Shown: piece by piece, positions 1 to 64,000 of the stretch
Layout: the number at the start of each line of letters is the position of its first letter
Position numbering within the stretch: the first letter of the stretch is position 1
Source: Candidatus Woesearchaeota archaeon
GTDB lineage: Archaea > Nanobdellota > Nanobdellia > Woesearchaeales > GW2011-AR4
Assembly: GCA_016185755.1 (NCBI GenBank)
Contig: JACPMX010000010.1
Span: 3,863-67,862, forward strand
Length of the DNA stretch: 64,000 nucleotides
Direction: 5' to 3'
The notes under the pieces: generated by a model
Database searches by the model: none
The model's input: only the letters and a program-made list of their open reading frames with translations
What the model was told of the DNA's origin: nothing
Translations under genes and position numbers: made by a program

Positions 1-165
1 TGGCTTGTTTTTTGGAATATTTTCCTTTCCTTCAACTTTCCTTATCCACGGCCAGTAGACAGCAGGAATTAATATCCTGCCAATAGGGTAAGCCATAAGG
101 CAGAATTATAGGTATCGGGTTAAAAATGTTTTGCTTGGGCTGGAAAAAAGGGAAAAATAAAAAAA

Positions 166-1167
166 TTATTCTACGTCCTTGACCCCTGTCTCGTCAACGT
201 AGAAATTAGCCTCTCCTTCAGGCATTGATGGGCTGTCAATGAGCTTTGCAACCCTTGTTCCCTTCTTGCCTTTTCTTAGGTAAAGCCTGAACGTTGAGGC
301 ATGCGCCACAATATGACCCCCTATGGCCTGTGTTGGATCTCCAAAAAACATGTCGGGCTTTGCCATGACCTGGTTTGTGACATAAACAGCCAGGTTGTAC
401 ATATCGGCTAATTTAGCTAAAACGTGCATGTGCTTGTTCAGCTTCTGCTGCCTGTCAGCCAAAGTTCCTCTCCCGATGAACTCCGCCCTGAAATGGGCTG
501 TCAAAGAGTCTATGACAACAAGCTTTACATTCAAGCCTTGTTTTTTTATCAGGTCTTCAACCTTTTCAGCCAATAACATCTGATGGTCAGAATTGTATGC
601 CCTTGCCACTTTGATGTTTTTCAGCACTTGCTCTTCGTCCAGTCCGGCGCCTTTTGCAAGCTGCTGTATCCTTTCCGGCCTGAAGGTGTTTTCTGTATCT
701 ATGTAGACAGCGACTGCATCTTTGTCAGCGGCCTGTGACTTAACAGCCAGGACATGGCCGATTTGGGTTTTTCCACTTCCAAATTCACCAAAGCATTCCG
801 TTATAGCTCCTGTTTCCAGGCCGCCGCCAATCAATGTGTCGAATGACTTGCTTCCGGTCGGTATCCTTATGACCCTTTCCCTTCTTTTCAGGAGCTCTTC
901 TCCTGACTCGAAACCCATCTCTAAAGAAGACCTGGCCACAGCTATCATTTTTTTGGCCAATGCATCTCCCATGCCGGTTGCCTCTATGAGCTCTGCCGGC
1001 GATGCAACTGCAATGCTCATCAGGTCAGAGTATCCCACTGCTATCAGCTTTTCAGCTGTTGCAGCCCCGACTCCAGGAAGATCGTATATCGTCTTTTCTT
1101 CTTTTTCCATCTTTATTTCTTTTCTTTTCTTTTTTGTTTCCTGCACTTCTATAAGTTCCTGTTCCAT
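166..1167 (-). CDS. radA: DNA repair and recombination protein RadA
   Basis: 333 aa. N-terminal HhH region with DLPGVG. Walker [10 protein letters not shown]. Matches RecA/Rad51-family archaeal RadA throughout its length. Confidence 0.95.
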
Positions 1168-1223
1168 CTAGTATCACCTTTGGTTTTTTATATTTATGTT
1201 TTTTAAAAAAATAAAAAAAAGTC

Positions 1224-1532
1224 TTAAATGACTTCTTCTATTATGTCTTCATCCACCTCATAGTCAGAGGCATTTGCTGTTTCCCTTATCACAAGGTACT
1301 CGTATGCCTTCTGAAGGACCAATGCGGCCTTTGGCAGGTCATTAATTCTCAAAGAATTAGCTGTTTGCCAGACTCCACTCTTGTCTTTATACCTTCTCTG
1401 CAAAGAAACGGTTCTGTAACCTACTGGTTCTCCGCTTCTGCTCTTGCCTTGGTTCTGCCAGACAGTTGCAGTTATAACTCCTGTGCTGAATTTCTTTTCA
1501 GGCACGTTTCTAGTTTCGTTCATTTTCTTCAC
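1224..1532 (-). CDS. hypothetical small protein (102 aa)
   Basis: Single clean ORF with an acidic C-terminus and no recognisable motif. Preceded at 1673-1713 by a TATA box plus the ACCACTGGACA motif on the same strand. Confidence 0.4.
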   Translation of the reverse strand: MKKMNETRNVPEKKFSTGVITATVWQNQGKSRSGEPVGYRTVSLQRRYKDKSGVWQTANSLRINDLPKAALVLQKAYEYLVIRETANASDYEVDEDIIEEVI

Positions 1533-1692
1533 CCATTTGCTATTCGCGTTTTTTTCAAAGCCTCCTTGATTATGGATGCAAAGGTATTAGGCGGATTTAC
1601 GCCATTAACCTGCATTCCCAGAGGCTGGGTAAAATCGCTTTTTACGATTTCAAAAGTATAGAGTACGAGTTTCTTTATATATTCTAGGCAGA

Positions 1693-1713
1693 GATGTCCA
1701 GTGTCCAGTGGTT
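1693..1713 (-). promoter_or_regulatory. duplicated ACCACTGGACA motif (AACCACTGGACACTGGACATC) upstream of a TATA box
   Basis: Plus strand reads GATGTCCAGTGTCCAGTGGTT. On the minus strand it lies 11 nt upstream of TATATAAAG at 1673-1686 and about 140 nt upstream of the 102-aa ORF. Confidence 0.4.
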
Positions 1714-1873
1714 GTGGAATATATATGTTGGAGGAGATAGGAAGCTTAATCTAATCTTCTTTAATTACAAAAGCGCATAGTCTCTCTCGATATACCGGAC
1801 ATTTACCATTACAATAATCCAACGCTTGTAAGCATTTTAAGGAGCAAGATTAACGATTTAACCTAGCCATTCT

Positions 1874-2080
1874 TCACATAGAAATAAGATTATCTACCTG
1901 CAGCTCTTTTAGAATATTGGGATTTCTTTCCTTGACAAACAATATTTCAACCCCTATCACATCACCTTTCTTGTTGAAATCTATCACTGTGTTTTCGTCT
2001 ATCTCTTTCGTCTTGGCAACCTTATCCTTCTTCAGGGATATGTACATTGCATCCGCATCGGAATCATATCTTATTCTCAT
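1874..2080 (-). CDS. DUF2283-family protein (putative antitoxin-like partner)
   Basis: 68 aa. Opens MRIRYDSDADAMYISL, typical of DUF2283. Overlaps the upstream DUF4258 gene by 4 nt (ATGA). Confidence 0.7.
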   Translation of the reverse strand: MRIRYDSDADAMYISLKKDKVAKTKEIDENTVIDFNKKGDVIGVEILFVKERNPNILKELQVDNLISM

Positions 2081-2289
2081 TTTATGAAATAGGAGGTTAT
2101 TACCTTTATATAATTTTCTTTTACATAAATGACTTTGAGAGTGTTGCCATTCAGCCTTTTCACTGCATAAAATTTGCGCCCTTCAACTCTTGTTTCATCG
2201 GGAGCTTTAAGAGCCTCCTCGACCCAGATTTTAGGTATTTTACGTTCCCTTATCTGCTCTTCAGCATGCAGTGTATAACTAATTTTCAT
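2077..2289 (-). CDS. DUF4258-family protein (putative toxin-like partner)
   Basis: 70 aa. Start MKISYTLHAEEQIRERKI and VKRLNGNTLKVIYV are typical of DUF4258. Forms a two-gene operon with the DUF2283 gene. TATA box TTTATAAA at 2313-2320. Confidence 0.7.
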   Translation of the reverse strand: MKISYTLHAEEQIRERKIPKIWVEEALKAPDETRVEGRKFYAVKRLNGNTLKVIYVKENYIKVITSYFIK

Positions 2290-2330
2290 AAAAATTTATC
2301 AAACTTCTATAGTTTATAAATCTCATCCAA

Positions 2331-2344
2331 GAATGTCCAGTGGT
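2331..2344 (-). promoter_or_regulatory. ACCACTGGACATTC motif upstream of the TA-operon TATA box
   Basis: Reverse complement of GAATGTCCAGTGGT. TTTATAAA at 2313-2320 lies 10 nt downstream in the gene direction. The DUF4258 ATG is at 2289. Confidence 0.5.
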
Positions 2345-2346
2345 AT

Positions 2347-3336
2347 CTATCCCTGCAGCCTCTTCATCTCTTCCTCAGGGTTTGGATTTGTATCGACGCT
2401 TTGCACGACAAACTCGAGCCTGTTGAACATGGAATTCTTGTTTGTCCTTCCGTTCAGCTTGACAATAGTCCCGAGCAGGTCGTTCTTCACAGCCTCAAAG
2501 TCGGCAGGATTGTTCTTGAAATTAAGCATCTGCTCCTGGTTCTTGCCAAGCAGTTTTTCAAGCTGGTTCCTGAAAAACACGCACCTTATAGTTTCAGTTC
2601 CGTCATCAAGCACGGAGTTAAGGACATAAGCATAGGCCGGAATCACGTTTCCGTGCTCTGAGCATTCAAACAAGGCTGCAGTCGGTTTTGCCCTTTTTCC
2701 GCATCTCGGGCAGATTTCATAAAACCTTATGTCAAATACCTGCACTATTGTGCCCAGTAATTCAACTTCATTGTCGTTCTCTTTCAGCTCCTTTATCTCC
2801 TTCCTTGTGCCATTCTTGGCTTCGACAGCGACTTCCTTTACAGCCTCTCCTTTCGGATTAATCAATAGTTGCGACTTGTCATTAAGATGAATTTCTTTCC
2901 TTCCGTTATTTTCCCTTACATAGCCGCCGACAACCTTGACAATAAAGCCCTGGCCTAGATTGGCTGCATTATCTGCTTGACTGCCCCACATCACAACCCT
3001 TATCGTTCCTGTTTCATCGCCGACAAGCATGGAAGCGACTTTGCTCAATGAATCTCCCTTCATGAACTCCCTTGTCTCGTAAATCTGCAGAACTTTTCCT
3101 ACAGTCTCCACGTCCCTCATTCCGCTAAGAATGTTCTTTATCTGCAGTTTCCCGCTCAGGGGCTCGAAAATCTTCACTCCAAGCTCGTTCGCAATGATGT
3201 GGGCAGCCCCCTCTTTGCTTATCAGACCTGAAAGCTGCTTCAGCTTCTTCTCTATTCTTTCCTCGATTTCCGATACTGACATCTGCGTCTTCTCGTTTAT
3301 CTTCAGAATTATCTCCTCGTAAGGAATCTTTATCAT
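2347..3336 (-). CDS. rpa: replication protein A (ssDNA-binding, OB folds plus zinc ribbon)
   Basis: 329 aa. OB-fold regions and a C4-type Zn ribbon CPRCGK...CSEHG. Archaeal RPA architecture. Lies next to radA. Confidence 0.8.
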   Translation of the reverse strand: MIKIPYEEIILKINEKTQMSVSEIEERIEKKLKQLSGLISKEGAAHIIANELGVKIFEPLSGKLQIKNILSGMRDVETVGKVLQIYETREFMKGDSLSKVASMLVGDETGTIRVVMWGSQADNAANLGQGFIVKVVGGYVRENNGRKEIHLNDKSQLLINPKGEAVKEVAVEAKNGTRKEIKELKENDNEVELLGTIVQVFDIRFYEICPRCGKRAKPTAALFECSEHGNVIPAYAYVLNSVLDDGTETIRCVFFRNQLEKLLGKNQEQMLNFKNNPADFEAVKNDLLGTIVKLNGRTNKNSMFNRLEFVVQSVDTNPNPEEEMKRLQG

Positions 3337-3425
3337 GGGAGTAGAGGGTGCCGGATTCTTTATAAGTATTTTGGTTTGGTTCGTTGCTCAATGGATTTGG
3401 TAATTTTAAAAATTTTGAAATATAT

Positions 3426-4352
3426 CTATTGTTTTTTAGGGATATAAGCTGCAAACTTCACAACCAAAGGCCTTTCCTTCATCATTCCGTCTGTCTTGTC
3501 ATAAGCCATTATCTTGAAATCCTTCTTTTCAGCGCAAAGCCTGTAAATGCTCTTAGGATTTATGCTGCAGCTTTGGAGCTTGCTTATTTCAACAGGCTTG
3601 TTGCCGGCATCCAAAATAAGGCCGTCCTTTGGATTTTTAAGGTTGTCATTCTCCTGCTTGGCAAAGATTATGGAATTTTGCCCTTTGTAAAGGACGATCT
3701 TTTCCACTGGACCGGGGCCTTCATAGTTGCCGCTTGCGTCATTGAAAAATAGGTTAATATTTGGTGTTCCGTATTGGTTGTAATGGAATACATACCTCGC
3801 TGGTGACCATATTGAAATTCCATTTGTACCTATATCCTGCGACGTCCCGGCATCTGATTCTATCTTTATTTTCTTAAAGCTTGCCTCTTCAAACTTGAGC
3901 TCAAAGTTCTTGTTCAAAAGCCCATAATCCTCTATCTGCCATTTTGTCAATGAGAACTCCTTAGTGCATATGCAATTATTGCTGCCGGAATCAATGCAGT
4001 CCTGGAAGAACTCTGCAAATTCGTAAAGGACTTTTTCAGTCCCTTTGTCGCAGTTCAATGACCATGCAAAAGACTTGTCATTATCATTAATTTCATTCAG
4101 GCACAGGTAAATGTCTTTTTCCTTGGCGCAGCTTGAAATAGAGGCAAATGATTCCTTTATCTTCCTGTAATCATCCAGGCCATAATCAATCTTTGCCCTG
4201 AACGAAGGGTTTATGGAGTAAGTCCCGAGCAGATTGGAATCTTTCTGCCCTGCTGCAACAGCCCCGGTTATTTTATTGGCATCAGTATATACGACAAGCC
4301 CCATCAACAGCGCCGGGATCAGCATCAGCAAAAAAAGGTCTTTTGCTTCCAT
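3426..4352 (-). CDS. secreted hypothetical protein
   Basis: 308 aa. N-terminal hydrophobic signal/anchor LFLLMLIPALLMGLVV. Cys-containing. Last gene of the surface cluster. Confidence 0.5.
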   Translation of the reverse strand: MEAKDLFLLMLIPALLMGLVVYTDANKITGAVAAGQKDSNLLGTYSINPSFRAKIDYGLDDYRKIKESFASISSCAKEKDIYLCLNEINDNDKSFAWSLNCDKGTEKVLYEFAEFFQDCIDSGSNNCICTKEFSLTKWQIEDYGLLNKNFELKFEEASFKKIKIESDAGTSQDIGTNGISIWSPARYVFHYNQYGTPNINLFFNDASGNYEGPGPVEKIVLYKGQNSIIFAKQENDNLKNPKDGLILDAGNKPVEISKLQSCSINPKSIYRLCAEKKDFKIMAYDKTDGMMKERPLVVKFAAYIPKKQ

Positions 4353-4353
4353 T

Positions 4354-5475
4354 TTATGATATTGCCCTTACCTCCTGTCCTGTTTTCTGCTCGAGAGCGA
4401 CTGCCCTGTTGTACCTGTCAGTTCCGCAGCATTCGTAATGCCAAAGCTCTGCAGAATATCTTCTGAAGCCTGCCTTGTACATTACCCCTTCAAGCTCTTT
4501 CCAGTCTGCAACCGTCATTGTTTTTTTGAACCTGACATCAACGGCTTTTCCGCTCATGTGCGGGCATGAAGCAAGCCCCTTATTGGGATTGCAGACATAC
4601 TTTGCTCTTTCCGCATCAGTTGGGAATCTTTGCGCGTATTTTTCAGGAGTCCTTCCTTCCCACAGGTCTCTTTGCTCCTGCTCAGACCTGAAAGCTGAAT
4701 AAACCTCAAGTTCTTTCCCTTTTTCCTTTGCAATCCTTTGCGCATCGGCTGCTTTTTGGTAAGCTTCTAATGTCAGCCTGCATTTGATTCCTTTTGCGCA
4801 CAAATTCTCGTCGCTAAAGTCCTTGAAGCCTGAAATCTCCTGCAGAGTGGGCATCTGCTCCGGGCCGATTATTCTTTTCTCTTCTTTGGGAATTCGCTTC
4901 AGCGTCTCTTCTTTCTTCTTTATGCTTTCATCCTTCAGAATCTCAAATTTCAATGGATCTTTCGAAATACCGATAATTTCTGTGCTGCCCCTTATGTCAT
5001 AGATATAGTTGTTAAGCTGGATTTCTGAAGGGTAATTGGCAATGTATCCGCTGAATTTTTCATTGAACTGCAGCTCAAGGTTTAATTTTATTTTATTCTC
5101 GCTGAAGCAGTCAACACCTTTGTCATTCCATAGGAAATAGCCGTAATATTTTCCGCACTCTTTAATTGGAGAATGCAGGGTTGGGTGCTCTCTTGGAGTC
5201 AGGATTTCGCTTGCATAAACCTCGCTTAATCCCCCGTCTCTCGCAAGGTCGTAAACTGCCTGCTGCAAAGAATACTTTGCTGACTGGTCGATGTAAAACA
5301 AGGCTCCCTCGGCTTTCATGTAAACTTTGAGCAGTGTGAATTGCCTGTCTCCGATCGGGGAGCTGGAAAACGTCCCTGTCTTTGACAAAAGAACAATAAA
5401 CAAGTAAATCAGGATTAATGATGACAGAATAACCAGTAAAGGCAGGAAAAAAAATGATGCTTTTTTATTTTTCAT
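4354..5475 (-). CDS. membrane-anchored peptidase M15 (VanY / D-Ala-D-Ala carboxypeptidase-like) domain protein
   Basis: 373 aa. N-terminal TM segment. C-terminal domain has CPHMSGKAVD (the H-x2-G-x-A-x-D zinc-ligand motif) and ELWH (E-x-x-H), the VanY/M15 signature. Confidence 0.6.
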   Translation of the reverse strand: MKNKKASFFFLPLLVILSSLILIYLFIVLLSKTGTFSSSPIGDRQFTLLKVYMKAEGALFYIDQSAKYSLQQAVYDLARDGGLSEVYASEILTPREHPTLHSPIKECGKYYGYFLWNDKGVDCFSENKIKLNLELQFNEKFSGYIANYPSEIQLNNYIYDIRGSTEIIGISKDPLKFEILKDESIKKKEETLKRIPKEEKRIIGPEQMPTLQEISGFKDFSDENLCAKGIKCRLTLEAYQKAADAQRIAKEKGKELEVYSAFRSEQEQRDLWEGRTPEKYAQRFPTDAERAKYVCNPNKGLASCPHMSGKAVDVRFKKTMTVADWKELEGVMYKAGFRRYSAELWHYECCGTDRYNRAVALEQKTGQEVRAIS

Positions 5476-5966
5476 TTTAGAGGTATATTTTTGGTTGATG
5501 GCTGGGCTATGTCTGATTTAAATGCGACTTCTATCGCTGCGCCATATGCTGGGACAGAGATGACATTTTCAGAGCATCCAAAATGCTGCAGGCTTGAGCA
5601 TCCCCTGCTCTTGAGCTTTTCTCCGTCTATGCAAAAAATGCTGCATTTATTTCCGAAATAATCATCCATGATCTGCATTATGCTCTTTTCAGCTAATTGA
5701 TTTTTCGAGCTGTCAAATCTTGACAATGCTATAAGCTCTGCTATGCTCATTTTTGAGTTGTTTATTTCGACTGGTGTCTTGAGTATATTTATCAAAGAGA
5801 TTGTGTCTGCAACATTGCCTGATTCTTCTGGTATCTGAAAAGTGGCTTTTCCAAGTGTAAGCTTTATCAGCAGGTAAAACACCAGGATGACGAAAGCGTA
5901 GGCTAGGATGGAAAAAAAGTCAAGGAATCCCATTCCCTTTTTTCTAGTTCGGCAAAACTGCATCAA
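5472..5966 (-). CDS. class-III-signal-peptide-like (pilin-like) membrane protein
   Basis: 164 aa. N-terminus RTRKKG/MGFLDFFSILAYAFVILVFYLLI: basic stretch, Gly, then a hydrophobic helix with an acidic residue at +5. This resembles prepilins. Confidence 0.45.
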   Translation of the reverse strand: MMQFCRTRKKGMGFLDFFSILAYAFVILVFYLLIKLTLGKATFQIPEESGNVADTISLINILKTPVEINNSKMSIAELIALSRFDSSKNQLAEKSIMQIMDDYFGNKCSIFCIDGEKLKSRGCSSLQHFGCSENVISVPAYGAAIEVAFKSDIAQPSTKNIPLK

Positions 5967-6459
5967 CAGTAAGCACCCCTTTTTTTATATTATCTTTGTC
6001 TTTTATCAGAACGTAAAAGTTTGTTGAAAGCCCCCTTGCAGCGCCCTCCCCGATTAATTTTGCTTCAACAAGCACTTTTTTCTCTTTATAGAGTGGCTCA
6101 TTGTAATAGGTGGTGTACACATCACCTGACTCAATATCTTCCAGCTCAAGCTTCGCAGATGCCTCCGAATTTACGCTGCCGTAATAAATTGAGTTCAGTA
6201 TGCTGCTTTTGAATTCTTCCGATGAGAATTTTTCCAGGTCTATTGTTCCGATGTACTGCCTTTTAATCTCATCATCAACATGGCTGATATCCTTTGACAG
6301 CAGCAAGCTATGCGTCAGCAATCTTGATTCTGTCTCGAAAACATCTATTTTTTCCTTGATGGCTGCATTTGCAACCAGTGTGATGGAGTAAAACACGAAA
6401 ATTGCAAAGATTATCCTAAAAAAGTTCAGTATGTCGTCCATTGATGCTGTTTTATTCAT
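5944..6459 (-). CDS. N-terminally anchored hypothetical protein
   Basis: 171 aa. TM helix IIFAIFVFYSITLV near the N-terminus. Overlaps its neighbours by 8 and 23 nt, so translationally coupled. Confidence 0.4.
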   Translation of the reverse strand: MNKTASMDDILNFFRIIFAIFVFYSITLVANAAIKEKIDVFETESRLLTHSLLLSKDISHVDDEIKRQYIGTIDLEKFSSEEFKSSILNSIYYGSVNSEASAKLELEDIESGDVYTTYYNEPLYKEKKVLVEAKLIGEGAARGLSTNFYVLIKDKDNIKKGVLTVDAVLPN

Positions 6460-6901
6460 TCCTGCTCACTTTGATTTTTCCTTCGGATTTGGAAAACCTG
6501 AAAGACTTGGCGCCTGCAACAGAATATTTCTCTGTATCAGCATGATTTCTTCCATAATGGTAGTTCTTTGGCATGCCTTCAGCGCCTATCCTTATTGTCG
6601 GTGTTTTGTCATCCTCATACTCTGTGATTTGCAGATTGAATTTTGACAAATCAAGCTTGTTAAAAGAATATTCATAGTCAACATTGCCGGGCGCGCTGTA
6701 GAGAGTGTTCATTAAAAGCGCAATATCCCTGCTCAGAAAAATGTTCTGGAATCCTGTATCGTTCTCTATGGACTTTACATATATTACCATCAATACAACC
6801 ACAAAAAGAAGCAGCGCGGCCATTGCAATATGAATCAGCATCTGCCTTATGGTAACTTGGCTTTTTTTGCTTGAGAAATGCAAAACTGCTCTTTTTTTCA
6901 T
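6452..6901 (-). CDS. N-terminally anchored hypothetical protein
   Basis: 149 aa. TM helix IAMAALLLFVVVLMVIYV after a basic N-terminus. Confidence 0.4.
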   Translation of the reverse strand: MKKRAVLHFSSKKSQVTIRQMLIHIAMAALLLFVVVLMVIYVKSIENDTGFQNIFLSRDIALLMNTLYSAPGNVDYEYSFNKLDLSKFNLQITEYEDDKTPTIRIGAEGMPKNYHYGRNHADTEKYSVAGAKSFRFSKSEGKIKVSRNE

Positions 6902-6935
6902 AATTATTCTTTAGAATTGCACTTTAAATGCTTTT

Positions 6936-7724
6936 CTAATGAGTTGTTCCTTGAGCGCCAGCACCGCCAATAGCTCCGCCGCTTGGCTTAAAATCGCTTT
7001 TTTTGTTTAATTCTCCGATTACAATGAAAATATTTTCCCCTTCCCTGATTTTGTCAAGAGAAACCTGCTTTATTCCCCAGCTGCTGCGCCAGAAGCCGCC
7101 GCATATTCCGTAAAGCACGAGATAATTGTAGCTGGGCCACCTGTTCGAGCTCGGCTTGGCATTGGCTTGGGTGCCGAAAAAATTTGAGTCTCTTGTTGAT
7201 GCCAAAAAGACTATTTTTTCTTCGAATGGCTTGCACTTTACCGGTGCTGCATCCCCTTTAAGGTCAAAATCATTTCCAGACCAGTCTGTTATGCCGCCTG
7301 TGTTTTGGTAGATGCACAGGCATGACTTTGACTGGCATAATTTCGGCCTTGATGTAATTATGCTTTCCCCTGTGCATTCTGTCCTAACCCCATTATCATT
7401 ATAGCTAAAGCCCGCAAGTATGTAGTCATCTGTAATGCTGTACACTGTTGTTTGTGTTGTCACAGCTTTTCTGTCGTTTGCAAGCTCTTTTACCCTGTTT
7501 GACAATGCCTCAAGGTTATTAACTGTTGACTGGTACTCCTGGCCGCTGAGAAAAAGGCCGCTGAGCCTTAAGATGTAATAAAACAATACAGAAAGTATTA
7601 TTATTCCAGCTATAATCTCGATCAGAGTCCATAAAGAAAGGTCTATTATTGATCTTTTGCCTTTGAAAAAAGGTATTTTTGGCATTTCATACCTTGGCAA
7701 CAGGTGCGGCACCGCCTTCAACAC
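6936..7724 (-). CDS. N-terminally anchored secreted hypothetical protein
   Basis: 262 aa. KGKRS then LWTLIEIIAGIIILSVLFYYIL, a pilin-like N-terminal helix. Gly-rich C-terminus. Confidence 0.4.
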   Translation of the reverse strand: MLKAVPHLLPRYEMPKIPFFKGKRSIIDLSLWTLIEIIAGIIILSVLFYYILRLSGLFLSGQEYQSTVNNLEALSNRVKELANDRKAVTTQTTVYSITDDYILAGFSYNDNGVRTECTGESIITSRPKLCQSKSCLCIYQNTGGITDWSGNDFDLKGDAAPVKCKPFEEKIVFLASTRDSNFFGTQANAKPSSNRWPSYNYLVLYGICGGFWRSSWGIKQVSLDKIREGENIFIVIGELNKKSDFKPSGGAIGGAGAQGTTH

Positions 7725-8118
7725 ATCTTCGGTCGCTTGTCATGACAAAATTATCGCAGTCCCTTGCAATCTTGTCATTGTCATTTTTATCGCAGCTTCT
7801 TGGCACATCATCACCATCGCCGTCATGAGTAACATCATTATTCTTGCATCCTGCATCAGAACATACACACGGGTCGCAGTCATCCTTAAGCCCATCTCCA
7901 TCCCTGTCATTGGATTGTGTTAGTACCAATCCCCTTTCCATTGCCCTTTGGGTGTCAAATCCGCATCTCGCGAGCGCTGCCTTGTAAAGCTCAGAAGCGG
8001 TTATTCTTGCAGCTTCTGAGGTAGGCCTTCTTATGAGATTAGTGCCTGTAATCAGGACGAGCACTCCTAAAACAAGCAGTACTATAAATCCGATTCCAAT
8101 AGCCTTTTTATTCATCAT
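7687..8118 (-). CDS. pilin-like protein with thrombospondin-type-3-like Ca-binding repeats
   Basis: 143 aa. N-terminus MMNKKAIGIGFIVLLVLGVLVLI looks like a class III signal. DRDGDGLKDDCD and HDGDGDDV are Asp-rich Ca-binding loops. Confidence 0.55.
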   Translation of the reverse strand: MMNKKAIGIGFIVLLVLGVLVLITGTNLIRRPTSEAARITASELYKAALARCGFDTQRAMERGLVLTQSNDRDGDGLKDDCDPCVCSDAGCKNNDVTHDGDGDDVPRSCDKNDNDKIARDCDNFVMTSDRRCVEGGAAPVAKV

Positions 8119-8119
8119 T

Positions 8120-8374
8120 TCAGCCTCTTAGCGGGTTAATGCAGCATACTTCCTTCTGAGCATTATCTTTTTCAGGGCATGTAAATTCGGTTTTTTCGTA
8201 TTGGCAGCTAGATTCATCAACACATTCTCCGTTCTTGGACTCGCAGGAGAAAGCAGCCTTGCTAAATCCTCCTGATGCATTGCCAAGCATATATATCAAA
8301 ATTACAACTGCTATCAAGGATATCGTTGCTATCACAATTATGTTTATTGGCAATCCCTGCGCTTTTCTTTTCAT
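8120..8374 (-). CDS. class III signal peptide (type IV pilin-like) protein
   Basis: 84 aa. MKRKAQG/LPINIIVIATISLIAVVIL followed by a small Cys-rich globular part. Confidence 0.6.
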   Translation of the reverse strand: MKRKAQGLPINIIVIATISLIAVVILIYMLGNASGGFSKAAFSCESKNGECVDESSCQYEKTEFTCPEKDNAQKEVCCINPLRG

Positions 8375-8619
8375 TTTAAATTAAAAATAATAAAGCTTGG
8401 TAATGTGATAAGCCTGCCAGCGTTTATTATTAAGTTTTTTGTCTTGCCTGGTTCTGGGGTCTTGTCCTTATCAAAGTCAATTGAGCCATATGATGTTCCT
8501 ATCCCCAAAAGCTGTTTTATATAGCCCCCAAAAAATATGGAAATCAAAAAAGCAAGTATTGCTAATATAAGCAGTATAACCCAGAAAGGTACTCCGCTTC
8601 CCTGGCCTTTTCTGTTCAT
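8371..8619 (-). CDS. class III signal peptide (pilin-like) protein
   Basis: 82 aa. MNRKGQG/SGVPFWVILLILAILAFLI. Confidence 0.55.
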   Translation of the reverse strand: MNRKGQGSGVPFWVILLILAILAFLISIFFGGYIKQLLGIGTSYGSIDFDKDKTPEPGKTKNLIINAGRLITLPSFIIFNLK

Positions 8620-8822
8620 GTGAATGCGCCACCAATCGCTTTTCCAAGATTTGCCATCCTGACGCTGATAGGGCCAATCCCAAAATACAGCAATATTATA
8701 AGCAAGATTACCGCTCCCGCTACCCCAAGCGCAAAATAGTTTACATCAGCTTTTCTGTTTTTCATGTTTTTCATTTGTTTTGCCTGCAATATAAATAATT
8801 TATTGTTTGACCGGTATTTCAT
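8616..8822 (-). CDS. small membrane protein
   Basis: 68 aa with a single TM helix ALGVAGAVILLIILLYFGI. Overlaps both neighbours. Confidence 0.3.
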   Translation of the reverse strand: MKYRSNNKLFILQAKQMKNMKNRKADVNYFALGVAGAVILLIILLYFGIGPISVRMANLGKAIGGAFT

Positions 8823-9696
8823 TGCAGTTCAGGCTCTGCAGGCTTTCTGCATCATACGGGATAAAAGACAGAAATGCGGCGTGCTCAAAAGGAACCCCGC
8901 TGAAATACGCCGCGAACCCGGCCCAATAAGTCCCCCCGACAATCATTGCTCCGCCGGTTAGGGAGATAAAAGTTCCTACTGGAACTCCAACAAATGGTGT
9001 TAAGAAAGCTGAAATCACCCCTCCGGCGCCGATGCCAAGCTTGACAACAGCAAATCCAAGGGCGACAGTTCCGACAGCAGGGGCAGTGTATTTTGTTTTT
9101 TCCCAGTAATTTTTGATTTTTTCCTTGCCTTTGATGTAAGTGAATACAACAGCATACTCATTATTTACAGAGGCATCAATCACATCCTCAATTTTCCTGT
9201 TGCCAAGCGAGGCCAGATATTTAGAATACTCCGATTCACCGGGCTTTTCTGTAGTGAATAGCTGCAGATAGTTCAATTTCTCATTTTCTGGATGTGCATT
9301 GCTGAGATAATCTGTGATGCCCTTTACCTTGATGTCTTTGTTAAGGGTTATTCTTGTGCATATTGTGCAGTATACATTGTCGTCTGAAAAAAGCTCCAGC
9401 TTTCCCCTGCCATACTTGTCCCAGCAGTCAAACATCGACGAGGCTATCTGACCCTTGACTGCATTTTCGTCTTTGTCATCTATCTTAAGCTCGATTTTAG
9501 GGCAGTTTATTTTCCCTGAAAAATCGGCATATTTCAGCTTCAGCCTTGAATGGGTAAGCACGCTTGTCTTGCATATCTGCTTTTCAGCTGCCTTGTTATA
9601 AGCCTCTTTGAGGCTTGCCCACGATGTGGCTGCGACAAAAAGTATTAATATAAAAATAACCACAAAAACGAATCCGTAGTTAATTGTATTGTCCAT
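8800..9696 (-). CDS. membrane-anchored secreted protein, paralog A of a tandem pair
   Basis: 298 aa. N-terminal TM. Shares CP(K/R)x(E/N)(L/I)KI and (D/L)CW(D/Y)K motifs with the adjacent 9698-10474 product. Gly-rich hydrophobic C-terminal segment. Confidence 0.5.
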   Translation of the reverse strand: MDNTINYGFVFVVIFILILFVAATSWASLKEAYNKAAEKQICKTSVLTHSRLKLKYADFSGKINCPKIELKIDDKDENAVKGQIASSMFDCWDKYGRGKLELFSDDNVYCTICTRITLNKDIKVKGITDYLSNAHPENEKLNYLQLFTTEKPGESEYSKYLASLGNRKIEDVIDASVNNEYAVVFTYIKGKEKIKNYWEKTKYTAPAVGTVALGFAVVKLGIGAGGVISAFLTPFVGVPVGTFISLTGGAMIVGGTYWAGFAAYFSGVPFEHAAFLSFIPYDAESLQSLNCNEIPVKQ

Positions 9697-9697
9697 A

Positions 9698-10474
9698 TTA
9701 GTTCATTAAAATGTCGCATTCCTCTCTGATTTTATCCTGCTTGCCCAGGCCTATGTAATAGGCTGATGTGTAAGCCTCTGTCTGCTCAACCAGCCACGTA
9801 GGCTTCATCGCCAGAAAATAGATTAAATATCTGCTGTTTGTGTCAAATTTTTGGTCGTCTATTTTTCCAGTTTTTCCGTGTCCATATGGAGTATACTGGG
9901 TCCAGCCGATGCCGCCCCATAAAAGGTACAGATTTCTTTGTGACCTTATCAGATACTCGAAATAGCTGATGGCTTCGTTTGGAATTTTGCTTGATTTAAG
10001 GTAATCATCAAGGCCTTCAAACATTCTTCCTCTTAATTTTTCATCAAATTCTATCTCTGAGCAGATTAGGCACTGGTAATATTTAGAGTCGCTGAAAAAG
10101 ATTGACTGCTCGAGAACGTTTCTGTTGCCTTCTGCCATTTTGTACCAGCAAAGCCTGAGCTCCTCTGCAGCTATTTTGTTTACTTCCTCTTGTGTTAATT
10201 TTCCAAAGCTGTATTTTTTAGAAGTCTTTCCATTCAATTCCACTTTATTTTCAAAGATTTTAATATTTCTTCTTGGGCAGTCAAGCTTTACAACGCTTTT
10301 CCCGAAAAACTTGGTTTGTGCCTGCGCCAAAACGCTCAGCCTGCATGTATCTACATCTGCATTTTCTTTAAGTTGGCCGGCAGTTGAATATGCGAAACTG
10401 AACAAAATTAGGGCGCCGGCCATGACTATTATCAGAACGACCAAAACCTGCGGCTCTACTCCTCTTTTGTTCAT
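9698..10474 (-). CDS. membrane-anchored secreted protein, paralog B of a tandem pair
   Basis: 258 aa. N-terminal TM VLVVLIIVMAGALILF. Conserved Cys spacing matches paralog A. Confidence 0.5.
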   Translation of the reverse strand: MNKRGVEPQVLVVLIIVMAGALILFSFAYSTAGQLKENADVDTCRLSVLAQAQTKFFGKSVVKLDCPRRNIKIFENKVELNGKTSKKYSFGKLTQEEVNKIAAEELRLCWYKMAEGNRNVLEQSIFFSDSKYYQCLICSEIEFDEKLRGRMFEGLDDYLKSSKIPNEAISYFEYLIRSQRNLYLLWGGIGWTQYTPYGHGKTGKIDDQKFDTNSRYLIYFLAMKPTWLVEQTEAYTSAYYIGLGKQDKIREECDILMN

Positions 10475-10682
10475 CTTACTTAAAGATTATGTTCATGGCC
10501 CTTAAAATGATAAATCCCATTACGCCTACTGTAAATAATGCTGCAAGAATGTAAAATAATGTCCTGAGGTTTATTTCAAAGGCTTTTTTGCTGTTAAAAA
10601 TTTGGATGTTATTTATTCTAACCATGCCAAAATACTTCAGAACCGGATATATAAATATGTCGAAATTAAATTTAGAACTGAG

Positions 10683-10964
10683 CTAAGTGCAGCAGCACTT
10701 CTTCCTTACGCCGTCAACAATGACGGAGTAGCCCGGCAATGGAGGCCTTCCTGAGCCGCAATCTGTTGCTGTCTCATCAGTTGCTGATCCGTCTGCATAT
10801 CCTGCTGACTTACAAGCCTGCTTGCAGTCAGTCGCCTCTGAAAGGCCTTTGCTGAAAAGGCCGAGCCTGCCTGTGAAAATCATGAAAAGGACGACAAGAA
10901 CGGCAAGCGCAATGGCTGCTATTATTATCACATTGATGGAAATGCCCTGTGCTTTCTTGCGCAT
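10683..10964 (-). CDS. class III signal peptide (pilin-like) protein, Cys-rich
   Basis: 93 aa. MRKKAQG/ISINVIIIAAIALAVLVVLF. C-terminus KKCCCT. Nearly the same prepilin-like leader as the 8120-8374 product. Confidence 0.6.
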   Translation of the reverse strand: MRKKAQGISINVIIIAAIALAVLVVLFMIFTGRLGLFSKGLSEATDCKQACKSAGYADGSATDETATDCGSGRPPLPGYSVIVDGVRKKCCCT

Positions 10965-11031
10965 ATCTTTGCCTCTTTGACATCTAATCTGTTGAGCAAG
11001 TTATATTTAAATATATCGGAACATGGCATCC

Positions 11032-11502
11032 TCATCCGCAAATGTCGAGTTTTGTGTACATAGTGGCTGTGCTTATCGGTATAGGGAACAGCTTTGACCT
11101 TTTCTCAGCCCCGCACTTCTTTCCGAGCTTTATGAGCGGCTGGTTTGCATCAGTATATGCCAGAAACTCGTACTCCATGTTCCACTTGTCAAATGTGCTC
11201 TCAAATATTTCCTTGGATACAGCCTCTACAAACCTGCATGAATCCTGGCCGTTGTCGCACACTACGCTTCTCGCCTGGGCGCAGTCCTGCAGCAACTCTG
11301 TCATTGTAAGCTGCGAGCAGTCCTTGGCAGCTGTCTTCAGCAGGGTGCTCAGCATATTGGATGCCGTCTCTGAGCTTACGAAGCCTTTCCTGTATTCTGT
11401 AGGGGCCTTGACAACCAGAAACCTGACAACAAAGACTGCAGCCACAAGTATCAAAACAACCACTATGGCCAATCCAAGTATCTCCATCTGGGCTTTTCTC
11501 AT
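11032..11502 (-). CDS. class III signal peptide (pilin-like) protein
   Basis: The ORF track extends to 11631. I place the start at the internal Met, giving MRKAQMEILGLAIVVVLILVAAVFVV. That start abuts the stop of the upstream gene at 11499-11501, so the two are coupled. Confidence 0.5.
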   Translation of the reverse strand: MRKAQMEILGLAIVVVLILVAAVFVVRFLVVKAPTEYRKGFVSSETASNMLSTLLKTAAKDCSQLTMTELLQDCAQARSVVCDNGQDSCRFVEAVSKEIFESTFDKWNMEYEFLAYTDANQPLIKLGKKCGAEKRSKLFPIPISTATMYTKLDICG

Positions 11503-12011
11503 TTTGTCATGGTCTCTATAGTCATTATGCCGAACCCGTGCCTTCTTGCAGCCGGGTCGTATATTGAAATCGGGACATTTGTAACAAACTTGCTCTTGAA
11601 GTCGCTTGTTTTCCTGGAATATAGGTTCCATCTGGCTTCATTCGGGTATATCTGCACTATGCTTACGTTGCTGTACTCAAGCAGGTCATAGTAATAAATC
11701 TCATTTTGCTTCATGAGGCTTTGCGCAGGATCAAGCTTCATGATATCAACGCAGTTGTCAATTATTATATTGTCCCCGCTGCACTGGACTTCAGGCAAAA
11801 ACATCACTCTTTGCGCTATGCCGACAGACTTGAGCTGGGACAGCTCTTCCTTTTCAAGCTCTATATTGCTCTTGATGACTTTTACATAAAAAATGAATCC
11901 TATGATTATCAGTATGAAAAATACGAACAGGACCGCTATAGTCTCCCCTATCTGGATTTGTGATTTAGTAGATAAGGGTGCACGAGTATATCTGCGCATT
12001 CTTGTTTTCAC
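11499..12011 (-). CDS. N-terminally anchored pilin-like protein
   Basis: 170 aa. KSQIQIGETIAVLFVFFILIIIGFIF hydrophobic helix follows a basic N-terminus. Confidence 0.45.
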   Translation of the reverse strand: MKTRMRRYTRAPLSTKSQIQIGETIAVLFVFFILIIIGFIFYVKVIKSNIELEKEELSQLKSVGIAQRVMFLPEVQCSGDNIIIDNCVDIMKLDPAQSLMKQNEIYYYDLLEYSNVSIVQIYPNEARWNLYSRKTSDFKSKFVTNVPISIYDPAARRHGFGIMTIETMTK

Positions 12012-12960
12012 CTGCCAGAATCTTTGCCGATTCTGATATTATATCTGCATTCTCCTTGTTAAAGTCAGGAGCTGCGAGGATTCTGTTTAATTGGGTTAGT
12101 GCACTGTTATAGAATTGGTTGCACTGAACTTGCCTGCTTGAAGTGCCGCTTTGGACAAGTTTCTTTGTCCTTTCAGCGTATATTTTAGTCACAAGGTTGA
12201 GCTTCAAAAATGCATTTTGCATGCTGCATTCATAAGCCTCCAGGGTGTCAGAGTATACTGCAGCAACCAGGGAATTTCTGCCGATATAAATAGAGCTGCC
12301 TCTAGAAAGCCATGAGTTCCCGTTTTTTTGGTAGAATTCTACAGCCCCTTTTTCTGCATCGCCAATAACCCTAAGGGAAGTAACATCCTCATCGCGCATT
12401 TTTCCCAGCGAGCTTGGAAGAGGAATCATTTCCTCAAAAGCCACGATCCTTACCTTGTAGTTGTTGGCATTTACTATTGGGGCAGCTGTTTGATAAAATT
12501 CCTTATTAAGCTCTGCAGGAAGGGTCTTGTTTATCTCCCTTGCAAGGTTGGTATTGCCTATGATTATGTACCTTGCCCCTGTGCTTGTGGCATAAAGAAG
12601 GTTTGTTGCCCTGTACGGCGCGTTGAAAGACAATGTCTGTGTTGTTATCCTGCTTCCCCTGATGGAGCCAGGCGCAAACAAAATAAGGCTCTGGTATTGT
12701 TTTGACACTCCGCCTATTGATATCCTGCCGCAGCCTACATCAATATCCGATTCCGGTATGTTTACTGTGTTTATAGTGTCAGAGCTTATGCCTGCCCCGG
12801 TTATTATGGCTTCTATGCTCTTGAGCACAGCTGCCTTTGTGGATGTTTCTGACACGCTTTTCTGCTTTGCAACTACAACAGTGAAAAAAAGAAGTATGGC
12901 GGCGCCTGCAACCAGCACGAAAAGCCAGTTGAACTGCACTTCAAATCCTTTCTTGTTCAT
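11965..12960 (-). CDS. class III signal peptide (pilin-like) protein, large
   Basis: 331 aa. MNKKG/FEVQFNWLFVLVAGAAILLFF: the G-F junction with an acidic residue at +2 resembles bacterial and archaeal prepilins. Confidence 0.55.
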   Translation of the reverse strand: MNKKGFEVQFNWLFVLVAGAAILLFFTVVVAKQKSVSETSTKAAVLKSIEAIITGAGISSDTINTVNIPESDIDVGCGRISIGGVSKQYQSLILFAPGSIRGSRITTQTLSFNAPYRATNLLYATSTGARYIIIGNTNLAREINKTLPAELNKEFYQTAAPIVNANNYKVRIVAFEEMIPLPSSLGKMRDEDVTSLRVIGDAEKGAVEFYQKNGNSWLSRGSSIYIGRNSLVAAVYSDTLEAYECSMQNAFLKLNLVTKIYAERTKKLVQSGTSSRQVQCNQFYNSALTQLNRILAAPDFNKENADIISESAKILAGENKNAQIYSCTLIY

Positions 12961-12969
12961 TTTGAAAAG

Positions 12970-13458
12970 CTAATTCCATTGCCCCAGCGAAGCATGATTC
13001 CCCTTTCCCTCCAGTTTCAGGCTTATTTTGCCGTTTAAAGCCTTTATGCACAGCACGTCCGGCTCGACAGATATCTTTCCGGCAAAAAATGATTCTTTGG
13101 CTATGTTCTCAACAAGAAAAACATTCTTTCCAGTGCTGGAGAGTATGCTGTCTTTGATTATAGGATCAATGCTGCCCGGAATGTTGGGGCTTTCAAAACT
13201 CTCGACAAAGCATGCCTGCGTATAGCCGGAGCATAATTGAAGGTCTTTTCTCTTTACGCTTCCGAAATCGCTGGATATGCTTTCCACTGCATTCTGCAGG
13301 TCGTTCTTGAACTTGAGGCAGGACACCTGTTCAGCCCTGTTCTTGAAGTTCTGGACTGCGTTATAGCCGTAGACCAGTATGAAAGATATGAGTATTATCG
13401 TCAGTATGTATATGAACACCTGGCTGTAGATTTGCGCCTTGGATTTTTTCGCTGCCAT
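12970..13458 (-). CDS. class III signal peptide (pilin-like) protein
   Basis: I place the start at the internal Met, giving MAAKKSKAQ/IYSQVFIYILTIILISFIL. That start lies 1 nt after the stop of the 1692-aa gene. The longer ORF would overlap that gene by 125 nt. Confidence 0.5.
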   Translation of the reverse strand: MAAKKSKAQIYSQVFIYILTIILISFILVYGYNAVQNFKNRAEQVSCLKFKNDLQNAVESISSDFGSVKRKDLQLCSGYTQACFVESFESPNIPGSIDPIIKDSILSSTGKNVFLVENIAKESFFAGKISVEPDVLCIKALNGKISLKLEGKGNHASLGQWN

Positions 13459-13459
13459 A

Positions 13460-16400
13460 TCATTTTTTTCTCTTGGATTTTGATTTGGCAAGCTCGTAAA
13501 GTTTTCCAATATTGTCCTTAGGTTTTGCGCTTGGCTGCCTTTGCTTGTCTTTTTTTGCAATCTGGGCAAGTTTTGAGATAGCATCCTCTTTTGGCTTCTT
13601 TTGCTCGGGTTTTTTTGTTTCCTTGCTCTCTTTTGGCTGCTCCTTTATGGTTTTTTCCGCAGCTCTAGGTGCGCCGAACGGCTCGAAAAGCTTTGCTCTT
13701 TCCTGCTCTTTCTGCTGCTCTTTCTTTTTTAATGCTTCCCTTATATTTGCATCTTCCTGCTTTTGGATTGTTTGCTTCGCCTGCTGCTGCGGCTGGAAAA
13801 TAGGTTTTGGGTGCTCCTCCCCCTTTGGCATTTCAAATTTTTCTGCTTTTCTTTTGGTTATTGCTTTATGGGCCAGGTATCCAAATCCTGACAGCAGGAG
13901 AATTATCCCTATGGCAAATGCCAATACCTTGGCGAAGCTTGATTTTGGGAAATCGTCAGGGTTTACAGGGCTTGTTCCTGCGTCAATTTCTTCCTTGTCT
14001 GTAAAGCTGTCTTTGTCTGTGTCTGCAGCGTTTGGGTTGGTGCTTTCGCCATAAGTCCTTTGTACATTAAACTCTTCAAGATTTGTAAGCCCGTCAGAAT
14101 CCGAATCCAGCCCTGAATCATTCGGATTATTTGGGTCGAAATTATTTTTAATTTCCCATTCGTCAGGAATTCCGTCGCCGTCAGTGTCTTTTATTCCTGC
14201 GCTTTCCTGCTCGTCAGGAATTCCGTTGCAGTTTGCATCGTTGCTCTGGCACCTTTTGCACGCAGACAGTATGCACTGCAGGCCCTCTCCGCAGTCCTCG
14301 TTAATGCCGCAGCTCTTGTCTTCAGGGCACTTGGATGGGCAGTGCCCTCCGCAGTCAACATCTGATTCGCCCGGGCTTAGCTTGCTGTCGGAGCAGCTTT
14401 CCTGCGGCTTGCAGAATCCAAAGCTGCAGAATCCGCTGTCGCAGTCGTTGCTGCTTGAGCATGCCTTGTTGATTTCGCATTTTCTGCATTGCCCTCCGCA
14501 GTCAACATCGCTTTCTTCCTGATTTTTTGCATTGTCGTCGCATTTTGGGGCTGAGCATATTCCGCTGTTGCAGAAATTCGATACGCAGTCGCTGTTTATC
14601 GAGCATTTTTTGCCTGTGATGCACAAGTCGCATCCGGAGCCGCAGTCCACATCCGGCTCTTTTTCATCTTTTATGCCGTTTGTGCAGTTGAGGGGCTTTA
14701 GGCTTGTGTCCACGGTTATTCCGTCGCTCTCGCTTATATTGCTCGATAGCCCGGCAATGTTCTGCGCCTTGACCCTGAAGAGATACCTGTTGCCGTTCAG
14801 TAGCCCCAGGCTCGTCCCGTTTGGCCTTGTTGCTATTACATATTCATTATTAAGCAGGCTTTTGGTATTATTTAGTACAACTCTTGATGTTCCAGATTCA
14901 ACAATAGAGTAAACATGGGAGATGACTCTGGATTCATTGTCTATGCTGTTCCATTTGACCCTGAGTACATCAGTGCTGAAAGTGAATTCTGGCTTGTCCT
15001 GGAGTGAGCTGCTGTCATTGATGGATAATATTGCCGGCGGGGTCAGGTCTATTGTAAATTCAACCTGCTTCACATCAGAGAATTTCTGCAGGAACTGGTC
15101 CTTGCATACAACATAAAAAGTGTGCTTTCCGGCAGTTGAGCTCAGCTGCCTTGTATGGCTGTATCCGGGCGCTCCAAATATGTCGCCGTTCTGCGCTGTA
15201 TTGTCTGTCTCGGAGAATTTGCATTGTGATTTCTTGTTTGTCTCTATGGCAAGTATAGCACTTGTTGAATTGAAAAATTCCGGCGTATGGGAGATTATTG
15301 AAATTGGAATTGTCAGATCAATCTTGATTTGCACCTCTTTTGCATCTGAAACAAGCTCTGCCCTGTTTTCGCATGCTATGAAGTATGTATGGCTGCTTCC
15401 ATTCCCGGCAGTTATTGGCTGCCTGCTGATAAGCTTGAAATTTCCCTCATCAAATCCCTCAAATTTGCCCTCCATATTGGCAAATTCCTTTGTGGTGGTG
15501 CTGAACTTGCACCTGACAGGCTCGTCCGATTCGACAGCAAACGCAGTTTCAAAAGGCTCCTCAATGATGGGATTTGGGAATGCAAATGCGCTTTTCAGCT
15601 GCGGAATTGTCGGGTCAACGTTAATATCAAACGACTTGAATGTTATGCCCTTTTGGTCTTTGCATCTTATGTTAAGCTTGTGTGCATTTGCATCTCCGCT
15701 CGCTATCTTGCTGAAGCCCAGTATTGTATGGATTGTTCCTGAAGTGTTTGTGAAAGGCTCCATGAACTCGAACTCGAAATTATTGTCAAGCGAGAATCTG
15801 CAGGATGCGTCATTGTCTGTTTCAGCGACAACATCAAAGACTGATTTGGGCGCGACTCCAAACCTCGGCTTTAAAAGGCTGATTACGCCGGGGTTTGCGT
15901 CAACCACAAATGAAACAGAGCCAGTGGCCCTGTTCCTGGCAAAGTCGCTTGCTGTGACCTCAAGATTTTTGTTCCCGTCAGAAATGTTCAAAGTTGCTGT
16001 GAATGCCTTGTTGTCTATAGTGGAAAAAGACTGCTTTATCTCCTCAGAGTTTATCTTGGCTGATTCCAGGCTGACTTCCTTGTCGAATGCAAGCTTTATA
16101 TTTACCGCCGAGGTGTTGACTATGCTGCCGTCAGGGGGGGTTATTTCAAGCAGCGGCTTGCTGTTGTCTATGACTATTATCTGGGATACTGCAGGGTCCA
16201 TGAATATGTTGTTTTTGTTTTTTGCATCCAGCTCTAGCGTGTACTCCCCATTCGGCAGTGTTTCTGCGACCGAAAATGACGCCTTTATATTCAGCTCAGC
16301 GCCGGCCTGCAGGGTGACGATCAATCCTGTTTTTTTGTTCACAAGCCTTGAGTGGGTTATTGCTGCAGGCTCGAAAAACTGCACGTCTATGGCCGGCTTT

Positions 16401-18538
16401 TGATTGCTTGTGAATATTTTGTCAAGGGCTTTTAGGCCGTCTGTCACATTGATGCTCAATATTCTCGGCCCGCCTGTTGTGCTGTGGGCTTCTATCAGCA
16501 GTTTTTTTGCCTCTCCGATGTTTTTTGCAGGGTCTTGGGAATAATACCTCAGTACATTTGTGCCTTCGTTCAATGTGGCAAGCTTGTCCCCGTTGCTGCC
16601 GTCAAAAACATTGAGATTGCTTACTATGGCAATCCTGCCTGTAGTTGAAGTGTTGTAAGGGTGCCCGCCTGCACCGCAAGGCTCGATGCAGAAAAAAGTA
16701 GCGTAGTCCTGCGATGTCTTTAGTATTACGGAGCTGTTGATGCTCGTCCTGTCGTAAATCTGTATGATAAGGCTGTCTATTATCCCTTTCTTGATTATCG
16801 GGAGCAATGTGGTGTTTGGGGCAAAGAAATCAGCCTCGCATGAGCTTGTTGTGCAGTCAGCTTTTGCGTCTCCGTCCGCGTTCTTGGAGCAAGCGCTGTT
16901 TATATTCTGGCATACTTTTATGCCGCACTCATCAAGTGACGGGTTTGTTATCCTGTTGTTTTCGTCATGAGTTATTTGTGCATTGCTGCACTGCTCTGCA
17001 TCATAGTCTTTGCACACTACCTCCTCGCAGTTTTTTGATTTTCCGTTGCGGAAATAGCACATGAAGCTGCCTTCAGATAACGCGTTTGATTTTTCCCTTG
17101 TGCAGAAGTCAAAAACCTCGTTAAATGACCTTAAGTTTTCCAAAGATTGCGTTCCCTTTTCCTCGCACCACTGGCAGTTGTATTCTGTTGTGCTTACGCA
17201 TGCCCCTATCCCGATCTGCTCGGCCAGTTTCTTCCACTTGCAGCCGCCGACCCTGCAGTTGTCCCTGCCGCATGCGTCTTCTGTCTTGTAGTCATAGCAG
17301 CCCATTGAGGGATCGCAGCCGAAGCATGAGTTTACAGCAGAGTGCGACCTGTCATAAAAACAGTACCTGTTTGATTCGCAGTCGTCAAGATTGTAAAACA
17401 GCCCAAACGGGTTCGCTGCATTGTAATTGCAGCTGACCTTGCTCAGGCATGAAGGCTTGTTGTTGCTCACAATGCATATCTGTGTTGGCAGGCATGCCGT
17501 GCCCTCTGCTATGAGCCTGTTTGAAGCGTCGCAGGAGAATGCCTTGTTGAACTTATCGCTGAATTTGTTTTTCACGCCCTGCTGGAAATTTTTTAGGAAT
17601 AGCTCGGGGAAGTTTGTGTTCAGGTAATTACTGTATCTTGTATAGTATGATTCATGTATGCAGAAATTGTTGCTTGCAGGATGGTCCATGCATTCTACAT
17701 TGCCCAATGTGGATGTTTTTGTTATTGTGGGGGTTGCGGTCTGCAGGTTGTACCTTGCCTTGATTTGGTAGGTGTATGTTGTGTCAAACATCAGGTCTCC
17801 TGAAGAGTCCTCAAAAGAATTTGTGTTTGTTATTCCTGCCATAGCGAAGTTTGTGCAGCCGCTGTCCTTGCACCTCATCACATCATATGAGACTGCATTG
17901 CTGCTGCACTCGTCTTTCCATTTAAGCTGGAATTTTTTTTGCCCTTTGGCCGGGATTATTTCAAGATTGCTCAGCTTTGGCAGGTAGCTTGGATTGCTGC
18001 ATCCTACTCCTTCAATAGAGCAGCTCCCCCCTGATTCAGCGCTGTCTGCAGGGCTTGTACACCCAAAATCACCTCCTTCAAAATCAGCGCAGCCATTATT
18101 GTCGTTGTCTATTCCGTCGTTGCACTGCGGCACCGGGCAAACCTGGTTGCAGTTTGTCTGGCCTTTGTTGAACGTCAATCCAGTTCCTTTGCACTGGGCT
18201 TCCGGGGCAATCGAGCCGCCGAGCTCTGAGCAGCAGCAGCCAAGAGAGCACGCGTCAACAGCCAGGCATGCCTTGTTTGGGAAAAAGAATGTTGTTGAGC
18301 AGTCATTGTAGTTTGCAGGTCCATCGGGATTTTGCTGCGACTTGTAATATCCCGGGAAGCTTGTTTCAGGCTTTGGGCAGCATTCTTTGTCCCTTAAAGC
18401 AAGCCTGTCAGCGGAGCATGCAAGCTGGCCGGCACCGGGATTGCTGCAGCATCCAACTTCATCGGCATAAACAGCCTGCAGGCTAATTAAAAATAAAAAA
18501 GCTGAAAATACAATCGCCTCTTTTTTTAATCTTGTCAT
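13460..18538 (-). CDS. giant Cys-rich type I membrane surface protein (adhesin-like) with thrombospondin type 3 Ca-binding repeats
   Basis: 1692 aa. Sec signal peptide MTRLKKEAIVFSAFLFLISLQAVYA. Three repeats of about 95 aa ending in IDLT(I/P)P. Three Cys-rich modules each opening DVDCG(G/S)xC. TSP3-like DTDGDGIPDEWE, DSDSDGLTNLEE and DTDKDSFTDKEE. C-terminal TM VLAFAIGIILLLSGFGYL, then a Lys/Glu/Gln-rich tail of about 130 aa. Confidence 0.8.
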   Translation of the reverse strand: MTRLKKEAIVFSAFLFLISLQAVYADEVGCCSNPGAGQLACSADRLALRDKECCPKPETSFPGYYKSQQNPDGPANYNDCSTTFFFPNKACLAVDACSLGCCCSELGGSIAPEAQCKGTGLTFNKGQTNCNQVCPVPQCNDGIDNDNNGCADFEGGDFGCTSPADSAESGGSCSIEGVGCSNPSYLPKLSNLEIIPAKGQKKFQLKWKDECSSNAVSYDVMRCKDSGCTNFAMAGITNTNSFEDSSGDLMFDTTYTYQIKARYNLQTATPTITKTSTLGNVECMDHPASNNFCIHESYYTRYSNYLNTNFPELFLKNFQQGVKNKFSDKFNKAFSCDASNRLIAEGTACLPTQICIVSNNKPSCLSKVSCNYNAANPFGLFYNLDDCESNRYCFYDRSHSAVNSCFGCDPSMGCYDYKTEDACGRDNCRVGGCKWKKLAEQIGIGACVSTTEYNCQWCEEKGTQSLENLRSFNEVFDFCTREKSNALSEGSFMCYFRNGKSKNCEEVVCKDYDAEQCSNAQITHDENNRITNPSLDECGIKVCQNINSACSKNADGDAKADCTTSSCEADFFAPNTTLLPIIKKGIIDSLIIQIYDRTSINSSVILKTSQDYATFFCIEPCGAGGHPYNTSTTGRIAIVSNLNVFDGSNGDKLATLNEGTNVLRYYSQDPAKNIGEAKKLLIEAHSTTGGPRILSINVTDGLKALDKIFTSNQKPAIDVQFFEPAAITHSRLVNKKTGLIVTLQAGAELNIKASFSVAETLPNGEYTLELDAKNKNNIFMDPAVSQIIVIDNSKPLLEITPPDGSIVNTSAVNIKLAFDKEVSLESAKINSEEIKQSFSTIDNKAFTATLNISDGNKNLEVTASDFARNRATGSVSFVVDANPGVISLLKPRFGVAPKSVFDVVAETDNDASCRFSLDNNFEFEFMEPFTNTSGTIHTILGFSKIASGDANAHKLNIRCKDQKGITFKSFDINVDPTIPQLKSAFAFPNPIIEEPFETAFAVESDEPVRCKFSTTTKEFANMEGKFEGFDEGNFKLISRQPITAGNGSSHTYFIACENRAELVSDAKEVQIKIDLTIPISIISHTPEFFNSTSAILAIETNKKSQCKFSETDNTAQNGDIFGAPGYSHTRQLSSTAGKHTFYVVCKDQFLQKFSDVKQVEFTIDLTPPAILSINDSSSLQDKPEFTFSTDVLRVKWNSIDNESRVISHVYSIVESGTSRVVLNNTKSLLNNEYVIATRPNGTSLGLLNGNRYLFRVKAQNIAGLSSNISESDGITVDTSLKPLNCTNGIKDEKEPDVDCGSGCDLCITGKKCSINSDCVSNFCNSGICSAPKCDDNAKNQEESDVDCGGQCRKCEINKACSSSNDCDSGFCSFGFCKPQESCSDSKLSPGESDVDCGGHCPSKCPEDKSCGINEDCGEGLQCILSACKRCQSNDANCNGIPDEQESAGIKDTDGDGIPDEWEIKNNFDPNNPNDSGLDSDSDGLTNLEEFNVQRTYGESTNPNAADTDKDSFTDKEEIDAGTSPVNPDDFPKSSFAKVLAFAIGIILLLSGFGYLAHKAITKRKAEKFEMPKGEEHPKPIFQPQQQAKQTIQKQEDANIREALKKKEQQKEQERAKLFEPFGAPRAAEKTIKEQPKESKETKKPEQKKPKEDAISKLAQIAKKDKQRQPSAKPKDNIGKLYELAKSKSKRKK

Positions 18539-19719
18539 ATTCTATTGACAGTTACTGTCTGGTAATCCGAAAGGCTGCCGTCGCTGGCTTCGACCCTGAA
18601 ATTGATTTGCGGAATTTCAAGTTTTTTCGGCAATGAGGGGGTTATGGTGAAAGTAATGTTGTCCTCGTCAGGATCCTCCGCCTTCAGCCGGTAATTATCT
18701 AAAAGATCATCTTGTTTTATTTCAAAATTGTGCGGAAATTCAAGTGTGCCCTTCCTTATGTAATAAAGTGCCGGCATCCTGTTCCTCCTTGCAAAAATAT
18801 ACTCGAGCGGCTTTCCGTAAACCAGTGATTTGGCATCTTCTACAATTATGATGTCATCATTGGAAATTTCATTTTTCCTTGTTTTAACTTCAAAAAAATC
18901 CTTGCTGTTTTTTGCATCGCTTATGTCAAATTTTATGTTTTTGATGTCGTTTTCAATCAGCTCTTTCGAAAAAAAGTAAAGGTCCCTGAGCCTTACGCCA
19001 GCATTTGCCGAGAATTCATTCATCTCCGCAAGCTCATTTGTTGCAGGGTTCCTTATTGTTATGGGCATTTTTGTCCTTATGCTGACATCGCCGCTTCCTA
19101 TAGTCACTTCTGTCTTCGAGGGCTGCACCTCAATTTCCAGGCCCTGTTTTTCAAAAGGCTCAAGATTAGCGCAGCTTTCCATGTTCTTGTCAATGAATGA
19201 TTCTATCTGCACCTGGATTGAGTTTGGCCCCTCGGAAGAGTTCAGCGGCGGCATGTTGCTTATCCCGAAAAACCCGTCAAAAATTTCTGCATTTGAAGCT
19301 GCTGTCCTGTAAGGGAATGCCGCCCATGGATAGTCCGGGGCATCTGATGCGTACGGCGCCACCGCAAATTTTGGAGGTAAAATATTATATGCCACTTTGA
19401 AATTGTTGTGGTTGGCAAAAAAAATTCCCTCGTCAGTATCCTGGTAGTCGACCAAAGTTCCGCCCTGGCTCGCATATATGTATCCCCCCTGCCTGCCGAG
19501 CAAAATTATCGCGTCCTTTGCAAGCTTGTCAATGCATTTTGCGGCAAATTCCTTGATCGGCTGCACTTCAGCTGCTGCGTCCTGCGTCCTTTTTATGTTC
19601 TGCTGGCTTTGCTTCCTGACAGCCGATTTTGACAGGTACAGGGCAAGGCTGATCGCGATGAAAATAACCAGGCCTACAATGAGCAGCATCGTGACCTGTG
19701 ACTTCAGCTTCAGCCTCAT
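18535..19719 (-). CDS. N-terminally anchored secreted protein
   Basis: 394 aa. TM VTMLLIVGLVIFIAISLALYL. Overlaps both neighbours by 4 nt. Confidence 0.6.
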   Translation of the reverse strand: MRLKLKSQVTMLLIVGLVIFIAISLALYLSKSAVRKQSQQNIKRTQDAAAEVQPIKEFAAKCIDKLAKDAIILLGRQGGYIYASQGGTLVDYQDTDEGIFFANHNNFKVAYNILPPKFAVAPYASDAPDYPWAAFPYRTAASNAEIFDGFFGISNMPPLNSSEGPNSIQVQIESFIDKNMESCANLEPFEKQGLEIEVQPSKTEVTIGSGDVSIRTKMPITIRNPATNELAEMNEFSANAGVRLRDLYFFSKELIENDIKNIKFDISDAKNSKDFFEVKTRKNEISNDDIIIVEDAKSLVYGKPLEYIFARRNRMPALYYIRKGTLEFPHNFEIKQDDLLDNYRLKAEDPDEDNITFTITPSLPKKLEIPQINFRVEASDGSLSDYQTVTVNRI

Positions 19720-22097
19720 TTCAACCTCAGCTTTGAAGTCAAATCAGGCCATATTGTCTCGGGATTTATATTCGTGAACTGGCTGCCCTGGACAAGAACA
19801 TAATAATTGTTTCCTTCTTTCTTGCACGATATTCCTGATGACACATCTTTCTTCGCCTCGCTGAACTGGTCCAGGAAATTGCATACATCCACGTCAAAGC
19901 CCGAGTATTCAATAACTGCATTCTTGAACCTTGCCCCTTCTATTGTTCCCTTTATTGTCTTGCCGCTGTCCTGTGAGATATAGAGCTTGTCAAATTTATT
20001 TACTCCTTTTAGGTATGACTCGTCAAATGGCGGGGTTGTCACGAGCCTTTTTATTGAATCTATTATATTCCTGATGGGGCCGCCTATAAGCTCGCTGAAA
20101 GGGCCGGATGAATCCTGCCCGGAAGGCACTGTTATTGCGCTTGCGCTGTAGATGAGGCTCTTAAGCTTCTTGTTAAACCACACCTTGTTCGTTGGGTCGC
20201 AAGGGTGGTACTGGCCGTCATCAATCAGGGCATCATCGCAGCTTTCCACTCCGAATATGTTCAGGCTGTCCCCTGTGATTTCCGACAGGTTTTTGTTTAT
20301 GGATGTGGCTGCCGCTATTTTGCTGCCGGTTTTCAAAACGCAGAAATTATTTGATTTGAGGCTTGACAGGATATTTGTTGCTGCAGCATTGGATTCAGTG
20401 AGGTACTGGAGGTCGTTAAGCGTGTTTTCCTTGTTGTCGCAGGAAAGCGCAAAGTCGCCGCTCTTCATTTCCAGCAGCTTCATGGCCAGCAATTTTGTCC
20501 TTGTGGACCATGCTCCGTTCTCGCAGAAATTATCGTCAAAATAGTCTCCTGATTCCAGGCATTGTGTTCGTTCCTCTTTTCCAAAAACATTTGCAAGGCA
20601 TTGTGATTTCTTCGGGCAGAATCCTGAAGCCCCGTCATCAACAGTAAATCTAAGCTCCGATTCTGTCCACTCGCCGTCAATGCACCTGGAGTTTGCGCCT
20701 GTCGGCTGCGCCAATGGATCGTCTCTTTGGTTTTCGGCGCATTTTTCACCATCCCAGCATTCTTCTGCAGCGCAGCAGTCTGCGGCTTGCTTTGGATTTT
20801 GGACTGGTGCAAAGCTGACATGCGCCTTGTCCGTGCCGTCAGTTTGCATCCATTTTTCAGTGTATGAGCAATAATAGTTTTTTCCCGGGTCATTGAAGCA
20901 GTATTCGTGGTTTGTTATCAATGCTGCTCCGGTATGCTTGTCAGCGAGGCTCGATAAGCCGTCATTATTCTTATTGAAATTATTTTTATCAACTGCGCAG
21001 CCATGGAATTCCCCGTTGAAATTCACAACAGACTCTTCGGTGCCTTCAACAAAAGAAACACTTATGACTGGCTTCTTGTCAAAGCATCCGCCTGTCCCTC
21101 CAATGTCATTATAGTTCTCCCCAGGGTCATCATCCTCGCTGCAGCATTTTGTGCCAGTCCATGTGAACCCTGCCTTCTCGCATGTTGCCTTGTTTTTTCC
21201 TATTAGTGTCTTATCTTTGATTTGTGAATTTGGAACATCCAAATCAGTGACAAATTTCCTGTCTGAGCGGCAGTAATAGGTTTTTGCATCATTTGTTGAG
21301 ACTGCATTTGCCGTTATTTCATTTGCAACAGCATTGCCTGTGATTTCATCACGATTTGCAATGGTTTTTTGGGCTGCCTCGTTCTCGGATTTCTCCGGGT
21401 TTACAGATTGCCCTGTTGAGAGCCTTTTCCCGTCAACCCTTGATTTGCATGAGCCGTCGCCGCAGCATTCTACAACTGATTCCCTTCCTTTTCCGATGCA
21501 TACGTACTCGCTGTTACCGATTGTTCTTCTCCAGAATGTGCCGTCGCACTTAATCCAGTTGACTCCGTCAGACAGGTATTCTATTCCTGCGCAGCCTACA
21601 AACCTTATATCCCCCAAATTCGGGGTTGAAGGCAGCCATTGCGCAGATTCTGCGTTTGAATCTATATTGCACAATACCCCTGAGCTTACCTTGCCGCAGT
21701 CTTCTGCATCGTCGCCGCAGCATTTTGCCTTTGCGTTCCAGTCTGTTCCGGCAATGCAGTTGCACGCGCCGCTTGAGTCATCAGGATTGCTTTCCTGAGG
21801 CACTGACTCTGAAACGCCTCTGCAGTCGCAGCCATCGCCTCTTTTGCACTTATTTTCCGGAAGAAAATATCCAAAATCTGCTGGGCCTAATTCTCCGAAT
21901 CCCGCTTTTGCGTCGCCTGTTTTATAGCAGCCTGCGCTCTGTACCGGGCATGGAGGTGGAGGTGGCGGACTTCCCCCTCCTCTTCTTCCCCTTCCTCCCC
22001 CTGCCTCAGCGAAAATTGAAAAAGATGCAAATAGTATTATTGCAATGCATAAGATAGAATAAATCCTAGAACACGTATTATTCTTGCTGCCCGTCAT
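19716..22097 (-). CDS. Cys-rich secreted protein
   Basis: 793 aa. Signal peptide, then a GGGRGRRGGGSPPPPPPCP linker. More than 50 Cys. No C-terminal TM. Confidence 0.7.
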   Translation of the reverse strand: MTGSKNNTCSRIYSILCIAIILFASFSIFAEAGGGRGRRGGGSPPPPPPCPVQSAGCYKTGDAKAGFGELGPADFGYFLPENKCKRGDGCDCRGVSESVPQESNPDDSSGACNCIAGTDWNAKAKCCGDDAEDCGKVSSGVLCNIDSNAESAQWLPSTPNLGDIRFVGCAGIEYLSDGVNWIKCDGTFWRRTIGNSEYVCIGKGRESVVECCGDGSCKSRVDGKRLSTGQSVNPEKSENEAAQKTIANRDEITGNAVANEITANAVSTNDAKTYYCRSDRKFVTDLDVPNSQIKDKTLIGKNKATCEKAGFTWTGTKCCSEDDDPGENYNDIGGTGGCFDKKPVISVSFVEGTEESVVNFNGEFHGCAVDKNNFNKNNDGLSSLADKHTGAALITNHEYCFNDPGKNYYCSYTEKWMQTDGTDKAHVSFAPVQNPKQAADCCAAEECWDGEKCAENQRDDPLAQPTGANSRCIDGEWTESELRFTVDDGASGFCPKKSQCLANVFGKEERTQCLESGDYFDDNFCENGAWSTRTKLLAMKLLEMKSGDFALSCDNKENTLNDLQYLTESNAAATNILSSLKSNNFCVLKTGSKIAAATSINKNLSEITGDSLNIFGVESCDDALIDDGQYHPCDPTNKVWFNKKLKSLIYSASAITVPSGQDSSGPFSELIGGPIRNIIDSIKRLVTTPPFDESYLKGVNKFDKLYISQDSGKTIKGTIEGARFKNAVIEYSGFDVDVCNFLDQFSEAKKDVSSGISCKKEGNNYYVLVQGSQFTNINPETIWPDLTSKLRLK

Positions 22098-22188
22098 AGT
22101 ACCTCTTTTTTGGTTTTAAAGTATGTCAAATATAGGTTTATACTCCAATATCTCCTATTAAAATCTTTTGTTTTTAAATATATGGCAA

Positions 22189-23403
22189 TCACCTGGCAAG
22201 GAATGTTGCTATCTGGCTGGCTGCTCTTGCCGTTTCATTGTTTAAATCCTGCTTTGGGAGAAGCTCCTGTATGTCTCCAAGAATGGTGATGTTGCCATTA
22301 GAAGTTCCAAATTTTATGCCATTTACCGCTGCCTGATATTTGATATGTCTGATGTAATGTTTAATCTCAATTGGCTCAAGCCCCTCTGAAAACCCTTCTT
22401 CTGATTCGGCAAAGCTAGGCTGGCTTCTGTTTTCAAACCTTATTGATGCTATTGCAGGGGCGAGTATGGAGTATTCAAACCCAGCATATTTGGTTGGAAG
22501 CACATCCAGGTCCACACTTATCATTATGTTTGTGATACCTGCTTCCCTCATGTTTCTAATGCTGCCTGACAAAACCGGTTGCCATTTTCCATCCGCTAAG
22601 TTCTTGTCAGAGTATATTTCCATTATCTTGAAAATGTCGTATCTTGTGAAATCCTGGCCAACAGAATATTGTGCCCATTGCTTTGCAGCCTCTGAAGCTC
22701 CAAGAAAGACGATGTAATCTGCATACCCCTCTATGAGCAGCTTTCCAAATATATTTTCTTTCCCTACTATGTTTTCCTTGTCTCTGGTGCCGTATATGTC
22801 AACATGCTCGTCAAAAACGATTATCCCTATTTTTGCGTTTGGATTGATTTCTTTTGCTGCCTTGAAAGTCAGGAGAGACAATCCATGGTCCGTGCCAATG
22901 AATATGTAGCTGGAATATTTGCCTGAAATTAATCTCTTTATGCATGCTGTGATTTTTCCAGCAAATTCCTCAGTTGAGTTGTATATTTCAGTGTCCTTGA
23001 GCATCAATTCTCTGTAATCAGGGCTGCATTCCTCTGCGCTGTACTGCATGATCAGCCTTGTGGTGTTTTCCAAAGAAGAGATGTTGTATTGTATATTCAC
23101 CCTTTCTTTTATGTTTTCAATTTCAGGTTCTCTTGTTTCAGCATCAGGGTTCTGAGCGTGCACTTTAGAAAGCTGCCGGAAGCTCTGCAGCAGGAATTTG
23201 TCGTCTATGTTTTCCGTTATCTTGCCGCTAGCTGCAATATAATCCCGTATATCCCCGGCATATTCAAGGTTTTTGCTCATTGGTTCCTTTTCAAGGCTAA
23301 TCCATACTACAGAAGAAGTTTCTGCAGTATTTTCAGTGATGAATTGCCATGCAAACAAAAGCAGGAAAAATAAAAATGCCAGTGCACATTTGCTGATTTT
23401 CAT
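22189..23403 (-). CDS. secreted arginase/agmatinase-fold (ureohydrolase superfamily) protein
   Basis: I place the start at the internal MKISKCALAFLFFLLLFAWQ signal; the ORF track extends to 23442. IGTDHGLS, FDEHVD and SVDLDVL match the three Mn-binding arginase-family motifs GGDHS, DAHxD and SxDxDxxDP. About 170 extra residues at the N-terminus. Confidence 0.5.
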   Translation of the reverse strand: MKISKCALAFLFFLLLFAWQFITENTAETSSVVWISLEKEPMSKNLEYAGDIRDYIAASGKITENIDDKFLLQSFRQLSKVHAQNPDAETREPEIENIKERVNIQYNISSLENTTRLIMQYSAEECSPDYRELMLKDTEIYNSTEEFAGKITACIKRLISGKYSSYIFIGTDHGLSLLTFKAAKEINPNAKIGIIVFDEHVDIYGTRDKENIVGKENIFGKLLIEGYADYIVFLGASEAAKQWAQYSVGQDFTRYDIFKIMEIYSDKNLADGKWQPVLSGSIRNMREAGITNIMISVDLDVLPTKYAGFEYSILAPAIASIRFENRSQPSFAESEEGFSEGLEPIEIKHYIRHIKYQAAVNGIKFGTSNGNITILGDIQELLPKQDLNNETARAASQIATFLAR

Positions 23404-23422
23404 TTTAAATCCCAAAACGAAG

Positions 23423-23436
23423 CTTTTTATATATAT
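23423..23436. promoter_or_regulatory. palindromic TATA element in a 50-bp divergent intergenic region
   Basis: TTTTTATATATATTT lies between the minus-strand arginase-fold gene (start 23403) and the plus-strand acyltransferase-like gene (start 23454). Confidence 0.35.
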
Positions 23437-23453
23437 TTGCAAAGATTTGGTTT

Positions 23454-24506
23454 ATGGAGCCAAAAAGGTGGGTTGCCCTTGACTGCTTCAAGGCTGCCGC
23501 GATTTTTGTCATGATATCATGGCACCTTTCAATCTGGTGGGCCAATCTGAACCCGGCAGTTGGAAAAAGCCTTCTTATGGTTGGTGTCACGCCGTGGCCT
23601 TACTTTCTCCAGGTTGTTGTTGCCTTTTCCGGCCATTTCGTGATGTCTATACCTGTCATTGCCGGGGCATCGCTGAGATTTTATTTGGATAAGCATGGCA
23701 GCCGGCTAAACAGGAAAAAAGTGATGGCTGCTATAGCAAAAAGGGCTTCTGCGCTTGCTGCCCTTGGATTCACAATGAATTTACTTGCTTTCGGGCCGGA
23801 ATACTGGCATTTATGGAATGTGCTGCAGCTGGTTTCCCTGAGCATGGTTATAATAGCTTTTTTGGCCTTGTACTCTTCGCCATATCTTCTTGCCATATCC
23901 GGCTTCGCGGTGATTTTCTCTGCTCCATTCATGAGGGATTTTTTGCAGGGGGCAGATTACTATCCCGCTTTTGCCCTTGTTGGGGACAGGCTTGGCGACA
24001 ATATATGGTCTTTTTTCCCGTGGTATGGCGTGGTTGTTTACGGCTTCCTGGCTGCGCATCTGTACCTTAGCTTCAAGGCAAAAAAACAAGAAAATATTTT
24101 CAGGGTTGTTCTTGCTTCTGCGAGCCTGTTGATTATTTTTATTGCATTTATTAAGGGCAGTTTCTTTTATGCAGTAGATCTGCAGTATCCTTGGGGCCCG
24201 TTGCTTTTCCAGCCCCATACGCTGACCGTTTTAGCGCAGCTTTCAGTTTTTACTTTATTGATAATGCTGGCGGATGTTATTTCATCCGGAATTAAACTAA
24301 GCAAGTTCGGAATTATTAATGTTTTTTCAAAAGGAATTTTATGGATTTACATTGCCCATATGGTTGTTGGATTCCGCCTCATCGAATTTCTTGTTGATAA
24401 CGGATTCCAAAGCGGCCCGGTGCTGTTTTTTGTAATGGCTTTCATTTTTATGCTGAGCTATGCTGTTGGAGCTGCCTTGGTTTTAAAAAAAGAAAACTCG
24501 TCATAG
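23454..24506 (+). CDS. polytopic membrane protein, acyltransferase-3/DUF1624-like
   Basis: 350 aa with 9-10 TM segments. N-terminal RWVALDCFKAAAIFVMISWH matches the R..lD..R..A...v...H opening of membrane acyltransferase family 3. Confidence 0.45.
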   Translation: MEPKRWVALDCFKAAAIFVMISWHLSIWWANLNPAVGKSLLMVGVTPWPYFLQVVVAFSGHFVMSIPVIAGASLRFYLDKHGSRLNRKKVMAAIAKRASALAALGFTMNLLAFGPEYWHLWNVLQLVSLSMVIIAFLALYSSPYLLAISGFAVIFSAPFMRDFLQGADYYPAFALVGDRLGDNIWSFFPWYGVVVYGFLAAHLYLSFKAKKQENIFRVVLASASLLIIFIAFIKGSFFYAVDLQYPWGPLLFQPHTLTVLAQLSVFTLLIMLADVISSGIKLSKFGIINVFSKGILWIYIAHMVVGFRLIEFLVDNGFQSGPVLFFVMAFIFMLSYAVGAALVLKKENSS

Positions 24507-25097
24507 CCCTTTTGCTTTGCCCATTCCAAGAATTTTGAACATGCTTCCTATATCGTGATGCGCCCTCAGCCCATACGGCTTTTCAGAAAAAGCCCCTATG
24601 GCCGTTTTTGCCCCATACTTATGGCAAAGCCTGATGTTCTGCATCATCCTGCCTATCGTTAAGGATGCTGCTGGCGGATTTTGGCTTACCAGTGAGCTGT
24701 AGGAAAATCCGATTGCTACATTGTTTTTTGCCGCAAGCTCGCATAAAACATGGTTCAGCCCTGAAGCCCTCTGGTGCAGATAATCTTTTCTTGGCACAAA
24801 CTCAAATCCGTAGATGATTTTTATTTTCCTGCTTTCGATGAAAAACCTGTCATTGCCCGAGCTTCTCGCTACAATAAATTTTGAATGCTTCGATGCCGTG
24901 TTGATGTTTTTTTCATTGGCAATGATGCCGATTTCAGCTTCTACGCTGCTTTTTATTGAATCCAGCCTTTCCTGGATTTTTCCCATTTCGAATCCGTCAA
25001 AATCATAAAGAAAATAGAGCTTTTTAATGCCAAGCTTTGATGCTATTTCAATGAACCCTATTTCATTGTTTCTAGGCAGTACAAAATCAGCATCCAT
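24501..25097 (-). CDS. rnp3: RNase P protein component 3 (Rpp30/p30)-like
   Basis: 198 aa. The C-terminal half AIGFSYSSLV...IGRMMQNIRLCHKYGAKTAIGAFSEKPYGLRAHHDIGSMFKILGM resembles archaeal Rpp30 TIM-barrel proteins. Confidence 0.55.
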   Translation of the reverse strand: MDADFVLPRNNEIGFIEIASKLGIKKLYFLYDFDGFEMGKIQERLDSIKSSVEAEIGIIANEKNINTASKHSKFIVARSSGNDRFFIESRKIKIIYGFEFVPRKDYLHQRASGLNHVLCELAAKNNVAIGFSYSSLVSQNPPAASLTIGRMMQNIRLCHKYGAKTAIGAFSEKPYGLRAHHDIGSMFKILGMGKAKGL

Positions 25098-25137
25098 ATA
25101 AATATTTTAGCCGCTTTTTATATAAAGCTATTGCTGC

Positions 25138-25155
25138 TTCCATGCGAAATGAAGG
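25138..25155 (+). promoter_or_regulatory. ORB-like element TTCCATGCGAAATGAAGG followed by a G-string
   Basis: Exact copy of the 18-mer at the cdc6 promoter, followed by GGG. It sits 41 bp upstream of the Rpp30-like start and 193 bp upstream of tbp. Confidence 0.5.
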
Positions 25156-25347
25156 GGGCATATTTCTTCAAAAATCCATTTTGCGATCGCTCTATTTAAA
25201 AACAAAAGTATTTATAAATAAATCCACTTTATAAATATTTATAAAGAAATTACATAAAAAGAGCTGATTTAAAGCCTTATAGGTTTATTGGGGGTGTTTT
25301 AAGGCTTTATCAATGGAATTAACTATTAATAATCGGAGGAATCTAAA

Positions 25348-25902
25348 ATGGTAAAGAAAGAAACCAAAAGAGACATAAAAGTAGTTAATATAGTAGTTTC
25401 TACGTCTTTAAAGCACGATATACCGCTTGAAAAGATGGCTGCGACATTAAGCAACACTGAATACAATCCCGAGCAGTTTCCCGGGCTTGTAATAAGGATA
25501 AAAGAGCCTAAAACATCCGCTTTGATATTCTCAAGCGGCAAAGTGGTCTGCACAGGCGCAAGGTCAATGGACAAGGTGGAGGAGAGCATAAAGAAGATAA
25601 TAAAGAGCCTGGAAAAGATAAATGTGAAGATAACCATAAAGCCTGAAATCAAGATACAGAACATTGTCGCATCAGGCAGCGTTGGCATGGACCTTAACCT
25701 GAATACTTTGGCCATGAAGCTTGAAAATACAGAGTACGAGCCGGAGCAGTTTCCAGGGTTGGTCTACAAGCTGGCTGCTGCAAAGGCAACTTTCCTGTTG
25801 TTTAGCAACGGAAAAGTCGTTTGCACTGGAACAAAAAGCGAGAAGGAAGTGCATGCAGCCCTGGATAAGCTGATTGAAAACCTGAAAAGGGTAAAGGCCT
25901 GA
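25348..25902 (+). CDS. tbp: TATA-box binding protein
   Basis: 184 aa. Two direct repeats, each containing NTEY(N/E)PEQFPGLV and SGKVVCTG. Confidence 0.95.
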   Translation: MVKKETKRDIKVVNIVVSTSLKHDIPLEKMAATLSNTEYNPEQFPGLVIRIKEPKTSALIFSSGKVVCTGARSMDKVEESIKKIIKSLEKINVKITIKPEIKIQNIVASGSVGMDLNLNTLAMKLENTEYEPEQFPGLVYKLAAAKATFLLFSNGKVVCTGTKSEKEVHAALDKLIENLKRVKA

Positions 25903-26076
25903 TTTCAATTTTATTTAATTGGAAATTTAAAAAACGAGAACGGCCTCTGGCTATAAAGCAAATTGAGGCGACCGTTTTTGGATACAAAAGGGGAAGTTTG
26001 AGGGGCACCCATTATTGCTTACGGAGCATGGGTCTCAGCGTTTATTTGAAATTTTGATTTGAAATGAGCATGCCTG

Positions 26077-26090
26077 ACCACTGGACATTC
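26077..26090 (+). promoter_or_regulatory. ACCACTGGACATTC motif upstream of the mcm TATA box
   Basis: Identical 14-mer occurs, in the gene-direction orientation, upstream of the DUF4258 gene at 2331-2344. The TATA-like ATATTTAAAG at 26100-26109 is 9 nt downstream. Confidence 0.5.
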
Positions 26091-26131
26091 CCATGCAAGA
26101 TATTTAAAGGGCAAAAACAAAGTTGGTGATC

Positions 26132-28156
26132 ATGGAAATAAATGCTATAGAGCAGATAAAGAGGTTCCAGGAATTTATAGACAGCAATTACTATAATTCG
26201 CTGCTCGAGAATGCAAGGAAAGGGACCAAGTCGCTGCTTATAGATTTCTCGGAGCTTTCAAAATACGACCCTGATTTGGCTACAGAGCTCCTTGATTCCC
26301 CGGAAGAAACCATAAAGGCAATTGAAAAATCGATTGAGCAGTTTGACGTCGACGGCCTGGCAGATTTCAGGATCCGGTTTAATAACCTGCCCCTGACCCA
26401 GCATGTAATGATAAGAGACATCAGGAGCAAGCACATAAACAGGCTTCTCTTTATAGAAGGGCTGATAAGGCAGAAATCCGATGTAAGGCCCCAGGTCACA
26501 TCTGCAAGGTTTGAATGCCCTATGTGCGGCAACATAATGAATGTGCTGCAGCTTGAAGGCACATTCAAGGAGCCGACAAAGTGCGGCTGCGGAAGAAAAG
26601 GGAAATTTATCATGCTTGACAAGGATCTTGTTGATGCCCAGGGCATCGTGCTCGAAGAGGCTTCTGAAAATTTGCAAGGAGGGGAGCAGCCGAAGCGCAT
26701 AAGCGTTCTTCTGACAGACGATCTTGTCAGCCCGTTGAGCGAGAAAAGGACTTCTCCGGGGAGCAAGGTGCAGGTTTTTGGAATTGTGAAGGAAGTGCCT
26801 ATTATATCAAAATCCGGGGCAAAATCAACAAGGTTTGACCTGATGATTGATGCCAATTACATACAGCCGACAGAAGACACTTTTTATGAAGTCAATATAA
26901 CTGAGGATGAAGAAAAGCAGATTCTCGAAATTGCAAACGATCCTAAAGGCTACGACAAGTTGGTGAACTCGATTGCCCCTTCAATTTATGGCTATGAAAA
27001 GGTAAAGGAAGCTTTATTGCTCCAACTGATGGGCGGTGTAAGAAAAACAAGGACAGACAGCGTGGTGAGCAGGGGTGATATGCATATTTTGCTGGTTGGC
27101 GACCCTGGATCTGGAAAATCAGCATTGCTGAAAAGAATAACGCAAATTGCGCCAAAAGGCCGCTATGTGAGCGGAAAAGGGGTTAGCGGTGCGGGCATTA
27201 CGGCAGCTGTTGTAAGGGACGAGTTTTTGAGGGGATGGGCATTGGAAGCCGGTGCAATGGTCCTCAGCAGCGACGGCCTTGTGTGTGTTGACGAGCTTGA
27301 CAAGATGAGCTCTGAAGACAGGGCAGCTATGCACGAGGCTCTTGAAAATCAGACTGTCAGCATATCAAAGGCAAACATACAGGCCACCCTGATAGCAAGG
27401 ACTACCGTGCTTGCGGCAGCCAATCCGAAATTTGGAAGATTTGATCCTTATGGGGTTATTGCAGACCAGATTGACTTGCCTCCGACATTGATCAACAGGT
27501 TCGACTTGATATTTCCGATAAAGGATTTGCCAGAGGAAACAAGGGACGAGAGAATGGCAAAGCATATCCTTACATTGCATCAGAATCCTGACATACAGGA
27601 GCCTGAGATATCGACTGATATTTTGAGGAAATTCGTGGCTTATGCAAGGCAAAGAGTCTCTCCAAAGCTGACAGAAGGGGCTTTGGAAGAGATAAAGGAA
27701 TTTTACTTGAAGATGAGGAGAAGCGGCAGCGGCGGGGAAAGCGGCATACATGCAGTGCCTATTTCTGCAAGGCAGCTTGAGGCATTGGTCAGGCTGAGCG
27801 AGGCATCTGCAAGGTCCAGGCTGGATGACAGGGTTACAAGAAGGGATTCAAAAAAGGCAATAGAGCTTCTTGATTATTGCCTGATGCAGATTGGGCTTGA
27901 CAAGGAAACCGGAAAGATAGACATAGACAGGCTTGCAACCGGAATAGCTGCAACACAGAGAAGCCACATAATGGTTGTCAAGGACATCATAGGCGAGCTT
28001 GAGGTTAAGCTTGGAAAATCAATTCCTGTAGAGGAAGTTTTTGCCGAGGCAAGAACAAGGAACCTGGACGAGGACAAGGTGGAGGAAGCCCTTGAAAGGC
28101 TGAAGCGTTCGGGTGACATTTTTGAGCCGAAAAGGGGATTTTTGAGCAGGATATAA
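26132..28156 (+). CDS. mcm: MCM replicative helicase
   Basis: Zn finger CPMCGN...CGCG. Walker A GDPGSGKS. Walker B CVDELDKM. Arginine finger region. C-terminal winged helix. The track start at 26123 is TTG, so I use the ATG at 26132. Confidence 0.95.
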   Translation: MEINAIEQIKRFQEFIDSNYYNSLLENARKGTKSLLIDFSELSKYDPDLATELLDSPEETIKAIEKSIEQFDVDGLADFRIRFNNLPLTQHVMIRDIRSKHINRLLFIEGLIRQKSDVRPQVTSARFECPMCGNIMNVLQLEGTFKEPTKCGCGRKGKFIMLDKDLVDAQGIVLEEASENLQGGEQPKRISVLLTDDLVSPLSEKRTSPGSKVQVFGIVKEVPIISKSGAKSTRFDLMIDANYIQPTEDTFYEVNITEDEEKQILEIANDPKGYDKLVNSIAPSIYGYEKVKEALLLQLMGGVRKTRTDSVVSRGDMHILLVGDPGSGKSALLKRITQIAPKGRYVSGKGVSGAGITAAVVRDEFLRGWALEAGAMVLSSDGLVCVDELDKMSSEDRAAMHEALENQTVSISKANIQATLIARTTVLAAANPKFGRFDPYGVIADQIDLPPTLINRFDLIFPIKDLPEETRDERMAKHILTLHQNPDIQEPEISTDILRKFVAYARQRVSPKLTEGALEEIKEFYLKMRRSGSGGESGIHAVPISARQLEALVRLSEASARSRLDDRVTRRDSKKAIELLDYCLMQIGLDKETGKIDIDRLATGIAATQRSHIMVVKDIIGELEVKLGKSIPVEEVFAEARTRNLDEDKVEEALERLKRSGDIFEPKRGFLSRI

Positions 28157-28157
28157 A

Positions 28158-28775
28158 ATGCCAGAGCTAGAGCAGAAAACATTCCAGAGGCAGGTAGCCT
28201 ACAAAATCAGGATTTCCGATATACTTGACAGTTCCTTGAAAAAGGACGAGACTTCTGCAGGCTATATTATTTTAAATGGCATGAACGTGTCAAGAGTCAA
28301 TATAATTGCAACCGTGGTTTATATTTCTGAAGATTCCGGCTTCAGGAGCACCCTGATTGATGACGGCACAGGCAGGATATCATTGAGGGCTTTCGATAAC
28401 TCTAATCTTTTCTCTGCTCTTGAAATAGGGGATGTTGTACTGATGGTCGGGAAAATAAGGGAATTCAGCAATGACAAGTACATCATGCCCGAAATACTCA
28501 AGAAGCTCGGCGATACAGGATGGCTGGGACTGAGAAAAGCTGAATTGGACAGGCTGCCTGATATAAAGGGTGAATCCCAAAAGCCTGATGAGGCAGTAAA
28601 TACCGGCGAGCATATCTATTCATTGATCAGGTCGCTTGACATTGGCGACGGTGTGCCAATAGAGGATATAATTAAGAAATCAAATGATTCTATGGCAGAA
28701 AAAATTATCAGCAGGCTGCTTGAGAGCGGTGATATTTTTGAAGTGAGGCCCGGCATGCTTAAAGTTCTAGAATAA
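28158..28775 (+). CDS. OB-fold nucleic-acid-binding protein coupled to mcm
   Basis: 205 aa. Starts 1 nt after the mcm stop. VNIIATVVYISE...LIDDGTGRISLRAFD...GDVVLMVGKIREF is an OB-fold pattern of RPA/SSB type. C-terminal helical region. Confidence 0.5.
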   Translation: MPELEQKTFQRQVAYKIRISDILDSSLKKDETSAGYIILNGMNVSRVNIIATVVYISEDSGFRSTLIDDGTGRISLRAFDNSNLFSALEIGDVVLMVGKIREFSNDKYIMPEILKKLGDTGWLGLRKAELDRLPDIKGESQKPDEAVNTGEHIYSLIRSLDIGDGVPIEDIIKKSNDSMAEKIISRLLESGDIFEVRPGMLKVLE

Positions 28776-29618
28776 AACCGGAGTTACATATACTTCAAGA
28801 AACGCAGCTGCAATCAGGAATCCTCCTGCTATAAGGATAAGCTCTGTAAAGTCCCTTGTTATTGTGTGGAATTTTTTTGTCTTGAAATGCCCCCTTATCA
28901 GCGCTACCGAGAGTATTCCTCCTGCCAGTCCGCCATAGAAATATGCTATAATTTCAGGTATGCCATGAAGGGAATATTTCAAAAGCCCGAGTGAAACTAT
29001 ATGGAAATAATTCCCTGCTTCAAGCAGGCCAAGTGAGCTTGTATAATTGCTCATGTTCGCCCTTATGAAATTCCCTATTGCAGCCCCTATGACCGTGGCA
29101 TTCCACGACAGTATGAATATGGCTCCGGCCCCGTAAATCAAGGAAAAGAGGATTGCAAATGCAAGCACCTTGAAATTGTTGAAGAATATCTTCCAGAATG
29201 CATTCATGCTGTGTATCACATTTCCTGAAACCTGGTTGTTGATTGCCTGTATCGTGCCGGTCTGCTTGTCAAAAAGCAGGTTGACCGTGGTTGTCGGGAG
29301 CACTGCATACCATAATGCGCATGCAACTGTAATGCCGACAAAAAGGTACATGAAAAAAGATATCGCCTTGTTGTGCTCCTTCAGTATGGCTGATTCCTTG
29401 TCCATCAGCATGTCCTTGCTTTCCTCAAGCTTCATTGTGTTGTAGAATATAGGCAGGGCTGCCATTGTTATCATGAACACCATTATAAGGCTTGCCTCTG
29501 CCCTGAAAATCCACAGCGAGATGAAAATTCCGATTGAGGTGTAAAGAAATCCCATGAAGAACATTTCCCACGGCTTTTTCTCCGCCCTGAAAGGGAACAG
29601 TAAAGACTCGACAACCAT
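28767..29618 (-). CDS. DUF95 / SpoIIM-like membrane protein
   Basis: 283 aa with 6 TM segments. Conserved YFYGGLAGGILS and IAAAFLEVYVTP near the C-terminus. Confidence 0.65.
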   Translation of the reverse strand: MVVESLLFPFRAEKKPWEMFFMGFLYTSIGIFISLWIFRAEASLIMVFMITMAALPIFYNTMKLEESKDMLMDKESAILKEHNKAISFFMYLFVGITVACALWYAVLPTTTVNLLFDKQTGTIQAINNQVSGNVIHSMNAFWKIFFNNFKVLAFAILFSLIYGAGAIFILSWNATVIGAAIGNFIRANMSNYTSSLGLLEAGNYFHIVSLGLLKYSLHGIPEIIAYFYGGLAGGILSVALIRGHFKTKKFHTITRDFTELILIAGGFLIAAAFLEVYVTPVLF

Positions 29619-29753
29619 AGCCGTTTAACTTAAATGGCCAGTTTATATATTTTTTGAATTGCCAGTTTTGCCATCAAAATGTGAGCATCTTAAAGCTGGA
29701 AATATCCAGCAAAAAGGAAATTGCAATGGGAATTTTTGCCTTAAAGAAAATGT

Positions 29754-29771
29754 TTACATGCGAACCGATGG
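29754..29771 (+). promoter_or_regulatory. degenerate ORB-like element TTACATGCGAACCGATGG (14/18)
   Basis: Shares TT-CATGCGAA--GA-GG with the 18-mer. It lies 49 bp upstream of the aIF2-beta start. Confidence 0.3.
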
Positions 29772-29819
29772 CAAAACCGAACTGATATGTAGGTTTTTCA
29801 ATTAACTTTATAAATAAAC

Positions 29820-30251
29820 ATGGCTTGCTTCAGGCCTATGGAAGACTACAAAAAAATGCTCGAGGAAGTGAGGAAAAACCTGCCTGAGGCTGTGTTCCTC
29901 AAGGAAAGGTTTGAGATTCCAAAAGTTCTTGGTCACATGCAGGGCAACAGGACCATAGTCAGCAATTTTCTCCAGATAGCCTCTGCCTTGAGGAGGGATG
30001 CCGACCATCTTCTCAAGTATGTCCTGAAGGAGCTTGCCACCCCGGGCGAGGTCAAGAAAAGCGGTGCATTGATTTTGGGCACGAAGGTTCCTGCCTCAAG
30101 GATAAACGAGAAGATAAGGCAGTATGCAAATGACTTCGTGCTTTGCTTCGAGTGCGGCAAGCCCGACACAAAGATAGAGAAGGAAGGCAGCCTGAGCTAC
30201 ATGAAGTGCACAGCATGCGGCGCGAAGAACATCGTCAAGGCGAAGATTTAA
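29820..30251 (+). CDS. translation initiation factor 2 beta subunit (aIF2-beta)
   Basis: 143 aa. C-terminal Zn ribbon CFECGKPDT...CTACGA. Confidence 0.85.
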   Translation: MACFRPMEDYKKMLEEVRKNLPEAVFLKERFEIPKVLGHMQGNRTIVSNFLQIASALRRDADHLLKYVLKELATPGEVKKSGALILGTKVPASRINEKIRQYANDFVLCFECGKPDTKIEKEGSLSYMKCTACGAKNIVKAKI

Positions 30252-30268
30252 GGGATTTAATTTTAGAA

Positions 30269-30829
30269 TTAATGATGAGTAATAGCATTTTTCCAGATGG
30301 CGTCTTCAAGTACTCCTTCCCTAAATAATCTTTCCAGCTCTCCAGGTGGGCAGTCTTTATCTCTCAAAGATATTCGTAATAAATCCCTATCGGGTTTTTT
30401 GTGAACGTACCCTGCACGTTTCATACATTCAATGATCTCCCCTTCTTGATTAATTGTGTAGCCATCAAATATTATAGTTCTTCTAAATATAATATCATAT
30501 TCAACAACCTGCGATAAAACAAAGGATCCTTTTGCGCTAGGAATTGTTGATTCGGCGTGCTCTATTAGTTTAGCTGCATCAGCCTCACTTCTAACTATCG
30601 AAGGATGGTCTGAAACTTTTATTTTGTTGCTATTTTCAGGTTCCAAAAACCTTCTGACATTTTTCGCGGCCGCAAGAAATCTTCTGAGCTCTTCTCCTGA
30701 TGTTGCCTTGGGATCTAATTTACCTTCCCCAACAGACTCAAAATCTGCACACCAGCCTACATACAAACATAGTTCTGTGTATTCCATAAACTTCAGCAGA
30801 AATAGATAGGGTTTTAAAAACCTACCCAA
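30269..30829 (-). CDS. hypothetical protein downstream of PolD large subunit
   Basis: 186 aa with no recognised motif. Overlaps the DP2 stop by 8 nt. An alternative start is 30787. Confidence 0.4.
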   Translation of the reverse strand: MGRFLKPYLFLLKFMEYTELCLYVGWCADFESVGEGKLDPKATSGEELRRFLAAAKNVRRFLEPENSNKIKVSDHPSIVRSEADAAKLIEHAESTIPSAKGSFVLSQVVEYDIIFRRTIIFDGYTINQEGEIIECMKRAGYVHKKPDRDLLRISLRDKDCPPGELERLFREGVLEDAIWKNAITHH

Positions 30830-33800
30830 ACCACCTGTTCAATCCTTCCTGCCTGTCTTTGTCTTTTCCGAAAACGCCCTCGACCCTGCTTTTTGTCAGC
30901 TCCAGGACCTGCTTGAGATAAGGCGGGAGGTTGTACTTGTCAGACAATGATATTGCCGGCTCAAGGTATTTTATTATCGAGCCCTCGCTTACCGTGAACA
31001 TCAGCTTGCTCCCGCATGCAAGGCATTTCCCGGTAAGCGGCGGCCTCCGGTATTTCTCCGTGCATTTGCTGCACCTGAATTCCTGCATCGAGAACCTCCT
31101 TAAATTGCCTTTGATGTCTCTCAATAAATGCTTCTCTATCACGAGCCTCGCGACATCGGCCGCGTCAACAGCCCTTATCTTGTCCGCAAGCTCCATCTGC
31201 CCCTTTAATTTGTCCTCCATCGAGGGGATGGTCTTGTAAGAAGAGCATTTGACTCCGATGTTTATGTTGCTCACAGGATGGGTATACCATATCCTTCCCA
31301 GCTGGCCTGAATTCATTATGTTTGCAAACCTTTCTATCTTTACATTCCATGGCAGCTCATAGCGCAGCGTTGCCTCGTAAAATTCCAGGGGATACCTGCT
31401 CACAATGTCCACATCAAATATCATGTCGTCAACTTCTGTCGGCACAAGCTTTGATGTCAAAACCAATGGCGCATCCTGCGTCGAGCCTCTTGTGTTTGGC
31501 AGGAACTGCCTTGAGAAATTAAGCAGAACATCCATGAGCAAAGTCACTGATGCTTCGTCCCCGTCGCAGTCCCTTCTTGTTGCAGCGTGCATCAGCGGAT
31601 GCGCATAGAAGGCCTGTGTTTTTGAAAACCCTATTATCCTCCCGACTATGCCCGCTGAAGTATGCGGCGCCAGGGCCACCACCAGGTGCCCCACAAGATC
31701 CTTCCATGATTCCAGGTTATAAAATTTTTCCAGGCCGTAAAGCGACGCCAAAAGCTCGTCTATGAACTGGCTCACGTTGTAGAGTATCTTGTCAGCTCCA
31801 AGTTCCGGAGCGTCTTCGCATTTTGGAAGTATGATATCCTGCGGCTTCAGTTCCAGTATTTGCTCCGCATCTTCAAGCTCATTTTCATAAATGTCCTTGG
31901 TATAGCCCAGATTTTTAAGCTCCTCTACAGAAGTCCCTATCTCTTTTGGCTTGAAATGGGTTATGGGCAGCTGGGTCATGTCATACCTTGTGGTGCCGTC
32001 TTTATTGACAGGCACATCATGCTTTGCCCTCAGGATTCCCTTTGCGAAATGCTCTATGACATGGTCTTTGTTTGACGTGCCCCTTACTCCCTTTATCAGG
32101 TCCGGGTACTGCTGCATGCCTAATTTCTTCAGCGTCTTTTTGAAATAATTGTTTATGTCTATTCTTTGCTTCTTGTAAAGGTCTGCATTTCCATGGGGGC
32201 ATTTTCCATCTGGAACCGTGCCGCATGCGCTGCAGTATCCCTGCCTGCCTGCTTTCTTGTCGCATTGCTCGCAGACGCTGAATATTGTCTCTTTCCTGCA
32301 TCCGCTGCAAAAATATATCGGAAATTCCGCCTCAACCGAGCCGAATTCCATCGCGCTCTGGAAGGACCTCATCTTGCCGCCTTCCTTGCCTATAGGAAAA
32401 AGAGTATGCGGGTCCCCGTCAAGCTTCCTGGCTTTTGCCTTTTCCGGCCTCCCCATCCTTGCCCCGATGAATGTTCCTGACTTGTCCCTCATTTTTATTT
32501 CAGAAATTGAATTTATGATGTCAAGGACATCCTCGAGCTCGCTTGCAATGAGTTTGCTGTGAAATTCATTGTTGCAAATGAATAGCTTATGCAGTATTCC
32601 TGCCGTGTCCCCTTCAATCACCGTAAGTTCATTGTTGATAAAAGTGTGTGGAACCCCTGCCAATTCCAGCACTCTTTTTGCAACTTCGTTTTTTGGCAGG
32701 ACTATTTTTTTGATGTCATCTCCTTCCGATTCTGCCTCCCCTTCTTTCAGCCACTTTGCCAGCTCTATGAAATTTTCCTTTGACAGGGTTTTCCAGTGGA
32801 AAGTGTAGCATGGGTGAAGTGGTATCCCAAGTGCCTGGCTCAGTTTTATTGCAACTCCTGCTGAAGGCTTCTCAAAGAAATAATCTTTGGCCAGTTTTTC
32901 TAGATGCCCTGATTCGATGCCTACCCATTCAGACAGCTTTTCATAATCCACCGAGCCGAATTTTTCGGATATTGCTTTCTCGAATTCCAGTGCCCACCAT
33001 TCCTCGCAATACCCTGCAGGAACTAAAGTATGCGCCCTGTTGAAGAAATCGCCGTAGTTTATCAGTATGTCCCCCAAGAAAATTATTTCCTTGACTGAAT
33101 TGGAATATTGTTTTGCCTGCTGCTCGCTTTCTATCTTTACGACGCTGTTGTCATTCAGCTTTATGATTGGGCCTTCAATTGAGTCACAAACCGTTATGGC
33201 TGTTGCCTTGCCCGGCCTTTCAACTTTCAATTGCGTGCCGATTGCTATGTACTTGTTCAGTATAATCATTGTAGCAGGGTGTATTGCCGTTGCCGAGTAT
33301 CCTGAAGTCCTGCACCTGCCGTATCTCAGCCTCAGACCTCCTGGCATAAGGGGGTGGGTAAGCACCGGCCTTCCGGCAACTAAATCCTGTATGTAAGTGT
33401 AGATTGGGACAATCCCTTTCTTCGCTGTTTTTTCTTTTGCCTTCATTTCTTTTTGCAGATGGACGAATTCCTGCAGGAATGCCCAGTGCTCCAGATTGAA
33501 TTCTTCACCCCATTTTTTGAGTTGTGTCCACACTTTTGCAGCTTTCTGCGCTACACATTCCCCAAGTACAAGGCACGGGCCGCTCCTTATCCTGTTTGTC
33601 TCTATTCTTTCGATGTCCTTGTAATTGGAGACTTCTATGTCTTCTGACGCATCCCCGTCGATCTGCACGGGCAGGTTGCCCACAAGAAATCTTATTTCCT
33701 TTTCGCTTGGAAGATACTGCAGATTTGTGACCCTCTCATGATAATCATAAAGCTCTGTAACCATTCTCCTTATTTCCTTTTCCGACGGGTCATATACATC

Positions 33801-34310
33801 ATATCCCATGGATTTCCTGATGTAATCTGCTATGACGACGCTTGCCGCCCCTGCCGTTCCTCCTGCGCTCCTTATAGGTCCGGAATACATCAGGCAGAAA
33901 TATTCCTTGTTGTCCTTCCTTTTGTTTATCTTCAGGCCTACAAATCCTTCGAGGGGCGATGCCACAATGCCGAGAGTCATGTACGCAAGCCCTATCCTGA
34001 TTCCTGTTTCGATTGCCTCTGTTTGTGTGCCGAATTTGCAGAATTTTTCCTGTGCTGTTTCAAGTGATATTTTAAGCGCAACTCTCCAGTCTAGCTTCCC
34101 GTAGCTTGCCTCAAGTTCTTTTATCCTTTGGGGTATCCCCTTGTTTGTTATTTTAGGCGCTGAAACGCTTACAAGCCCCTCCACCCTTTCTGCCATGTCT
34201 TTTGCAAGCGGTATGTTTACCGTATCTTCGGGATCGTACCCTTTTGCCCTTGCCTCGTTTGCAGCTTTGTATGCTGCATTTACATTTTCAAGTATTCCAG
34301 CCTTCATCAT
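30822..34310 (-). CDS. DNA polymerase II (PolD) large subunit DP2
   Basis: 1162 aa. Cys clusters CSGCRKET...CEQCDK and CSACGTVPDGKCPHG. Full-length match to the archaeal DP2 catalytic subunit. No intein-sized insertion. Confidence 0.95.
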   Translation of the reverse strand: MMKAGILENVNAAYKAANEARAKGYDPEDTVNIPLAKDMAERVEGLVSVSAPKITNKGIPQRIKELEASYGKLDWRVALKISLETAQEKFCKFGTQTEAIETGIRIGLAYMTLGIVASPLEGFVGLKINKRKDNKEYFCLMYSGPIRSAGGTAGAASVVIADYIRKSMGYDVYDPSEKEIRRMVTELYDYHERVTNLQYLPSEKEIRFLVGNLPVQIDGDASEDIEVSNYKDIERIETNRIRSGPCLVLGECVAQKAAKVWTQLKKWGEEFNLEHWAFLQEFVHLQKEMKAKEKTAKKGIVPIYTYIQDLVAGRPVLTHPLMPGGLRLRYGRCRTSGYSATAIHPATMIILNKYIAIGTQLKVERPGKATAITVCDSIEGPIIKLNDNSVVKIESEQQAKQYSNSVKEIIFLGDILINYGDFFNRAHTLVPAGYCEEWWALEFEKAISEKFGSVDYEKLSEWVGIESGHLEKLAKDYFFEKPSAGVAIKLSQALGIPLHPCYTFHWKTLSKENFIELAKWLKEGEAESEGDDIKKIVLPKNEVAKRVLELAGVPHTFINNELTVIEGDTAGILHKLFICNNEFHSKLIASELEDVLDIINSISEIKMRDKSGTFIGARMGRPEKAKARKLDGDPHTLFPIGKEGGKMRSFQSAMEFGSVEAEFPIYFCSGCRKETIFSVCEQCDKKAGRQGYCSACGTVPDGKCPHGNADLYKKQRIDINNYFKKTLKKLGMQQYPDLIKGVRGTSNKDHVIEHFAKGILRAKHDVPVNKDGTTRYDMTQLPITHFKPKEIGTSVEELKNLGYTKDIYENELEDAEQILELKPQDIILPKCEDAPELGADKILYNVSQFIDELLASLYGLEKFYNLESWKDLVGHLVVALAPHTSAGIVGRIIGFSKTQAFYAHPLMHAATRRDCDGDEASVTLLMDVLLNFSRQFLPNTRGSTQDAPLVLTSKLVPTEVDDMIFDVDIVSRYPLEFYEATLRYELPWNVKIERFANIMNSGQLGRIWYTHPVSNINIGVKCSSYKTIPSMEDKLKGQMELADKIRAVDAADVARLVIEKHLLRDIKGNLRRFSMQEFRCSKCTEKYRRPPLTGKCLACGSKLMFTVSEGSIIKYLEPAISLSDKYNLPPYLKQVLELTKSRVEGVFGKDKDRQEGLNRWFG

Positions 34311-34312
34311 TT

Positions 34313-35806
34313 TTATTGCCCGAATTTGAGTATTTTTATGTCTCTCGTCTGCAAATTCACGATCGGGACCCTGCTCGGTTCCGGATTATGCCCAACTTTT
34401 TCCTGGAAGCTGGTCTTGCCCTGCCAGCAGCTTCCGCAGATCAGTGTGGTGTTTCTGTAATTTGCCGTAGCTGTTTTGTGTATGTGCCCGCTCAGGAAAA
34501 AATCAGGGACCTTTTCTATCACAAGCGGGTCTTTCTTGGTGTCTGGGATGTAAAGTGTTGAAAGGTGGGATGGTGCCAAGTGCCTCCTTTTCAGTAAAAA
34601 TTTCATGATTAAGTCTGCCCGGTCATACCCTCCCTGGTTCCTGAGCGAATCCACCTCGGCAACAAAATAGTCAAATGAGTATCCATGGTACATCATCACG
34701 TCAAATCCTGCAAAGTTTGCAGATGAGCTGATGTTGACCATTGAAGGGTTTGACACCATGATTGCATTGTTAAGCTCGTACATCGGCGCTGCAAAGTTTC
34801 TCGACAACGGCGGCTGCGGCTCTGAAATTCTTATTGCATCATGGTTCCCGGGGCAAATTACCAAGGGGATATTATTGGGTATCTGCTTGAGCAGCTCTGC
34901 GCATTCCCTGTATTGCTGGTAGATGTCTTTTATGGAAAGCTCCTTGTCCTGCTCGGGGTAAATTCCGCAGCCGTCAACCAGGTCTCCTGCAATGAATATG
35001 CATTCAACATTTTTTGCTATGTGCCTTTGCTGCTCATTGCCGGCCTCGCAGTTTATCCACCTGAGGAATTTTTCAAAATCGTCGGGCAGGAATTTGGACG
35101 ATCCGACATGAAGGTCTGACAGGAACAGTGCATATTTTTCCTGCTCTGATTTTTTAAGCTCCTTGCTTGAGGGAGTGTCCGGCCAGACAATGCTGTTGGC
35201 GAATATCATAGTTTCCGCATTCACCCCAGTGATCCCTATCACTTCGTCCATAACCAGGTCTTTCGCTTCCTTGAATAGGTCCGGCCTGTTCTTATTGACA
35301 AGAACCCTCTTCCTTCCCGTCGGGTCTTCAAGCATCAAAAGCATATTGCCGTTCTTCGTCACTTGCTTGTCGCTGACCATTCCAATGATTGTTATTTTCT
35401 CTTTCTCTTTTTTGTTCTGTATCTTGTTTAATGAAATTGTATTTTTAAGCTCCTGGTGCTGCTTGAGTATTTTTTCCATTGCCTTGTACCTGTTGTTGAA
35501 GTAATCGGCAAAATCCTGTGTTTCCCTTTTTTTCGGCTCTTCCTTGTGTGAAAAAATGACCTTGACTTTTTCTCCGGTCTTCTCAATATATCCCTCCGCT
35601 AATTTTTCAGGTTGGGGCTCTTCTATAAGCCTGCCGAGCTCCAGGCCCAGCACTGCAGAATCAGTGTGCTTTGATTTGAGCAATTCAAAAAGTTTGGAAA
35701 TATGGTTGTAATCTTTTATCTCCAGCAGCTTGGGGCTGATTAAAACGCCGTTTTTCAGGCACGTGTCTATGATCTCGCGCTTCTTTTTGATGATTTCTTC
35801 CTGCAT
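34313..35806 (-). CDS. DNA polymerase II (PolD) small subunit DP1
   Basis: 497 aa. Calcineurin-like phosphoesterase motifs GDLVD and CPGNHD. N-terminal OB region. Confidence 0.9.
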   Translation of the reverse strand: MQEEIIKKKREIIDTCLKNGVLISPKLLEIKDYNHISKLFELLKSKHTDSAVLGLELGRLIEEPQPEKLAEGYIEKTGEKVKVIFSHKEEPKKRETQDFADYFNNRYKAMEKILKQHQELKNTISLNKIQNKKEKEKITIIGMVSDKQVTKNGNMLLMLEDPTGRKRVLVNKNRPDLFKEAKDLVMDEVIGITGVNAETMIFANSIVWPDTPSSKELKKSEQEKYALFLSDLHVGSSKFLPDDFEKFLRWINCEAGNEQQRHIAKNVECIFIAGDLVDGCGIYPEQDKELSIKDIYQQYRECAELLKQIPNNIPLVICPGNHDAIRISEPQPPLSRNFAAPMYELNNAIMVSNPSMVNISSSANFAGFDVMMYHGYSFDYFVAEVDSLRNQGGYDRADLIMKFLLKRRHLAPSHLSTLYIPDTKKDPLVIEKVPDFFLSGHIHKTATANYRNTTLICGSCWQGKTSFQEKVGHNPEPSRVPIVNLQTRDIKILKFGQ

Positions 35807-35807
35807 T

Positions 35808-37013
35808 TTATGACCTTACATTATCTTCCAGGATTGTTTTTATTTTTGGCAGCACTGTTTCGGAAATTTCAACTGATATTTCCCTTGTCCTGCCGTATCT
35901 TCCCTTCGATATTACTTTCGCGTTGACTATGCCGAGCATGTCAAATTCAGATATGATGTCTGAGACGCGCCTCTGTGTGAGTGTGCTCGTGTTGGTCTTG
36001 CCGCACAATGACTTGTATATCTCATAAACTTCGCCGGTGAATATGCTGTTTCCCCTCCCTTTCCTTAGGGAAAGTATTGAATAAAGCACAAGCTGGTACT
36101 GCTTTGGCTGTGTTGTGACTATGTCTATTATCCTGTCCCGGTCTATTTTTTCCTCTGCCTCGTCTATGTGGCTTATTGTGATTTTTCTGGAATTTTTCCT
36201 GTCAGCCACCTCTCCGGCAACCCTCAGCAGCTCAAGCGCCCTCCTTGCATCGCCGTGGTCCCTTGCAGCATATGCTGCGCATTTTTCCACCACTCCGTGC
36301 TCAAGGACATCCTTGTTGAATGCGAGCTCTGCCCTCTGCTTGAGTATTGCCTGTATCTGCAGCGCGTTGTATGGCGGGAAAACAACTTCTTCTTCAGAAA
36401 GCGATGACCTCACCCTTGGGTCAAGGTTATCAACAAACATTATGTCGTTGGATATCCCGATTATCGAGATTTGTGATTCTGTGTCTTCATTCATCCTTGT
36501 GAGGTTATAAAGGACGCTGTCTCCGGTTTTGTTTATTAGCTGGTCTATCTCGTCCAGAATCAGAATATAGTTCTGCTCGTTTTTGTTTACTGCCCTTAAA
36601 AACGCCTTGTAAATCTCTTCAGTAGGCAATCCCGTAGCCGGCAAGGACTTTCCAAGCTCTGTGGCCAGCTGCGCAATCAGCCTGTATTCCGTGTCTGCGC
36701 TTCTTTTAAGCTTGCAGTTGATATACAAAACCCGGATAGGTATGTTTTCCTTTTCAGCTATTTCCAGCAGTTTTTTTGTTGTGTGCTTGATTGTAAGTGT
36801 TTTTCCTGTGCCGGTTTTCCCGTAAATGAATATATTGGATGGTTTGTCCCTTTTTAGTGCCGGAGCAAGTATATTAGCGATTTGTTTTGTTTGTTCTTCC
36901 CTGTGAGGTATTGTTTCGGGTATATAACCTGATTGAAGCACTTTTTTGTCAAAAAAGACGCTTTCTTTTCTTAGAAATACCTCAAAGAAACCATCCAACC
37001 CCTTTTCAGTCAT
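35808..37013 (-). CDS. cdc6: Orc1/Cdc6 replication initiator
   Basis: AAA+ Walker A IYGKTGTGKT and Walker B LILDEID. C-terminal winged helix. I place the start at the second Met (MTEKG) because the first 11 codons of the track ORF overlap an ORB-like repeat. Confidence 0.9.
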   Translation of the reverse strand: MTEKGLDGFFEVFLRKESVFFDKKVLQSGYIPETIPHREEQTKQIANILAPALKRDKPSNIFIYGKTGTGKTLTIKHTTKKLLEIAEKENIPIRVLYINCKLKRSADTEYRLIAQLATELGKSLPATGLPTEEIYKAFLRAVNKNEQNYILILDEIDQLINKTGDSVLYNLTRMNEDTESQISIIGISNDIMFVDNLDPRVRSSLSEEEVVFPPYNALQIQAILKQRAELAFNKDVLEHGVVEKCAAYAARDHGDARRALELLRVAGEVADRKNSRKITISHIDEAEEKIDRDRIIDIVTTQPKQYQLVLYSILSLRKGRGNSIFTGEVYEIYKSLCGKTNTSTLTQRRVSDIISEFDMLGIVNAKVISKGRYGRTREISVEISETVLPKIKTILEDNVRS

Positions 37014-37017
37014 GCTT

Positions 37018-37035
37018 TTCCATGCGAAATGAAGG
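37018..37035 (+). promoter_or_regulatory. ORB-like element TTCCATGCGAAATGAAGG (copy 1 at cdc6)
   Basis: Identical 18-mer to 25138-25155. It resembles an archaeal origin recognition box of the TCCA-N4-GAAATGAA type, as I recall the consensus. It lies immediately upstream of the cdc6 start. Confidence 0.6.
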
Positions 37036-37065
37036 TATTTAAACATTTCCTTTACTCTCGCTACC

Positions 37066-37083
37066 CCTTCATTTCTTATGGAA
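37066..37083 (-). promoter_or_regulatory. ORB-like element, inverted copy (16/18 match)
   Basis: CCTTCATTTCTTATGGAA on the plus strand is the reverse complement of the 18-mer with 2 mismatches. It is separated from the first copy by 30 nt. Confidence 0.5.
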
Positions 37084-37281
37084 CCGGTTTCTTTTTGTTT
37101 TTTGTTATATGATATAATATCTATCTATATAGAAAATAAATAAGGTAACACAAAAACAAAAAAAAGAAAAAACAAATTCCAATGGAAATAATGGGGTGAG
37201 CACGGTAATTTTTTATTTATTTATCACTTAATAATAATAAAAACAGTAATATTTTTAAACAAAAGACACATACCCAAAAAC
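37084..37281. other. AT-rich tract, putative DNA unwinding element of oriC
   Basis: About 200 bp of roughly 75% AT lying between the ORB pair at cdc6 and the trmB-like gene. Confidence 0.45.
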
Positions 37282-38061
37282 ATGCCCACACCAACAACAG
37301 AAAAACAGCTCAGGAATTTGGGGTTGAACCTTTACGAAGTGAAGATCTGGGCTGCTTTATTGAGCAGGGGGGTTTCCACAGCAGGGGAGCTGAGCGACAT
37401 AGCCAATGTCCCGAGGTCAAGAAGCTATGACGTGCTTGAAAGCCTTGAGAAAAAGGGGTTTGTGATCATGAAGCCCGGAAAACCGGCACAGTATACTTCA
37501 ATACCCCCGAACGAAGCAATTGAAAAAACAAAGAAAAGAGCACGGGAAGAAACAAGGCTGGAAATAAGCAATTTAAACAACCCACAAGGTAAAAAAATTT
37601 TATCAAACTTGAAAAAATTACATGCGCAAGGACTTAAACATGTGGATTCACCAGACCTTTCCGGATCCCTGAAAGGCAGAACCAACATATACAATCATAT
37701 GGAAAACATGTTTAAAAGAGCAAACACCCAAATAATTATAGCAGCGGCACAAAAGGAGCTGGAAAACATTGCAGATCATTTTAATGTGCTCTTTGAGCAA
37801 CTCCACAGGAAAAATATCAAAATAAAACTTTTGACACAGCCAGGCGCAAAAGCCGGAGAGAATATGGCAAGGCTTGCAGGCATGGCAGAAACCACAAATA
37901 TTGGGAGCAATGCAAGATTCTGCATCGTTGACGGCAGGGAAATTATATTTATGGTGGGGGATGGCAATGAAGTCCATCCGGCTTATGATTTTGGGGTATG
38001 GGTGACCACCCCATTAGCCAAAGATATGGAAGAAGTGTGCTTAAGGAAGGTAAATTCATAA
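37282..38061 (+). CDS. TrmB-family transcriptional regulator
   Basis: 259 aa. N-terminal wHTH LGLNLYEVKIWAALLSRGVSTAGELSDIANVPRSRSYDVLESLEKKGFV. Confidence 0.7.
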   Translation: MPTPTTEKQLRNLGLNLYEVKIWAALLSRGVSTAGELSDIANVPRSRSYDVLESLEKKGFVIMKPGKPAQYTSIPPNEAIEKTKKRAREETRLEISNLNNPQGKKILSNLKKLHAQGLKHVDSPDLSGSLKGRTNIYNHMENMFKRANTQIIIAAAQKELENIADHFNVLFEQLHRKNIKIKLLTQPGAKAGENMARLAGMAETTNIGSNARFCIVDGREIIFMVGDGNEVHPAYDFGVWVTTPLAKDMEEVCLRKVNS

Positions 38062-38278
38062 GCAAAAATTTGCTTTGGGAACCACCGCAACCTTTATAAA
38101 TCACCCACTATTTCTTAGACTATAAATTTGCACATTGTTTAAGCAATTAAACAAAGCACATAGCCTGAAAAGATTGCCTTTTCAGTACAGTTGATTAAAC
38201 TGTTTTCTACAAAGGCCGTCAACAAAAGGCTTATTTTGCAGCAAATGACCATTAGACATAATAGTCTGTGACTATAAG

Positions 38279-39250
38279 ATGCCCAGAACAAGACACCCGA
38301 GAGCAGGAAGCATGCAGTTTTGGCCTAGAGTTCGCTCCAGGCAAAGCTATCCTAGGATCAGGAATTGGCCGTCTGCAAAAGAAGCAAAACCGCTTGGCTT
38401 CGCAGGCTACAAGGCCGGCATGACACATGCCCTCATCAACGACGCTAATCCGAACTCACTGACAAAAGGCACTGAAATTTTTTATCCCCTGACAGTCATC
38501 GAATGTCCCCCCATCAAAACTGCTTCTATACGATTTTACAAAAAAACCCAAAATGGGTTAAGGCTTGTTTCTGAAATTATTGCGGATTCGCTTGACAAAG
38601 AAACCGAAAGAAAAATAACGCTGCCCAAGAAAAAGGGAAAAGAAGCGGCAGATTTTGATTTTGTAAGGCTAAGCTGTCATACGCAGCCGAAACTCACCGG
38701 AATAGGGAAGAAGAAGCCTGAAATTTTTGAAATTGCAATAGGCGGAAACAAGGAGCAGCAGCTGGCTTATGCGAAAGAAAAGCTCGGCAAGGATATAAGC
38801 ATAGGCGAAGTTTTCAGGGAAGGACAGCGGCTCGATGCCCATTCATTGACGAGGGAAAAAGGGTTCCAGGGTCCGATGAGGAGGTTTGGAATCCAGCTAA
38901 GGCACCACAAGTCAGAAAAAAGCAGGAGAAACCCAGGGTCTTTGGGGCCATGGAAGGCGCAAGGCCACGTAATGTGGAGGGTAGCGCATGCAGGCAAGAC
39001 CGGCAAGCACCTGAGGACAGAATACAACAAAATAATAGTAAAGATAGGGGAAAAGTCTGATGAAATAAACCCCAAGGGGGGTTTTTTGCATTACGGTCTG
39101 GTAAAGAACCACTACCTTCTTGTCAAGGGATCTATTTCAGGGCCGCAAAAAAGGCTGATAAGGTTTACAGAATCAATCAGGGCTAAAAAAATGATAAGCG
39201 AAGCGCCGCAAATAGCGTACGTCAGCATTGAATCAAAGCAGGGGAGATAA
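38279..39250 (+). CDS. rpl3: ribosomal protein L3
   Basis: FAGYKAGMTH and full-length similarity to the uL3 family. Confidence 0.95.
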   Translation: MPRTRHPRAGSMQFWPRVRSRQSYPRIRNWPSAKEAKPLGFAGYKAGMTHALINDANPNSLTKGTEIFYPLTVIECPPIKTASIRFYKKTQNGLRLVSEIIADSLDKETERKITLPKKKGKEAADFDFVRLSCHTQPKLTGIGKKKPEIFEIAIGGNKEQQLAYAKEKLGKDISIGEVFREGQRLDAHSLTREKGFQGPMRRFGIQLRHHKSEKSRRNPGSLGPWKAQGHVMWRVAHAGKTGKHLRTEYNKIIVKIGEKSDEINPKGGFLHYGLVKNHYLLVKGSISGPQKRLIRFTESIRAKKMISEAPQIAYVSIESKQGR

Positions 39251-39252
39251 AA

Positions 39253-40059
39253 ATGAAGCTTGATGTTTTTGATTCCGCAAAAAACAGGGTTGGAGAGATA
39301 ACCCTGCCGGAGCAGTTCAAAGAAGAAATCAGGCCGGACATAATAAACAGGGCAGTATTGTCCATACAAAGCCACAACAGGCAGCCGTACGCGTCAAGCG
39401 ACGAGGCCGGGAAAAGGTCATCGGCAAAATTATCGAGAAGAAGAAGAGACTACAGGGGTTCATACGGTTTAGGAATTTCAAGAGTGCCGAGGAAAATAAT
39501 GTCCAGGCGCGGTATGAGGATGAACTGGGTCGGCGCATTTGCCCCTGGAACCGTCGGCGGAAGAAGGGCCCACCCTCCCAAAACTGAAAAGATATGGTGG
39601 AAAAAAATTAATGAAAAAGAAAGGTCAAAAGCCATCAGAAGCACTATCTCGGCAACAATCCTGAAGCTGGTTGTTGCTGAAAGGGGCCACAAGGTCCCGG
39701 AGAACTACCCCTTTGCATTGGATGGAAAATTCGAAGAAATGAGCAAGACCAAAAGCGTGCTGGACGCGTTAGTCAAGCTTGGGCTGGCAAATGAATTGGA
39801 AAGAGTCGAGGGGAAAAAAGTAAGGGCCGGGAAGGGAAAATCAAGGGGCAGGAAATACAGGAGAAAAAAAGGGCCGCTGATTGTTGTGTCAAAAACAAAC
39901 CACCTAAGCAAGGCAGTTGCAAATATACCTGGGGTGGACATTGTTGATGTCAAGAATCTTAATGCCGAGCTGCTCGCGCCTGGAGGGAAAGCTGGAAGGC
40001 TTACCCTATGGACCAGCAACGCAATCAGCATTTTGGAGAAAGAAAAATTATTCAGATAA
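39253..40059 (+). CDS. rpl4: ribosomal protein L4
   Basis: uL4 (L1e) family. Position in the conserved operon. Confidence 0.9.
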   Translation: MKLDVFDSAKNRVGEITLPEQFKEEIRPDIINRAVLSIQSHNRQPYASSDEAGKRSSAKLSRRRRDYRGSYGLGISRVPRKIMSRRGMRMNWVGAFAPGTVGGRRAHPPKTEKIWWKKINEKERSKAIRSTISATILKLVVAERGHKVPENYPFALDGKFEEMSKTKSVLDALVKLGLANELERVEGKKVRAGKGKSRGRKYRRKKGPLIVVSKTNHLSKAVANIPGVDIVDVKNLNAELLAPGGKAGRLTLWTSNAISILEKEKLFR

Positions 40060-40060
40060 A

Positions 40061-40321
40061 ATGGACCCGTACACTATAATCAAATACCCTTTGTCGACTG
40101 AAAAATCGATAAGGCTGATGGAAGCCGAGAACAAGCTGATATTTGTAGTAAACAAAAAAGCAACCAAGAAAGAAATCAAGAAATCCATAGAGGACATGTT
40201 CAAGGTCGAAGTTGACAGCATAAATACATTCGTGAATGCTGACGGGGAGAAAAGGGCGTATGTCAAGTTTGCTGCCAAAAATCCGGCGATTGACATAGCC
40301 ACTCAGATGGGGTTGATGTAA
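40061..40321 (+). CDS. rpl23: ribosomal protein L23
   Basis: I place the start at the internal Met, giving MDPYTIIKYPLSTEKSIRLMEAENKLIFVV. The longer track ORF would overlap L4. Confidence 0.9.
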   Translation: MDPYTIIKYPLSTEKSIRLMEAENKLIFVVNKKATKKEIKKSIEDMFKVEVDSINTFVNADGEKRAYVKFAAKNPAIDIATQMGLM

Positions 40322-40322
40322 G

Positions 40323-41042
40323 GTGGGTAAAAATCTTATACAGCAGAAAAGGGGAAAAGGAAGCCCAAGGTACAGGGCGCCTAGCTTTAATTACAAGGGC
40401 AAGGCAAGCTTTTCAAGATATGATGATGGCAAGGCAATAAGCGGGGCAATTACAGACATAGTGCACAGCAGCGGCCACAGCGCCCCCTTGATGGAGCTGA
40501 AATATACGAACGGCGAAATAGGCTTGTTGCAGGCCCCGGAAGGCGTGAAGGTAGGGGACCAGATTGAGGTAGGGACTGATGTTGAAGTTAAAACCGGAAA
40601 CATACTTCCTCTCAAAAGCATGCCTGAAGGCACATCCATCTATAATATAGAGTCAAACCCCGGCGATGGGGGAAAATTTGTAAGGTCAAGCGGTGCATTT
40701 GCAAAGATAATAACAAAGACAAGCGAAGGAATTGTTGTGCAGCTCCCTTCAAACAAGAGAAGAATTTTTTTGCCTGAATGCAAGGCCGCAGTAGGCATCG
40801 TGGCTGGCTCGGGAAGGACGGAAAAGCCATTTTTGAAAGCCGGCAGCAAATTTTATGCAATGAAAGCCAAGAACAAACTATGGCCAAACGTGAGCGGGAC
40901 ATCAATGAATTCAGTAAGCCACCCGTTTGGAGGCTCAAGTTCGCATGCAAAGGGAATACCGACACAATCTGCAAGAAATTCACCGCCTGGGCGAAAAGTG
41001 GGAAAGATAGCACCTAAAAGAACAGGCAGGCACAAGAGGTAG
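40323..41042 (+). CDS. rpl2: ribosomal protein L2
   Basis: uL2 family, with the C-terminal SHPFGGSSSH motif region. Confidence 0.95.
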   Translation: MGKNLIQQKRGKGSPRYRAPSFNYKGKASFSRYDDGKAISGAITDIVHSSGHSAPLMELKYTNGEIGLLQAPEGVKVGDQIEVGTDVEVKTGNILPLKSMPEGTSIYNIESNPGDGGKFVRSSGAFAKIITKTSEGIVVQLPSNKRRIFLPECKAAVGIVAGSGRTEKPFLKAGSKFYAMKAKNKLWPNVSGTSMNSVSHPFGGSSSHAKGIPTQSARNSPPGRKVGKIAPKRTGRHKR

Positions 41043-41044
41043 CA

Positions 41045-41428
41045 ATGGCAAAAAAAGAATTCACTTTCAGGGGGAAGACAATTGACGAGCTTAAGAAGTT
41101 AAGCATGAATGAGCTGTCCCAGCTTTTGGCATCAAGGCAAAGAAGAACTATCAAGAGGGGATTCACCGACCAGCAGAAGATACTGCTCAAAAAGCTGAGG
41201 GCAAACGAGAAAAACATAGAAACCCATTGCAGGGACATGGTAATCCTGCCCGAGATGGTAGGCTCAACAATCAAAGTGCACCAGGGCAAGGAATTTGTCC
41301 CTGTTATGGTGGAGCCTGATATGGTCGGCCATTACCTCGGAGAATTTGCGTTGACAAGAAAAAGAGTTGCGCACAGCGCGCCTGGAATAGGGGCCACAAG
41401 GTCAAGCGCAAGCCTGTCGGTGAAGTAA
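41045..41428 (+). CDS. rps19: ribosomal protein S19
   Basis: GHYLGEFALTRK hallmark. Confidence 0.95.
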   Translation: MAKKEFTFRGKTIDELKKLSMNELSQLLASRQRRTIKRGFTDQQKILLKKLRANEKNIETHCRDMVILPEMVGSTIKVHQGKEFVPVMVEPDMVGHYLGEFALTRKRVAHSAPGIGATRSSASLSVK

Positions 41429-41899
41429 ATGAAAGGGCACACTTTTAGGGAATACCAAAAGGAGCACATGGCAAGGGCCGTGAGCATGGCATTGCCGATA
41501 TCAGTCAAGCAAAGTGTGGAGATATGCAATTATATCAGGAACAAGAACGTTTCCAGTGCAAAAAAGATGCTGCAGGATGTAATAGAAAAAAAGGCAGCAG
41601 TACCGTTCAAAAGATACAATTTCGACCTTGGGCACAAGACAAAAATAGGCCCGGCAAGGTACCCTGAAAAGGCATCCAAAGAATTCATCAAATTGATAGA
41701 CAACGTAGAGGCAAATGCCCAGTTCAAGGGGCTGAACACATCAAACCTCGTGATAGCGCACGCAAGCGCCCACAAGGCCGGCAAGGCATGGCATTTCGGA
41801 AGGAAGTCAAGAAGAAGAATGAAGAGGACAAACCTCGAGATAGTTGTCGAGGAAAAATCAAAAACAGAAAGCAAAGCAGCTAAAGAAGCAAAAAAATGA
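41429..41899 (+). CDS. rpl22: ribosomal protein L22
   Basis: uL22 family. Position in the operon. Confidence 0.9.
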   Translation: MKGHTFREYQKEHMARAVSMALPISVKQSVEICNYIRNKNVSSAKKMLQDVIEKKAAVPFKRYNFDLGHKTKIGPARYPEKASKEFIKLIDNVEANAQFKGLNTSNLVIAHASAHKAGKAWHFGRKSRRRMKRTNLEIVVEEKSKTESKAAKEAKK

Positions 41900-42624
41900 T
41901 CGAAAGAAAATTTGTGGCGCAAAAAATGAAGGAATTCCAGATTGAAGAATACATAACGCAGAGCCTCGAGAACGTAGGCCACAGCCACACGAAAATGGTC
42001 AAGACCCCTTTAGGCGAGAAAATAATAATTTATGCATCAAGGCCCGGGCTTATAGTTGGAAGAAAAGGCCAGAACATCAAGCAGCTGACTAAAACTTTGA
42101 AGAGGAAATTTGACCTTGAGAACCCGCAGATAGAGATAAGTGAGGTGGAAAATCCGAGCCTCGATGCGCATATAGTGTCAGAGAAAATTGTTGACGCACT
42201 GGAAAAATTCGGCTCAGAAAAATTCAAGGCAATAGGGCACAAGATAATGACTGATGTTATGAGGTCAGGCGCCCTCGGTATAGAAATAGTTGTCAGCGGC
42301 AAAGTGCCGAGCTCAAGGGCAAAATCATGGAGGTTTTATTCAGGCTACCTCAAGAAATGCGGCGATATAGCCATCACTGGGGTAAGGAAATCAAATGCGC
42401 AGGCCCAGCTTAAGACTGGGATAATCGGAATCAAAGTCAAGATAATGCCTCCTGACATAAAGCTTCCTGACGACATAGAATTAGTCGAGGAAAAAGAAGT
42501 AAAAGTCGAGGCAGTAAAGGAAGGAGAGGACAAGGCGGAGCAGAAAGAAGCAAAAGAAAAGCCCAAGAGGAGGAGCCCGCGCAAGAAGAAAAATGAAGCA
42601 GAAAGAACTGAAAGCAATGAATGA
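41896..42624 (+). CDS. rps3: ribosomal protein S3 with Lys/Glu-rich C-terminal extension
   Basis: KH domain GLIVGRKGQNIKQL. The C-terminal 45 residues are K/E-rich. Confidence 0.95.
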   Translation: MIERKFVAQKMKEFQIEEYITQSLENVGHSHTKMVKTPLGEKIIIYASRPGLIVGRKGQNIKQLTKTLKRKFDLENPQIEISEVENPSLDAHIVSEKIVDALEKFGSEKFKAIGHKIMTDVMRSGALGIEIVVSGKVPSSRAKSWRFYSGYLKKCGDIAITGVRKSNAQAQLKTGIIGIKVKIMPPDIKLPDDIELVEEKEVKVEAVKEGEDKAEQKEAKEKPKRRSPRKKKNEAERTESNE

Positions 42625-42811
42625 GCAGGACCTTAACAGCAAGGTTGCCGAGCTGAAAAAGGAGCTCATGAAAACATACTCCCAGATAGCTATAGGCACA
42701 ATACCAAAAAGCCCGGGCAGGGTAAAGGAGATGAAAAAAACAATTGCTAAAATTTTCACAATAAACAATCAAAAAATTCGAATGAAGGAGGAACAAAAAA
42801 GGAATGACTGA
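42593..42811 (+). CDS. rpl29: ribosomal protein L29
   Basis: [22 protein letters not shown] matches the uL29 coiled-coil. The start may be the Met at 42617. Confidence 0.85.
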
Positions 42812-43112
42812 AGTATGCCCGATGTGCGGCTTGGTGAAGGAGCTTTGTGTATGCGAGACAATAGCCAAGGAAAGCCAGAAGATTTTTGTTTATATCGAGA
42901 GGAAGAAATTCAACAAGAACTACACGATTGTGGAAGGCATAGACGAAAAGGAGATAGACCTGAAAGAGCTGGCAAAGAAGCTTAAGTCTGAGCTTGCATG
43001 CGGCGGCACAATAAAAGACGGCAAGATAGAGCTGCAGGGCGAGCACAAGCAAAAGGCAAAAAGGATATTGGTTGAGCATGGCTTTGCGCCGGGCAGCGTT
43101 GAGGTAAGGTAA
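42804..43112 (+). CDS. translation initiation factor SUI1 (aSUI1/eIF1 family)
   Basis: 102 aa. Ends [31 protein letters not shown], the SUI1 fold signature. N-terminal CPMCG...CVC. Confidence 0.85.
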
Positions 43113-43128
43113 CACTTTAAGAAATAAA

Positions 43129-43557
43129 ATGGCAAAAGAAGCAAGAAATATAGGAGTTGCTGTGGAAATTCCGAAGCAGGAATGCAGCGATGCAAATTGC
43201 CCCTTCCACGGAAATTTAAGCGCTAGGGGCAGGCAGTTCACAGGCATAGTGGTATCCTCAAAAATGAGAAAGACGGCAGTCATTGAATTTGAAAGGCAGT
43301 ACTTCCTTCCAAAATATGAGAGGTATGAAAAAAGGAGGACATCCATCAAAGTTCATAATCCTGAATGTGTCAATGCAAAAGACGGCGACATAGTAAAGAT
43401 AATGGAATGCAGGCCGCTGAGCAAGACAAAAAATTTTGTAATACTCCAGAAGCTGGGTTCAGAAAAAGGATTCAAGGGAAAAATGGAAGCAAGGGAAATG
43501 TCAAAGGCAGAGAAGCCGAAGAAAGACGAAAAAGCTGAAACGGGGGAGGAATCATAA
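43129..43557 (+). CDS. rps17: ribosomal protein S17 with Lys/Glu-rich C-terminal extension
   Basis: uS17 OB fold FTGIVVSSKMRKTAVIEFER. K/E tail of about 30 aa. Confidence 0.9.
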   Translation: MAKEARNIGVAVEIPKQECSDANCPFHGNLSARGRQFTGIVVSSKMRKTAVIEFERQYFLPKYERYEKRRTSIKVHNPECVNAKDGDIVKIMECRPLSKTKNFVILQKLGSEKGFKGKMEAREMSKAEKPKKDEKAETGEES

Positions 43558-43958
43558 TGCAGCCGCTAAAAGCACGCGTGGCAAAGGCGCTTCCTGTTTA
43601 CAGCAAGATTGAGACATGCGACAATTCAGGGGCTAAAGTAATCAAGGTATTCACGGTCATGGGGTCCAAGACAGTAAAGGGAAGGATATCGAGCTGCGGC
43701 GTAGGTGACTTGGTCATGGCATCTGTAATAAAAGGCAGGCCTGACATGAGAAAACAGGTGGTTTTAGCAGTTATAGTCCGGCAGAAAAAGGAGTATAGGA
43801 GAGCTGACGGCATGAGGATAAAATTTGAAGACAATGCGGCAGTAGTGCTGAAGGATGACAAGGGAAATCCAAAAGGCACAATATTCAAGGGGGCAATTGC
43901 AAAGGAAGCCTGCGAACGATGGCCTGGCATAGCAAAACTAGCAAGTGTGGTGGTGTGA
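43557..43958 (+). CDS. rpl14: ribosomal protein L14
   Basis: uL14 family. CDNSGAKVIKV. Confidence 0.95.
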   Translation: MQPLKARVAKALPVYSKIETCDNSGAKVIKVFTVMGSKTVKGRISSCGVGDLVMASVIKGRPDMRKQVVLAVIVRQKKEYRRADGMRIKFEDNAAVVLKDDKGNPKGTIFKGAIAKEACERWPGIAKLASVVV

Positions 43959-44340
43959 TAGCATGAAAAAATTTTCAAGGGAATGGAAGAGCAGCACAAA
44001 GGCAGGCAAGCAGAAAAAGTACAGGTTTAATGCCCCGCTCCACATCAGGAAAAAGCTTTTGCATTCGCACCTTTCAAAAGATCTCAGGAAAAAATACGGA
44101 AAGAGGAACACCGGCCTGAGAAAAGGAGACAAGGTGAAAATACTGCGCGGGCAGTTCAGGAAGCATGAGGGGAAGGTAGAACGAGTGGATGCAAAAAAGC
44201 TCAGGATATTCGTTAATGGCGTTGAAATGCCGAAAAGGGACGGCACAAAAAAACTGCTTCCCCTGGACCCGTCGAACCTCATGATAACCGAGCTAAATAT
44301 GGATGACAAGCTAAGGCAAAAGACATTGGAGAGGAAATAA
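43945..44340 (+). CDS. rpl24: ribosomal protein L24
   Basis: KOW motif KGDKVKILRGQFRKHEGKV. Confidence 0.9.
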   Translation: MWWCDSMKKFSREWKSSTKAGKQKKYRFNAPLHIRKKLLHSHLSKDLRKKYGKRNTGLRKGDKVKILRGQFRKHEGKVERVDAKKLRIFVNGVEMPKRDGTKKLLPLDPSNLMITELNMDDKLRQKTLERK

Positions 44341-44341
44341 A

Positions 44342-45031
44342 ATGGGAAAAGACCACCTTAAAAGGCTCGCAGCGCCAAAGACCTGGAATGTCAGGAGGAA
44401 GGGGATAAAGTTCATCACCAAGCCGGTGCCGGGCCCGCACAGCATTGAAAAAGGAATTCCGCTGAGTGCGCTGCTGAAGGAAGTGCTTGATTACGCTGCA
44501 ACAACCCGCGAGGTAAAGAAAATACTGCACACAAGCGAAATAAAGATAGACGGAAAGCCGAGAAAAGATTTTAGGTTCCCAATTGGCGTGTTTGACACGC
44601 TGGAATTTAAGGGGACAAATGAATTTTTTAGGATAATAATGGACAAAAAAGGGAAAGTCGGACTGATAAAAATAGGCAGGGAAGAGGCATCGCTCAAGCC
44701 GTGCAAGATAATAGGAAAAAGGCTGGTCAGGGGAAAAACCCAGCTGAATCTTTACGACGGGAAAAACATACTTGTGGATAAAGACGGCTACAAGGTCGGG
44801 GACACAGTGTTACTGTCGCTGCCGGACCAGAAGATAAGCAAGCACTTCAAGCTTGGCAAAAAATCGGCAATATTCCTGACAGGGGGGAAGCACATAGGCG
44901 AGACAGGAAAAGTGGAGGATATTGCAGAGAGCAGGATAATATACAAAAACAAGGATGGGGAGCTCGTCGAGACATTAAAGGACTATGCATTTGTCATTGG
45001 AAGCGACAACCCGATAATTTCACTTGAATAA
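44342..45031 (+). CDS. rps4e: ribosomal protein S4e
   Basis: eS4 family. HLKRLAAPKTW opening. Confidence 0.9.
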   Translation: MGKDHLKRLAAPKTWNVRRKGIKFITKPVPGPHSIEKGIPLSALLKEVLDYAATTREVKKILHTSEIKIDGKPRKDFRFPIGVFDTLEFKGTNEFFRIIMDKKGKVGLIKIGREEASLKPCKIIGKRLVRGKTQLNLYDGKNILVDKDGYKVGDTVLLSLPDQKISKHFKLGKKSAIFLTGGKHIGETGKVEDIAESRIIYKNKDGELVETLKDYAFVIGSDNPIISLE

Positions 45032-45545
45032 GATGGACTCAATGAAGCACATAAAGATAGAAAAAGTGACGCTTAACATTGGCGCCGGAAAGGACCAGTC
45101 AAGGCTAGAGAAAGGAATTGCATTATTGAGGGCAATTACAAATGCCACTCCTATTAAGACCGTGACAAAAAAAAGAATACAGGAATGGGGCCTGAGGCCG
45201 GGGCTCCCTATCGGATGCAAGCTTACGTTAAGAAAAGACAAGGCTGCCAAAATTCTTCCAAGGCTTTTGGACGCAGTCGAAAACAAGCTTATGGAGAGGC
45301 AGTTTGACCATAATGGGAATATAGCATTCGGCATCCCGGAATATATAGAGATCCCCGGGGTAAAATACGACCCAAAGATAGGCATAATGGGGCTTGAAGT
45401 ATGCATAACACTTGAAAGGCCGGGCTTCAGGATAAAGAAAAGAAGGATGCTCCAAAGAAGAATACCGGCAAGGCACAGGATATCCAAGCAGGAAGCCGTG
45501 GAATTCATGGCAAAAAATTTCAACACGATAGTGGGGGCAGAATAA
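45024..45545 (+). CDS. rpl5: ribosomal protein L5
   Basis: uL5 family. Confidence 0.95.
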   Translation: MNKMDSMKHIKIEKVTLNIGAGKDQSRLEKGIALLRAITNATPIKTVTKKRIQEWGLRPGLPIGCKLTLRKDKAAKILPRLLDAVENKLMERQFDHNGNIAFGIPEYIEIPGVKYDPKIGIMGLEVCITLERPGFRIKKRRMLQRRIPARHRISKQEAVEFMAKNFNTIVGAE

Positions 45546-45776
45546 ATGACTTACAGCGACTACAGGAAAGTTTTCAAGCAATTGAAGGAGAAGCCCGTTA
45601 AGATGCAGAAATACATAAAGCACAATTCTCCAAAGCCGAGAAAATACGGAAGATCCACAAAAAAATGCAGAAGATGCGGACGCCCCGGGGGATACATAAG
45701 CAAGTACGGGCTTGGGCTGTGCAGGACATGTTTCAGGGAAATAGCGACAAACCTTGGATTTAAAAAATACAGTTAA
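45546..45776 (+). CDS. rps14: ribosomal protein S14 (zinc-binding type)
   Basis: [25 protein letters not shown]. Confidence 0.9.
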
Positions 45777-45785
45777 GCATTAAAA

Positions 45786-46175
45786 ATGATGAACGACCCA
45801 TTAGCAACCATGATGTCATTGATTTTGAACAATGAGTCAGTAGGAAAATCAGAATGCCTGATAAAGCCGTCTTCAAAAATGATAAGGGAGCTGCTCAAAG
45901 TGATGAAAGAAAACGGCTATGTCGGAGAATTTGAAGAGGTGGAGGACAGCAGAGGCAACTACATCAGGCTCAGCCTGACCGGCAGCATAAACCGCTGCAA
46001 TGTCATAAAGCCAAGGTACAGCGTCAAAGGAACAGGATTTGAAAAATTTGAAAGAAGATACCTGCCGGCAAAAGATGTAGGCATTTTAGTGGTGTCAACG
46101 CCGAGGGGCATAATGACGCATTATGATGCCAAGGCAAAGAAAATAGGAGGAAGGCTTTTGGCCTATTGCTACTGA
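45786..46175 (+). CDS. rps8: ribosomal protein S8
   Basis: uS8 family. Confidence 0.95.
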   Translation: MMNDPLATMMSLILNNESVGKSECLIKPSSKMIRELLKVMKENGYVGEFEEVEDSRGNYIRLSLTGSINRCNVIKPRYSVKGTGFEKFERRYLPAKDVGILVVSTPRGIMTHYDAKAKKIGGRLLAYCY

Positions 46176-46176
46176 A

Positions 46177-46719
46177 ATGAAGGAAAAAATAACGAAAGAA
46201 ATTGAGCTGCCGGAAAATGCAGCGGCTTCTGTGAATGAAAAATTCATCACCATAAAAGGCCTCAAAGAAGTCAAAAGGGAGTTCAGCCAGCGCAGCGTTT
46301 CAATCAGGATAGAGGGCAGGAAGGTAGTGCTTGAATCGAGAAGCGGGACAAAAGAAGACAAGAAGATAATAGGCTCAATCGCAGCTCACATTAAAAACAT
46401 GATCAATGGCAGCCAGAGGGACCATACTTATACATTGAAGATCTGCTCCGGGCATTTTCCGATGAATGTCAGCGTTGCAGGCAGCAAATTCATAATCAAG
46501 AATTTTCTTGGAGAAAAGGTCCCGAGGACCCTTGATTTGAAGGCAGGCGCAGAAGTCAAAGTTGAGGGGGATATAATCCATGTCACAAGCCCGAACAAGG
46601 AAACAGCCGGCCAGGTAAGCGCAGACATAGAGCAGCTCACAAGAAGGCCGGGCTATGATACAAGGATATTCCAGGATGGCATTTACATAACAAACAAGGA
46701 TGGAAAAGAACTAAAATGA
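46177..46719 (+). CDS. rpl6: ribosomal protein L6
   Basis: uL6 two-domain family. Confidence 0.95.
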   Translation: MKEKITKEIELPENAAASVNEKFITIKGLKEVKREFSQRSVSIRIEGRKVVLESRSGTKEDKKIIGSIAAHIKNMINGSQRDHTYTLKICSGHFPMNVSVAGSKFIIKNFLGEKVPRTLDLKAGAEVKVEGDIIHVTSPNKETAGQVSADIEQLTRRPGYDTRIFQDGIYITNKDGKELK

Positions 46720-47273
46720 AGAGGCTTTTGGAAGTCAGGAAGGAATTGAAAGAGAGAAAGCCGGTTTTTATCAGGCAGGACAATCCCAAGAGGATGAAGC
46801 TCAATTACAAGTGGAGAAAGCCGAAAGGAATTCATTCAAAAATAAGGCACAAGTTCAAAGGAAGAAGAAAAATGCCGTCTCCTGGCTACAAGTCGCCAAG
46901 AAAAGTGAAAGGGCTGCACCATTCCGGGCTGAAAATGATTCATGTTTTTTCCGCCAGCGATGTATCAGGAATAAAAAAGGAAAGCGAGGGGATAATAATG
47001 CCAAAATCAGTCGGCATGAGGAAAAGGCTGGGGATACTGGAAAAGGCAAAAGAGCTCAATATCATGGTTCTCAACATAAATGCTGACGAGCACATGGCAA
47101 AAATAAAAGATTTTGTAAGCTCGAAGAGGAAAGGGCAAAAGGCCGCAAAGAAAGAGGAAGTTAAAGAGCTTAAAGAACAGAAAAAGCAGGAAAAGAACCC
47201 CGAGCTAAGCGACGAGCAGAAAAAAGAGGAAGAGAAGAAAGAAAAGAACAGGATATTGACCAAGAAGGTTTAA
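46716..47273 (+). CDS. rpl32e: ribosomal protein L32e with Lys/Glu-rich C-terminal extension
   Basis: NYKWRKPKGIHSK eL32 signature. About 55 aa of K/E-rich tail. Confidence 0.9.
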   Translation: MKRLLEVRKELKERKPVFIRQDNPKRMKLNYKWRKPKGIHSKIRHKFKGRRKMPSPGYKSPRKVKGLHHSGLKMIHVFSASDVSGIKKESEGIIMPKSVGMRKRLGILEKAKELNIMVLNINADEHMAKIKDFVSSKRKGQKAAKKEEVKELKEQKKQEKNPELSDEQKKEEEKKEKNRILTKKV

Positions 47274-47274
47274 A

Positions 47275-47730
47275 ATGCTTGATGTACAAAGAAGACTGGC
47301 TGCCAAAATTTTAAAATGCGGCAGGAACAGGATAAGGTTTGACCCCGGCAGGCTGGATGAAATAAAAGAGGCAATAACGAAAACCGACATAAGGTCGCTA
47401 ATCAGCAACGGGGCAATCTCCAGAAAAAGAGTGCTGAGCACCTCAAGGTTCTGGGCAAGGAAAAAAGCGGCGCAAAAGGCATCAGGCAGGCAAAAAGGGT
47501 TTGGATCCAGAAAGGGAAAAAAGACGGCAAGGCTCGAGCCTAAGAGGGAATGGATAAACAAGATAAGGCTGCAGAGGGGATTCATCAAGTCATTGAGGGA
47601 CAATGAGCAGATATCCGATGAGGCGTACCATGAGCTTTACGCCAAAAGCAAAGGGGGATTTTTCAGGAGCCTGAGGCACCTGAAGCTTTATACAAAAGAG
47701 AGGGAAATGGTCAAAAATGAAGCAAGGTAA
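47275..47730 (+). CDS. rpl19e: ribosomal protein L19e
   Basis: MLDVQRRLAAKILKCGRNRIRFDP opening typical of eL19. Confidence 0.95.
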   Translation: MLDVQRRLAAKILKCGRNRIRFDPGRLDEIKEAITKTDIRSLISNGAISRKRVLSTSRFWARKKAAQKASGRQKGFGSRKGKKTARLEPKREWINKIRLQRGFIKSLRDNEQISDEAYHELYAKSKGGFFRSLRHLKLYTKEREMVKNEAR

Positions 47731-48295
47731 AGTTTTCACAGTTCCTTTCAGGAGAAAAAGGCAGGGAAGGACATACTACAAGAAAAGGATAAGGATACTT
47801 TTATCAAATAAGTACCGGTTTGTAGTCAGGAAATCCCTTAAAAATTTCCAGGCATCGGTGATAGAATACAGCCCAAAAGGCGACAAAGTGCTGCTCACGA
47901 TAAACTCAAATGCCCTGGGCAAGATCGGATGGAAAGGAAGCAGCGGGAACCTGCCAAGCGCATATTTGATAGGCCTTCTCGCAGGCAAAAAGGCAATTGA
48001 AAAAGGAGTCAAAGACGCAATACTTGACCTGGGATTCAACAATTCCGTCAAGGGATCCAGGCTGTACGCAGCGCTTGCAGGAGCGATAGATGCAGGATTA
48101 AAAATACCGTTCAATCCGGAGGTCCTTCCGCCAAAGGAAAGGATCGAGGGGGAGCATATAGCAAAATATGCCCAGCAGCTGAAGAATGACAAGCAGAAAT
48201 ACGATGCCCAGTTTTCAGATTATATAAAGAAAGGAGTCAGTCCGGAAAATATAGCAAAACATTTCAATGAGATCAAGGGGAAAATACATGGCTAA
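47717..48295 (+). CDS. rpl18: ribosomal protein L18
   Basis: uL18 (L5e) family. Confidence 0.9.
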   Translation: MKQGKVFTVPFRRKRQGRTYYKKRIRILLSNKYRFVVRKSLKNFQASVIEYSPKGDKVLLTINSNALGKIGWKGSSGNLPSAYLIGLLAGKKAIEKGVKDAILDLGFNNSVKGSRLYAALAGAIDAGLKIPFNPEVLPPKERIEGEHIAKYAQQLKNDKQKYDAQFSDYIKKGVSPENIAKHFNEIKGKIHG

Positions 48296-49169
48296 GAAAA
48301 AAGAAGAAAAGCCCGAGGAAAAAGAAGTAAAAGTCGAGGCAGTAAAGGTAGAAGAGATTCAGGAGGAAGAGGCAATAATAGAAAAGCCGAAAGAAGGACT
48401 TGCCACAGAAATGGGCGAGGTCAAGGAGCTTGAAGAAGAGATTGTAGAAGAAGTCAAAAAGAAAGGCGCTTTCGAAAAAGAATCATGGAAGCCAAAAACT
48501 TCGCTTGGCATCAGGGTAAAAGCCGGCGAGGTCAGGGATATCAATTATGTGCTGGACAGCAGAATAAAGATACTGGAGCCGGAGATTGTCGATGCCCTGC
48601 TGCCGAACCTCACAACAGACTTGCTAATGATCGGCCAGTCAAAGGGAAAATTCGGCGGCGGCCAAAAAAGGATTTTCAAGCAGACGCAGAAAAAAACGCA
48701 GGAAGGGAATAAGCCGAATTTTGCAACATTCGCTGTTACAGGAAATGAAGACGGCTATGTAGGCGTGGGGTACGGCAAATCAAGGGAAACCGTACCTGCA
48801 AGAGAAAAGGCGATAAGGCAGGCAAAGCTCAAAGTCATAAAGATAAGGAGAGGCTGCGGAAACTGGAGATGCGGCTGCGGCGAAGCCCACACAGTCCCAT
48901 TCATGGTAAAGGGAAAAGCAGGCTCTGTTGAAATCACACTCATACCTGCACCTAAAGGGACAGGCCTGATAGTTGAGAAGGAATGCCAGAAGATACTTAA
49001 GCTGGCTGGCATAAAAGACATTTGGTCAAGGACAGAAGGCCAGACAAGAAGCAAGCTTAACCTGTTGTACGCATGCTTCGACGCATTGCAAAAGCTCATG
49101 CAGTTCAAGATGAACAACAAAAGCGCAGGAATGCTTAGCGTTGCAGAAGGCTCGCTGAAGGCAGCATAA
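48288..49169 (+). CDS. rps5: ribosomal protein S5 with Lys/Glu-rich N-terminal extension
   Basis: uS5 dsRBD plus C-terminal domain. About 70 aa of K/E-rich N-terminus. I place the start at MAKKKEEK. Confidence 0.9.
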   Translation: MAKKKEEKPEEKEVKVEAVKVEEIQEEEAIIEKPKEGLATEMGEVKELEEEIVEEVKKKGAFEKESWKPKTSLGIRVKAGEVRDINYVLDSRIKILEPEIVDALLPNLTTDLLMIGQSKGKFGGGQKRIFKQTQKKTQEGNKPNFATFAVTGNEDGYVGVGYGKSRETVPAREKAIRQAKLKVIKIRRGCGNWRCGCGEAHTVPFMVKGKAGSVEITLIPAPKGTGLIVEKECQKILKLAGIKDIWSRTEGQTRSKLNLLYACFDALQKLMQFKMNNKSAGMLSVAEGSLKAA

Positions 49170-49171
49170 AA

Positions 49172-49612
49172 ATGGACAAAAAGGAAAAACAGCTGGCAGC
49201 AGTCAGGGTAAGGGGAATAACAGAAATAAGGGTCAAGGTAGAAGACACTTTAAGAATGCTCAGGCTTTACAGGAAAAATTATTGTGCAGTTATCCCCGGT
49301 AATGAGACTTACCTTGGCATGCTAAAAATGGCGAAAGACTACATCACATGGGGTGAGATTGACGACGAAACTTTCAGGATTTTAGTAGACAAAAGAGGGG
49401 AAGCCTTTAACGGAAAAGAAAAAGACTCCAGGGGAAAGATAAACTACAATGACTTTGTTGTTGTTGGCAATAAAAAAATAAAGAAATATTTCAGGCTAAG
49501 CCCGCCGGTAAAGGGATTTGGAAGGAAAGGAATAAAGCACTCTTTCCAGCAGGGCGGCGCCCTTGGCTACAGGGGAGATAAAATAAACGATTTGATCAGG
49601 AGGATGGTTTAA
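49172..49612 (+). CDS. rpl30: ribosomal protein L30
   Basis: uL30 (L7e) family. LRLYRKNYCAVIPGNETYLGMLK. Confidence 0.9.
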   Translation: MDKKEKQLAAVRVRGITEIRVKVEDTLRMLRLYRKNYCAVIPGNETYLGMLKMAKDYITWGEIDDETFRILVDKRGEAFNGKEKDSRGKINYNDFVVVGNKKIKKYFRLSPPVKGFGRKGIKHSFQQGGALGYRGDKINDLIRRMV

Positions 49613-49933
49613 ATGTTAAATGAATTAGAAGTAGCAGATTTTATCCAAATGGATTATCAGAATAAGGAAAGAAGAATGGGTTACCATGCTTTTGTTAGTG
49701 GGGACGCATCCGCACAAGAAACCGTGCCTCATGCAAGAGCAGCGATTTTAAGAGCATTAAGAATTATATATGAAGTCCCAACAAGCGATGCGGAATTCGC
49801 TGAACTCATGGCTCGGGAAATGTGCAGCCGGCCAGGCTTTCCAACAGATGAGGTTGTGGAAAGGGCATTAGTTTTAGCCAGGCCTAAATTAGAACAATTA
49901 GAAAGTAGGTTAGTAATTAATGTTGAAAAATAA
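49613..49933 (+). CDS. hypothetical 106-aa protein inserted between L30 and L15
   Basis: The ATG directly follows the L30 stop. No similarity to any ribosomal protein. 10 of 11 Leu codons are TTA, unlike the flanking genes. Confidence 0.45.
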   Translation: MLNELEVADFIQMDYQNKERRMGYHAFVSGDASAQETVPHARAAILRALRIIYEVPTSDAEFAELMAREMCSRPGFPTDEVVERALVLARPKLEQLESRLVINVEK

Positions 49934-49960
49934 ATTGATAAAAATTGTAAGTAATCTAAA

Positions 49961-50413
49961 ATGACAGTCAACAAAAGAAAAAAAAATACAAGGCAGCGCG
50001 GCTACAAGACGCACGGCTGGGGCTCCAAGAAGAAGCACAGGGGGCAGGGCCATAGGGGGGGAAGAGGATTGGCCGGCACCGGGAAAAGGTCAGACGCGAA
50101 AAAACCAAGCTACTGGAAAGAAGACTATTTCGGAAAATACGGATTTGTGAGCAAAACACCCGGCATAAAGATAAGCGCAGTCAACATCAGATTCATCGAG
50201 CAGCATTTTAACAAATTCCTTTCAGGCAAGCTGGTATCCCATGAAGGCGGATTTTATATTGTTGAGCTTGAAAAGCTTGGATTCAACAAGCTGTTGGGTG
50301 ATGGAAAAGTTTCCATGAAATTCAGGATAAAAACCCCGTATGCCTCAAAAGCAGCTGTAGAAAAAGTCAAGCAGGCCGGCGGCGAAGTCATAGGCCTGGC
50401 AGAGTCAAAATAA
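49961..50413 (+). CDS. rpl15: ribosomal protein L15
   Basis: uL15 Gly/Arg-rich N-terminus KKKHRGQGHRGGRGLAGTGKR. Confidence 0.95.
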   Translation: MTVNKRKKNTRQRGYKTHGWGSKKKHRGQGHRGGRGLAGTGKRSDAKKPSYWKEDYFGKYGFVSKTPGIKISAVNIRFIEQHFNKFLSGKLVSHEGGFYIVELEKLGFNKLLGDGKVSMKFRIKTPYASKAAVEKVKQAGGEVIGLAESK

Positions 50414-50443
50414 TTTTAAATCATAGCATACACTGAAACAAAA

Positions 50444-51847
50444 ATGTCTGTCTGGAATTCGATAATCTCCAATCTGCCGGAAGTTGAAGGACCTACGCAA
50501 AAAACGCTTTCTTTCAGGGAGAAATTAAAGTGGACTGGGATTGTGCTTGTGATATTCTTCGTGCTCGGGCTTCTGCCCTTGTTCGGCCTTGGGATAAACG
50601 CCCTTGAGAGATTTGAGACCTTGTCTATAATCCTTGGGGCAGAATTCGGGTCGATAATATCGCTTGGAATAGGGCCCATCGTAACGGCATCCATTGTTCT
50701 GCAGCTGCTCAACGGCTCAGGAATATGGAAATTTGACCTGACAAATCCTGATGGCAAAAGGACGTTCCAGGGGACTCAAAAGCTGCTCGCATTGTTTTTC
50801 ATAATTTTTGAGAGCTCAATCTACGTGTTTTTAGGCGGCCTTGCCCCGGCAGAGCAGTTCATCGGGACTGGATTTTATTTCCAGCTGCAGCTGATACTGA
50901 TATTCCAGCTTTTCCTTGGAGGGCTTTTGATATTGTTTTTGGACGAAGTCGTAAGCAAATGGGGTTTCGGCTCGGGAATCAGCCTTTTCATAGCGGCAGG
51001 TGTGAGCAAGAGCATTTTCCTGCAGGCATTCAACTGGATTGTGCCATCCGGCTCGACTTATCCTCCCGGGGCGATACCTGCATTTTTCGTGAGCCTTGTC
51101 AACGGAGATGTTACAACAGCATTGATAATGGCAGCTGCAGTCATTGCAACAATACTTGTTTTTGTCATTGCAGTTTACGCCCAGGCAATGAAGGTTGAAA
51201 TCCCCCTGTCATTTGGAATGGTCAGGGGGCATGGAATAAGGTGGCCATTGTCGTTCATTTATACTTCTAACATTCCGGTCATTTTAGTTGCTGCGCTGAT
51301 TGCTAACTTCCAGCTTTGGGGGAGGCTCCTGCAGAATGCAGGCTGGCCATTGCTCGGGAGCTTCAGCTCTTCATCAGGCCAGCCGGTCTCGGGATTTGTT
51401 TACTGGCTCCAGGGCCCGGACATTGTGAGGAGCATAATACAGCAGCATACACTGCTTATTGGCTTGGCCCCATATTTGCAGGCACTGTTTTACATGTTTT
51501 TCTTCATACTTGGAAGCGTGGTGTTCAGCATATTTTGGGTGCAGACAGCAGGCATGGATTCAAGATCACAGGCCCAGCAGATGATTTCAAGCGGCCTGCA
51601 GATTCCAGGGTTCAGGAAAGATGAAAGGGTTCTGGAAAGGCTTTTGAACAGGTACATCTGGCCATTGACTATAATGGGCGGGATAACCGTGGGATTTCTT
51701 GCCGCGTTTGCAGACCTGACAGGCGCACTGGGAAGCGGAACAGGGATATTGCTTACTGTGATGATTGTTTATAGGCTTTACGAGGACATAGCAAGGCAGC
51801 ACATGATGGACATGAATCCCATGATGAGAAAGTTCATGGGTGGCTAA
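50444..51847 (+). CDS. secY: preprotein translocase SecY
   Basis: 467 aa, 10 TM segments. Position immediately after L15. Confidence 0.95.
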   Translation: MSVWNSIISNLPEVEGPTQKTLSFREKLKWTGIVLVIFFVLGLLPLFGLGINALERFETLSIILGAEFGSIISLGIGPIVTASIVLQLLNGSGIWKFDLTNPDGKRTFQGTQKLLALFFIIFESSIYVFLGGLAPAEQFIGTGFYFQLQLILIFQLFLGGLLILFLDEVVSKWGFGSGISLFIAAGVSKSIFLQAFNWIVPSGSTYPPGAIPAFFVSLVNGDVTTALIMAAAVIATILVFVIAVYAQAMKVEIPLSFGMVRGHGIRWPLSFIYTSNIPVILVAALIANFQLWGRLLQNAGWPLLGSFSSSSGQPVSGFVYWLQGPDIVRSIIQQHTLLIGLAPYLQALFYMFFFILGSVVFSIFWVQTAGMDSRSQAQQMISSGLQIPGFRKDERVLERLLNRYIWPLTIMGGITVGFLAAFADLTGALGSGTGILLTVMIVYRLYEDIARQHMMDMNPMMRKFMGG

Positions 51848-52594
51848 ATGGCATACTACGATTTTCTTAACATTATTTTTGCCCCGCTGCTTAAGCTGCC
51901 AGTATTGTGGGCAGTCATCCTTTTGTCTTTTATCGTTTCCGTGATCATAATTGTAATCACAAAGTACACAACCAATCAGACTTTGATGAAAAAGCTGAAG
52001 GACGACATGAAAGACTACCAAAAGCAGATCAAGGAGCTGAAAGGAAACCCTTCAAAAGCGATGGAAGTGCAAAAAAAGGCGATGGAATTGAACATGAAAT
52101 ACATGATGCATTCTTTGAAGCCTACAATAATAACATTCATCCCGATAATCCTGATATTCGGCTGGATGAGCTCTACCTTCGCATATGAAGGCATAAAGCC
52201 CGGCCAGGAATTTTCAGTCACAGCCATTTTTGAAAAGAATGCAGCGGGCAACGCCGAATTGATAGCTCCTGAAGGAATAACGCTGAATGGTGAAAAAGCC
52301 CAAAAAATCGAGGATAGCCAATCCACATGGAAACTTAAAGGAGAGGAAGGGCTGCACACCCTTGAAATTAGCTATAATGATGAAAAACAGCAGAAGGATG
52401 TCTTGATAACAAATTCTGAAAAATACATTGAGCCAACAAAAAAAACCGAGGGACAAATTAAGTCAATACAGATAGGCTACAAGCCAAAGAAAATACTTAA
52501 CCTGCTTGGATGGAAGCTAGGATGGCTTGGCACTTATATAATATTCTCAATAATATTCACAATGGCATTAAGAAAGCTGTTGAAGGTTTATTGA
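51848..52594 (+). CDS. DUF106 / EMC3-like membrane protein (archaeal YidC/Oxa1-family candidate)
   Basis: 248 aa. N-terminal TM, coiled-coil K/E region, then two C-terminal TM segments. The start overlaps the secY stop. Confidence 0.5.
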   Translation: MAYYDFLNIIFAPLLKLPVLWAVILLSFIVSVIIIVITKYTTNQTLMKKLKDDMKDYQKQIKELKGNPSKAMEVQKKAMELNMKYMMHSLKPTIITFIPIILIFGWMSSTFAYEGIKPGQEFSVTAIFEKNAAGNAELIAPEGITLNGEKAQKIEDSQSTWKLKGEEGLHTLEISYNDEKQQKDVLITNSEKYIEPTKKTEGQIKSIQIGYKPKKILNLLGWKLGWLGTYIIFSIIFTMALRKLLKVY

Positions 52595-52595
52595 T

Positions 52596-53066
52596 TTACT
52601 CCTTAAAGTAGTGCTTAACCACTTCAGAAAATTTTTCTATTATTTTTGAATCAATTTTAGTGTACCTATCAGTCTCTAATGGAAACAATTTCTCTGTTTT
52701 TAGAAAATTCTCTATGTAGTTTATCAAAAAATGAGGCTTTGTGGGTATTACCAATAGGATTCTGGCTTCTTTCCAAAATTCAGCATATTTGTTTAATCTG
52801 CTCTTTTGTATATCGCCGTTGCCTGAATATTTGACTTCAATTAGCTGGACAGACCCACTTGGGCTCACAACAAGAAAATCCGGAATGCTCTTTATTCTTT
52901 CAAGCGTGTCGCTGCCTTGAAGCTCTCTTCTGTTTTGGGATAAATTTTCAAGAACAGCTTCGTACCCAAACCTATAAACCATGTATCCGCTTTTCTTAAA
53001 CATCTCTTCAATTAAAGTCTCAGCAATCCGACCTTTAACTACATTAGAAGCAAAGTCATATCCCAT
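52596..53066 (-). CDS. PD-(D/E)xK nuclease, Hjc-like (possible Holliday junction resolvase)
   Basis: 156 aa. G..AE.LIEEMF..GYMVYR then IPDFLVV...LIEVK, the PD...E.K catalytic motif. Confidence 0.4.
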   Translation of the reverse strand: MGYDFASNVVKGRIAETLIEEMFKKSGYMVYRFGYEAVLENLSQNRRELQGSDTLERIKSIPDFLVVSPSGSVQLIEVKYSGNGDIQKSRLNKYAEFWKEARILLVIPTKPHFLINYIENFLKTEKLFPLETDRYTKIDSKIIEKFSEVVKHYFKE

Positions 53067-53067
53067 T

Positions 53068-53559
53068 TTAGGTGCAAATCCCTATTTTCTCGGCCTTGAT
53101 TGAATTCTTCGGGCAGATTTCTGTGGATTGCCCTGATTTTACCTTCGGTATGAACTGCACCTGCTTTATGTTGCCGAACATTGAGAAATCGTATGTAACT
53201 TCCTTGTCCTTCTTGTCGTATAATGAGCCTTTCCTGATTAGGATATTGTCAATGTCAAAAAGCCTTGTTCCCTTGTCCCCTACAATCCAGATTGCAAGCC
53301 CGCTGATATCCATATTTCCCGTGTTGTCAAGTATGAAGTTTATGTAGCCGTTTTGGCCAAACCCCCCGAAGCAGACTTCCCCAACATCAAGGTCTCTTGT
53401 CTTGATTTCAACGCCCCTGCACAAGTCCGTGGATTTCCCAAGATTAAGGTTCAGGCCCCAGTTCATCACGACAGAGCCGAGGGCAACGGCAAAAGCTATG
53501 AGAAGCACAGTGGCTATTAATGGCGATACCCCTTTTTTTGAACTGTAAAATTTTAGCAT
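53068..53559 (-). CDS. archaeal type IV pilin-like protein (class III signal peptide, DUF1628-like)
   Basis: 163 aa. SKKG/VSPLIATVLLIAFAVALGSVV matches the classic archaeal prepilin leader. It would be cleaved by a PibD/FlaK-type peptidase. Confidence 0.7.
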   Translation of the reverse strand: MLKFYSSKKGVSPLIATVLLIAFAVALGSVVMNWGLNLNLGKSTDLCRGVEIKTRDLDVGEVCFGGFGQNGYINFILDNTGNMDISGLAIWIVGDKGTRLFDIDNILIRKGSLYDKKDKEVTYDFSMFGNIKQVQFIPKVKSGQSTEICPKNSIKAEKIGICT

Positions 53560-53636
53560 ATCTTCAAATTTGCTTTGAAGTATTCATATTTAAACATTAT
53601 GCTAACCTTTTTAAATAGCTAAACTTTCCCAAGACC

Positions 53637-53900
53637 ATGCCAAAGCCAAGTTTAAGGTCGAGGAGCCTTAGAAGGGTATTCAGGAAAGTGCCTGGAAACA
53701 GGGTTAGCCTGCAATACAAGAAAAAGAAGCCGAAATCCGCAAGATGCGGAGGCTGCGGCGCCGTGCTGAAGGGCGTTCCAAGAGAGCTTCCTTTCAGGAT
53801 GAGAAACATGGCCAAGACAAAGAAGAGGCCTGAAAGGCCGTTTGGCGGAGTCTTGTGCAGCAGATGCATGAGGCAGCAGATAGTCAGTAAAATAAGATAA
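53637..53900 (+). CDS. rpl34e: ribosomal protein L34e
   Basis: Zn-binding CGGCG...CSRC and a basic N-terminus. Confidence 0.85.
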   Translation: MPKPSLRSRSLRRVFRKVPGNRVSLQYKKKKPKSARCGGCGAVLKGVPRELPFRMRNMAKTKKRPERPFGGVLCSRCMRQQIVSKIR

Positions 53901-54025
53901 ATTTCATAATATTAATGAATATTTGCCGAAGGCAGATTGAATTAGCAAAATAAAATATAAGAATTAACAAAGAAATCACTTGGGCAGATGGTGACACTGC
54001 TCGTTTAGGGTGATCGGAGGGAAAA

Positions 54026-54547
54026 ATGATTGAAATCGGAAGATTGGTTGTTAAGACTGCTGGAAGAGATGCTGGAAAAAAAGCAGTCATAGTTGATATT
54101 CTTGATGACAAGTTTGTTCTTCTGGACGGCGAGACAAGAAGAAGGAAATGCAATGTCGTCCATATTGAATCTCTTGACAAAGTCCTGAAGATAGAAAAGA
54201 ATGCCGGTCATGACGCTGTCGCCGAAGCACTGAAAGAGCTGGGCATAGAGGCAAGAGTCTCAAAGCCGAAGCAAAAGACAGCAAGGCCAAAGGCAAAGAG
54301 AAAGACACAGGAGCAGATAAGGGAGCAGAAAGAAGAAAAGAGAAAGCTAATGGATGTTTTCAGGCCAAAGAAGAAAGATGAGAAGGCTGAGAAAGAAGAG
54401 TCTTTGGAAGCGAAGGCAGGCTTAACAGAGGAGAAAGAAGAAGCAAAACCGGAAGAAAAGAAGACAACTGAGAAAGCAGAAAAACCGAAAGAAACAAAGC
54501 CGAAGAAACTTTCTCCAAAGAAAACCGCTCCAAAGAAAAAGGAGTGA
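54026..54547 (+). CDS. rpl14e: ribosomal protein L14e with long Lys/Glu-rich C-terminal extension
   Basis: KOW-like GRLVVKTAGRDAGKKAVIV, then about 100 aa of K/E-rich tail. Confidence 0.8.
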   Translation: MIEIGRLVVKTAGRDAGKKAVIVDILDDKFVLLDGETRRRKCNVVHIESLDKVLKIEKNAGHDAVAEALKELGIEARVSKPKQKTARPKAKRKTQEQIREQKEEKRKLMDVFRPKKKDEKAEKEESLEAKAGLTEEKEEAKPEEKKTTEKAEKPKETKPKKLSPKKTAPKKKE

Positions 54548-54553
54548 TTTTAT

Positions 54554-54859
54554 TTATTTTAATAATTTATCATAATTTTCTTCAATTTTTTTATTTATGC
54601 CTTTTAACTTATCAGTTCTGGATTTGATAGGGTTTTTAAATATATAGCCTAATATACCCAATAAAAGAAAATAAAATGAGGCTGCAAATCCTTTACTTAA
54701 TAGTGTATCTACTGCTATAATAACTGATACACCAATTGCAGCAATCCCAATAGTAATCGTCACTGAATATATCAAAAACTTATCTATTTCAAATTGTAAA
54801 GTATCTTTATCATGTTTAAGTTTCTCAATAATTATTTTTATTTCCTTTGAGTTTTTCAT
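54554..54859 (-). CDS. small membrane protein
   Basis: 101 aa with two TM helices. Overlaps the pheT stop by 4 nt. Confidence 0.4.
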   Translation of the reverse strand: MKNSKEIKIIIEKLKHDKDTLQFEIDKFLIYSVTITIGIAAIGVSVIIAVDTLLSKGFAASFYFLLLGILGYIFKNPIKSRTDKLKGINKKIEENYDKLLK

Positions 54860-56514
54860 CTCTGCTCCATCACTTCAAACAGTTCTGTCAAATTCAATTC
54901 CAAAGCAGCAACCGGCATCTCAAGTCCCCAATTCGAAAGAACTTGAGGGTTAATTTCCCCAAGATAAGCGAATTTCTTGCCTTTCACAATAGCCCTTCCA
55001 ACCCTTCCTTCGATGAATGAATTATGCTCCGCTTCTTCAATGTCATAGCTTAACCCAAAGCACCTCATTATGTAGTCAAGCGCCTGTCTCATGTCCGTGT
55101 AGTTTACATCTTCATGGGAAGAGGCAATTGCAATCCTGTGGCTCTCAAAAATCTCATCACCTTTCCTTGAATTTACCAAGCCCTGCTCAAAGATTTTTTG
55201 AGGAAATTCAACGTGCTTGTTCTTGGAGAAGACCTCCATTAAGTTTGGCAAAAGCCAGCTCCTCACAACAGAGTAAGTCTCTGACATGTAGTCATCTATC
55301 TCAATAGTGCCAAAATCCTCAATGTTCATCTTCCTGTAGAGTATTTCCTTGTTTGTCAATATCGCGCTCAATACTTCCTGATAGCCCAGGCCAACAACAA
55401 TCTCCCTTATCTTGTCAATGAATTCATTCAATTTGAAAGTCGAGCCGTGCGTGAATGTTGTCAGTGGAAGTTCCTTTATCTTGTCAAAGCCATAGGCTAT
55501 CCCAATGTCCTCGATGACATCATAAGGGTGCAAAATGTCATTCCTGTAAGCCGGGATTTTCACTTTCCAGTCGCTGAAGTCATATTGCGCCTTTTCAAGC
55601 AGATGCTTTATTTCACTTTCCTTCAGCTCCAATCCAAAAAGATTCTTTATCTGCTCGCTTTTGATTTGGATGGACTCACTTTTTAAATTTGGCATCGTGA
55701 TTTTCTTGTCAGGGTATTTTGCCTCAACGGAATAAATCTGGAAGCCCCTGTCATGAAGCGCATAGGCAAATATGCTTGCAGCAAGGTTGACAGCTTCCTC
55801 GTCAATTCCAGTCGCCTCAAAAAACAGGTCTTCATCCCCAATCTCAAGCTTCCCTGTAAAATTAGAGTTTATAATCGGGACAAAGCTCATCACCTCGTTT
55901 TTGTCGTCTATCAGCACAGGATATTTCTCAAAGCCCTCAAGCACCCATGCATAGTCCTTCCCTTTCGGATGCTCAGCCAGGATTTCTTTCAAATTCATCT
56001 TTGCCTTGAATTCCAAAGGCACGAATTCTATTGACAAAGGATCAACAGCCTTGTAATGCACCGGAAATTTCAGCCTTCTGTAAGAATACAGTCCAATTGA
56101 AACCTTCTGCCTTCTCCTCCCATAGCTCTCGCAGAATTTTTCCTGCAATTGCACCATCTGCTTTATCAGGTAATCATCCATCTTTTTTCCTTTTGCAGCG
56201 AAGCATGCAATATATGGCCTGTAATTCATCACAGACTTGTCAACTATCACTTGATAATCTCCTTTGTTCACTTTTATTTCCGGAATGCCTTTCTGCAGGC
56301 CGAGAATTCCCCTGAGCAGGCGTGCAAATCCCTCAGCGCTCCACAAATAAGGAAGGTTCGTGTCCCCAAAATCAATCTTGGCTTCATCAGTCTCTTCATC
56401 ATAGCCTTCAAAGTCACCCTTGCCGCAGTGCGCAAGCTCATGAAGCTCCTCAACTGTTATTTTCCTACCTGTCAAATGCTGCAGGTCCCTCAATGAAAAA
56501 GCTATTGTCGGCAT
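54856..56514 (-). CDS. pheT: phenylalanyl-tRNA synthetase beta subunit (archaeal type)
   Basis: 552 aa with B3/4 and B5 domains. Follows pheS. Confidence 0.9.
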   Translation of the reverse strand: MPTIAFSLRDLQHLTGRKITVEELHELAHCGKGDFEGYDEETDEAKIDFGDTNLPYLWSAEGFARLLRGILGLQKGIPEIKVNKGDYQVIVDKSVMNYRPYIACFAAKGKKMDDYLIKQMVQLQEKFCESYGRRRQKVSIGLYSYRRLKFPVHYKAVDPLSIEFVPLEFKAKMNLKEILAEHPKGKDYAWVLEGFEKYPVLIDDKNEVMSFVPIINSNFTGKLEIGDEDLFFEATGIDEEAVNLAASIFAYALHDRGFQIYSVEAKYPDKKITMPNLKSESIQIKSEQIKNLFGLELKESEIKHLLEKAQYDFSDWKVKIPAYRNDILHPYDVIEDIGIAYGFDKIKELPLTTFTHGSTFKLNEFIDKIREIVVGLGYQEVLSAILTNKEILYRKMNIEDFGTIEIDDYMSETYSVVRSWLLPNLMEVFSKNKHVEFPQKIFEQGLVNSRKGDEIFESHRIAIASSHEDVNYTDMRQALDYIMRCFGLSYDIEEAEHNSFIEGRVGRAIVKGKKFAYLGEINPQVLSNWGLEMPVAALELNLTELFEVMEQR

Positions 56515-56515
56515 T

Positions 56516-56701
56516 TTATTTTATCAGGCTTTTCCTGAATTTTTCAATCTCGTTAATCTCTATTTCCGGAAATAATCCGCTATAATCGCATTTCCTGCAT
56601 TTCTCCGGTGTCGGCATAAGCATATCAACAAAATTTGTCCTAACAGGCAAGTCTATGCTTCCGCATTTCGGGCAGATTTTTGTGTATTGTGCATCAGCCA
56701 T
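56516..56701 (-). CDS. small zinc-ribbon protein between pheS and pheT
   Basis: 61 aa. CPKCG...CRKCDYSG. Abuts both flanking genes with gaps of 0-1 nt. Confidence 0.5.
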   Translation of the reverse strand: MADAQYTKICPKCGSIDLPVRTNFVDMLMPTPEKCRKCDYSGLFPEIEINEIEKFRKSLIK

Positions 56702-58219
56702 TCAAACCACTTTTGCGTTTCTCAAAAACCCAAGGTCATGCGAAAATAATTGCCTTATATCCTTGATTCCTAGCTTGAACATCGCAATCCTGTCTATCCC
56801 GATGCCCCAGGCCAAAACAGGAACTTCCCTTCCGAGCAGCGGCTTCACGACTTCCGGGCGGAAAATTCCCGAGCCGCCAAGCTCAATCCACCCAAGCTCG
56901 GGATGCTTTGCATGCAATTCTGCGCTCGGCTCCGTGAATGGAAAATACCCCGGAGTTATCTTAATCTGGTCGGTTTCTGCAAATTCCTCAGCAAACATTT
57001 TCAGCACACTTTTAAGGTGCCTGAAGTTTAACCCCTCTTCTATAATAATTCCCTCTGTCTGGTTGAATTCAGGGAAATGAGTTGCATCAACAACGTCATA
57101 CCTGAAGCACCTTGAAATCGCAAAATATTTTCCCGGGATCTCAAGCCCTTTTGATGCAAGCATCCTTGCGGAAGAGGCTGTTCCCTGCGTCCTCAGCATG
57201 TGCCTGTGGGTCCTTTTTGCATCAAAATCATAGCGCCAGCCCCTTGATCCTGTATCAATCCCATTTTCATGAGCTTCCTTCACTTTCTTCACAAGAGCCT
57301 CATCCAGCTTTCCGTATTTCGGCTCCTTTATGTAATAAGCCTGGTGGATGTCCCTTGCAGAATGGAACTGCGGCATGAACAATACATCCATGTCCCAGAA
57401 ATCAGTCTCTACTATAGGGCCCGTCATCTCCTTAAAGCCAAGCGCTATAAATTTCTGCCTGACTTCATCAAGAAATCTTCTGTAATGCTGTTTTCTGCCA
57501 CCAAAAATCGAGGGGACGTTGATCTTGACGTCAAACCTCCTGAATTTCTTGCCCTTCCAAGCGCTTGTCTTTATCAATGAGGGGCTTAATTTCTCAATCA
57601 AATCATCTTCAATCTTTTCCTTCAGCAGCTTTTTTCCTGTTTCTGTCAGCTCTGCGCTTATTATTTTGGACATCTCAACTTTTATAATTCTCTTTCTTTT
57701 CCTTAGATTGTCAAGAACAAACCTTTCCTCTTCATTCAAAGAAAGCAATTCCTTCGGAAAGCTCTCTTTCAGAAACTGTTCTTCAGGAAACCCATGCTTC
57801 ATCAAGTGCTTTCCGTCATCTGTTATGGTGGCAGCAAGCTCCTTTCCCTTTTCTATCTCAATTGCAGCTTTTGACTTCAGTGCGCCAATGGAGATTGCCA
57901 TTTCCTCATTGCTCAGGCCTGTTTTTTTTGCAATCTCAGGAATTGTTGTTTTCTTGTCGATTGCTTCAAGGAATTTCCTTTCAGGAAGGCCTTCTTTTAG
58001 GTATCTCCTCCCGTTATCGTCCAGCACCACTAATTCTTTCTGCTGCTCCTTCAATTTCACAACATTCTTGTTCTGCAGCCACTGCAATGCCCTTGAGACC
58101 TCGACATCCTTCAATCCTGTCACTTTCATGATGTCATGGAAAGAGCTGAAATTATCAAGAACCCTCAAAACTTTCCTTTCAACAGGATTTAAGCTTTCTG
58201 CTAATTTTTTAGTGTCCAT
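56702..58219 (-). CDS. pheS: phenylalanyl-tRNA synthetase alpha subunit
   Basis: 505 aa. Class II core motifs FRPE and HFPEFNQTEG. N-terminal winged-helix repeats. Confidence 0.9.
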   Translation of the reverse strand: MDTKKLAESLNPVERKVLRVLDNFSSFHDIMKVTGLKDVEVSRALQWLQNKNVVKLKEQQKELVVLDDNGRRYLKEGLPERKFLEAIDKKTTIPEIAKKTGLSNEEMAISIGALKSKAAIEIEKGKELAATITDDGKHLMKHGFPEEQFLKESFPKELLSLNEEERFVLDNLRKRKRIIKVEMSKIISAELTETGKKLLKEKIEDDLIEKLSPSLIKTSAWKGKKFRRFDVKINVPSIFGGRKQHYRRFLDEVRQKFIALGFKEMTGPIVETDFWDMDVLFMPQFHSARDIHQAYYIKEPKYGKLDEALVKKVKEAHENGIDTGSRGWRYDFDAKRTHRHMLRTQGTASSARMLASKGLEIPGKYFAISRCFRYDVVDATHFPEFNQTEGIIIEEGLNFRHLKSVLKMFAEEFAETDQIKITPGYFPFTEPSAELHAKHPELGWIELGGSGIFRPEVVKPLLGREVPVLAWGIGIDRIAMFKLGIKDIRQLFSHDLGFLRNAKVV

Positions 58220-58246
58220 ACCAAAGCAAAAACATAAAAATAGCCT

Positions 58247-58759
58247 TTAATGAAGTTCCATCTGCACATAGTGCGCTATAAGGTCGCACACTTCTTCCGG
58301 CGATAAGCCTGATGTGTCAATTGTGTAGTCAGAGGCTCTTTTGTATTTGTCCTGGCACTCGTCAAGAATGCCCTTCATCTTGTCTATGTAATTCTTCTTC
58401 ATGAAATCAGCCTTTTCCTGGCCCTTCCTTATCCTCATCTCTATGACCTTTGGGTCGCACGTCAAAAACACAATCAGCCCGTTCCTTTTGAGGTTTATGA
58501 TGTTCTCGTTTCTTAGCACAGCCACGCTGCCGGTGTCAAATATGCACTCGTCAAGGCTGCTCAGTTCATCTATGACATCAGACTCTATCTCAAGCGCCTT
58601 GTCCCAGCCGTATCTCTTGACGAGCCTGTCAACGCTTAATTTTGTCTTTTTTGCTATTTCTTCGTCAGTGGAAACAAGCTTTTTCCCAAGCGTCCTTGCA
58701 AGCAGCCTTGAAACGGCAGTTTTGCCCGTCCCCCCGAACCCCATCAATGAAATGTTCAT
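58247..58759 (-). CDS. P-loop kinase, shikimate kinase (AroK)-like
   Basis: 170 aa. Walker A GFGGTGKT. STDEEI...FDTGSVAVL...LIVFL has the same spacing as the AroK/NMP-kinase fold. Confidence 0.5.
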   Translation of the reverse strand: MNISLMGFGGTGKTAVSRLLARTLGKKLVSTDEEIAKKTKLSVDRLVKRYGWDKALEIESDVIDELSSLDECIFDTGSVAVLRNENIINLKRNGLIVFLTCDPKVIEMRIRKGQEKADFMKKNYIDKMKGILDECQDKYKRASDYTIDTSGLSPEEVCDLIAHYVQMELH

Positions 58760-59025
58760 TTTGCCTGTTTTATATTATACATTATTTATTCTTTTTGTTT
58801 TTTGTAGTTTTATCATGCGAAGACAATGAGATTAGCAGTTTTTAAGGAAGCTAATCAGTGCTTAAAGAAGAAAAAAATGTATGTGAAGCTCGAGAACAGC
58901 CTGTAGAATGCAAACCCAATCCTTGCCATCGCGTTTTCGATCTTTTTCATTTTGATTGGTAAGTCGAAGTGATATTTAAATGTTGCGGGAAAAGGCATAT
59001 AATGTAAATATAGAAATTAATATAA

Positions 59026-60162
59026 CTACTTTAAGTGTATCTCAACAATATCCCTGTCTTCCAGGGCATGCTCGAGCCTTCTTATAGGCATTCCCGGGAA
59101 TCTCGACGATTTCCCCCATATTCTTGCAAACCTGAATTTTGATATGAAGTCCTTGTGCAGCTTCATGCACACCTCTTTCATTGTATTCCCTTTTCTCATT
59201 ATCAAAGGAACGTCCATATCGGCCTTTTTCCCTATTTCCTTGCAGTAAACCCTGATGAACTCAAGCTTCTTGAAGATTAAATCTTTAAGCTCGTTTGTGT
59301 TTACTTTGTTCTCTGCCGAGATGCAGATGTCAGGCTCTACAATGGACTTTATCCTTTCCAGCTCTTCCTTGTCGACCATGTCTATCTTGTTCAGCACAGT
59401 TATCCCGGGCACGTATTTCTTGTTGCCCTCAATCACATCAATCAGCTGGTCATCGGTTATGTCTTCCCTCACCACAACGCTTGAATTCTCAAGCCTGAAC
59501 TCTTTCAAGATGTTTTTTATGGTTTCCTCTGTTATCTTTGTCAGCTTGACAGTCAAGCCAAGATCAATTCCACCTCTCAGTTTTTTTGCAATCTTCACTT
59601 GCGGCGGCTTCTGGTTTATCCTTAACCCTGTTTCATAGATTTCTTTTTTTACAACCTCAAGATGCTGCGGGTTGAAAGCATCAAGCAAAATAATGACTAA
59701 ATCAGCGCTCTGCGCGCACGCTAAAACTTCTTTCCCCCTTCCCCTTCCTGTCGCAGCTCCCTCCACGATTCCCGGCACATCCAATACCTGTATCTGTGCA
59801 TGGTTATATTCCAGCAATCCCGGGATGCAAGTCAAAGTGGTGAATGCGTAAGCTCCAACCGGAGAGTTTGCGTTTGTTATCGCATTTAACAAAGTTGATT
59901 TCCCAACGCTTGGAAAGCCAACCATTATGACAGTCGCATCCCCCGTCCTTCTTACAGAAAATCCTTCCTGCTTCCCCTTTGAAGAGGCCTTTCTTTGGTA
60001 TTCCTCCTTTAATTTCGCTAATTTTGCCTTTACCAAGCCAATATGAGCCTGTGTCTTCTTGTTGTACTTTGTAGTTGAGAGCTCTTCCTCTAATTCCTTT
60101 ACCTTCCTGTCATATGCAGACTCGTGGGATTTAGCATCCTTTATGTTATACTGCTGCGCCAT
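59026..60162 (-). CDS. DRG-family (Obg-like) GTPase with TGS domain
   Basis: 378 aa. G1 GFPSVGKST, G3 DVPG, G4 NKID. C-terminal TGS domain. Confidence 0.85.
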   Translation of the reverse strand: MAQQYNIKDAKSHESAYDRKVKELEEELSTTKYNKKTQAHIGLVKAKLAKLKEEYQRKASSKGKQEGFSVRRTGDATVIMVGFPSVGKSTLLNAITNANSPVGAYAFTTLTCIPGLLEYNHAQIQVLDVPGIVEGAATGRGRGKEVLACAQSADLVIILLDAFNPQHLEVVKKEIYETGLRINQKPPQVKIAKKLRGGIDLGLTVKLTKITEETIKNILKEFRLENSSVVVREDITDDQLIDVIEGNKKYVPGITVLNKIDMVDKEELERIKSIVEPDICISAENKVNTNELKDLIFKKLEFIRVYCKEIGKKADMDVPLIMRKGNTMKEVCMKLHKDFISKFRFARIWGKSSRFPGMPIRRLEHALEDRDIVEIHLK

Positions 60163-60199
60163 ACGGTAAAGATTAAGAAAAGGTTATAAAAAGGTTTGT

Positions 60200-60898
60200 T
60201 TGGAAAAGATATTTAAACAAATAAACAATCAAATCAATATGTTAGAAGGAATTGAAGCATTGTCAAAAGATGTGTTATATATAATTATTTTTTTAGTTCC
60301 AGGTTATATAGGATTTCAAACAACATTAATGATTTTTTCAGTATTATTCAAACCATTTAAATATCGTTCAAAGAAGATATCTACTTTAGATAAGGCAATA
60401 ATTTCTATTTTATGGAGTGCATTAACTTTTGCAATAATGTTCAATGTTTGGGAAATTGAACAACTTTTTAGTTCAGTAAACATTAAAAACATGGCCCTAA
60501 TGGTAGTCATATCAGTAGGAATCGCAGAATTTATTTCTATAGGTTTCTGGATTTTGTTTTTAGTCATCTTTGGATTTAATACCATATTGGACTTCATAAC
60601 TTATAGTGATAAAACCTTGCCTTTTATCTCGCTTCCAAGGCTAAAACTAATATGGTCTAAGCATTATCAGAATCTTCAAAAAATCCTTTCTGATGATAAC
60701 TATTATGAACTATACTCATCTGCAGCAAACAAAAAAATTATTTCTTTACATCTTATAAATGGGAAAACTTTAAAAGGTATAGTTATAAAAGAAAAGGTCA
60801 TAGATATAACTCAGTTTAAATTTGATGTAGGCAATGAAATATTCATCATCAGTTTAGAAGATGTATACAATATCTCCATCCCTAAAAATCCTCAGTAG
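60200..60898 (+). CDS. membrane protein, AT-rich gene of atypical composition
   Basis: 232 aa with 4 TM segments. Visibly lower GC than its neighbours. Confidence 0.4.
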   Translation: MEKIFKQINNQINMLEGIEALSKDVLYIIIFLVPGYIGFQTTLMIFSVLFKPFKYRSKKISTLDKAIISILWSALTFAIMFNVWEIEQLFSSVNIKNMALMVVISVGIAEFISIGFWILFLVIFGFNTILDFITYSDKTLPFISLPRLKLIWSKHYQNLQKILSDDNYYELYSSAANKKIISLHLINGKTLKGIVIKEKVIDITQFKFDVGNEIFIISLEDVYNISIPKNPQ

Positions 60899-60902
60899 TT
60901 TT

Positions 60903-61553
60903 TCATTTCCTCTTCGGAACTTTCTCCCAATCCTCTAAGAACTTTTTAATCCCAACATCAGTCAATGAGTGCTTGAACAGCTGCTCGAAAACAGAATAAG
61001 GCACTGTTGCTATGTCTGCTCCTATTTTGGCGGCGTCAAGAACATGGATTGGATTCCTCACAGAGGCAACAAGTATCTGTGTAGTAAACTTGTAATTGTC
61101 ATAAATCAGCTTTATATCTTTTACCAGCTCCATCCCCGGCTGGCTGATATCATCCAATCTGCCGACAAAAGGGCTTACGATAAAAGCCCCTGATTTTGCT
61201 GCTAACAAAGCCTGGTTTGCGGAAAAAACTAAAGTGACATTGACCCTTATTCCCTTTTTTGTTAGCCTTTGGCAGGCTTTCATGCCCTCAACAGTCATCG
61301 GAACCTTGACAACAATGTTCTTTGCAATCTTTGAAAATGCAATCCCTTCTTTAACCATTCCGTCAGCATCAAGGGAAACGGTCTCTGCGCTTACAGGACC
61401 TTTGACAATTGAGCAGATTTCTTTTAAAGTTTCGTTATAATCACGGCCTGCTTTCATGATCAAGGATGGATTTGTAGTAACTCCATCGCAATTGCCAGTT
61501 TCAGCGGCCCGCTTTATCTCAGAAACATCTGCAGAGTCGATAAAGATTTGCAT
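60903..61553 (-). CDS. transaldolase / fructose-6-phosphate aldolase (short Tal/FSA type)
   Basis: 216 aa. [14 protein letters not shown]...GVTTNPSL, with the Schiff-base Lys region. Confidence 0.85.
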
Positions 61554-61590
61554 TCTAATGAGTAAGCCGTTATTATTTTAAAACCTTTCC

Positions 61591-62019
61591 CTATATGCTG
61601 ACCAGAACAGAGCCAATCACAATCAGCACAGCCCCTGAAATTATCCTAAAAACCTGGGAAACATCCGGGATTTCCTTCAAAAATATTATTCCAAGAAGTA
61701 CGGCAAGTATGGTGTTTGTATTATAGATTGGAGCAAGCTGAGATACATTTCCTCCTTTTGATATGGCAATAGCAATTGCCAAAAATCCAAGCCCCCAAAC
61801 AACTCCTGCAATCATGGCTAAACTGCCTGATTTCCATTCAAAGCTGAAACTTGGTTTGAAAACAAACAATATGCTGAACAATAAGACTATTCCAAGCCCG
61901 AACACGAAGCTGCCATAGTAAGGCGAGAAATTTCCTTTCTGCGCAGCAACCTTATAGACGATAGTATTAATCGCAAAAAACACCGATGCAGCAATCCCGT
62001 ATAAAATCCAGTTCTGCAT
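61591..62019 (-). CDS. EamA/DMT-like small membrane transporter
   Basis: 142 aa, 4 TM segments. Single EamA-like half domain. Confidence 0.5.
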   Translation of the reverse strand: MQNWILYGIAASVFFAINTIVYKVAAQKGNFSPYYGSFVFGLGIVLLFSILFVFKPSFSFEWKSGSLAMIAGVVWGLGFLAIAIAISKGGNVSQLAPIYNTNTILAVLLGIIFLKEIPDVSQVFRIISGAVLIVIGSVLVSI

Positions 62020-62020
62020 T

Positions 62021-62953
62021 TTATCTTTTCTTTACAAATCGAATAACTTCTTCAGCAATCGATTCAGCATCTAGCCCATACTTCTTGTACAATTCATCCG
62101 GCTTGCCGGATTCTGCATATTTGTCCTGCAGCCCGATCCTTTTCATTCTGCATGGGAAGTTTTCGCTCAAGACCTCTGCAACAGCCGATCCAAGGCCACC
62201 AATAACGTTATGGTCTTCTGCCGTTACAACGCAATTAGTTTTTTTGGCCAGCTCTATAACGAGATTATTGTCAAGCGGCTTTATTGTATGGATGTTGACA
62301 ACATAAACTTTTATTCCTTCTTTTTCAAGTATCTCAGCTGCTTTCAAAGCCTCGTGAACTAAAGTGCCTGTAGCGAAAATTACAGCATCCTTCCCCTGTT
62401 TCAGAACTTCTCCTTTTCCAATCTCAAACTTATAGTCTGCTTTATGGATAACAGGCACAGGATTCCTGTGCATCCTCATGTAAGAAGGTCCCTTGTAATC
62501 AGCCAATGCAAAAACCATTTTTTCAGCCTCGACTGAATCGCATGGCTGCAGCACAATCATGTTCGGCAAAGCCCTGTAAATGGCAATGTCCTCTATAGCC
62601 TGTGCAGATTTGCCGTCTTCCCCTGTAAAAATTCCCGCATGCGAGCCTGCTATTTTGACGTTCAGCTTATTCCTAGAAACAATATTTCTTATAAATTCGT
62701 AAGCCCTCTCGCTGAAGATGGCGAAGGTGCTTGCATACGCTATTTTGCCGGAAAATGCAAGCCCTGCAGCAGCCCCAATCAAGTCCTGCTCGGCAATCCC
62801 CATAGAGAAAAACCTGTCAGGGAACTGCTTTGCAAAGTACTCGCTCCTTGTGCTGTCGCTCAGGTCAGCGTCAAGAGCAACAACATTCTGGTTTTGCTTT
62901 CCCAGTTCGAGCAAAGCCTTTCCATAGCCGTCTCTCGTTGCAAGTTTTTCCAT
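62021..62953 (-). CDS. transketolase, C-terminal (pyrimidine-binding) subunit
   Basis: 310 aa. Matches the C-terminal half of transketolase. Split-gene arrangement. Confidence 0.85.
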   Translation of the reverse strand: MEKLATRDGYGKALLELGKQNQNVVALDADLSDSTRSEYFAKQFPDRFFSMGIAEQDLIGAAAGLAFSGKIAYASTFAIFSERAYEFIRNIVSRNKLNVKIAGSHAGIFTGEDGKSAQAIEDIAIYRALPNMIVLQPCDSVEAEKMVFALADYKGPSYMRMHRNPVPVIHKADYKFEIGKGEVLKQGKDAVIFATGTLVHEALKAAEILEKEGIKVYVVNIHTIKPLDNNLVIELAKKTNCVVTAEDHNVIGGLGSAVAEVLSENFPCRMKRIGLQDKYAESGKPDELYKKYGLDAESIAEEVIRFVKKR

Positions 62954-63049
62954 TTTTTGATTTTTATTATAGGATTTTATTAATGAGTTTTTCGTTAATG
63001 TTCAACCGTTAATGAATTTTCTCGATTTATTTTTGTTTAAATCCGTTGC

Positions 63050-63892
63050 TTACCTAAACTTTTTAACATCTATCTTATCAATCTCCTCAATAGCTTTATT
63101 GTACTCTTCATCATTTGGAGTTTTGCCGTGGAATTTGTGGTTCAGCTCCATGAAAGAAACGCCTTTTCCCTTGATAGTATTTGATATGATTATTGTAGGC
63201 TTCTTGTTTTTCATTTTTGAAGCCTTGTCAAGCGCCTTTACAATCTGCGACATGTCATGGCCGTTTATGTCAATCACGTTCCATCCGAATGCCTTCCATT
63301 TAAGCCCGGCATTGCCGATGTCCATTACATCCTTTACCTTGCCAGTCTGCTGCACCTGGTTCTTGTCAAGAATTACAATAAGATTCTCAAGCTTATAGAA
63401 GGATGCAGCCATCGAGGCTTCCCAAACAGCGCCCTCTTGGGCTTCTCCGTCGCCTATCATTGCATACACGCTGCAGCTTTTCCTGTCAAGCCTGCATGCC
63501 AGCGCAATTCCGAGGGCAAAGCATATCCCCTGCCCAAGCGCCCCGCCGGCAAAATCTATTCCAGGAGTGCTTAATTCAGGATGTCCCTGAAGCATGCTGT
63601 TTATTTTCCTATAGCTTCCTAATTCAGATTTCGGAAAAAATCCCCTGTCAGCCAAAACAGCATATATTGCAGGGCTGCAATGCCCCTTGCTGAGCACAAA
63701 CCTGTCCCTGTCGCCCCAAAGAGGATTTTTAGGATCAACTTTTAACTTGTAATGATAAAGGCCAACCATCACATCTATTGCGCTTAAAGATCCGCCTGGA
63801 TGCCCGGACTGGGCATGGTAAACCATGGTAAGAATTTCTTTTCTAAGCTCCTTTGCCTTCTGCTTAAGCTCCAAGACAGCTTCTTTTGCCAT
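63050..63892 (-). CDS. transketolase, N-terminal (thiamine diphosphate-binding) subunit
   Basis: 280 aa. ThDP-binding GDG...N motif region. Confidence 0.85.
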   Translation of the reverse strand: MAKEAVLELKQKAKELRKEILTMVYHAQSGHPGGSLSAIDVMVGLYHYKLKVDPKNPLWGDRDRFVLSKGHCSPAIYAVLADRGFFPKSELGSYRKINSMLQGHPELSTPGIDFAGGALGQGICFALGIALACRLDRKSCSVYAMIGDGEAQEGAVWEASMAASFYKLENLIVILDKNQVQQTGKVKDVMDIGNAGLKWKAFGWNVIDINGHDMSQIVKALDKASKMKNKKPTIIISNTIKGKGVSFMELNHKFHGKTPNDEEYNKAIEEIDKIDVKKFR

Positions 63893-64000
63893 AGGCCTGT
63901 AGAATTACCATTATCTTTTATACTTTTGCATTAAAATAAAATCAAAAATAAAAGAATTATCTCTTGATTGCTTCTGCTGCCGGCTTCATGTTTTTCCATG

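Follow-up and report, generated by a model that had tools for sequence, protein, structure and literature searches.

The window analysed here is a stretch of 64,000 nucleotides from the chromosome of a Candidatus Woesearchaeota archaeon. On its minus strand, positions 3426-23403 hold 21 open reading frames (G1 to G21), for which an ORF check returned the same coordinates and strand as a first-pass annotation made from the sequence alone. That annotation had assigned a signal peptide or anchor to every product, and a hydrophobic N-terminal segment was indeed found in all 21, as well as in an unlisted 49-aa ORF (10476-10625, minus strand; SKKA↓FEINLRTLFYILAALFTVGVMGFIIL, the arrow marking the putative cleavage site here and below). 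This 22nd gene sits in what had been taken for a 208-nt gap, and many relatives have a similar ORF of 40-53 aa there. As previously noted, neighbouring genes mostly overlap or abut, with 4-nt overlaps at 19716-19719, 18535-18538, 11499-11502, 8371-8374, 8616-8619 and 5472-5475, an 8-nt overlap at 6452-6459, and 1-nt gaps at 13459, 9697, 8119 and 4353. Such overlaps, once read as implying co-translation, suggest operon organisation and translational coupling rather than co-translation as such. Since the larger intergenic gaps bear BRE/TATA-like elements by sequence reading, the array is likely to comprise several transcription units, not one. Candidate promoters would lie in the 91-nt gap upstream of G2 (22098-22188, minus strand; BRE/TATA-like GCCATATATTTAAAAA, SD-like GAGGT), serving a G2-G8 unit, and upstream of G9 (10965-11031, minus strand; BRE/TATA-like CCGATATATTTAAATA, SD-like AGAGG), serving a separate small-pilin unit.

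At the upstream end, G1 (22189-23403, minus strand) encodes a protein with a signal peptide and the arginase fold that had been proposed for it (Arginase profile, 47 bits). Its slot holds a divergent AdoMet decarboxylase and spermidine synthase pair in two relatives and is empty in two others. G1 is thus a window-specific neighbour that adjoins the array, not a component of it, and the conserved block is G2-G21 (3426-22097, minus strand, ~19 kb). The order of this block, observed directly, is kept in tens of species, and the first occurrences of its genes are colinear in 66 of 80 related loci. Relatives of G6 are present in at least 216 GTDB species genomes and comprise 1,742 cluster representatives worldwide (50%-identity clusters), while G7 and G8 were found in all 45 loci with enough downstream DNA. 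The block has a constant chromosomal slot in several species, with RNase P p30/TBP/MCM on one side and RPA/RadA on the other. Many small unannotated membrane proteins encoded in one direction over a long stretch, along with a lysin-like enzyme, might also be expected of an integrated virus or mobile element encoding structural proteins. This reading is effectively refuted by the fixed slot, by the lack of integrase, terminase and capsid matches in the block, by the absence of G6 relatives from 2.9 million IMG/VR contigs, and by a composition in which no break was seen.

Many genes of the block, all on the minus strand, encode pilin-like proteins. G3 (18535-19719; 394 aa; KS↓QVTMLLIVGL) has a putative C-terminal cadherin/He_PIG-like segment, judged by eye, and the conserved G5 (12970-13458; 162 aa; KA↓QIYSQVFIYIL) shares 72-77% identity with its counterparts in three relatives. 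G6 (11965-12960; 331 aa; KKG↓FEVQFNWLFVLVAG), the marker of the block, and G7 (11499-12011; mature protein ~155 aa; KS↓QIQIGETIAVLF; start uncertain, GTG at 12011 or ATG at 11999) are highly conserved, with orthologue identities of 54-86%, far above those usual for pilins. In the AF2 model of G6, a helix (3-55) is followed by a beta domain and, at the C-terminus, by a helical bundle (pLDDT 76, pTM 0.74). The model of G7 has a 57-residue N-terminal helix (10-66), an alpha-beta loop and a four-strand antiparallel sheet (pLDDT 83), and in a fold search its globular part resembled extracytoplasmic Cache/PAS sensor domains. G8 (11032-11502; 156 aa; RKA↓QMEILGLAIVVV) is likewise conserved and contains 6 Cys.

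G9 (10683-10964; 93 aa; KKA↓QGISINVIIIAAIALAVLVVLF) and G14 (8120-8374; 84 aa; RKA↓QGLPINIIVIAT) are small, Cys-rich, pilin-like paralogues (E=6.6e-9), which together form a family present in several copies per genome, most often 2-5 in related loci; G9 is a candidate major subunit. They add a second pair to the tandem paralogues recognised earlier, G10 (9698-10474; 258-aa pilin-like; KRG↓VEPQVLVVLIIV) and G11 (8800-9696; 298 aa; E=1.7e-8), the latter being anchored at its N-terminus and having a Gly-rich hydrophobic stretch towards its C-terminus, at ~204-253. For G12 (8616-8822; 49-68 aa, start uncertain; RKA↓DVNYFALGVAGAV) and G13 (8371-8619; 82-aa pilin-like; RKG↓QGSGVPFWVILL) no recognisable orthologues were found among related loci. 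G15 (7687-8118; 143-aa pilin-like; KKA↓IGIGFIVLLVLG) carries TSP3-like Asp-rich, Cys-rich repeats like those of G4, and the anchored G16 (6936-7724; ~249-262 aa; KGKRS↓IIDLSLWTLIEII; weak TIGR02532 match, E=0.09) is found in 34 of the 45 loci with enough downstream DNA. G17 (6452-6901; 149 aa; KKS↓QVTIRQMLIHIA) and G19 (5472-5966; 164 aa; RKKG↓MGFLDFFSILAY) are again pilin-like, the leader motif of G19 being present in 32/32 orthologues. Between them, the N-terminally anchored G18 (5944-6459; 171 aa) may be a distant paralogue of G7, since its family HMM cross-matches G7 members.

Class III-type leaders

The first-pass annotation had counted at least eight prepilin-like N-termini, which proved too few: the motif [K/R]-[G/A/S]↓hydrophobic was observed in at least 14 products of the window. 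It occurs in 14/28 minus-strand ORFs inside the array, as against 2/43 plus-strand ORFs inside it and 17/192 ORFs outside, where most matches are spurious and lie well away from the N-terminus. This excludes a chance origin. Among motif-bearing orthologues in the 80 related loci, Gln stands at +1 in 33/33 cases for G3, 59/62 for G5, 75/75 for G7 and 68/70 for G8, so that 95-100% of orthologues have it in four unrelated families, and the -1 residue in these orthologues is limited to G, A or S. In addition, a profile-profile comparison of G7 with G8 gave an alignment confined to the N-terminus. Together, these patterns show that it is the leader that is constrained, as a peptidase site would be. 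The array leaders match the class III signal of the Methanococcus pilins processed by EppA, whose substrates in M. maripaludis have a leader of 5-13 aa and Gln at +1 (PMC3875500), and they would presumably be processed likewise. EppA substrates also have Glu at +5, which is not conserved in the array; Glu lies at +3 in G8 and at +6 in G7.

Although class III-type leaders are evident, the proteins that bear them go unrecognised both by curated pilin profiles and by fold searches. The pilin N-terminal profile TIGR02537 matches only 2 of 142 array-family members at E<0.1 (G8 scores a weak 17.2 bits, under the cut-off of 20), the PF04021 (DUF361) and PF07790 profiles gave no match to array proteins, and fold searches with the array models did not recognise pilins. 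The products might instead have been unrelated sortase or LPXTG components without a prepilin site; however, no LPXTG or PGF-CTERM sorting signals were found among them, and their leaders are conserved. The first-pass annotation had named this outcome, and a lack of the array in related genomes, as grounds for rejecting its reading; neither was found. Elsewhere in the window, a separate gene (53068-53559, minus strand; KKG↓VSPLIATVLLIAFAV) encodes a canonical archaeal type IV pilin or archaellin-like protein (TIGR02537, 28.1 bits, cut-off 20), which is indirect evidence that the genome encodes a class III signal peptidase.

Adhesin-like proteins and an exchangeable hydrolase domain

The first gene of the block, G2 (19716-22097, minus strand), encodes a Sec-secreted protein with poly-Pro behind its signal peptide; its size of 793 aa and its Cys-rich character (42 Cys) are as first described. 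In a domain scan, its orthologues and relatives were observed to bear LamG, pentaxin, He_PIG or Hint modules. G4 (13460-18538, minus strand) also fits its first description, an adhesin-like membrane protein of type I with 1692 aa. It has a signal peptide, contains 84 Cys and repeats of the Ig-like and TSP3 kinds, and carries a Lys-rich tail behind a C-terminal TM segment at 1530-1560. Its orthologues span 1600-3100 aa, and Big_13, Big_3_3, invasin D3 and TSP3 domains occur in its family. A giant Ig/TSP3 adhesin, together with modular lectin-bearing relatives of G2, is consistent with a function in contact.

In G20 (4354-5475, minus strand; 373 aa), a class III-like leader (KKA↓SFFFLPLLVIL) is combined with an N-module of ~230 aa, which is conserved, and with a zinc peptidase domain of the VanY/M15 type at 233-373. 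The anchored M15 peptidase of the earlier annotation thus stands, with a VanY score of 26.5 bits (cut-off 25) and the zinc motifs H-x6-D and E-x-W-H in place. What had been missed is that M15 is one variant of a swappable module. The N-module is common to 32/32 proteins at this position, and the C-terminal domains, counted as members matching each of a set of possibly overlapping families, match VanY (15), Peptidase_M15 (12), M15_3 (3), M15_2 (3), SLT (3) and Amidase_2 (2), as well as M23, 3D and lysozyme-like domains. We therefore observe a slot in which the N-module is kept while the catalytic domain is swapped among murein hydrolases (VanY/M15, SLT, Amidase_2, M23), a pattern that would point to bacterial cell walls specifically.

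Alternatively, the hydrolase could act on a self-made murein-like polymer during division or wall remodelling, like the lytic transglycosylases of bacterial pili and secretion systems. Such a housekeeping role would suit a block that is near-universal in the lineage and fixed among core replication and translation genes. We consider it very improbable, as no murein synthesis genes were found in the window or flanks, and the domains that replace one another (D-Ala peptidases, MurNAc-L-Ala amidase, SLT) cleave bonds peculiar to the murein of bacteria; moreover, publications treat such woesearchaeotal enzymes as aimed at bacteria (PMC8204110, PMC9723730, PMC12352652). Among these, Castelle et al. 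2021 (PMC8204110) describe, in Woesearchaeota and Pacearchaeota, SLT-domain proteins and a 'module 98': the same lineage, lineage-specific families, and murein-degrading domains proposed to act against bacterial hosts. These three publications list families or enzymes and describe neither an operon with a set gene order, nor class III leaders, nor the exchange of domains in a single slot, and the G4 relatives that we scanned lack the SLT domain of the large extracellular proteins in PMC8204110. In the literature searched, we found no earlier description of an ordered block with fixed gene order, class III leaders and hydrolase swapping. The last gene of the block, G21 (3426-4352, minus strand), encodes a Cys-rich, secreted or anchored protein of 308 aa; its orthologues span 260-620 aa, some are fused to G20, and two contain Fn3.

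Assembly machinery, filament model and known systems

As previously stated, the large ORFs of the window include no secretion ATPase, polytopic platform protein or A24-type prepilin peptidase. Nor were genes for these found within 10 kb of G6 in the 80 related loci or upstream of G2 in three relatives. The conclusion once drawn from this absence does not follow, as pilin loci without machinery are not unusual: in M. maripaludis, the pilus ATPase and platform genes lie at a locus separate from the pilins (PMC3875500).

We favour, with moderate confidence, the reading that G2-G21 are the structural genes of a surface organelle related to type IV filaments, specific to Woesearchaeota-type DPANN, which would serve contact with bacteria and take the form of a pilus or short pseudopilus. 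The model adds processing, polymerisation, a role for each subunit and a bacterial target to what is seen in the sequence. About 15 products would be made with class III signal peptides and cut after G/A/S by a prepilin peptidase encoded elsewhere, exposing a +1 Gln in most of the conserved pilin-like products. The small G9/G14 subunits, present in several copies, would then be built into a fibre by an ATPase and platform of the FlaI/FlaJ type whose genes likewise lie elsewhere. G3 and G5-G8, the larger and conserved pilin-like proteins, would form a priming or tip complex that displays the non-pilin adhesins G2 and G4, and G20, with its pilin-type leader, N-module and exchangeable hydrolase, would cut a bacterial partner's or prey's peptidoglycan where the two cells meet. 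The earlier idea of a pilus or pseudopilus presenting adhesins thus keeps its leaders, synteny and adhesin domains, but its pilin-like proteins are not recognised by curated pilin profiles and G1 is not part of it. If the model is correct, the block makes the host interaction of these tiny DPANN archaea testable.

The N-terminal helices of 53-57 residues followed by a beta domain in the models of G6 and G7 speak for a filament. Against it count the failure of pilin profiles and fold searches, the unlinked machinery, the unusual conservation of G6 and G7, the lack of a conserved +5 Glu, and the statement by He et al. that DPANN are missing type IV pilus components (bioRxiv 2020.05.14.094862). 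Most of these points would equally suit a non-filamentous envelope complex, in which uncleaved signal anchors hold bitopic proteins that, with G2 and G4, form an attachment or feeding plaque without type-IV-filament machinery. The sensor-like globular part of G7, the extra C-terminal hydrophobic segments of G11, and the C-terminal TM and long cytoplasmic tail of G4 fit here too, and such a plaque would be a new kind of DPANN surface machine. We regard it as possible but doubtful, because the positive-inside rule leaves unexplained an invariant Gln after G/A/S in four otherwise unlike families, in a leader of the type that EppA recognises. In addition, the canonical pilin of the window implies a class III peptidase, and Woesearchaeota genomes have been reported with flaI, flaJ and flaK (PMC5994134, PMC11606122).

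Among known systems, the filament-related organelle resembles the Epd pili of M. maripaludis (archaeal TFF 'system 1'/clade 1), whose many pilin-like genes differ widely in size, some encoding very small major-type subunits, whose leader is short and basic with Gln at +1 (PMC3875500), and which have adhesin-like proteins encoded among the pilins; their ATPase and two platform genes lie at a separate locus and their pilin genes are scattered (PMC3875500; 10.64898/2026.04.22.720090). In contrast to the Epd system, where -1 is Gly only and eppA lies inside the epd cluster, the array has G, A or S at -1, no conserved +5 Glu, no PF04021/DUF361 match and no peptidase gene, and it sets ~20 genes in a single fixed order with a murein hydrolase and adhesins of 800-3000 aa. 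A conserved set of four or five larger pilin-like genes in tandem beside a large non-pilin adhesin, with a separate small major subunit, also recalls the bacterial minor-pilin/PilY1 tip complexes (T4aP FimU-PilVWX-PilY1; T2SS GspH-I-J-K), with fibre priming and adhesin presentation as the proposed role (PMC7541494). However, we found no sequence or fold match to these, the leader is archaeal in type without the G↓FxxxE methylation motif, and G2 and G4 are unrelated to PilY1.

A class III leader fused to a displayed enzyme or binding domain has precedents in type IV pilins of modular build and in the Sulfolobus bindosome (PMC8179133, PMC3047682). It is conceivable, though unlikely, that a short membrane-embedded pseudopilus and class III processing serve only to anchor and organise G20, G3, G6 and G15 at the cell surface for scavenging bacterial wall debris, with no long fibre and no living host. 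The fusions of pilin-type leaders to the G20 hydrolase, the G15 TSP3 repeats and the putative cadherin-like end of G3 agree with this, as do weak BasB profile matches in 9/142 members, the only matches to that system. Yet the array differs in its exchangeable murein hydrolase behind a lineage-specific N-module, and the domain scan found no substrate-binding proteins or transporters in the block. The giant adhesin and lectin-bearing G2 relatives suit cell attachment better than nutrient capture, and multi-copy 90-aa subunits, possibly with their own promoter, look like a fibre-forming major subunit. The contact-dependent pili of predatory or episymbiotic bacteria, namely those of Myxococcus (Kil Tad) and Saccharibacteria (type IV), belong to bacterial Tad or T4aP systems whose machinery genes are linked, whereas the filament-related organelle would be archaeal, built of unrelated proteins, with a function read from sequence; the likeness lies in the proposed use, in ultrasmall or predatory cells, of a pilus whose specialised tip recognises a bacterial surface where the cells touch (PMC12075869, PMC9894109).

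A conserved gene block in a woesearchaeal chromosome

The window, which carries genes for RadA, an RPA-like protein, RNase P p30, TBP, MCM, PolD DP1/DP2, Orc1/Cdc6, SecY, PheRS and transketolase together with a ribosomal-protein operon, is a segment of archaeal chromosome; tRNA and Rfam scans of it returned no match. The gene array on the minus strand at 3426-23403, noticed in the first-pass annotation, was found to consist of 21 ORFs (G1 to G21, numbered from the first gene to the last, at 3426-4352), all of which start with a hydrophobic segment, and the junctions listed there proved correct, with 4-nt and 8-nt overlaps and 1-nt gaps. We were able to extend this description by a mini-ORF of 49 aa (MVRINNIQIFNSKKAFEINLRTLFYILAALFTVGVMGFIILRAMNIIFK; 10476-10625, minus strand), which has a pilin-type leader and lies within the supposed 208-nt gap between G9 and G10. 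Of 48 related loci examined, about 20 have a similar ORF of 40-53 aa at the corresponding place, and loci L006 and L007 have gene calls of 47-48 aa at this spot. When all products of the window were scanned with Pfam and NCBIfam, only G1, G4 and G20 of the array could be named; the product of G6, which serves as marker gene, has the same sequence as protein HYX08_03995, encoded on a 78-kb contig of a Candidatus Woesearchaeota MAG.

The arginase-fold protein G1 (22189-23403) had been counted as a component of the array, but its slot differs among relatives. G1 itself matches PF00491 (47 bits against a cut-off of 22), possesses the metal-binding motifs DEHVD and SVDLDV (D-x-H-x-D and D-x-D) and scores below the equivalog cut-offs of hutG, arginase and agmatinase. 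In two related loci, L132 (7953-9886) and L133 (7917-9850), the slot is occupied by a divergent AdoMet decarboxylase and spermidine synthase pair, and G1 may therefore belong to polyamine metabolism as an agmatinase-like enzyme, despite its N-terminal hydrophobic segment. In one relative RNase P p30 directly neighbours G2 with nothing between them, and in another the slot holds neither G1 nor G2, the latter lying on a different contig. Since the G1 slot is not conserved, the conserved block is G2-G21, at 3426-22097.

The order kept within the block is G2-G3-G4-G5-G6-G7-G8-G9 (1-3 copies)-G10/11 (1-2)-G14-like-(G15)-G16-G17-G18-G19-G20-G21, with colinear first occurrences in 66 of the 80 loci assembled around G6 relatives. 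Among the 45 loci with enough downstream DNA, G7 and G8 are present in all and G16-G20 in 30-34. The front part, G2-G9, retains 50-77% identity between species; G10-G19 diverge fast and retain their leaders. The flanks at fixed position are housekeeping genes (RNase P p30, TBP and MCM upstream, RPA downstream). A search of IMG/VR returned no relatives of G6, on which ground a viral origin was rejected; the same result speaks against the block being a mobile element, a reading that we find scarcely credible. In the genome of locus L135 (GCA_016185945.1), G3-G21 directly follow RNase P p30 and a G2 homologue stands alone on a separate contig (JACPMR010000011.1), surrounded by genes for GatCAB and tRNA synthetases, so linkage between G2 and the rest of the block is not obligatory.

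Close homologues are numerous, with 187 for G6 (54-77% identity) and 302 for G7 (69-97% identity among the best 120). A G6 profile run against 1.84 billion proteins matched 1,742 representatives of 50%-identity clusters, and the best 150 matches listed are nearly all full-length, at about 320-380 aa. Across GTDB contigs, with one genome per species, at least 216 genomes encode a G6 relative. The labels among the best 80 G6-bearing records are nearly all Woesearchaeota, Nanoarchaeota or Nanoarchaeia, or a clearly wrong "Methanosarcinales" attached to third-party MAGs. Many records of the latter kind, titled "uncultured Methanosarcinales archaeon" (L008, L016, L017, L020-L022 and others), carry the block at 30-69% identity; single block-bearing records are titled Dehalococcoidales (L044) and Binatia (L082), and two G2 relatives (P0318, P0320) are labelled Aenigmarchaeota. 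These titles are probably wrong taxonomic labels or binning errors, and only the Aenigmarchaeota cases might reflect a wider distribution.

Because the organism is archaeal and a sigma-70 scan is inapplicable, promoter-like elements were sought by direct reading of the intergenic sequence. A BRE/TATA-like element, (C/G)(C/A)ATATATTTAAA, which looks like the promoter consensus of the organism, recurs in the larger gaps upstream of G1, G2, G9, the mini-ORF and G10, and the RPA gene (at approximately 23420-23440, 22170-22185, 11005-11020, 10640-10660 and 3400-3420). Several transcription units are therefore expected, and we would predict G2-G8, G9, and the mini-ORF/G10 to G21. Downstream of the block, at 1874-2289 on the minus strand, two small ORFs (68 and 70 aa) share 4 nt, a layout that resembles a toxin-antitoxin arrangement; the pair sits between the RPA-like gene and a 102-aa ORF at 1224-1532.

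Class-III-like leaders and a possible pilin-like architecture

A short basic leader that ends in a small residue and precedes about 20 hydrophobic residues is found at the extreme N-terminus of 14 of the 21 products. We applied a simple class-III-like rule ([KR], an optional spacer, [GAS] and then, within 8 residues, a hydrophobic stretch). In the array it selected 14 of the 28 ORFs on the minus strand and 2 of the 43 on the plus strand; outside the array it selected 17 of 192 ORFs, nearly all of them spurious or far from the N-terminus. Across the 80 loci the leader is conserved in orthologues of G3, G5-G10, G14, G16, G19 and G20. The residue before the predicted cleavage site (-1) varies freely in these orthologues between G, A and S, and the one after it (+1) is Gln in 33/33 orthologues of G3, 59/62 of G5, 75/75 of G7, 68/70 of G8 and about 68% of those of G9/G14. 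In the window itself Gln stands at +1 in G3, G5, G7, G8, G9, G13, G14 and G17; the leader of G6 reads KK[AG]|FEIQFNW, where the bar marks the predicted cleavage site. A profile-profile alignment of G7 with G8 covers KKxQ and the hydrophobic stretch only, the two having nothing else in common. A peptidase recognition site explains why unrelated families have the same polar residue fixed at one position; the positive-inside rule does not. The class III motif is missing from G2, G4 and G21, whose signal peptides or anchors are of the ordinary kind. The first-pass annotation had listed sortase, LPXTG or S-layer components among the findings that would speak against a pilus. None of the 21 products has a C-terminal sorting signal (an LPxTG, PGF or PEF motif with a terminal TM after it), and in G4 about 130 aa extend beyond the TM.

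The suggestion of a pilus with adhesins is supported in part by these leaders, and it failed at the level of curated pilin N-terminal profiles. G8 scores 17.2 bits against TIGR02537 (cut-off 20) and G16 12.7 bits against TIGR02532 (cut-off 16.3), and only 2 of 142 family members match TIGR02537 at E<0.1. Neither PF07790 nor PF04021, the Pfam pilin families, matched any product of the window or any of the 142 family members, and Pfam and NCBIfam scans of the same proteins assigned no pilin family. AlphaFold2 models built from shallow alignments of 28 homologous sequences each gave, for G6 (pLDDT 76, pTM 0.74), a helix at 3-55, a beta domain at 62-226 and a C-terminal helical bundle, and, for G7 (pLDDT 83), a helix at 10-66, two short helices and four long antiparallel strands. 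The models suggest for both the general architecture of a type IV pilin, which fold searches do not confirm: Foldseek against the PDB returned no match below E=0.04. Profile searches of PDB sequences with G3, G6, G7, G8 and G21, and a single-sequence search of them with G2, returned none either. The term "pilin" is thus based here on leader and overall architecture, not on homology. We consider it somewhat probable that the block encodes an organelle related to type IV filaments; that its products instead stay uncleaved and form a non-filamentous envelope complex is possible, though we judge it unlikely, the recurrent Gln at +1 pointing to processing. Beside these models we note that G11 (8800-9696, minus strand) has, besides its N-terminal anchor, a Gly-rich, hydrophobic, glycine-zipper-like region at residues 204-253, enough for about two membrane spans, which is not present in its tandem paralogue G10.

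The array leaders resemble those of the substrates of EppA, a prepilin peptidase of Methanococcus maripaludis, in which a leader of 5-13 residues precedes Gln at +1 (PMC3875500; Makarova 2016; TFF preprint 10.64898/2026.04.22.720090): they too are short and have Gln at +1. Unlike those substrates, they have G, A or S at -1, not always Gly; they lack a conserved Glu at +5 (Glu is at +3 in G8, at +6 in G7 and absent in G9); and no array product matches DUF361/PF04021. The window also contains a canonical archaellin/type IV pilin-like gene far from the array (53068-53559, minus strand; KKG|VSPLIATVLLIAFAV), which reaches 28.1 bits against TIGR02537 (cut-off 20), serving as a passing control for that profile, and matches the UpsA-like model at E=1.8e-8. 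Its presence implies a class III peptidase in the genome. In 44 metagenome loci this pilin retains 66-84% identity, unusually high for a pilin. The two leader types, G|VSP in the canonical pilin and [GAS]|Q in the array, may recall the division of labour between the peptidases FlaK and EppA in Methanococcus. A 156-aa protein is encoded 1 nt downstream of the canonical pilin (52596-53066, minus strand), in an apparent two-gene unit.

Machinery genes were sought by Walker-A and GxGDxK motif scans of the 80 loci and of the longer loci around the canonical pilin, the sole matches being MCM, a ZIP-like transporter and similar proteins. In agreement with the first-pass annotation, the window contains no secretion ATPase, polytopic platform protein or A24-type prepilin peptidase; none lies within 10 kb of G6 in the 80 loci, and the canonical pilin has no machinery gene beside it in those of its 44 metagenome loci that reach 8 kb or more. 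In three relatives the region upstream of G2 holds housekeeping and polyamine genes only. In M. maripaludis the ATPase and two platform genes stand in a separate locus, and pilin genes occur in at least four places (PMC3875500; Makarova 2016; TFF preprint). The genes flaI, flaJ and flaK have been reported in woesearchaeal genomes (PMC5994134, PMC11606122), in one of these studies "in most MAGs", with flaB-type genes among the most expressed; a paper on the groundwater dataset from which this MAG comes describes type IV pilus components as missing in DPANN (bioRxiv 2020.05.14.094862). Large pilin-like systems of DPANN can escape surveys that use known pilin profiles or machinery-linked loci, which may account for published claims that type IV pili are lacking there.

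Adhesin-like proteins and an exchangeable murein hydrolase

Several products of the block or their relatives carry adhesin-type modules. The window copy of G4 has Ig-like and TSP3 repeats, all below Pfam cut-offs, and its relatives, at 1600-3100 aa, contain Big_13, Big_3_3, invasin D3 and TSP3 repeats. In some species relatives of G2 have LamG, pentaxin, He_PIG or PKD modules; in G15 a pilin-type leader precedes TSP3-like repeats; and the C-terminal consensus of G3, compared by eye, appears to resemble a cadherin/He_PIG-type Ig domain. By analogy, the block may work like known pilin-plus-adhesin loci, although it fails the sequence-profile tests. That the block is a bindosome-like display system strikes us as quite improbable.

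The M15 peptidase proposed for the array was recovered as G20, which passes the VanY cut-off (26.5 bits against 25), contains the zinc-ligand motifs HMSGKAVD (H-x6-D) and ELWH (E-x-x-H), and matches the NCBIfam D-Ala-D-Ala dipeptidase model at E=2.2e-12, short of its equivalog cut-off. A conserved N-terminal module of about 210-230 aa is common to all 32 proteins that occupy the G20 position, and only 15 of them have the VanY C-domain seen in the window. Counted as members matching each family, where one member may match several, Pfam gave VanY 15, Peptidase_M15 12, M15_3 3, M15_2 3, SLT 3 and Amidase_2 2, with further matches to M23, 3D, lysozyme-like and C39_2 families; in some relatives G20 is fused to G21. 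The replacement of one murein-cutting chemistry by another at a single operon position argues for selection on murein hydrolysis, and its repetition argues that the bacterial cell wall is the target; that the block is machinery for the cell's own wall seems to us very improbable. Murein hydrolases of Woesearchaeota and Nanoarchaeota have been noted before and read as directed at bacteria (PMC8204110, PMC9723730, PMC12352652). In the literature searched we found no description of such hydrolases as part of an ordered operon or with pilin-type leaders, nor of this gene set, its fixed order or its exchangeable hydrolase slot. The catalytic domains of G20 are candidate archaeal antibacterial enzymes.

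In the type-IV-filament-related organelle that we favour, the small, multi-copy G9/G14 would form a fibre or pseudopilus and G3 with G5-G8 a conserved priming or tip set, presenting G2 and G4 as adhesins; G20 would be a wall-cutting enzyme kept at the contact site, and the fast-evolving G10-G19 variable accessory or specificity subunits. Within DPANN, the Woesearchaeota rank with the most abundant and most diverse archaea; they may depend either on bacteria or on methanogens, and to our knowledge they have no known host and none has been cultivated. We tentatively raise the possibility that the block encodes an archaeal organelle of a kind not described before, used to attack or tap bacteria, in which lineage-specific subunits with nothing but a Gln+1 class III leader in common would build a filament or plaque tipped with giant adhesins and bearing an exchangeable murein hydrolase. 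Were this so, Woesearchaeota would live as predators or cross-domain episymbionts of bacteria, equipped with a machine dedicated to breaching walls, and the core proteins G3 and G5-G8 would represent new pilin-like folds outside current TFF classifications. With the block comes a definite set of about 20 genes found throughout the lineage; its marker family occurs in at least 216 species genomes and comprises 1,742 protein clusters, and the predicted cleavage before Gln is a biochemical signature open to test.

A Hint domain in G2 orthologues

About a dozen G2 orthologues, among them P0246 (L134, 10001-13015), P0253, P0254, P0256, P0262 and P0265, have a mini-intein-like Hint domain (about 145 aa) that immediately follows the signal peptide; the G2 of the window is without it. 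As the domain lies between the signal peptide and the mature N-terminus, we rejected a reading of it as an insertion inside G2. Its sequence runs CFLPGTLI...FFAEGFLAHN, and the next residue is Lys rather than a Cys, Ser or Thr nucleophile, so that the domain would cleave rather than splice; the arrangement suggests a secreted adhesin with an N-terminal domain that excises itself.

Follow-up and report, generated by a model that had tools for sequence, protein, structure and literature searches.

The gene at 4354..5475 on the minus strand encodes a 373-aa protein in which a LAS/M15 zinc peptidase domain is joined by a flexible-looking linker to a conserved N-terminal module, the carrier, that begins with a prepilin-like signal. 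The gene has a fixed place in an operon for pilin-like, secreted and adhesin-like proteins, and other members of the carrier family bear different murein hydrolases, which suggests repeated exchange of the enzyme domain. The most probable explanation, in our judgment, is a surface- or pilus-borne device that opens the wall of a bacterial partner, with the hydrolase mounted on the prepilin-like carrier. An M15 domain in an archaeon was already known from NCBI annotation and Strock et al. (2025), and peptidoglycan hydrolases of DPANN archaea have been published; the prepilin-like carrier family, the domain exchange and the fixed slot in a conserved operon are new here. No carrier with exchangeable hydrolases was found in the literature searched, which also yielded nothing on Woesearchaeota with a D-Ala-D-Ala carboxypeptidase or with a pilin together with peptidoglycan.

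The 373-aa protein and its peptidase domain

The features of the gene and its product are as follows.

4354..5475, minus strand: gene for the carrier and M15 peptidase, 373 aa, stop codon at 4354-4356, a single ORF at exactly these coordinates
5380..5475, minus strand: N-terminus MKNKKAS and hydrophobic helix (about 24-25 residues), a class III (prepilin-like) signal with putative cleavage, or a signal anchor
4927..5475, minus strand: carrier module conserved at the N-terminus (aa 1-183); alignments show the motif ALFYIDQSAKYSLQQAVYDLA and two invariant Cys, C107 and C123
4834..4926, minus strand: Lys/Glu-rich linker, aa 184-214, predicted to be flexible
4357..4833, minus strand: C-terminal LAS-fold zinc peptidase domain (MEROPS M15, VanY/LdcB/VanX-like), ~155 aa (aa 215-373)
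4684..4698, minus strand: SAFRS motif (aa 260-264), which includes the invariant R263 and lines up with SGYRT/SGYRS in VanY-B/LdcB
4537..4566, minus strand: CPHMSGKAVD, aa 304-313, with zinc ligands H306 and D313, aligned to SEHQLGLAVD of VanY-B
4438..4449, minus strand: ELWH, aa 343-346, comprising the catalytic E343 and the zinc ligand H346; the aligned motif in VanY-B is EPWH

An earlier note on this DNA had recognized an M15 (VanY-like) domain from the zinc signature CPHMSGKAVD and ELWH, and both the signature and the assignment are borne out. Among 56 homologues, R263, H306, D313 and H346 never vary and conservation of E343 is at least 90%, and the zinc-ligand pattern of LAS/M15 enzymes (H306-x6-D313 plus E343-x-x-H346) is present and aligns to the motifs of VanY-B. 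A profile built from the 56 homologues matched VanY-B, LdcB, VanX, VanXY and Ply500 in the PDB, with the SxYRS, HxxxxxxD and ExxH motifs aligned. When the protein was searched alone with phmmer against PDB sequences, the sole match, a low-complexity one to SasG, was spurious. The three-dimensional fold of the C-terminal domain is the LAS, or Hedgehog/DD-peptidase, fold; the closest solved structures are the carboxypeptidases and dipeptidases VanXYc, VanY-B, LdcB and VanX, with the endolysin relatives LysB4 and Ply500 scoring slightly lower and phage M15B proteins lower still. The C-terminal domain is thus confirmed, from sequence and fold, as a LAS/M15 zinc peptidase in which no active-site residue is missing, and is predicted to be active. 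The bond that it cuts may be that of a lytic endopeptidase rather than of a trimming carboxypeptidase. It should be noted that the closest solved relatives (VanXYc, VanY-B, LdcB and VanX) are trimmers of stem peptides and not wall-lytic enzymes, which counts against a wall-opening role.

The 373-aa protein scored 26.5 bits (E 6e-6) with the Pfam VanY model PF02557, for which the gathering cut-off is 25, and 26.2 bits with Peptidase_M15 (PF01427), for which the cut-off is 27; other members of the carrier family reach E 1.7e-18 for VanY. These marginal scores, together with the occurrence of Hedgehog N-domains among the structural matches to the C-terminal domain, could be taken to mean that the domain is not a wall enzyme at all, but acts on some other D-amino-acid or isopeptide substrate or serves for non-catalytic binding, as in Hedgehog; catalytic domains alone need not mean a peptidoglycan substrate (Strock et al., PMC12352652). 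Given the conservation of the full catalytic set described above and the finding that only other murein hydrolases replace the domain at orthologous positions (see below), we consider this highly improbable. Orthology to the VanX and VanY enzymes of vancomycin resistance was rejected. The NCBIfam D-Ala-D-Ala dipeptidase model NF007557 gave E 2e-12 and 47 bits versus an equivalog cut-off of 176, and the VanY resistance peptidase model NF000086 gave 15.9 bits versus a cut-off of 250; with scores this far under the cut-offs, the protein is not an orthologue of those resistance or housekeeping enzymes.

Compared with VanY, LdcB, VanXY and VanX (M15B/M15D, LAS), the domain carries a Cys where their motif has Ser, two adjacent invariant Cys (C349 and C350) after ExxH and further invariant Cys; it also differs in belonging to an archaeon and in being joined to a prepilin-like carrier. 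The protein has 8 Cys, 7 of them invariant among the 56 homologues. This Cys pattern, the basic N-terminus and the single hydrophobic helix fit an outward-facing, membrane-anchored or prepilin-like protein, in agreement with the orientation that the earlier note had predicted. In the predicted structure, aa 181-210 have a mean pLDDT of about 48-55, with values under 50 in some segments, and the linker in this region is the point at which homology to the Amidase_2, M15_3 and NlpC/P60 variants described below stops.

A conserved operon upstream of archaeal core genes

The peptidase gene lies near the end of an operon with the following parts.

3426..22097, minus strand: whole operon, 20 co-directional genes, ~19 kb, with an N-terminal hydrophobic helix in all 20 products
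3426..4352, minus strand: downstream secreted protein, 308 aa, beginning 1 nt past the peptidase gene
5472..6901, minus strand: conserved trio of small upstream genes; the products (164, 171 and 149 aa) all have an N-terminal hydrophobic helix
8120-8374 and 8371-8619: short genes resembling the candidate pilin gene
10683..10964, minus strand: candidate major pilin, 93 aa, N-terminus MRKKAQG-ISINVIIIAAIALAVLVVLF, Cys-rich C-terminus
13460..18538, minus strand: giant 1692-aa Cys-rich (84 Cys) secreted protein, adhesin-like

The operon genes mostly have 4-nt overlaps or 1-nt gaps, and the peptidase gene is translationally coupled to its neighbours, which upholds the previous description of a surface cluster with pilin-like and adhesin genes. 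The nearest of the three small upstream genes overlaps the peptidase gene by 4 nt, and all three have collinear homologues in loci L003, L005-L017, L022 and L023. The downstream protein, whose relatives have 592-620 aa, is syntenic in every locus that reaches beyond the hydrolase gene and in 24 of the 36 long family members it forms one polypeptide with the carrier, whether or not a hydrolase is also present; it is probably a physical partner of the carrier protein. The candidate pilin is conserved in most loci and has three tandem paralogues in locus L001. The giant protein shows Ig-like and TSP3 repeats as sub-threshold Pfam matches only, and its 2001-aa homologue in L001 has a TSP3_bac match.

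Pfam was searched at E<=0.1 for the peptidase protein and five neighbours, at E<=0.01 for the giant and large neighbours and at E<=1 for the small pilin-like proteins. None of the other 19 operon proteins matched at or above a gathering threshold, and no pilin or class-III-signal family was found among the peptidase protein and the scanned neighbours. As no Pfam pilin model matches it, the 93-aa protein is called a candidate pilin. Among the Pfam-scanned ORFs of the window (i.e., the whole 64-kb stretch of DNA that was analysed), no type IV pilus ATPase, platform protein or prepilin peptidase was found, and the rest of the window carries core informational and metabolic genes only. Genes for type IV pilus machinery may lie elsewhere in the genome.

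The conserved giant gene heads a collinear block shared by more than 20 loci, in which it is followed by the pilins, the hydrolase, the downstream protein, RPA and RadA. These loci belong to MAGs of Woesearchaeota/Nanoarchaeota, in which the operon is always immediately upstream of RPA and RadA, the peptidase gene occupies its fixed slot near the operon end and the hydrolases share 29-65% identity. The block therefore appears to be a vertically inherited feature of the core genome. The named sources of the homologues are Woesearchaeota, Nanoarchaeota or Nanoarchaeia, barring a few deposited names; the odd names, given as deposited, are MAGs of 'uncultured Methanosarcinales archaeon' and one 'Thorarchaeota'.

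The archaeal host supposed in the earlier note is supported by the core genes in the window, which include RadA, RPA, MCM, PolD DP1/DP2, Cdc6 and TBP, and by an identical NCBI protein from Candidatus Woesearchaeota, annotated as "D-alanyl-D-alanine carboxypeptidase family protein". The archaeon, a tiny-celled member of the Woesearchaeota, is not expected to have a bacterial-type cell wall. As M15 domains typically come from bacteria and phages, the gene might be an assembly artefact or a recent bacterial or phage insertion. The chance of this is negligible, given that more than 20 independent MAGs and contigs have this gene order next to the archaeal genes for RPA and RadA, that GC content is even (0.41-0.43) across 1-12 kb of the window and that a tblastn search of the peptidase domain against 50,697 phage records gave no match; prophage or contamination was rejected on these three grounds. 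The phage M15 endolysins and lysins (Ply500, LysB4, the T5 L-Ala-D-Glu peptidase and tail-borne enzymes) differ likewise: they are viral, whereas this gene belongs to a core chromosomal operon without a sequence match in the phage records, and phage M15B structures match the C-terminal domain less well than cellular enzymes do. In addition, enzymes of the T5/Ply500 type use a catalytic DxxH, versus ExxH in the 373-aa protein.

The carrier family and exchange of its enzyme domain

A profile of the N-terminal module matched 1176 cluster representatives (50% identity) at E<=1e-3, of which 612 reached E<=1e-10; of the 150 proteins listed, virtually all that are full-length match from the N-terminus onwards. 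The module matches no Pfam family. In 210 of 217 family members, G, A or S directly follows the last K or R and is itself followed by an uncharged stretch with a median length of 24 aa; the 373-aa protein has the same class III signal pattern (MKNKKAS-FFFLPLLVILSSLILIYLFIVLL), and its operon neighbours have N-termini of the KAQG-I/L type. An h-region of ~24 aa is too long for a cleavable Sec signal, which supports a prepilin-like signal. None of the N-termini of the operon proteins matched a FlaFind-style regular expression. Judged from these N-termini, the carrier may be processed as a prepilin and incorporated into a filament.

At other loci, the same operon slot holds carriers with Amidase_2 (L003), M15_3 (L005), NlpC/P60 (L027) or no hydrolase (L028). 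Across the family, the C-terminal domains comprise VanY/M15, M15_3, M15_4, M74, M23, NlpC/P60, CHAP, Amidase_2/3, SLT, lysozyme-like and glucosaminidase domains, or none. A census of 113 representatives found VanY in 17, SLT in 10, M23 in 8, M15_3 in 7, Amidase_2 in 6, M74, NlpC/P60 and M15_4 in 3 each, Amidase_3 and CHAP in 2 each and glucosaminidase in 1; save for fn3 and a few marginal non-enzyme matches, all recognized cassettes in these representatives are murein hydrolases. The variant types are interleaved on a rough tree of the N-module, which points to repeated swaps of the enzyme domain on the carrier. Since some carriers have no hydrolase domain, the apparatus is not strictly dependent on one. 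No wall-binding domain was found by Pfam in the 373-aa protein or among the families listed for the 113 representatives.

The earlier note had offered two functions, cleavage of a host or prey wall and remodelling of a pseudomurein-like polymer; the cassette spectrum strongly favours the former and disfavours the latter. Pseudomurein contains no MurNAc, lactyl-L-Ala amide or D-amino acids, and consequently offers no substrate for SLT, Amidase_2/3 and DD/LD-peptidases. Taken together, the bond specificities of the cassettes match bacterial murein and not pseudomurein, and remodelling of the latter was rejected for this reason. The wider possibility is that the archaeon opens a murein- or pseudomurein-like polymer of its own for filament assembly, in the manner of VirB1, FlgJ and PrgK. 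Bacterial operons for pili, flagella and secretion systems typically encode dedicated hydrolases, and the constant operon slot resembles such an arrangement. There is, however, no Mur-type gene within the window, slots without a hydrolase are hard to square with obligatory wall opening, peptidoglycan synthesis in Woesearchaeota was not found in the literature searched and these lineages are treated as murein-free by the authors of PMC8204110. Self-directed remodelling is thus very unlikely.

Nutrient scavenging is a more plausible rival, yet still an unlikely one. Here a surface hydrolase would digest free peptidoglycan fragments or the sacculi of dead cells, with no attack on cells, and would supply an auxotrophic archaeon with amino acids, D-Ala and amino sugars, the operon serving as an adhesion or feeding structure. 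The nearest solved relatives, i.e., the trimming enzymes VanXYc, VanY and LdcB and the dipeptidase VanX, are in keeping with such a role, as are the best NCBIfam match, the D-Ala-D-Ala dipeptidase model, and the description of DPANN archaea as recyclers of cellular compounds (PMC9723730). A purely digestive enzyme, however, has no evident need of a fixed slot among pilin and adhesin genes, of a prepilin-like carrier or of fusion with the downstream structural protein, and the alternative cassettes include the classic lytic SLT, M23, CHAP and Amidase_3. Scavenging and wall breaching are mutually compatible roles.

All of the cassette bonds occur together only in bacterial murein, and a device for breaching the wall of a bacterial partner is therefore the best reading. 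The substrate would belong to another, bacterial cell. The carrier, with its prepilin-like signal, would be part of the set of pilin-like, secreted and giant adhesin-like proteins encoded by the operon, which may assemble into a filament or adhesion apparatus that touches a bacterial cell. Joined to the carrier by the flexible linker, the zinc peptidase would hydrolyse stem or cross-link peptides of bacterial murein; the carrier would keep it at the site of contact, and the peptidoglycan of the partner would be opened locally. The archaeon, with its reduced genome, might thereby reach the bacterial membrane and contents, or muropeptides.

Comparison with known systems and significance

VirB1, PrgK/TraG (of Gram-positive conjugation) and FlgJ are membrane-anchored hydrolases of machine operons, with varied SLT, CHAP, M23 and NlpC/P60 domains. 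The carrier proteins resemble them in their predicted membrane anchoring, their place inside what may be a machine operon and their variable domain mix (for variable hydrolase domains in bacterial trans-envelope machines, compare PMC12102498). The difference is that VirB1, PrgK/TraG and FlgJ open the producer's own wall; the producer here is an archaeon presumed to have no murein, so that the target would be a foreign wall. Polymorphic toxins and 'evolved' T6SS effectors likewise join a constant N-terminal part, for trafficking or structure, to C-terminal enzymes that can be exchanged, but the cassettes here are murein hydrolases and delivery would be pilin-like rather than by T6SS, T7SS or CDI. 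No immunity gene was seen at the carrier/peptidase locus, and none is expected.

Extracellular giant SLT proteins of Woesearchaeota and Pacearchaeota have been proposed to target bacterial walls (PMC8204110; PMC9723730), killing of bacteria by archaeal peptidoglycan hydrolases has been shown experimentally in a haloarchaeon (PMC12352652), and LysM+Peptidase_M15 and LysM+SLT proteins have been listed for Woesearchaeales (Strock et al., 2025; PMC12352652). The published archaeal hydrolases, among which Nanoarchaeota and Woesearchaeales are prominent, share with the present case a presumably murein-free archaeon and a secreted murein hydrolase interpreted as being directed at bacteria. They differ in combining the catalytic domain with a recognized wall-binding domain (LysM or PG_binding_1; Strock et al., 2025), of which there is none here, in using Sec/Tat signals instead of a prepilin-like carrier module, in a patchy, HGT-like spread where the carrier family keeps to one syntenic slot of a conserved operon, and in having no counterpart to the swapping of cassettes from about a dozen hydrolase classes. 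The 373-aa protein, in which the catalytic domain alone was detected, falls outside the modular definition of these hydrolases sensu Strock et al. (2025), under which a catalytic domain is accompanied by a known wall-binding domain (LysM, PG_binding, SH3 and others). By its design, the published screen would have missed the carrier family, since it required such a domain (PMC12352652), and screens of this kind undercount archaeal peptidoglycan hydrolases.

We tentatively put forward a broader proposal, about which we are more doubtful than about the device itself: Woesearchaeales (GTDB phylum Nanoarchaeota) may possess a vertically inherited, T4P-like organelle with a carrier subunit, the downstream protein and an interchangeable hydrolase, used for inter-domain wall breaching. 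Cultivated DPANN archaea are described as episymbionts of other archaea (PMC8204110; PMC11537232). If the proposal is true, a very large DPANN clade would live mainly on bacteria rather than on archaea, as episymbionts or predators, and the type of cassette would follow the chemistry of the bacterial host wall in each lineage, so that hydrolase type could predict host wall type. The family would also be a reservoir of more than 1000 divergent murein hydrolases evolved without the constraint of self-lysis. The only recognizable enzyme of the conserved operon is a bacterial-wall hydrolase, in many chemistries, and the operon offers a testable molecular handle on whether the uncultured radiation of Woesearchaeota and Pacearchaeota depends on bacteria, with the carrier and the other operon proteins as targets for localization in enrichments.

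The peptidase gene and its operon

An earlier note had reported an M15 (VanY-like) domain with CPHMSGKAVD and ELWH motifs in the surface cluster of an archaeon. The gene and the parts of its product are:

4354..5475, minus strand: peptidase gene, a single ORF with exactly matching coordinates, 373 aa
aa 1–32: N-terminus, MKNKKAS followed by a 25-residue hydrophobic helix
aa ~35–183: conserved carrier module, containing ALFYIDQSAKYSLQQAVYDLA and invariant C107/C123
aa 184–214: Lys/Glu-rich linker, low-confidence in the structural model
aa 215–373: LAS domain (MEROPS M15; VanY/LdcB/VanX-like zinc peptidase fold)
aa 304–313: CPHMSGKAVD
aa 343–346: ELWH

The protein was matched by Pfam VanY (26.5 bits, E 6e-6; cut-off 25) and, below the cut-offs, by Pfam Peptidase_M15 (26.2 bits; cut-off 27) and the NCBIfam D-Ala-D-Ala dipeptidase model (E 2e-12, 47 bits vs. 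a cut-off of 176), while no Pfam family matched aa ~35–183. A profile built from 56 full-length homologues matched VanY-B, LdcB, VanX, VanXYc and Ply500 in the PDB, with SxYRS, the H...D motif and EPWH lining up; no substitutions occur at R263, H306, D313 or H346 in the homologue alignment, where E343 reaches at least 90% conservation. Foldseek with the AlphaFold2 model (mean pLDDT 79; >90 over aa 220–373) matched VanXYc (E 4e-6), LdcB, VanY-B and VanX. The nearest structures are those of VanXY/VanY/LdcB/VanX, with endolysins close behind, and the ExxH catalytic motif is present. The ORF, motif positions, family models, profile and Foldseek agree, and the M15-type assignment is real, though the sequence is divergent. 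With its positive-inside N-terminus and seven invariant cysteines, the enzyme looks extracytoplasmic, in line with the membrane-anchored, outward-facing protein proposed earlier.

The host is an archaeon, as claimed: the window contains genes for RadA, RPA, MCM, RNase P p30, PolD DP1/DP2, Cdc6/Orc1, SecY, TBP and ribosomal proteins, and outside the operon it encodes replication, translation and pentose-phosphate functions. That the observed arrangement is an artefact is extremely improbable. The cumulative GC skew minimum (~36–38 kb) adjoins the Cdc6/Orc1 gene (35808..37046, minus strand), a divergent strand switch lies at 37046/37282, and PolD, MCM, RPA and RadA are all within 35 kb; the region ~35800..37300 looks like a replication origin.

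The surface cluster described in the note is a run of 20 minus-strand genes from 22097 to 3426, all 20 of whose products have a single N-terminal hydrophobic helix, and most of which are spaced by 4-nt overlaps or 1-nt gaps. The peptidase gene overlaps its upstream neighbor by 4 nt and stops 1 nt before the next gene. Other members include:

3426..4352, minus strand: downstream secreted protein gene, 308 aa in the window (homologue at 11043..12857 of the related locus L001)
10683..10964, minus strand: candidate major pilin gene, 93 aa
13460..18538, minus strand: giant Cys-rich secreted protein, 1692 aa, 84 Cys
19716..22097, minus strand: Cys-rich secreted protein, 793 aa, 42 Cys, with a GGGRGRRGGGSPPPPPPCP stretch after the signal

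Several short operon proteins begin with KAQG|I/L-type sequences, which are typical of archaeal pilins. Sub-threshold Ig-like and TSP3 repeats are the sole Pfam matches of the 1692-aa protein, and, the peptidase apart, the other operon proteins had no Pfam match above the gathering threshold. The two very Cys-rich proteins (793 and 1692 aa) stand at the operon head. The candidate major pilin gene, represented by three tandem paralogues in L001, is followed by the operon's largest intergenic gap (208 nt; 10474..10683), which may mark an internal terminator or promoter setting pilin stoichiometry. No pilus ATPase, platform protein or prepilin peptidase gene was found in the 64-kb window.

A prepilin-like carrier with exchangeable enzyme domains

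We found 58 full-length homologues of the peptidase protein (34–76% identity), and seven more proteins shared only its N-terminal half and ended in Amidase_2 or M15_2/M15_3. When 23 window proteins were compared by tblastn with 26 fetched loci, one collinear block emerged: the giant protein, four conserved genes, pilin-like genes, three small genes, the hydrolase gene, the downstream secreted protein, RPA, a 102-aa protein and RadA. For the 793-aa and 394-aa genes the fetched loci, which seldom reach that far upstream of the giant gene, gave no match. The fixed hydrolase position, or slot, holds VanY-type M15 in the window, L001 and others, Amidase_2 in L003, M15_3 in L005, NlpC/P60 in L027 and an enzyme-less 179-aa carrier in L028.

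Two further features adjoin RPA and RadA. The 102-aa protein (1224..1532, minus strand), directly upstream of RadA, has no Pfam or NCBIfam match and is 69–100% identical across related loci, a degree of conservation equal to that of RadA. Between RPA and RadA lies a DUF2283 (68 aa) and DUF4258 (70 aa) pair with stop/start overlap (1874..2289, minus strand); syntenic loci hold other genes there (a Fic-domain gene in L001), and the spot looks like a variable toxin-antitoxin-type insertion site.

Named sources of the operon relatives are mostly Woesearchaeota, Nanoarchaeota or Nanoarchaeia MAGs. Several MAGs with the Woesearchaeota-type operon were submitted under the name 'uncultured Methanosarcinales archaeon', and 'Candidatus Thorarchaeota archaeon' is the label of one NlpC/P60 family member (naming oddities that concern L006, L007, L009, L014, L019, L020, L024, L026 and protein P0236); these names are probably placeholders or reflect mis-binning.

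We searched 1.84 billion cluster representatives with a profile of residues 1–183. At E≤1e-3 it matched 1176 proteins, 612 of them at E≤1e-10, and they range from ~170 to >1000 aa in length. Among the 150 matches listed, the match begins at the N-terminus in essentially all full-length proteins, the few exceptions being short fragments. G, A or S directly follows the last K/R of a short n-region in 210 of 217 family members, and the median length of the uncharged stretch that comes next is 24 residues, longer than a cleavable Sec h-region. Such a K/R-then-G/A/S pattern with a long hydrophobic stretch is that of class III signals of archaeal pilins. Neither curated models nor a strict FlaFind-like pattern matched the signal, and the N-terminus is termed prepilin-like on sequence evidence only.

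Pfam domains in 113 carrier-family representatives, each ≥230 aa

VanY: 17 (Peptidase_M15 co-matches in 15)
SLT: 10 (plus lysozyme-like, SLT_2/4 and phage tail lysozyme)
M23: 8
M15_3: 7
Amidase_2: 6
M15_2: 5
M74, NlpC/P60, M15_4: 3 each
Amidase_3, CHAP: 2 each
Glucosaminidase, C92: 1 each
fn3: 8

Thus, at least about half of the representatives contain a recognizable murein hydrolase, and no other enzyme class was detected among the 113; a role of the domain unrelated to cell walls is accordingly very unlikely. In a rough neighbor-joining carrier tree without support values, VanY-type variants are intermixed with Amidase_2, M15_3 and enzyme-less ones, which points to repeated replacement and loss of the enzyme domain.

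In long family members the hydrolase directly follows the carrier, and the other 400–650 aa are homologous to the downstream-gene product. Such fusions, with the hydrolase in between or absent, account for 24 of 36 proteins of ≥500 aa (e.g., P0080, P0082, P0110, P0133, P0157 and P0160). These Rosetta-stone fusions suggest that the carrier and the downstream-gene product act together. Elsewhere this product is 592–620 aa long with fn3-like repeats, the window copy being a short version.

Predicted substrate and site of action

The cassettes, as we call the exchangeable domains, target the MurNAc-GlcNAc glycosidic bond (SLT, glucosaminidase), the MurNAc-L-Ala amide (Amidase_2/3) and several stem and cross-link peptide bonds (M15 families, M23, M74, NlpC/P60, CHAP). 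Together, these bonds occur only in bacterial murein. By textbook accounts, pseudomurein has no MurNAc, no lactyl-L-Ala amide and no D-amino acids. No Mur genes were found in the 64-kb window. Woesearchaeota are regarded as murein-free (PMC8204110), and no report of murein synthesis in them was found in the literature searched; remodelling of the cell's own wall is improbable, also in the form of a pseudomurein-like polymer, the other option in the earlier note. Given the cassette bond set and the presumed lack of murein in Woesearchaeota, the wall of a different cell, a bacterial one, is the most plausible predicted substrate, and the note's interpretation is supported with its host- or prey-wall option favored.

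Three features favor action at a contact site over that of a freely diffusing enzyme: the constant place of the hydrolase gene among pilin and adhesin genes, the prepilin-like nature of the carrier, and the fusions. We consider action on a bacterial partner's wall at such a site the likelier reading, if by no means a certain one. Surface-bound scavenging of wall debris, for which the likeness to trimming carboxypeptidases and dipeptidases speaks, is unlikely, though it deserves more weight than the other alternatives.

Among DPANN archaea, Woese- and Pacearchaeota especially have extracellular SLT proteins for which an attack on bacterial walls has been proposed (PMC8204110; PMC9723730). Modular peptidoglycan hydrolases occur in ~5% of archaeal genomes, Nanoarchaeota being prominent, and killing of bacteria was shown for one haloarchaeal enzyme (PMC12352652). 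Since the S2 table of that study lists LysM+Peptidase_M15 and LysM+SLT proteins in Woesearchaeales, and an identical protein on a 78-kb contig in NCBI is annotated as 'D-alanyl-D-alanine carboxypeptidase family protein [Candidatus Woesearchaeota archaeon]', an M15 peptidase is no novelty for a Woesearchaeote. The literature searched contained no account of the carrier module, of the prepilin-like signal on it, of cassette exchange or of the operon slot beside RPA/RadA; the published screen admitted only proteins with an already known wall-binding domain (PMC12352652), so the carrier family would escape it. While the basic idea of archaeal hydrolases directed against bacterial walls has already been published, the carrier, cassette and slot architecture adds a specific, testable handle on whether a large archaeal radiation targets bacteria.

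Follow-up and report, generated by a model that had tools for sequence, protein, structure and literature searches.

The window, by which we mean the whole 64-kb stretch of DNA that was analysed, comes from a tiny groundwater archaeon of the Woesearchaeota. A sequence-only reading had picked out seven short ORFs with prepilin-like N-termini between positions 7687 and 13458, and all seven were found there on the minus strand with the N-termini described. They are a slice of a larger Woesearchaeales operon (3426-22097, minus strand, ~19 kb, ~20 genes) flanked by housekeeping genes, about 15 of whose products, unannotated, start with a standard archaeal pilin-type signal peptide. Its products comprise a pair of large Cys-rich surface proteins, five pilin-like proteins that are conserved, a ~90-aa mini-pilin present in one to three copies, a variable group of pilin-like proteins, and a VanY/M15 peptidase fused to a pilin leader. 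It is a conserved, chromosomal operon of this Candidatus Woesearchaeota archaeon: the gene order was identical in 36/36 loci from Woesearchaeota and Nanoarchaeota MAGs, each over the portion that its length permits. The conserved upstream part and the mini-pilin gene are as follows (↓ marks the putative cleavage junction).

19716..22097 (-): g793, the operon's first gene, an ORF for a Cys-rich secreted protein with a Sec-type signal peptide
18535..19719 (-): g394, conserved pilin-like, leader MRLKLKS↓QVTMLLIVG, found in 23 loci
13460..18538 (-): g1692, giant Cys-rich surface (adhesin-like) protein, found in 34/36 loci
12970..13458 (-): g162, conserved pilin-like, leader MAAKKSKA↓QIYSQVFIYIL, found in 36/36 loci
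11965..12960 (-): g331, largest conserved pilin-like protein, leader MNKKG↓FEVQFNWLFVLVAG
11499..11999 (-): g166, conserved pilin-like, leader …STKS↓QIQIGETIAVLFVFF, in 33 loci, start as in the gene call
11032..11502 (-): g156, conserved pilin-like, leader MRKA↓QMEILGLAIVVV, 763 homologues
11001..11016 (-): A/T-rich TATA-like element ATATATTTAAATATAA, ~40-50 nt upstream of the g93 start codon
10683..10964 (-): g93, ~90-aa mini-pilin and candidate major subunit, leader MRKKA↓QGISINVIIIAAIAL

The signal peptide of g793 (…FASFSIFAEAGGG) is followed by a Gly/Arg/Pro-rich stretch, and its homologues, present in 17/36 syntenic loci, lie upstream of g394 every time. Neither g793 nor g394 gave a Pfam match. 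The g1692 protein combines a Sec signal peptide with repeats of the Ig-like and TSP3-like types, and has a TM helix at the C-terminus together with a Lys-rich tail; its Big_3_3 and TSP3_bac matches were both sub-threshold, and TSP3_bac is listed for its orthologs. For g331 we found 187 homologues (E <= 0.001), the best 120 of which were 53-77% identical (the window's own protein excepted), none with a Pfam domain. Identities of g331 and g156 (53-85%) are unusually high for pilins. The AF2 model of g331 (pLDDT 84.9) predicts a helix (3-58) leading into a beta domain and a helical bundle, and comparison with the PDB returned no significant relative. In g93, for which AF2 (pLDDT 76) predicts a helix at 10-44 followed by a three-stranded sheet, the small head carries 6 Cys. 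The family occurs as one to three tandem copies per locus and comprises 310 homologues, with 3060 clusters at 50% identity (E <= 0.001), in none of which was a Pfam domain found. An AGAGG read from the sequence stands directly ahead of the g93 ATG, and the element at 11001..11016 is a putative promoter of this gene.

Downstream of g93 the gene set is more variable; a further pilin gene lies 40 kb from the operon and closes the list.

10476..10625 (-): g49, 49-aa ORF, leader …NSKKA↓FEINLRTLFYIL, positional analogues, weakly conserved
9698..10474 (-): g258, variable pilin-like, leader MNKRG↓VEPQVLVV, KK[GA] kept in orthologs, paralogue of g298
8800..9696 (-): g298, g258 paralogue with C-terminal hydrophobic segments
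8616..8774 (-): g68, small ORF, leader MKNMKNRKA↓DVNYFALGVAG, inferred start, internal Met
8371..8619 (-): g82, small pilin-like ORF, leader MNRKG↓QGSGVPFWVILL, poorly conserved
8120..8374 (-): g84, divergent g93 paralogue, leader MKRKA↓QGLPINIIVIA
7687..8118 (-): g143, variable pilin-like, leader MMNKKA↓IGIGFIVLL, orthologs with NKK[GS] or NKRG
6936..7685 (-): g262, variable, leader MPKIPFFKGKRS↓IIDLSLWTLIEII, start inferred at Met, orthologs with [KR]K[SG] before the helix
6452..6901 (-): g149, variable, leader …SSKKS↓QVTIRQMLIH, orthologs with KK[SAG], KRG or RKS ahead of the helix
5944..6459 (-): g171, variable, N-terminus MNKTASMDDILNFFRIIFAIF, junction less clear
5472..5963 (-): g164, variable, leader …TRKKG↓MGFLDFFSIL, orthologs with a basic residue and Gly (KKG, NKG) before the helix
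4354..5475 (-): g373, leader MKNKKA↓SFFFLPLL fused to a VanY/M15 D-Ala-D-Ala peptidase domain
3426..4352 (-): g308, the operon's last gene, N-terminal hydrophobic segment MEAKDLFLLMLIP, found in 15 loci
53068..53559 (-): classic archaeal type IV pilin, leader …SSKKG↓VSPLIATVLLIAF

At the g49 position, locus L006 has a called 47-aa gene, while g68 has weak positional analogues only. The basic-small leader of g298 is lost in the present genome and retained by distant orthologs, and the C-terminus of g143 is Asp/Cys-rich. The peptidase domain of g373 scored 26.5 bits against Pfam VanY (cutoff 25), and the metal-ligand motifs HMSGKAVD and ELWHYE can be read in its sequence; the gene was found in 17 loci, near the 3' end in each. 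The g84 and g93 proteins had been described as sharing a leader on unrelated mature parts, a description that has to be revised: they are divergent paralogues, 30% identical over their full length (E = 8e-11), with an FSK motif and a C-terminal CC in common.

We counted leaders with a strict pattern, [KR][KR][GAS] at most 15 residues from the ATG followed by an uncharged hydrophobic core. Among the 553 ATG-started candidates of at least 60 aa in the window, 12 distinct ORFs matched; 11 of these lie within 4354-13458, and the remaining one is the classic pilin at 53068-53559. Some N-terminal hydrophobic stretch was present in 39 window ORFs, so the leader motif is not a general trait of such ORFs. 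The density of leaders is far greater than chance; 40 mononucleotide shuffles gave 0 matches, a weak control because shuffled sequences hold far fewer ORFs. The leader motif is absent from g308, g793 and g1692, which serve as internal negative controls: g308 has no basic-small junction and g793 no [KR][GAS] junction. Two of the seven initial ORFs start at internal ATGs, of which that of g156 (MRKAQ) is backed by the 156-aa NCBI protein P0412 and that of g162 (MAAKKSKAQ) by a 162-aa gene call on independent contigs, both being consistent with the ortholog alignments. Leader-bearing members beyond those seven are g394 (KLKS↓QVTM), g166 (STKS↓QIQIGE), g49 (SKKA↓FEINL), g258 (NKRG↓VEPQ), g68 (NRKA↓DVNY), g373 (NKKA↓SFFF), g262, g149 and g164.

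The leaders are mostly 3-8 residues long and end in [K/R][K/R]-[A/S/G], followed by Q (or F, V, I, M, S) and a ~20-residue hydrophobic helix, close to whose start one or two polar residues are conserved. In 120 homologues of g93, position -2 was K/R in 118, -1 was A57/G47/S16, +1 was Q in 114 and +6 was N in all 120; the leader had five residues in 88 of them, and the junction pattern was repeated in 132 representatives at 50% identity. All 90 g156 homologues with a called leader had Q at +1 and E at +3 (-1 S45/A41/G4). Similar junctions were found in distinct orthologs of g162 (n = 34; -1 S17/A14/G2, +1 Q 33, +5 Q 29), g166 (n = 31; -1 S16/A11, +1 Q 28, +6 E 28) and g394 (n = 18; -2 K 14, -1 S 15, +1 Q 16), as well as in 20 relatives of g84 (-1 S10/A9/G1, +1 Q 16). 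For g331 (n = 21), K/R at -2 and E at +2 were invariant, with A12/G9 at -1 and F at +1 in 20, about 95% of orthologs; all nine g373 orthologs had K/R at -3 and K at -2 (-1 A5/S3/G1). The variable families also show the junction pattern in their orthologs. The initial proposal of prepilin-like (class III-type) leaders on densely grouped small proteins is borne out, and some members do resemble paralogues of major or minor pilins.

The junction [KR][KR]-[A/S/G]-Q is conserved in six operon families that are not homologous to one another. When the g93 and g156 families were compared with hhalign, seven leader residues were aligned and nothing more; such leader-only sharing points to a common processing signal and not to common descent. 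According to the published archaeal rule, -1 is G/A/S and -2 a charged residue, and the Epd pilins of Methanococcus, in which +1 must be Q, have the sites RA↓QI and KG↓QV/L/I (PMC4371748, PMC3875500). Judged by its sequence, [K/R][K/R]-[A/S/G]↓Q is the textbook archaeal class III site, of the same form as in the Epd pilins.

We favor, with moderate confidence, a reading in which the products of this class III-leader operon are cleaved by a peptidase and built into a type IV filament or surface display system by genes located elsewhere. Precursors would be inserted via Sec; SecY and a YidC/EMC3-like insertase are encoded in the window. An aspartyl prepilin peptidase of the PibD/FlaK/EppA type, encoded elsewhere, would cut the leader between the small residue and Q, and an unlinked ATPase and platform of the CpaF/TadC type would then polymerize the exposed N-terminal helices or, at a minimum, keep them at the surface. 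The g93 family would be the likely major subunit because of its multiple tandem copies, its apparent own TATA-like element and its very large size. Being strictly syntenic and slowly evolving, g162, g331, g166 and g156, perhaps with g394, probably form a minor-pilin initiation or tip complex. The g793 and g1692 proteins would be large Cys-rich adhesin-like partners, and the variable downstream set, including the leader-fused VanY/M15 peptidase, would supply modular pilins, or else effectors displayed on the cell surface. A bona fide TIGR02537 pilin at 53068-53559 (28.1 bits, cutoff 20; UpsA 34.6 bits, under the UpsA cutoff) suggests that the organism makes other class III substrates.

The closest parallel we considered is the Epd pilus of Methanococcus maripaludis, an archaeal type IV filament ('system 1') with DUF361/PF04021 pilins and the EppA peptidase. 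Both have class III leaders (5-13 residues in Epd) whose final [KR][GA] precedes a +1 Q, a major pilin of very small size (74 aa in Epd) with several larger minor pilins, and a multi-gene pilin operon that lies apart from the ATPase/platform locus and includes an adhesin-like protein (PMC3875500, PMC4371748, bioRxiv 10.64898/2026.04.22.720090). Unlike Epd, the Woesearchaeal operon has no PF04021 match and no EppA-like gene, Ser occurs at -1 as often as Ala, the place of the conserved +5 Glu is taken by Asn +6 (g93), Glu +3 (g156) or Glu +6 (g166), the mini-pilin has a 6-Cys head, and the ~15 leader-bearing genes include non-Q members and an enzyme fusion. As in bacterial minor-pilin/adhesin operons (fimU-pilVWXY1E; GspH-K; ComGC-GG), four to five conserved pilin-like proteins, of which one is much larger, form a fixed set encoded beside the major subunit and an adhesin-like protein of very large size, and weak PilV N-terminal matches occur in 3/23 g156 orthologs. 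However, there is no sequence or fold relationship past the leader and helix, and the junction is of the archaeal type (charged -2, Q+1) in contrast to the bacterial G↓F…E5; the functional analogy is a conjecture. A module behind a class III leader and helix is also described for modular type IV pilins (Streptococcus sanguinis PilB) and Sulfolobus bindosome proteins (PMC8179133, PMC4371748). In g373 the grafted module is a VanY/M15 peptidase, of putative activity and display; no description of a peptidoglycan-peptidase module on an archaeal pilin was found in the literature searched. Unannotated small signal-peptide proteins interpreted as divergent pilins form the DPANN 'dark matter' islands of Makarova et al. 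2019 (PMC6393860), and cluster-2 DPANN type IV pilus loci with CpaF/TadC are reported in Woesearchaeota by Hamm et al. 2024 (PMC11291902). The defining feature of those islands and loci is a neighbouring ATPase with TadC, whereas the present operon has neither in any of the 36 loci, and its gene content is different and strictly conserved.

Among the points against the filament are that a basic N-terminus with a TM helix also describes a plain signal anchor, and that ~15 pilin-like genes in one operon exceed what any characterized pilus needs. So many different leader-bearing proteins, one of them an enzyme fusion and two giant adhesin-like proteins co-encoded with them, would suit a class III-processed short pseudopilus or bindosome-like scaffold, an attachment organelle displaying adhesins and enzymes (M15 peptidase). 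The core proteins are highly conserved, and class III leaders are known from surface proteins that form no filament, in Sulfolobales and elsewhere (PMC4371748; bioRxiv 10.64898/2026.04.22.720090). We nevertheless regard such a scaffold as unlikely, though possible, given that g93 resembles a classic major subunit (tiny, multi-copy, conserved helix, variable head, enormous family) and that the operon contains no substrate-binding or transporter genes.

The sequence-only reading had called for a search for prepilin peptidase genes, which returned no A24-type candidate in the window or the 36 related loci; neither the window nor the stretch up to 10 kb from g331 in any of the 36 loci contained a prepilin peptidase, assembly ATPase or platform protein. 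Pilin operons unlinked from the ATPase are known in M. maripaludis and Hfx. volcanii (PMC3875500, PMC4371748). No operon member reached the threshold of the curated pilin models, with no match to PF04021 or PF07790; the nearest was the TIGR02537 archaellin/pilin N-terminal match of g156 (17.2 bits, cutoff 20), also weakly matched by 5/23 of its orthologs. Solved pilins gave no significant structural match for the operon proteins, and the preprint on these groundwater MAGs states that DPANN genomes lack type IV pilus components (10.1101/2020.05.14.094862). These absences would agree with uncleaved N-terminal signal anchors whose lysines obey the positive-inside rule; the proteins would then be type II membrane proteins in an envelope complex particular to this lineage, with no prepilin peptidase involved. 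We find this doubtful. What the positive-inside rule leaves unexplained is a strictly small -1 (120/120, 90/90), a near-invariant +1 Q in families otherwise sharing nothing, conserved polar residues at +2 to +6 and a leader fixed at 4-6 residues; the motif is absent from further N-terminal TM proteins encoded in the operon, e.g. g308, and later work reports Woesearchaeota pilus ATPase and platform loci (PMC11291902).

That KAQG departs from the archaeal rule, as first suggested, is not supported by the junction conserved across the 36 syntenic loci and hundreds of homologues, [K/R][K/R]-[A/S/G] then Q. A non-canonical junction cleaved behind the Gly by a dedicated enzyme, other than the one serving the classic KKG↓VSP pilin, is very improbable: although the residue after Q is small in the g93 family (G 72 and S 42 of 120 homologues; G 109/132 representatives) and M. 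maripaludis EppA sets a precedent for a second, Q+1-specific enzyme (PMC4371748), K-A↓Q already obeys the rule, cleavage behind G would leave Q at -2, a position that must be charged for archaeal enzymes (PMC4371748), the other Q-type families carry M, I, L or V after Q, some g93 relatives carry D or E there, and the strictly conserved non-Q members (g331, F+1) speak against a Q-specific enzyme for the operon. Since the residue after Q differs by family, the sole site common to all of them is [ASG]↓Q, and there is no need for a cut after Gly. The rare D/E variants disfavor it provided that these residues are not tolerated at -1, as the published G/A/S requirement implies. Conserved members of this operon have F, V, I, M or S at +1, which makes one PibD-like enzyme of broad specificity the simpler reading.

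A strict leader pattern ([KR][KR][GAS] no more than 15 residues from the ATG, with an uncharged hydrophobic core behind it) matched 12 distinct ORFs among the 553 ATG-started candidates on both strands of the window, where 39 ORFs have some N-terminal hydrophobic stretch. All but one of the 12 lie within 4354-13458, the exception being the classic pilin at 53068-53559. By our own arithmetic, the chance that 11 of 12 random matches over 64 kb would fall in one 9-kb stretch is of the order of 1e-8; 40 shuffles gave no match, which is a weak control given that shuffled sequences have far fewer ORFs. The seven ORFs whose prepilin-like leaders had been pointed out in the sequence-only reading were all found on the minus strand, each where it had been placed and with the N-terminus given for it. 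Two of them start at an internal ATG of a longer ORF, and the starts are backed by independent gene calls, an NCBI protein and ortholog alignments. As a census, that list fell short, with more ORFs beginning with the same kind of leader. The genes concerned form a single run on one strand, from 22097 down to 3426 (the operon; gNNN denotes its protein of NNN amino acids):

19716-22097, minus: g793, Cys-rich secreted protein
18535-19719, minus: g394, leader added here
13460-18538, minus: g1692, Cys-rich secreted protein
12970-13458, minus: g162, leader listed earlier
11965-12960, minus: g331, leader listed earlier
11499-11999, minus: g166, leader added here
11032-11502, minus: g156, leader listed earlier
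10683-10964, minus: g93, the mini-pilin, leader listed earlier
10476-10625, minus: g49, leader added here (49 aa, under the usual ORF cutoff)
9698-10474, minus: g258, leader added here
8800-9696, minus: g298, paralogue of g258
8616-8774, minus: g68, leader added here
8371-8619, minus: g82, leader listed earlier
8120-8374, minus: g84, leader listed earlier
7687-8118, minus: g143, leader listed earlier
6936-7685, minus: g262, leader added here
6452-6901, minus: g149, leader added here
5944-6459, minus: g171
5472-5963, minus: g164, leader added here
4354-5475, minus: g373, VanY-like, leader added here
3426-4352, minus: g308

By aligning homologues of g331, itself a 100% match over 331 aa to an NCBI protein of a Candidatus Woesearchaeota archaeon MAG (locus tag HYX08_03995), we gathered 36 related loci from Woesearchaeota and Nanoarchaeota MAGs. 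Gene order was identical in all 36, each over the portion of the operon within its length. The 793-aa, 394-aa and ~1700-aa proteins come first and are followed by those of 162, 331, 166 and 156 aa, then by one to three copies per locus of the ~90-aa gene, a variable block (258, 298, 84, 143, 262, 149, 171 and 164 aa) and, at the 3' end, the VanY-like 373-aa protein and the 308-aa protein. With housekeeping genes as its neighbours (MCM, TBP and RNase P p30 at one end, RPA at the other), the operon belongs to the core chromosome and is not a mobile island. A mobile element or provirus was ruled out by the uniform composition (G+C even at ~0.43 across the window), the housekeeping flanks and the conservation of synteny together with those flanks. 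Archaeal genes in the window comprise RadA, RPA, TBP, MCM, both PolD subunits, Cdc6, a ribosomal-protein operon and SecY; scans of the window for tRNAs and Rfam elements found none. Spurious short ORFs were ruled out for the core genes on the strength of their orthologs in 28-36 loci, a verdict that does not extend to g49, g68 and g82. Directly upstream on the same strand, 22189-23442 (minus) encodes an arginase-family protein that begins with a hydrophobic segment; the gene probably lies outside the operon unit because it is missing at that position in one related locus (L005).

The alignments of six families around the presumed cut are summarized below; here and in the text, an arrow marks that cut.

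Residues at the leader junction in aligned operon families
g93 (~90 aa, 10683-10964), 120 database homologues: -2 K/R 118; -1 A 57, G 47, S 16; +1 Q 114; +2 G 72, S 42, few D/E; +4 S 119; +6 N 120
g156, 90 homologues with a called leader: -2 K/R 84; -1 S 45, A 41, G 4; +1 Q 90; +3 E 90
g162, 34 orthologs: -2 K/R 22; -1 S 17, A 14, G 2; +1 Q 33; +5 Q 29
g166, 31 orthologs: -2 K/R 27; -1 S 16, A 11; +1 Q 28; +6 E 28
g394, 18 orthologs: -2 K 14 (K/R 15); -1 S 15; +1 Q 16
g331, 21 orthologs: -2 K/R 21; -1 A 12, G 9; +1 F 20; +2 E 21

The junction [KR][KR][ASG]↓Q is thus kept across operon families once homologues are aligned, and the g93 pattern recurs in 132 representatives at 50% identity. Leaders are short (5 residues in 88 of the 120 g93 homologues, mostly 4-7 in g156), and the variable families also keep a basic-basic-small sequence before the hydrophobic stretch; g308, g793 and g1692 are without it and serve as internal negative controls. 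In a profile-profile comparison of g93 with g156 only seven leader residues align, so the motif reflects a constraint common to unrelated proteins, not inherited likeness. The archaeal class III rule places G, A or S at -1 and a charged residue at -2 (PMC4371748; PMC3875500), and we applied it in its FlaFind-type form (K/R at -2, G/A/S at -1, an uncharged hydrophobic domain of ~20 residues near the N-terminus). The charged -2 residue is found in g93, g156, g331, g162 and g394, and the small -1 residue in the first four of these; the hydrophobic domain is evident from the strict scan, the short leaders and the long N-terminal helices of the AF2 models. K-A-Q-G, proposed earlier as a departure from the archaeal rule, reads K(-2) A(-1) ↓ Q(+1) G(+2) and is canonical, because the rule concerns -1 and -2 and Methanococcus Epd pilins read RA↓QI and KG↓QV/L/I (PMC4371748; PMC3875500). 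A new cleavage rule or non-canonical junction is not supported by these alignments, from which we infer cleavage after A, S or G.

The likeness to Epd/DUF361 pilins lies in the Gln at +1 of g93, g84, g82, g156, g162, g166, g394 and g149. Unlike those pilins, g331 (F), g258 (V), g143 (I), g164 (M) and g373 (S) have no Gln there, and instead of the Epd Glu at +5 (QxSxExxxL) we found Asn at +6 in g93 (120/120), Glu at +3 in g156, Glu at +6 in g166 and Gln at +5 in g162. PF04021 (Class_IIIsignal) gave no match at E <= 10 to leaders or full proteins, nor to 23 g156 orthologs. No usable Pfam or NCBIfam assignment was obtained for leaders or whole proteins, relaxed thresholds included, except VanY in g373 and a sub-threshold TIGR02537 (archaellin/pilin N-terminal) match in g156 (17.2 bits, cutoff 20), also sub-threshold in 5 of 23 orthologs; 3 of the 23 weakly match bacterial PilV. 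Operon members other than g156 matched neither TIGR02537 nor Pfam PF07790.

In the AF2 model of the g331 family (pLDDT 84.9, pTM 0.80), one N-terminal helix (3-58) precedes a beta-rich domain and a C-terminal helical bundle; the model of g93 (pLDDT 76) combines a helix (10-44) with a small sheet of three strands. Both models show a type IV pilin-like layout, an extended N-terminal helix with a beta-sheet head, and neither retrieved a solved pilin at a significant score; PDB profile searches by sequence with the operon proteins gave no match. Six conserved Cys, the last of them in a CCC or CC motif, are present in the g93 head in 104 of 120 homologues, and its Foldseek matches were only non-significant and defensin-like. 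g93 and g84 have nearly identical leaders, and their mature parts, which had been described as unrelated, are in fact those of divergent paralogues over the full length. We found 187 homologues of g331, 763 of g156 and 310 of g93, the last family reaching 3060 clusters at 50% identity (E <= 0.001) with no Pfam model. An A/T-rich TATA-like element, ATATATTTAAATATAA, lies at 11001-11016 (minus), ~40-50 nt upstream of the g93 ATG, and T-rich runs follow its stop at 10630-10682 (minus); from these elements, g93 may be transcribed separately and strongly.

Between g93 and the next gene, g49 has the leader NSKKA↓FEINLRTL, akin to the KKG↓FEVQ of g331; locus L006 has a 47-aa gene call at that position, and there are weak analogues in L027 and L016. 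Of the paralogues g258 and g298, the second no longer has a basic-small leader here or in close relatives (MDNTINYGF), while its distant orthologs in L029, L031, L032 and L022 keep KKA, KKS or RKA; towards its C-terminus g298 has two or three additional hydrophobic segments. The operon opens with two very large Cys-rich secreted proteins, g793, with GGGRGRRGGGSPPPPPP directly after its signal peptide, and g1692, with Ig-like and TSP3-like repeats, a C-terminal transmembrane helix anchor and a long Lys/Glu/Gln-rich cytoplasmic tail.

We searched for the assembly machinery. No T2SSE-type ATPase (sought by a Walker A regex) or TadC/PilC platform was found in the window or within 10 kb on either side of the g331 gene in the 36 loci. 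A GxGD membrane peptidase (A24/EppA-type) was found neither in the operon and window nor in the 36 loci, where motif regexes came back empty or returned only non-membrane proteins; unlike in the Epd system, no EppA-type peptidase is encoded with the operon pilins. Pilin operons that stand apart from their assembly genes are known from other archaea: in M. maripaludis the pilus genes occupy four or more separate sites, and the pilins of Hfx. volcanii are transcribed apart from PilB/PilC (PMC3875500; PMC4371748). For cluster-2 DPANN, Woesearchaeota included, loci with a type IV pilus ATPase and TadC have been reported (PMC11291902), and a further paper speaks broadly of divergent "dark matter" pilins in DPANN genomes (PMC6393860).

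On balance, we read the operon as a whole as coding for a type IV filament or surface system with an unlinked peptidase, a reading that we hold to be reasonably likely. Its products would be inserted by Sec, the sole step with strong sequence evidence, a prepilin peptidase encoded elsewhere would trim them between the small residue and Q, and an unlinked ATPase and platform would assemble them or hold them at the surface. The multi-copy g93 would be the candidate major subunit; the strictly syntenic, slow-evolving g162, g331, g166 and g156, perhaps with g394, could form a minor-pilin initiation or tip set, with g793 and g1692 as putative adhesins. The variable block may supply interchangeable modular pilins, one of which, g373, joins a leader to a VanY/M15 domain. 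EppA of Methanococcus requires Q at +1, as shown by mass spectrometry (PMC4371748; PMC3875500), and by that precedent a second, Q-specific peptidase is possible; a single broad peptidase is the simpler assumption, because the same operon has members with conserved F, V, I, M or S at +1.

The same processing might instead feed a short pseudopilus or a bindosome-like display scaffold, which we consider unlikely. That the leaders are plain uncleaved signal anchors is more improbable still. Cleavage after Gly by a dedicated peptidase, as the sequence-only reading had it for K-A-Q-G, we think very improbable, as it would put Q at -2, lacks a parallel in the other Q-type families, where Q is followed by M, I, L or V, and seems incompatible with the D/E variants of g93 at that position if D/E is not tolerated at -1, as we gather from the G/A/S requirement.

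The g373 protein matches VanY above the cutoff (26.5 bits, cutoff 25) and Peptidase_M15 below it (26.2 bits, cutoff 27). Its metal-ligand motifs HxxxxxxD (HMSGKAVD) and ExxH (ELWH) are intact, a domain match is also listed for an ortholog, and the gene is kept at the operon 3' end in 17 loci. A predicted D-Ala-D-Ala peptidase domain follows a pilin-type leader (MKNKKA↓SFFF). That an archaeon should have a predicted peptidoglycan-directed enzyme is a hint that its hosts or prey are bacteria, and the leader-fused peptidase offers a testable clue to host type.

Woesearchaeota are abundant, uncultured and presumed symbiotic archaea. For them the operon provides a concrete inventory of conserved, so far unannotated components for a surface filament or attachment apparatus. 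Several large protein families emerge from it that have no Pfam or NCBIfam model (the mini-pilin family alone counts over 3000 clusters at 50% identity), and [KR][KR][ASG]↓Q is a simple leader rule for annotating them. As far as our literature searches reached, these families, their strict arrangement in an operon that is conserved in Woesearchaeales and has no assembly genes, the unusually high count of leader-bearing genes and the peptidase fusion appear to be undescribed. A bolder proposal, which we consider doubtful, is a Woesearchaeales-wide, core-genome organelle for host attachment and cell-wall breaching, in which unannotated mini-pilins build a type IV filament, four or five conserved proteins cap it as a tip complex, and giant adhesins are joined by a D-Ala-D-Ala (M15) peptidase that is anchored by its pilin part and attacks bacterial peptidoglycan. 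If true, the hosts would more probably be bacteria than archaea, and the proposal would overturn the working assumption that pilus-bearing ultrasmall groundwater cells in cryo-EM must be CPR bacteria. A preprint on these groundwater MAGs reported type IV pilus components missing in DPANN genomes and took pili as the sign that ultrasmall cells in its images were CPR bacteria (10.1101/2020.05.14.094862). The premise of pilus-less DPANN is not easily squared with the operon, with the classic pilin at 53068 or with later papers (PMC11291902), and the operon bears on the reading of groundwater cryo-EM images in which pili are the CPR marker.

Many operon-bearing GTDB representative MAGs (those of L007, L015, L016, L019, L020, L023, L024 and others) are titled "uncultured Methanosarcinales archaeon" despite their Woesearchaeota-type operon; the title is probably a placeholder or mislabel. 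The separate pilin at 53068-53559 passes the TIGR02537 cutoff (28.1 bits, cutoff 20). Immediately downstream of it lies a 156-aa ORF with no Pfam match (52596-53066, minus), next to which 51848-52594 encodes an EMC3/YidC-like insertase adjoining SecY.
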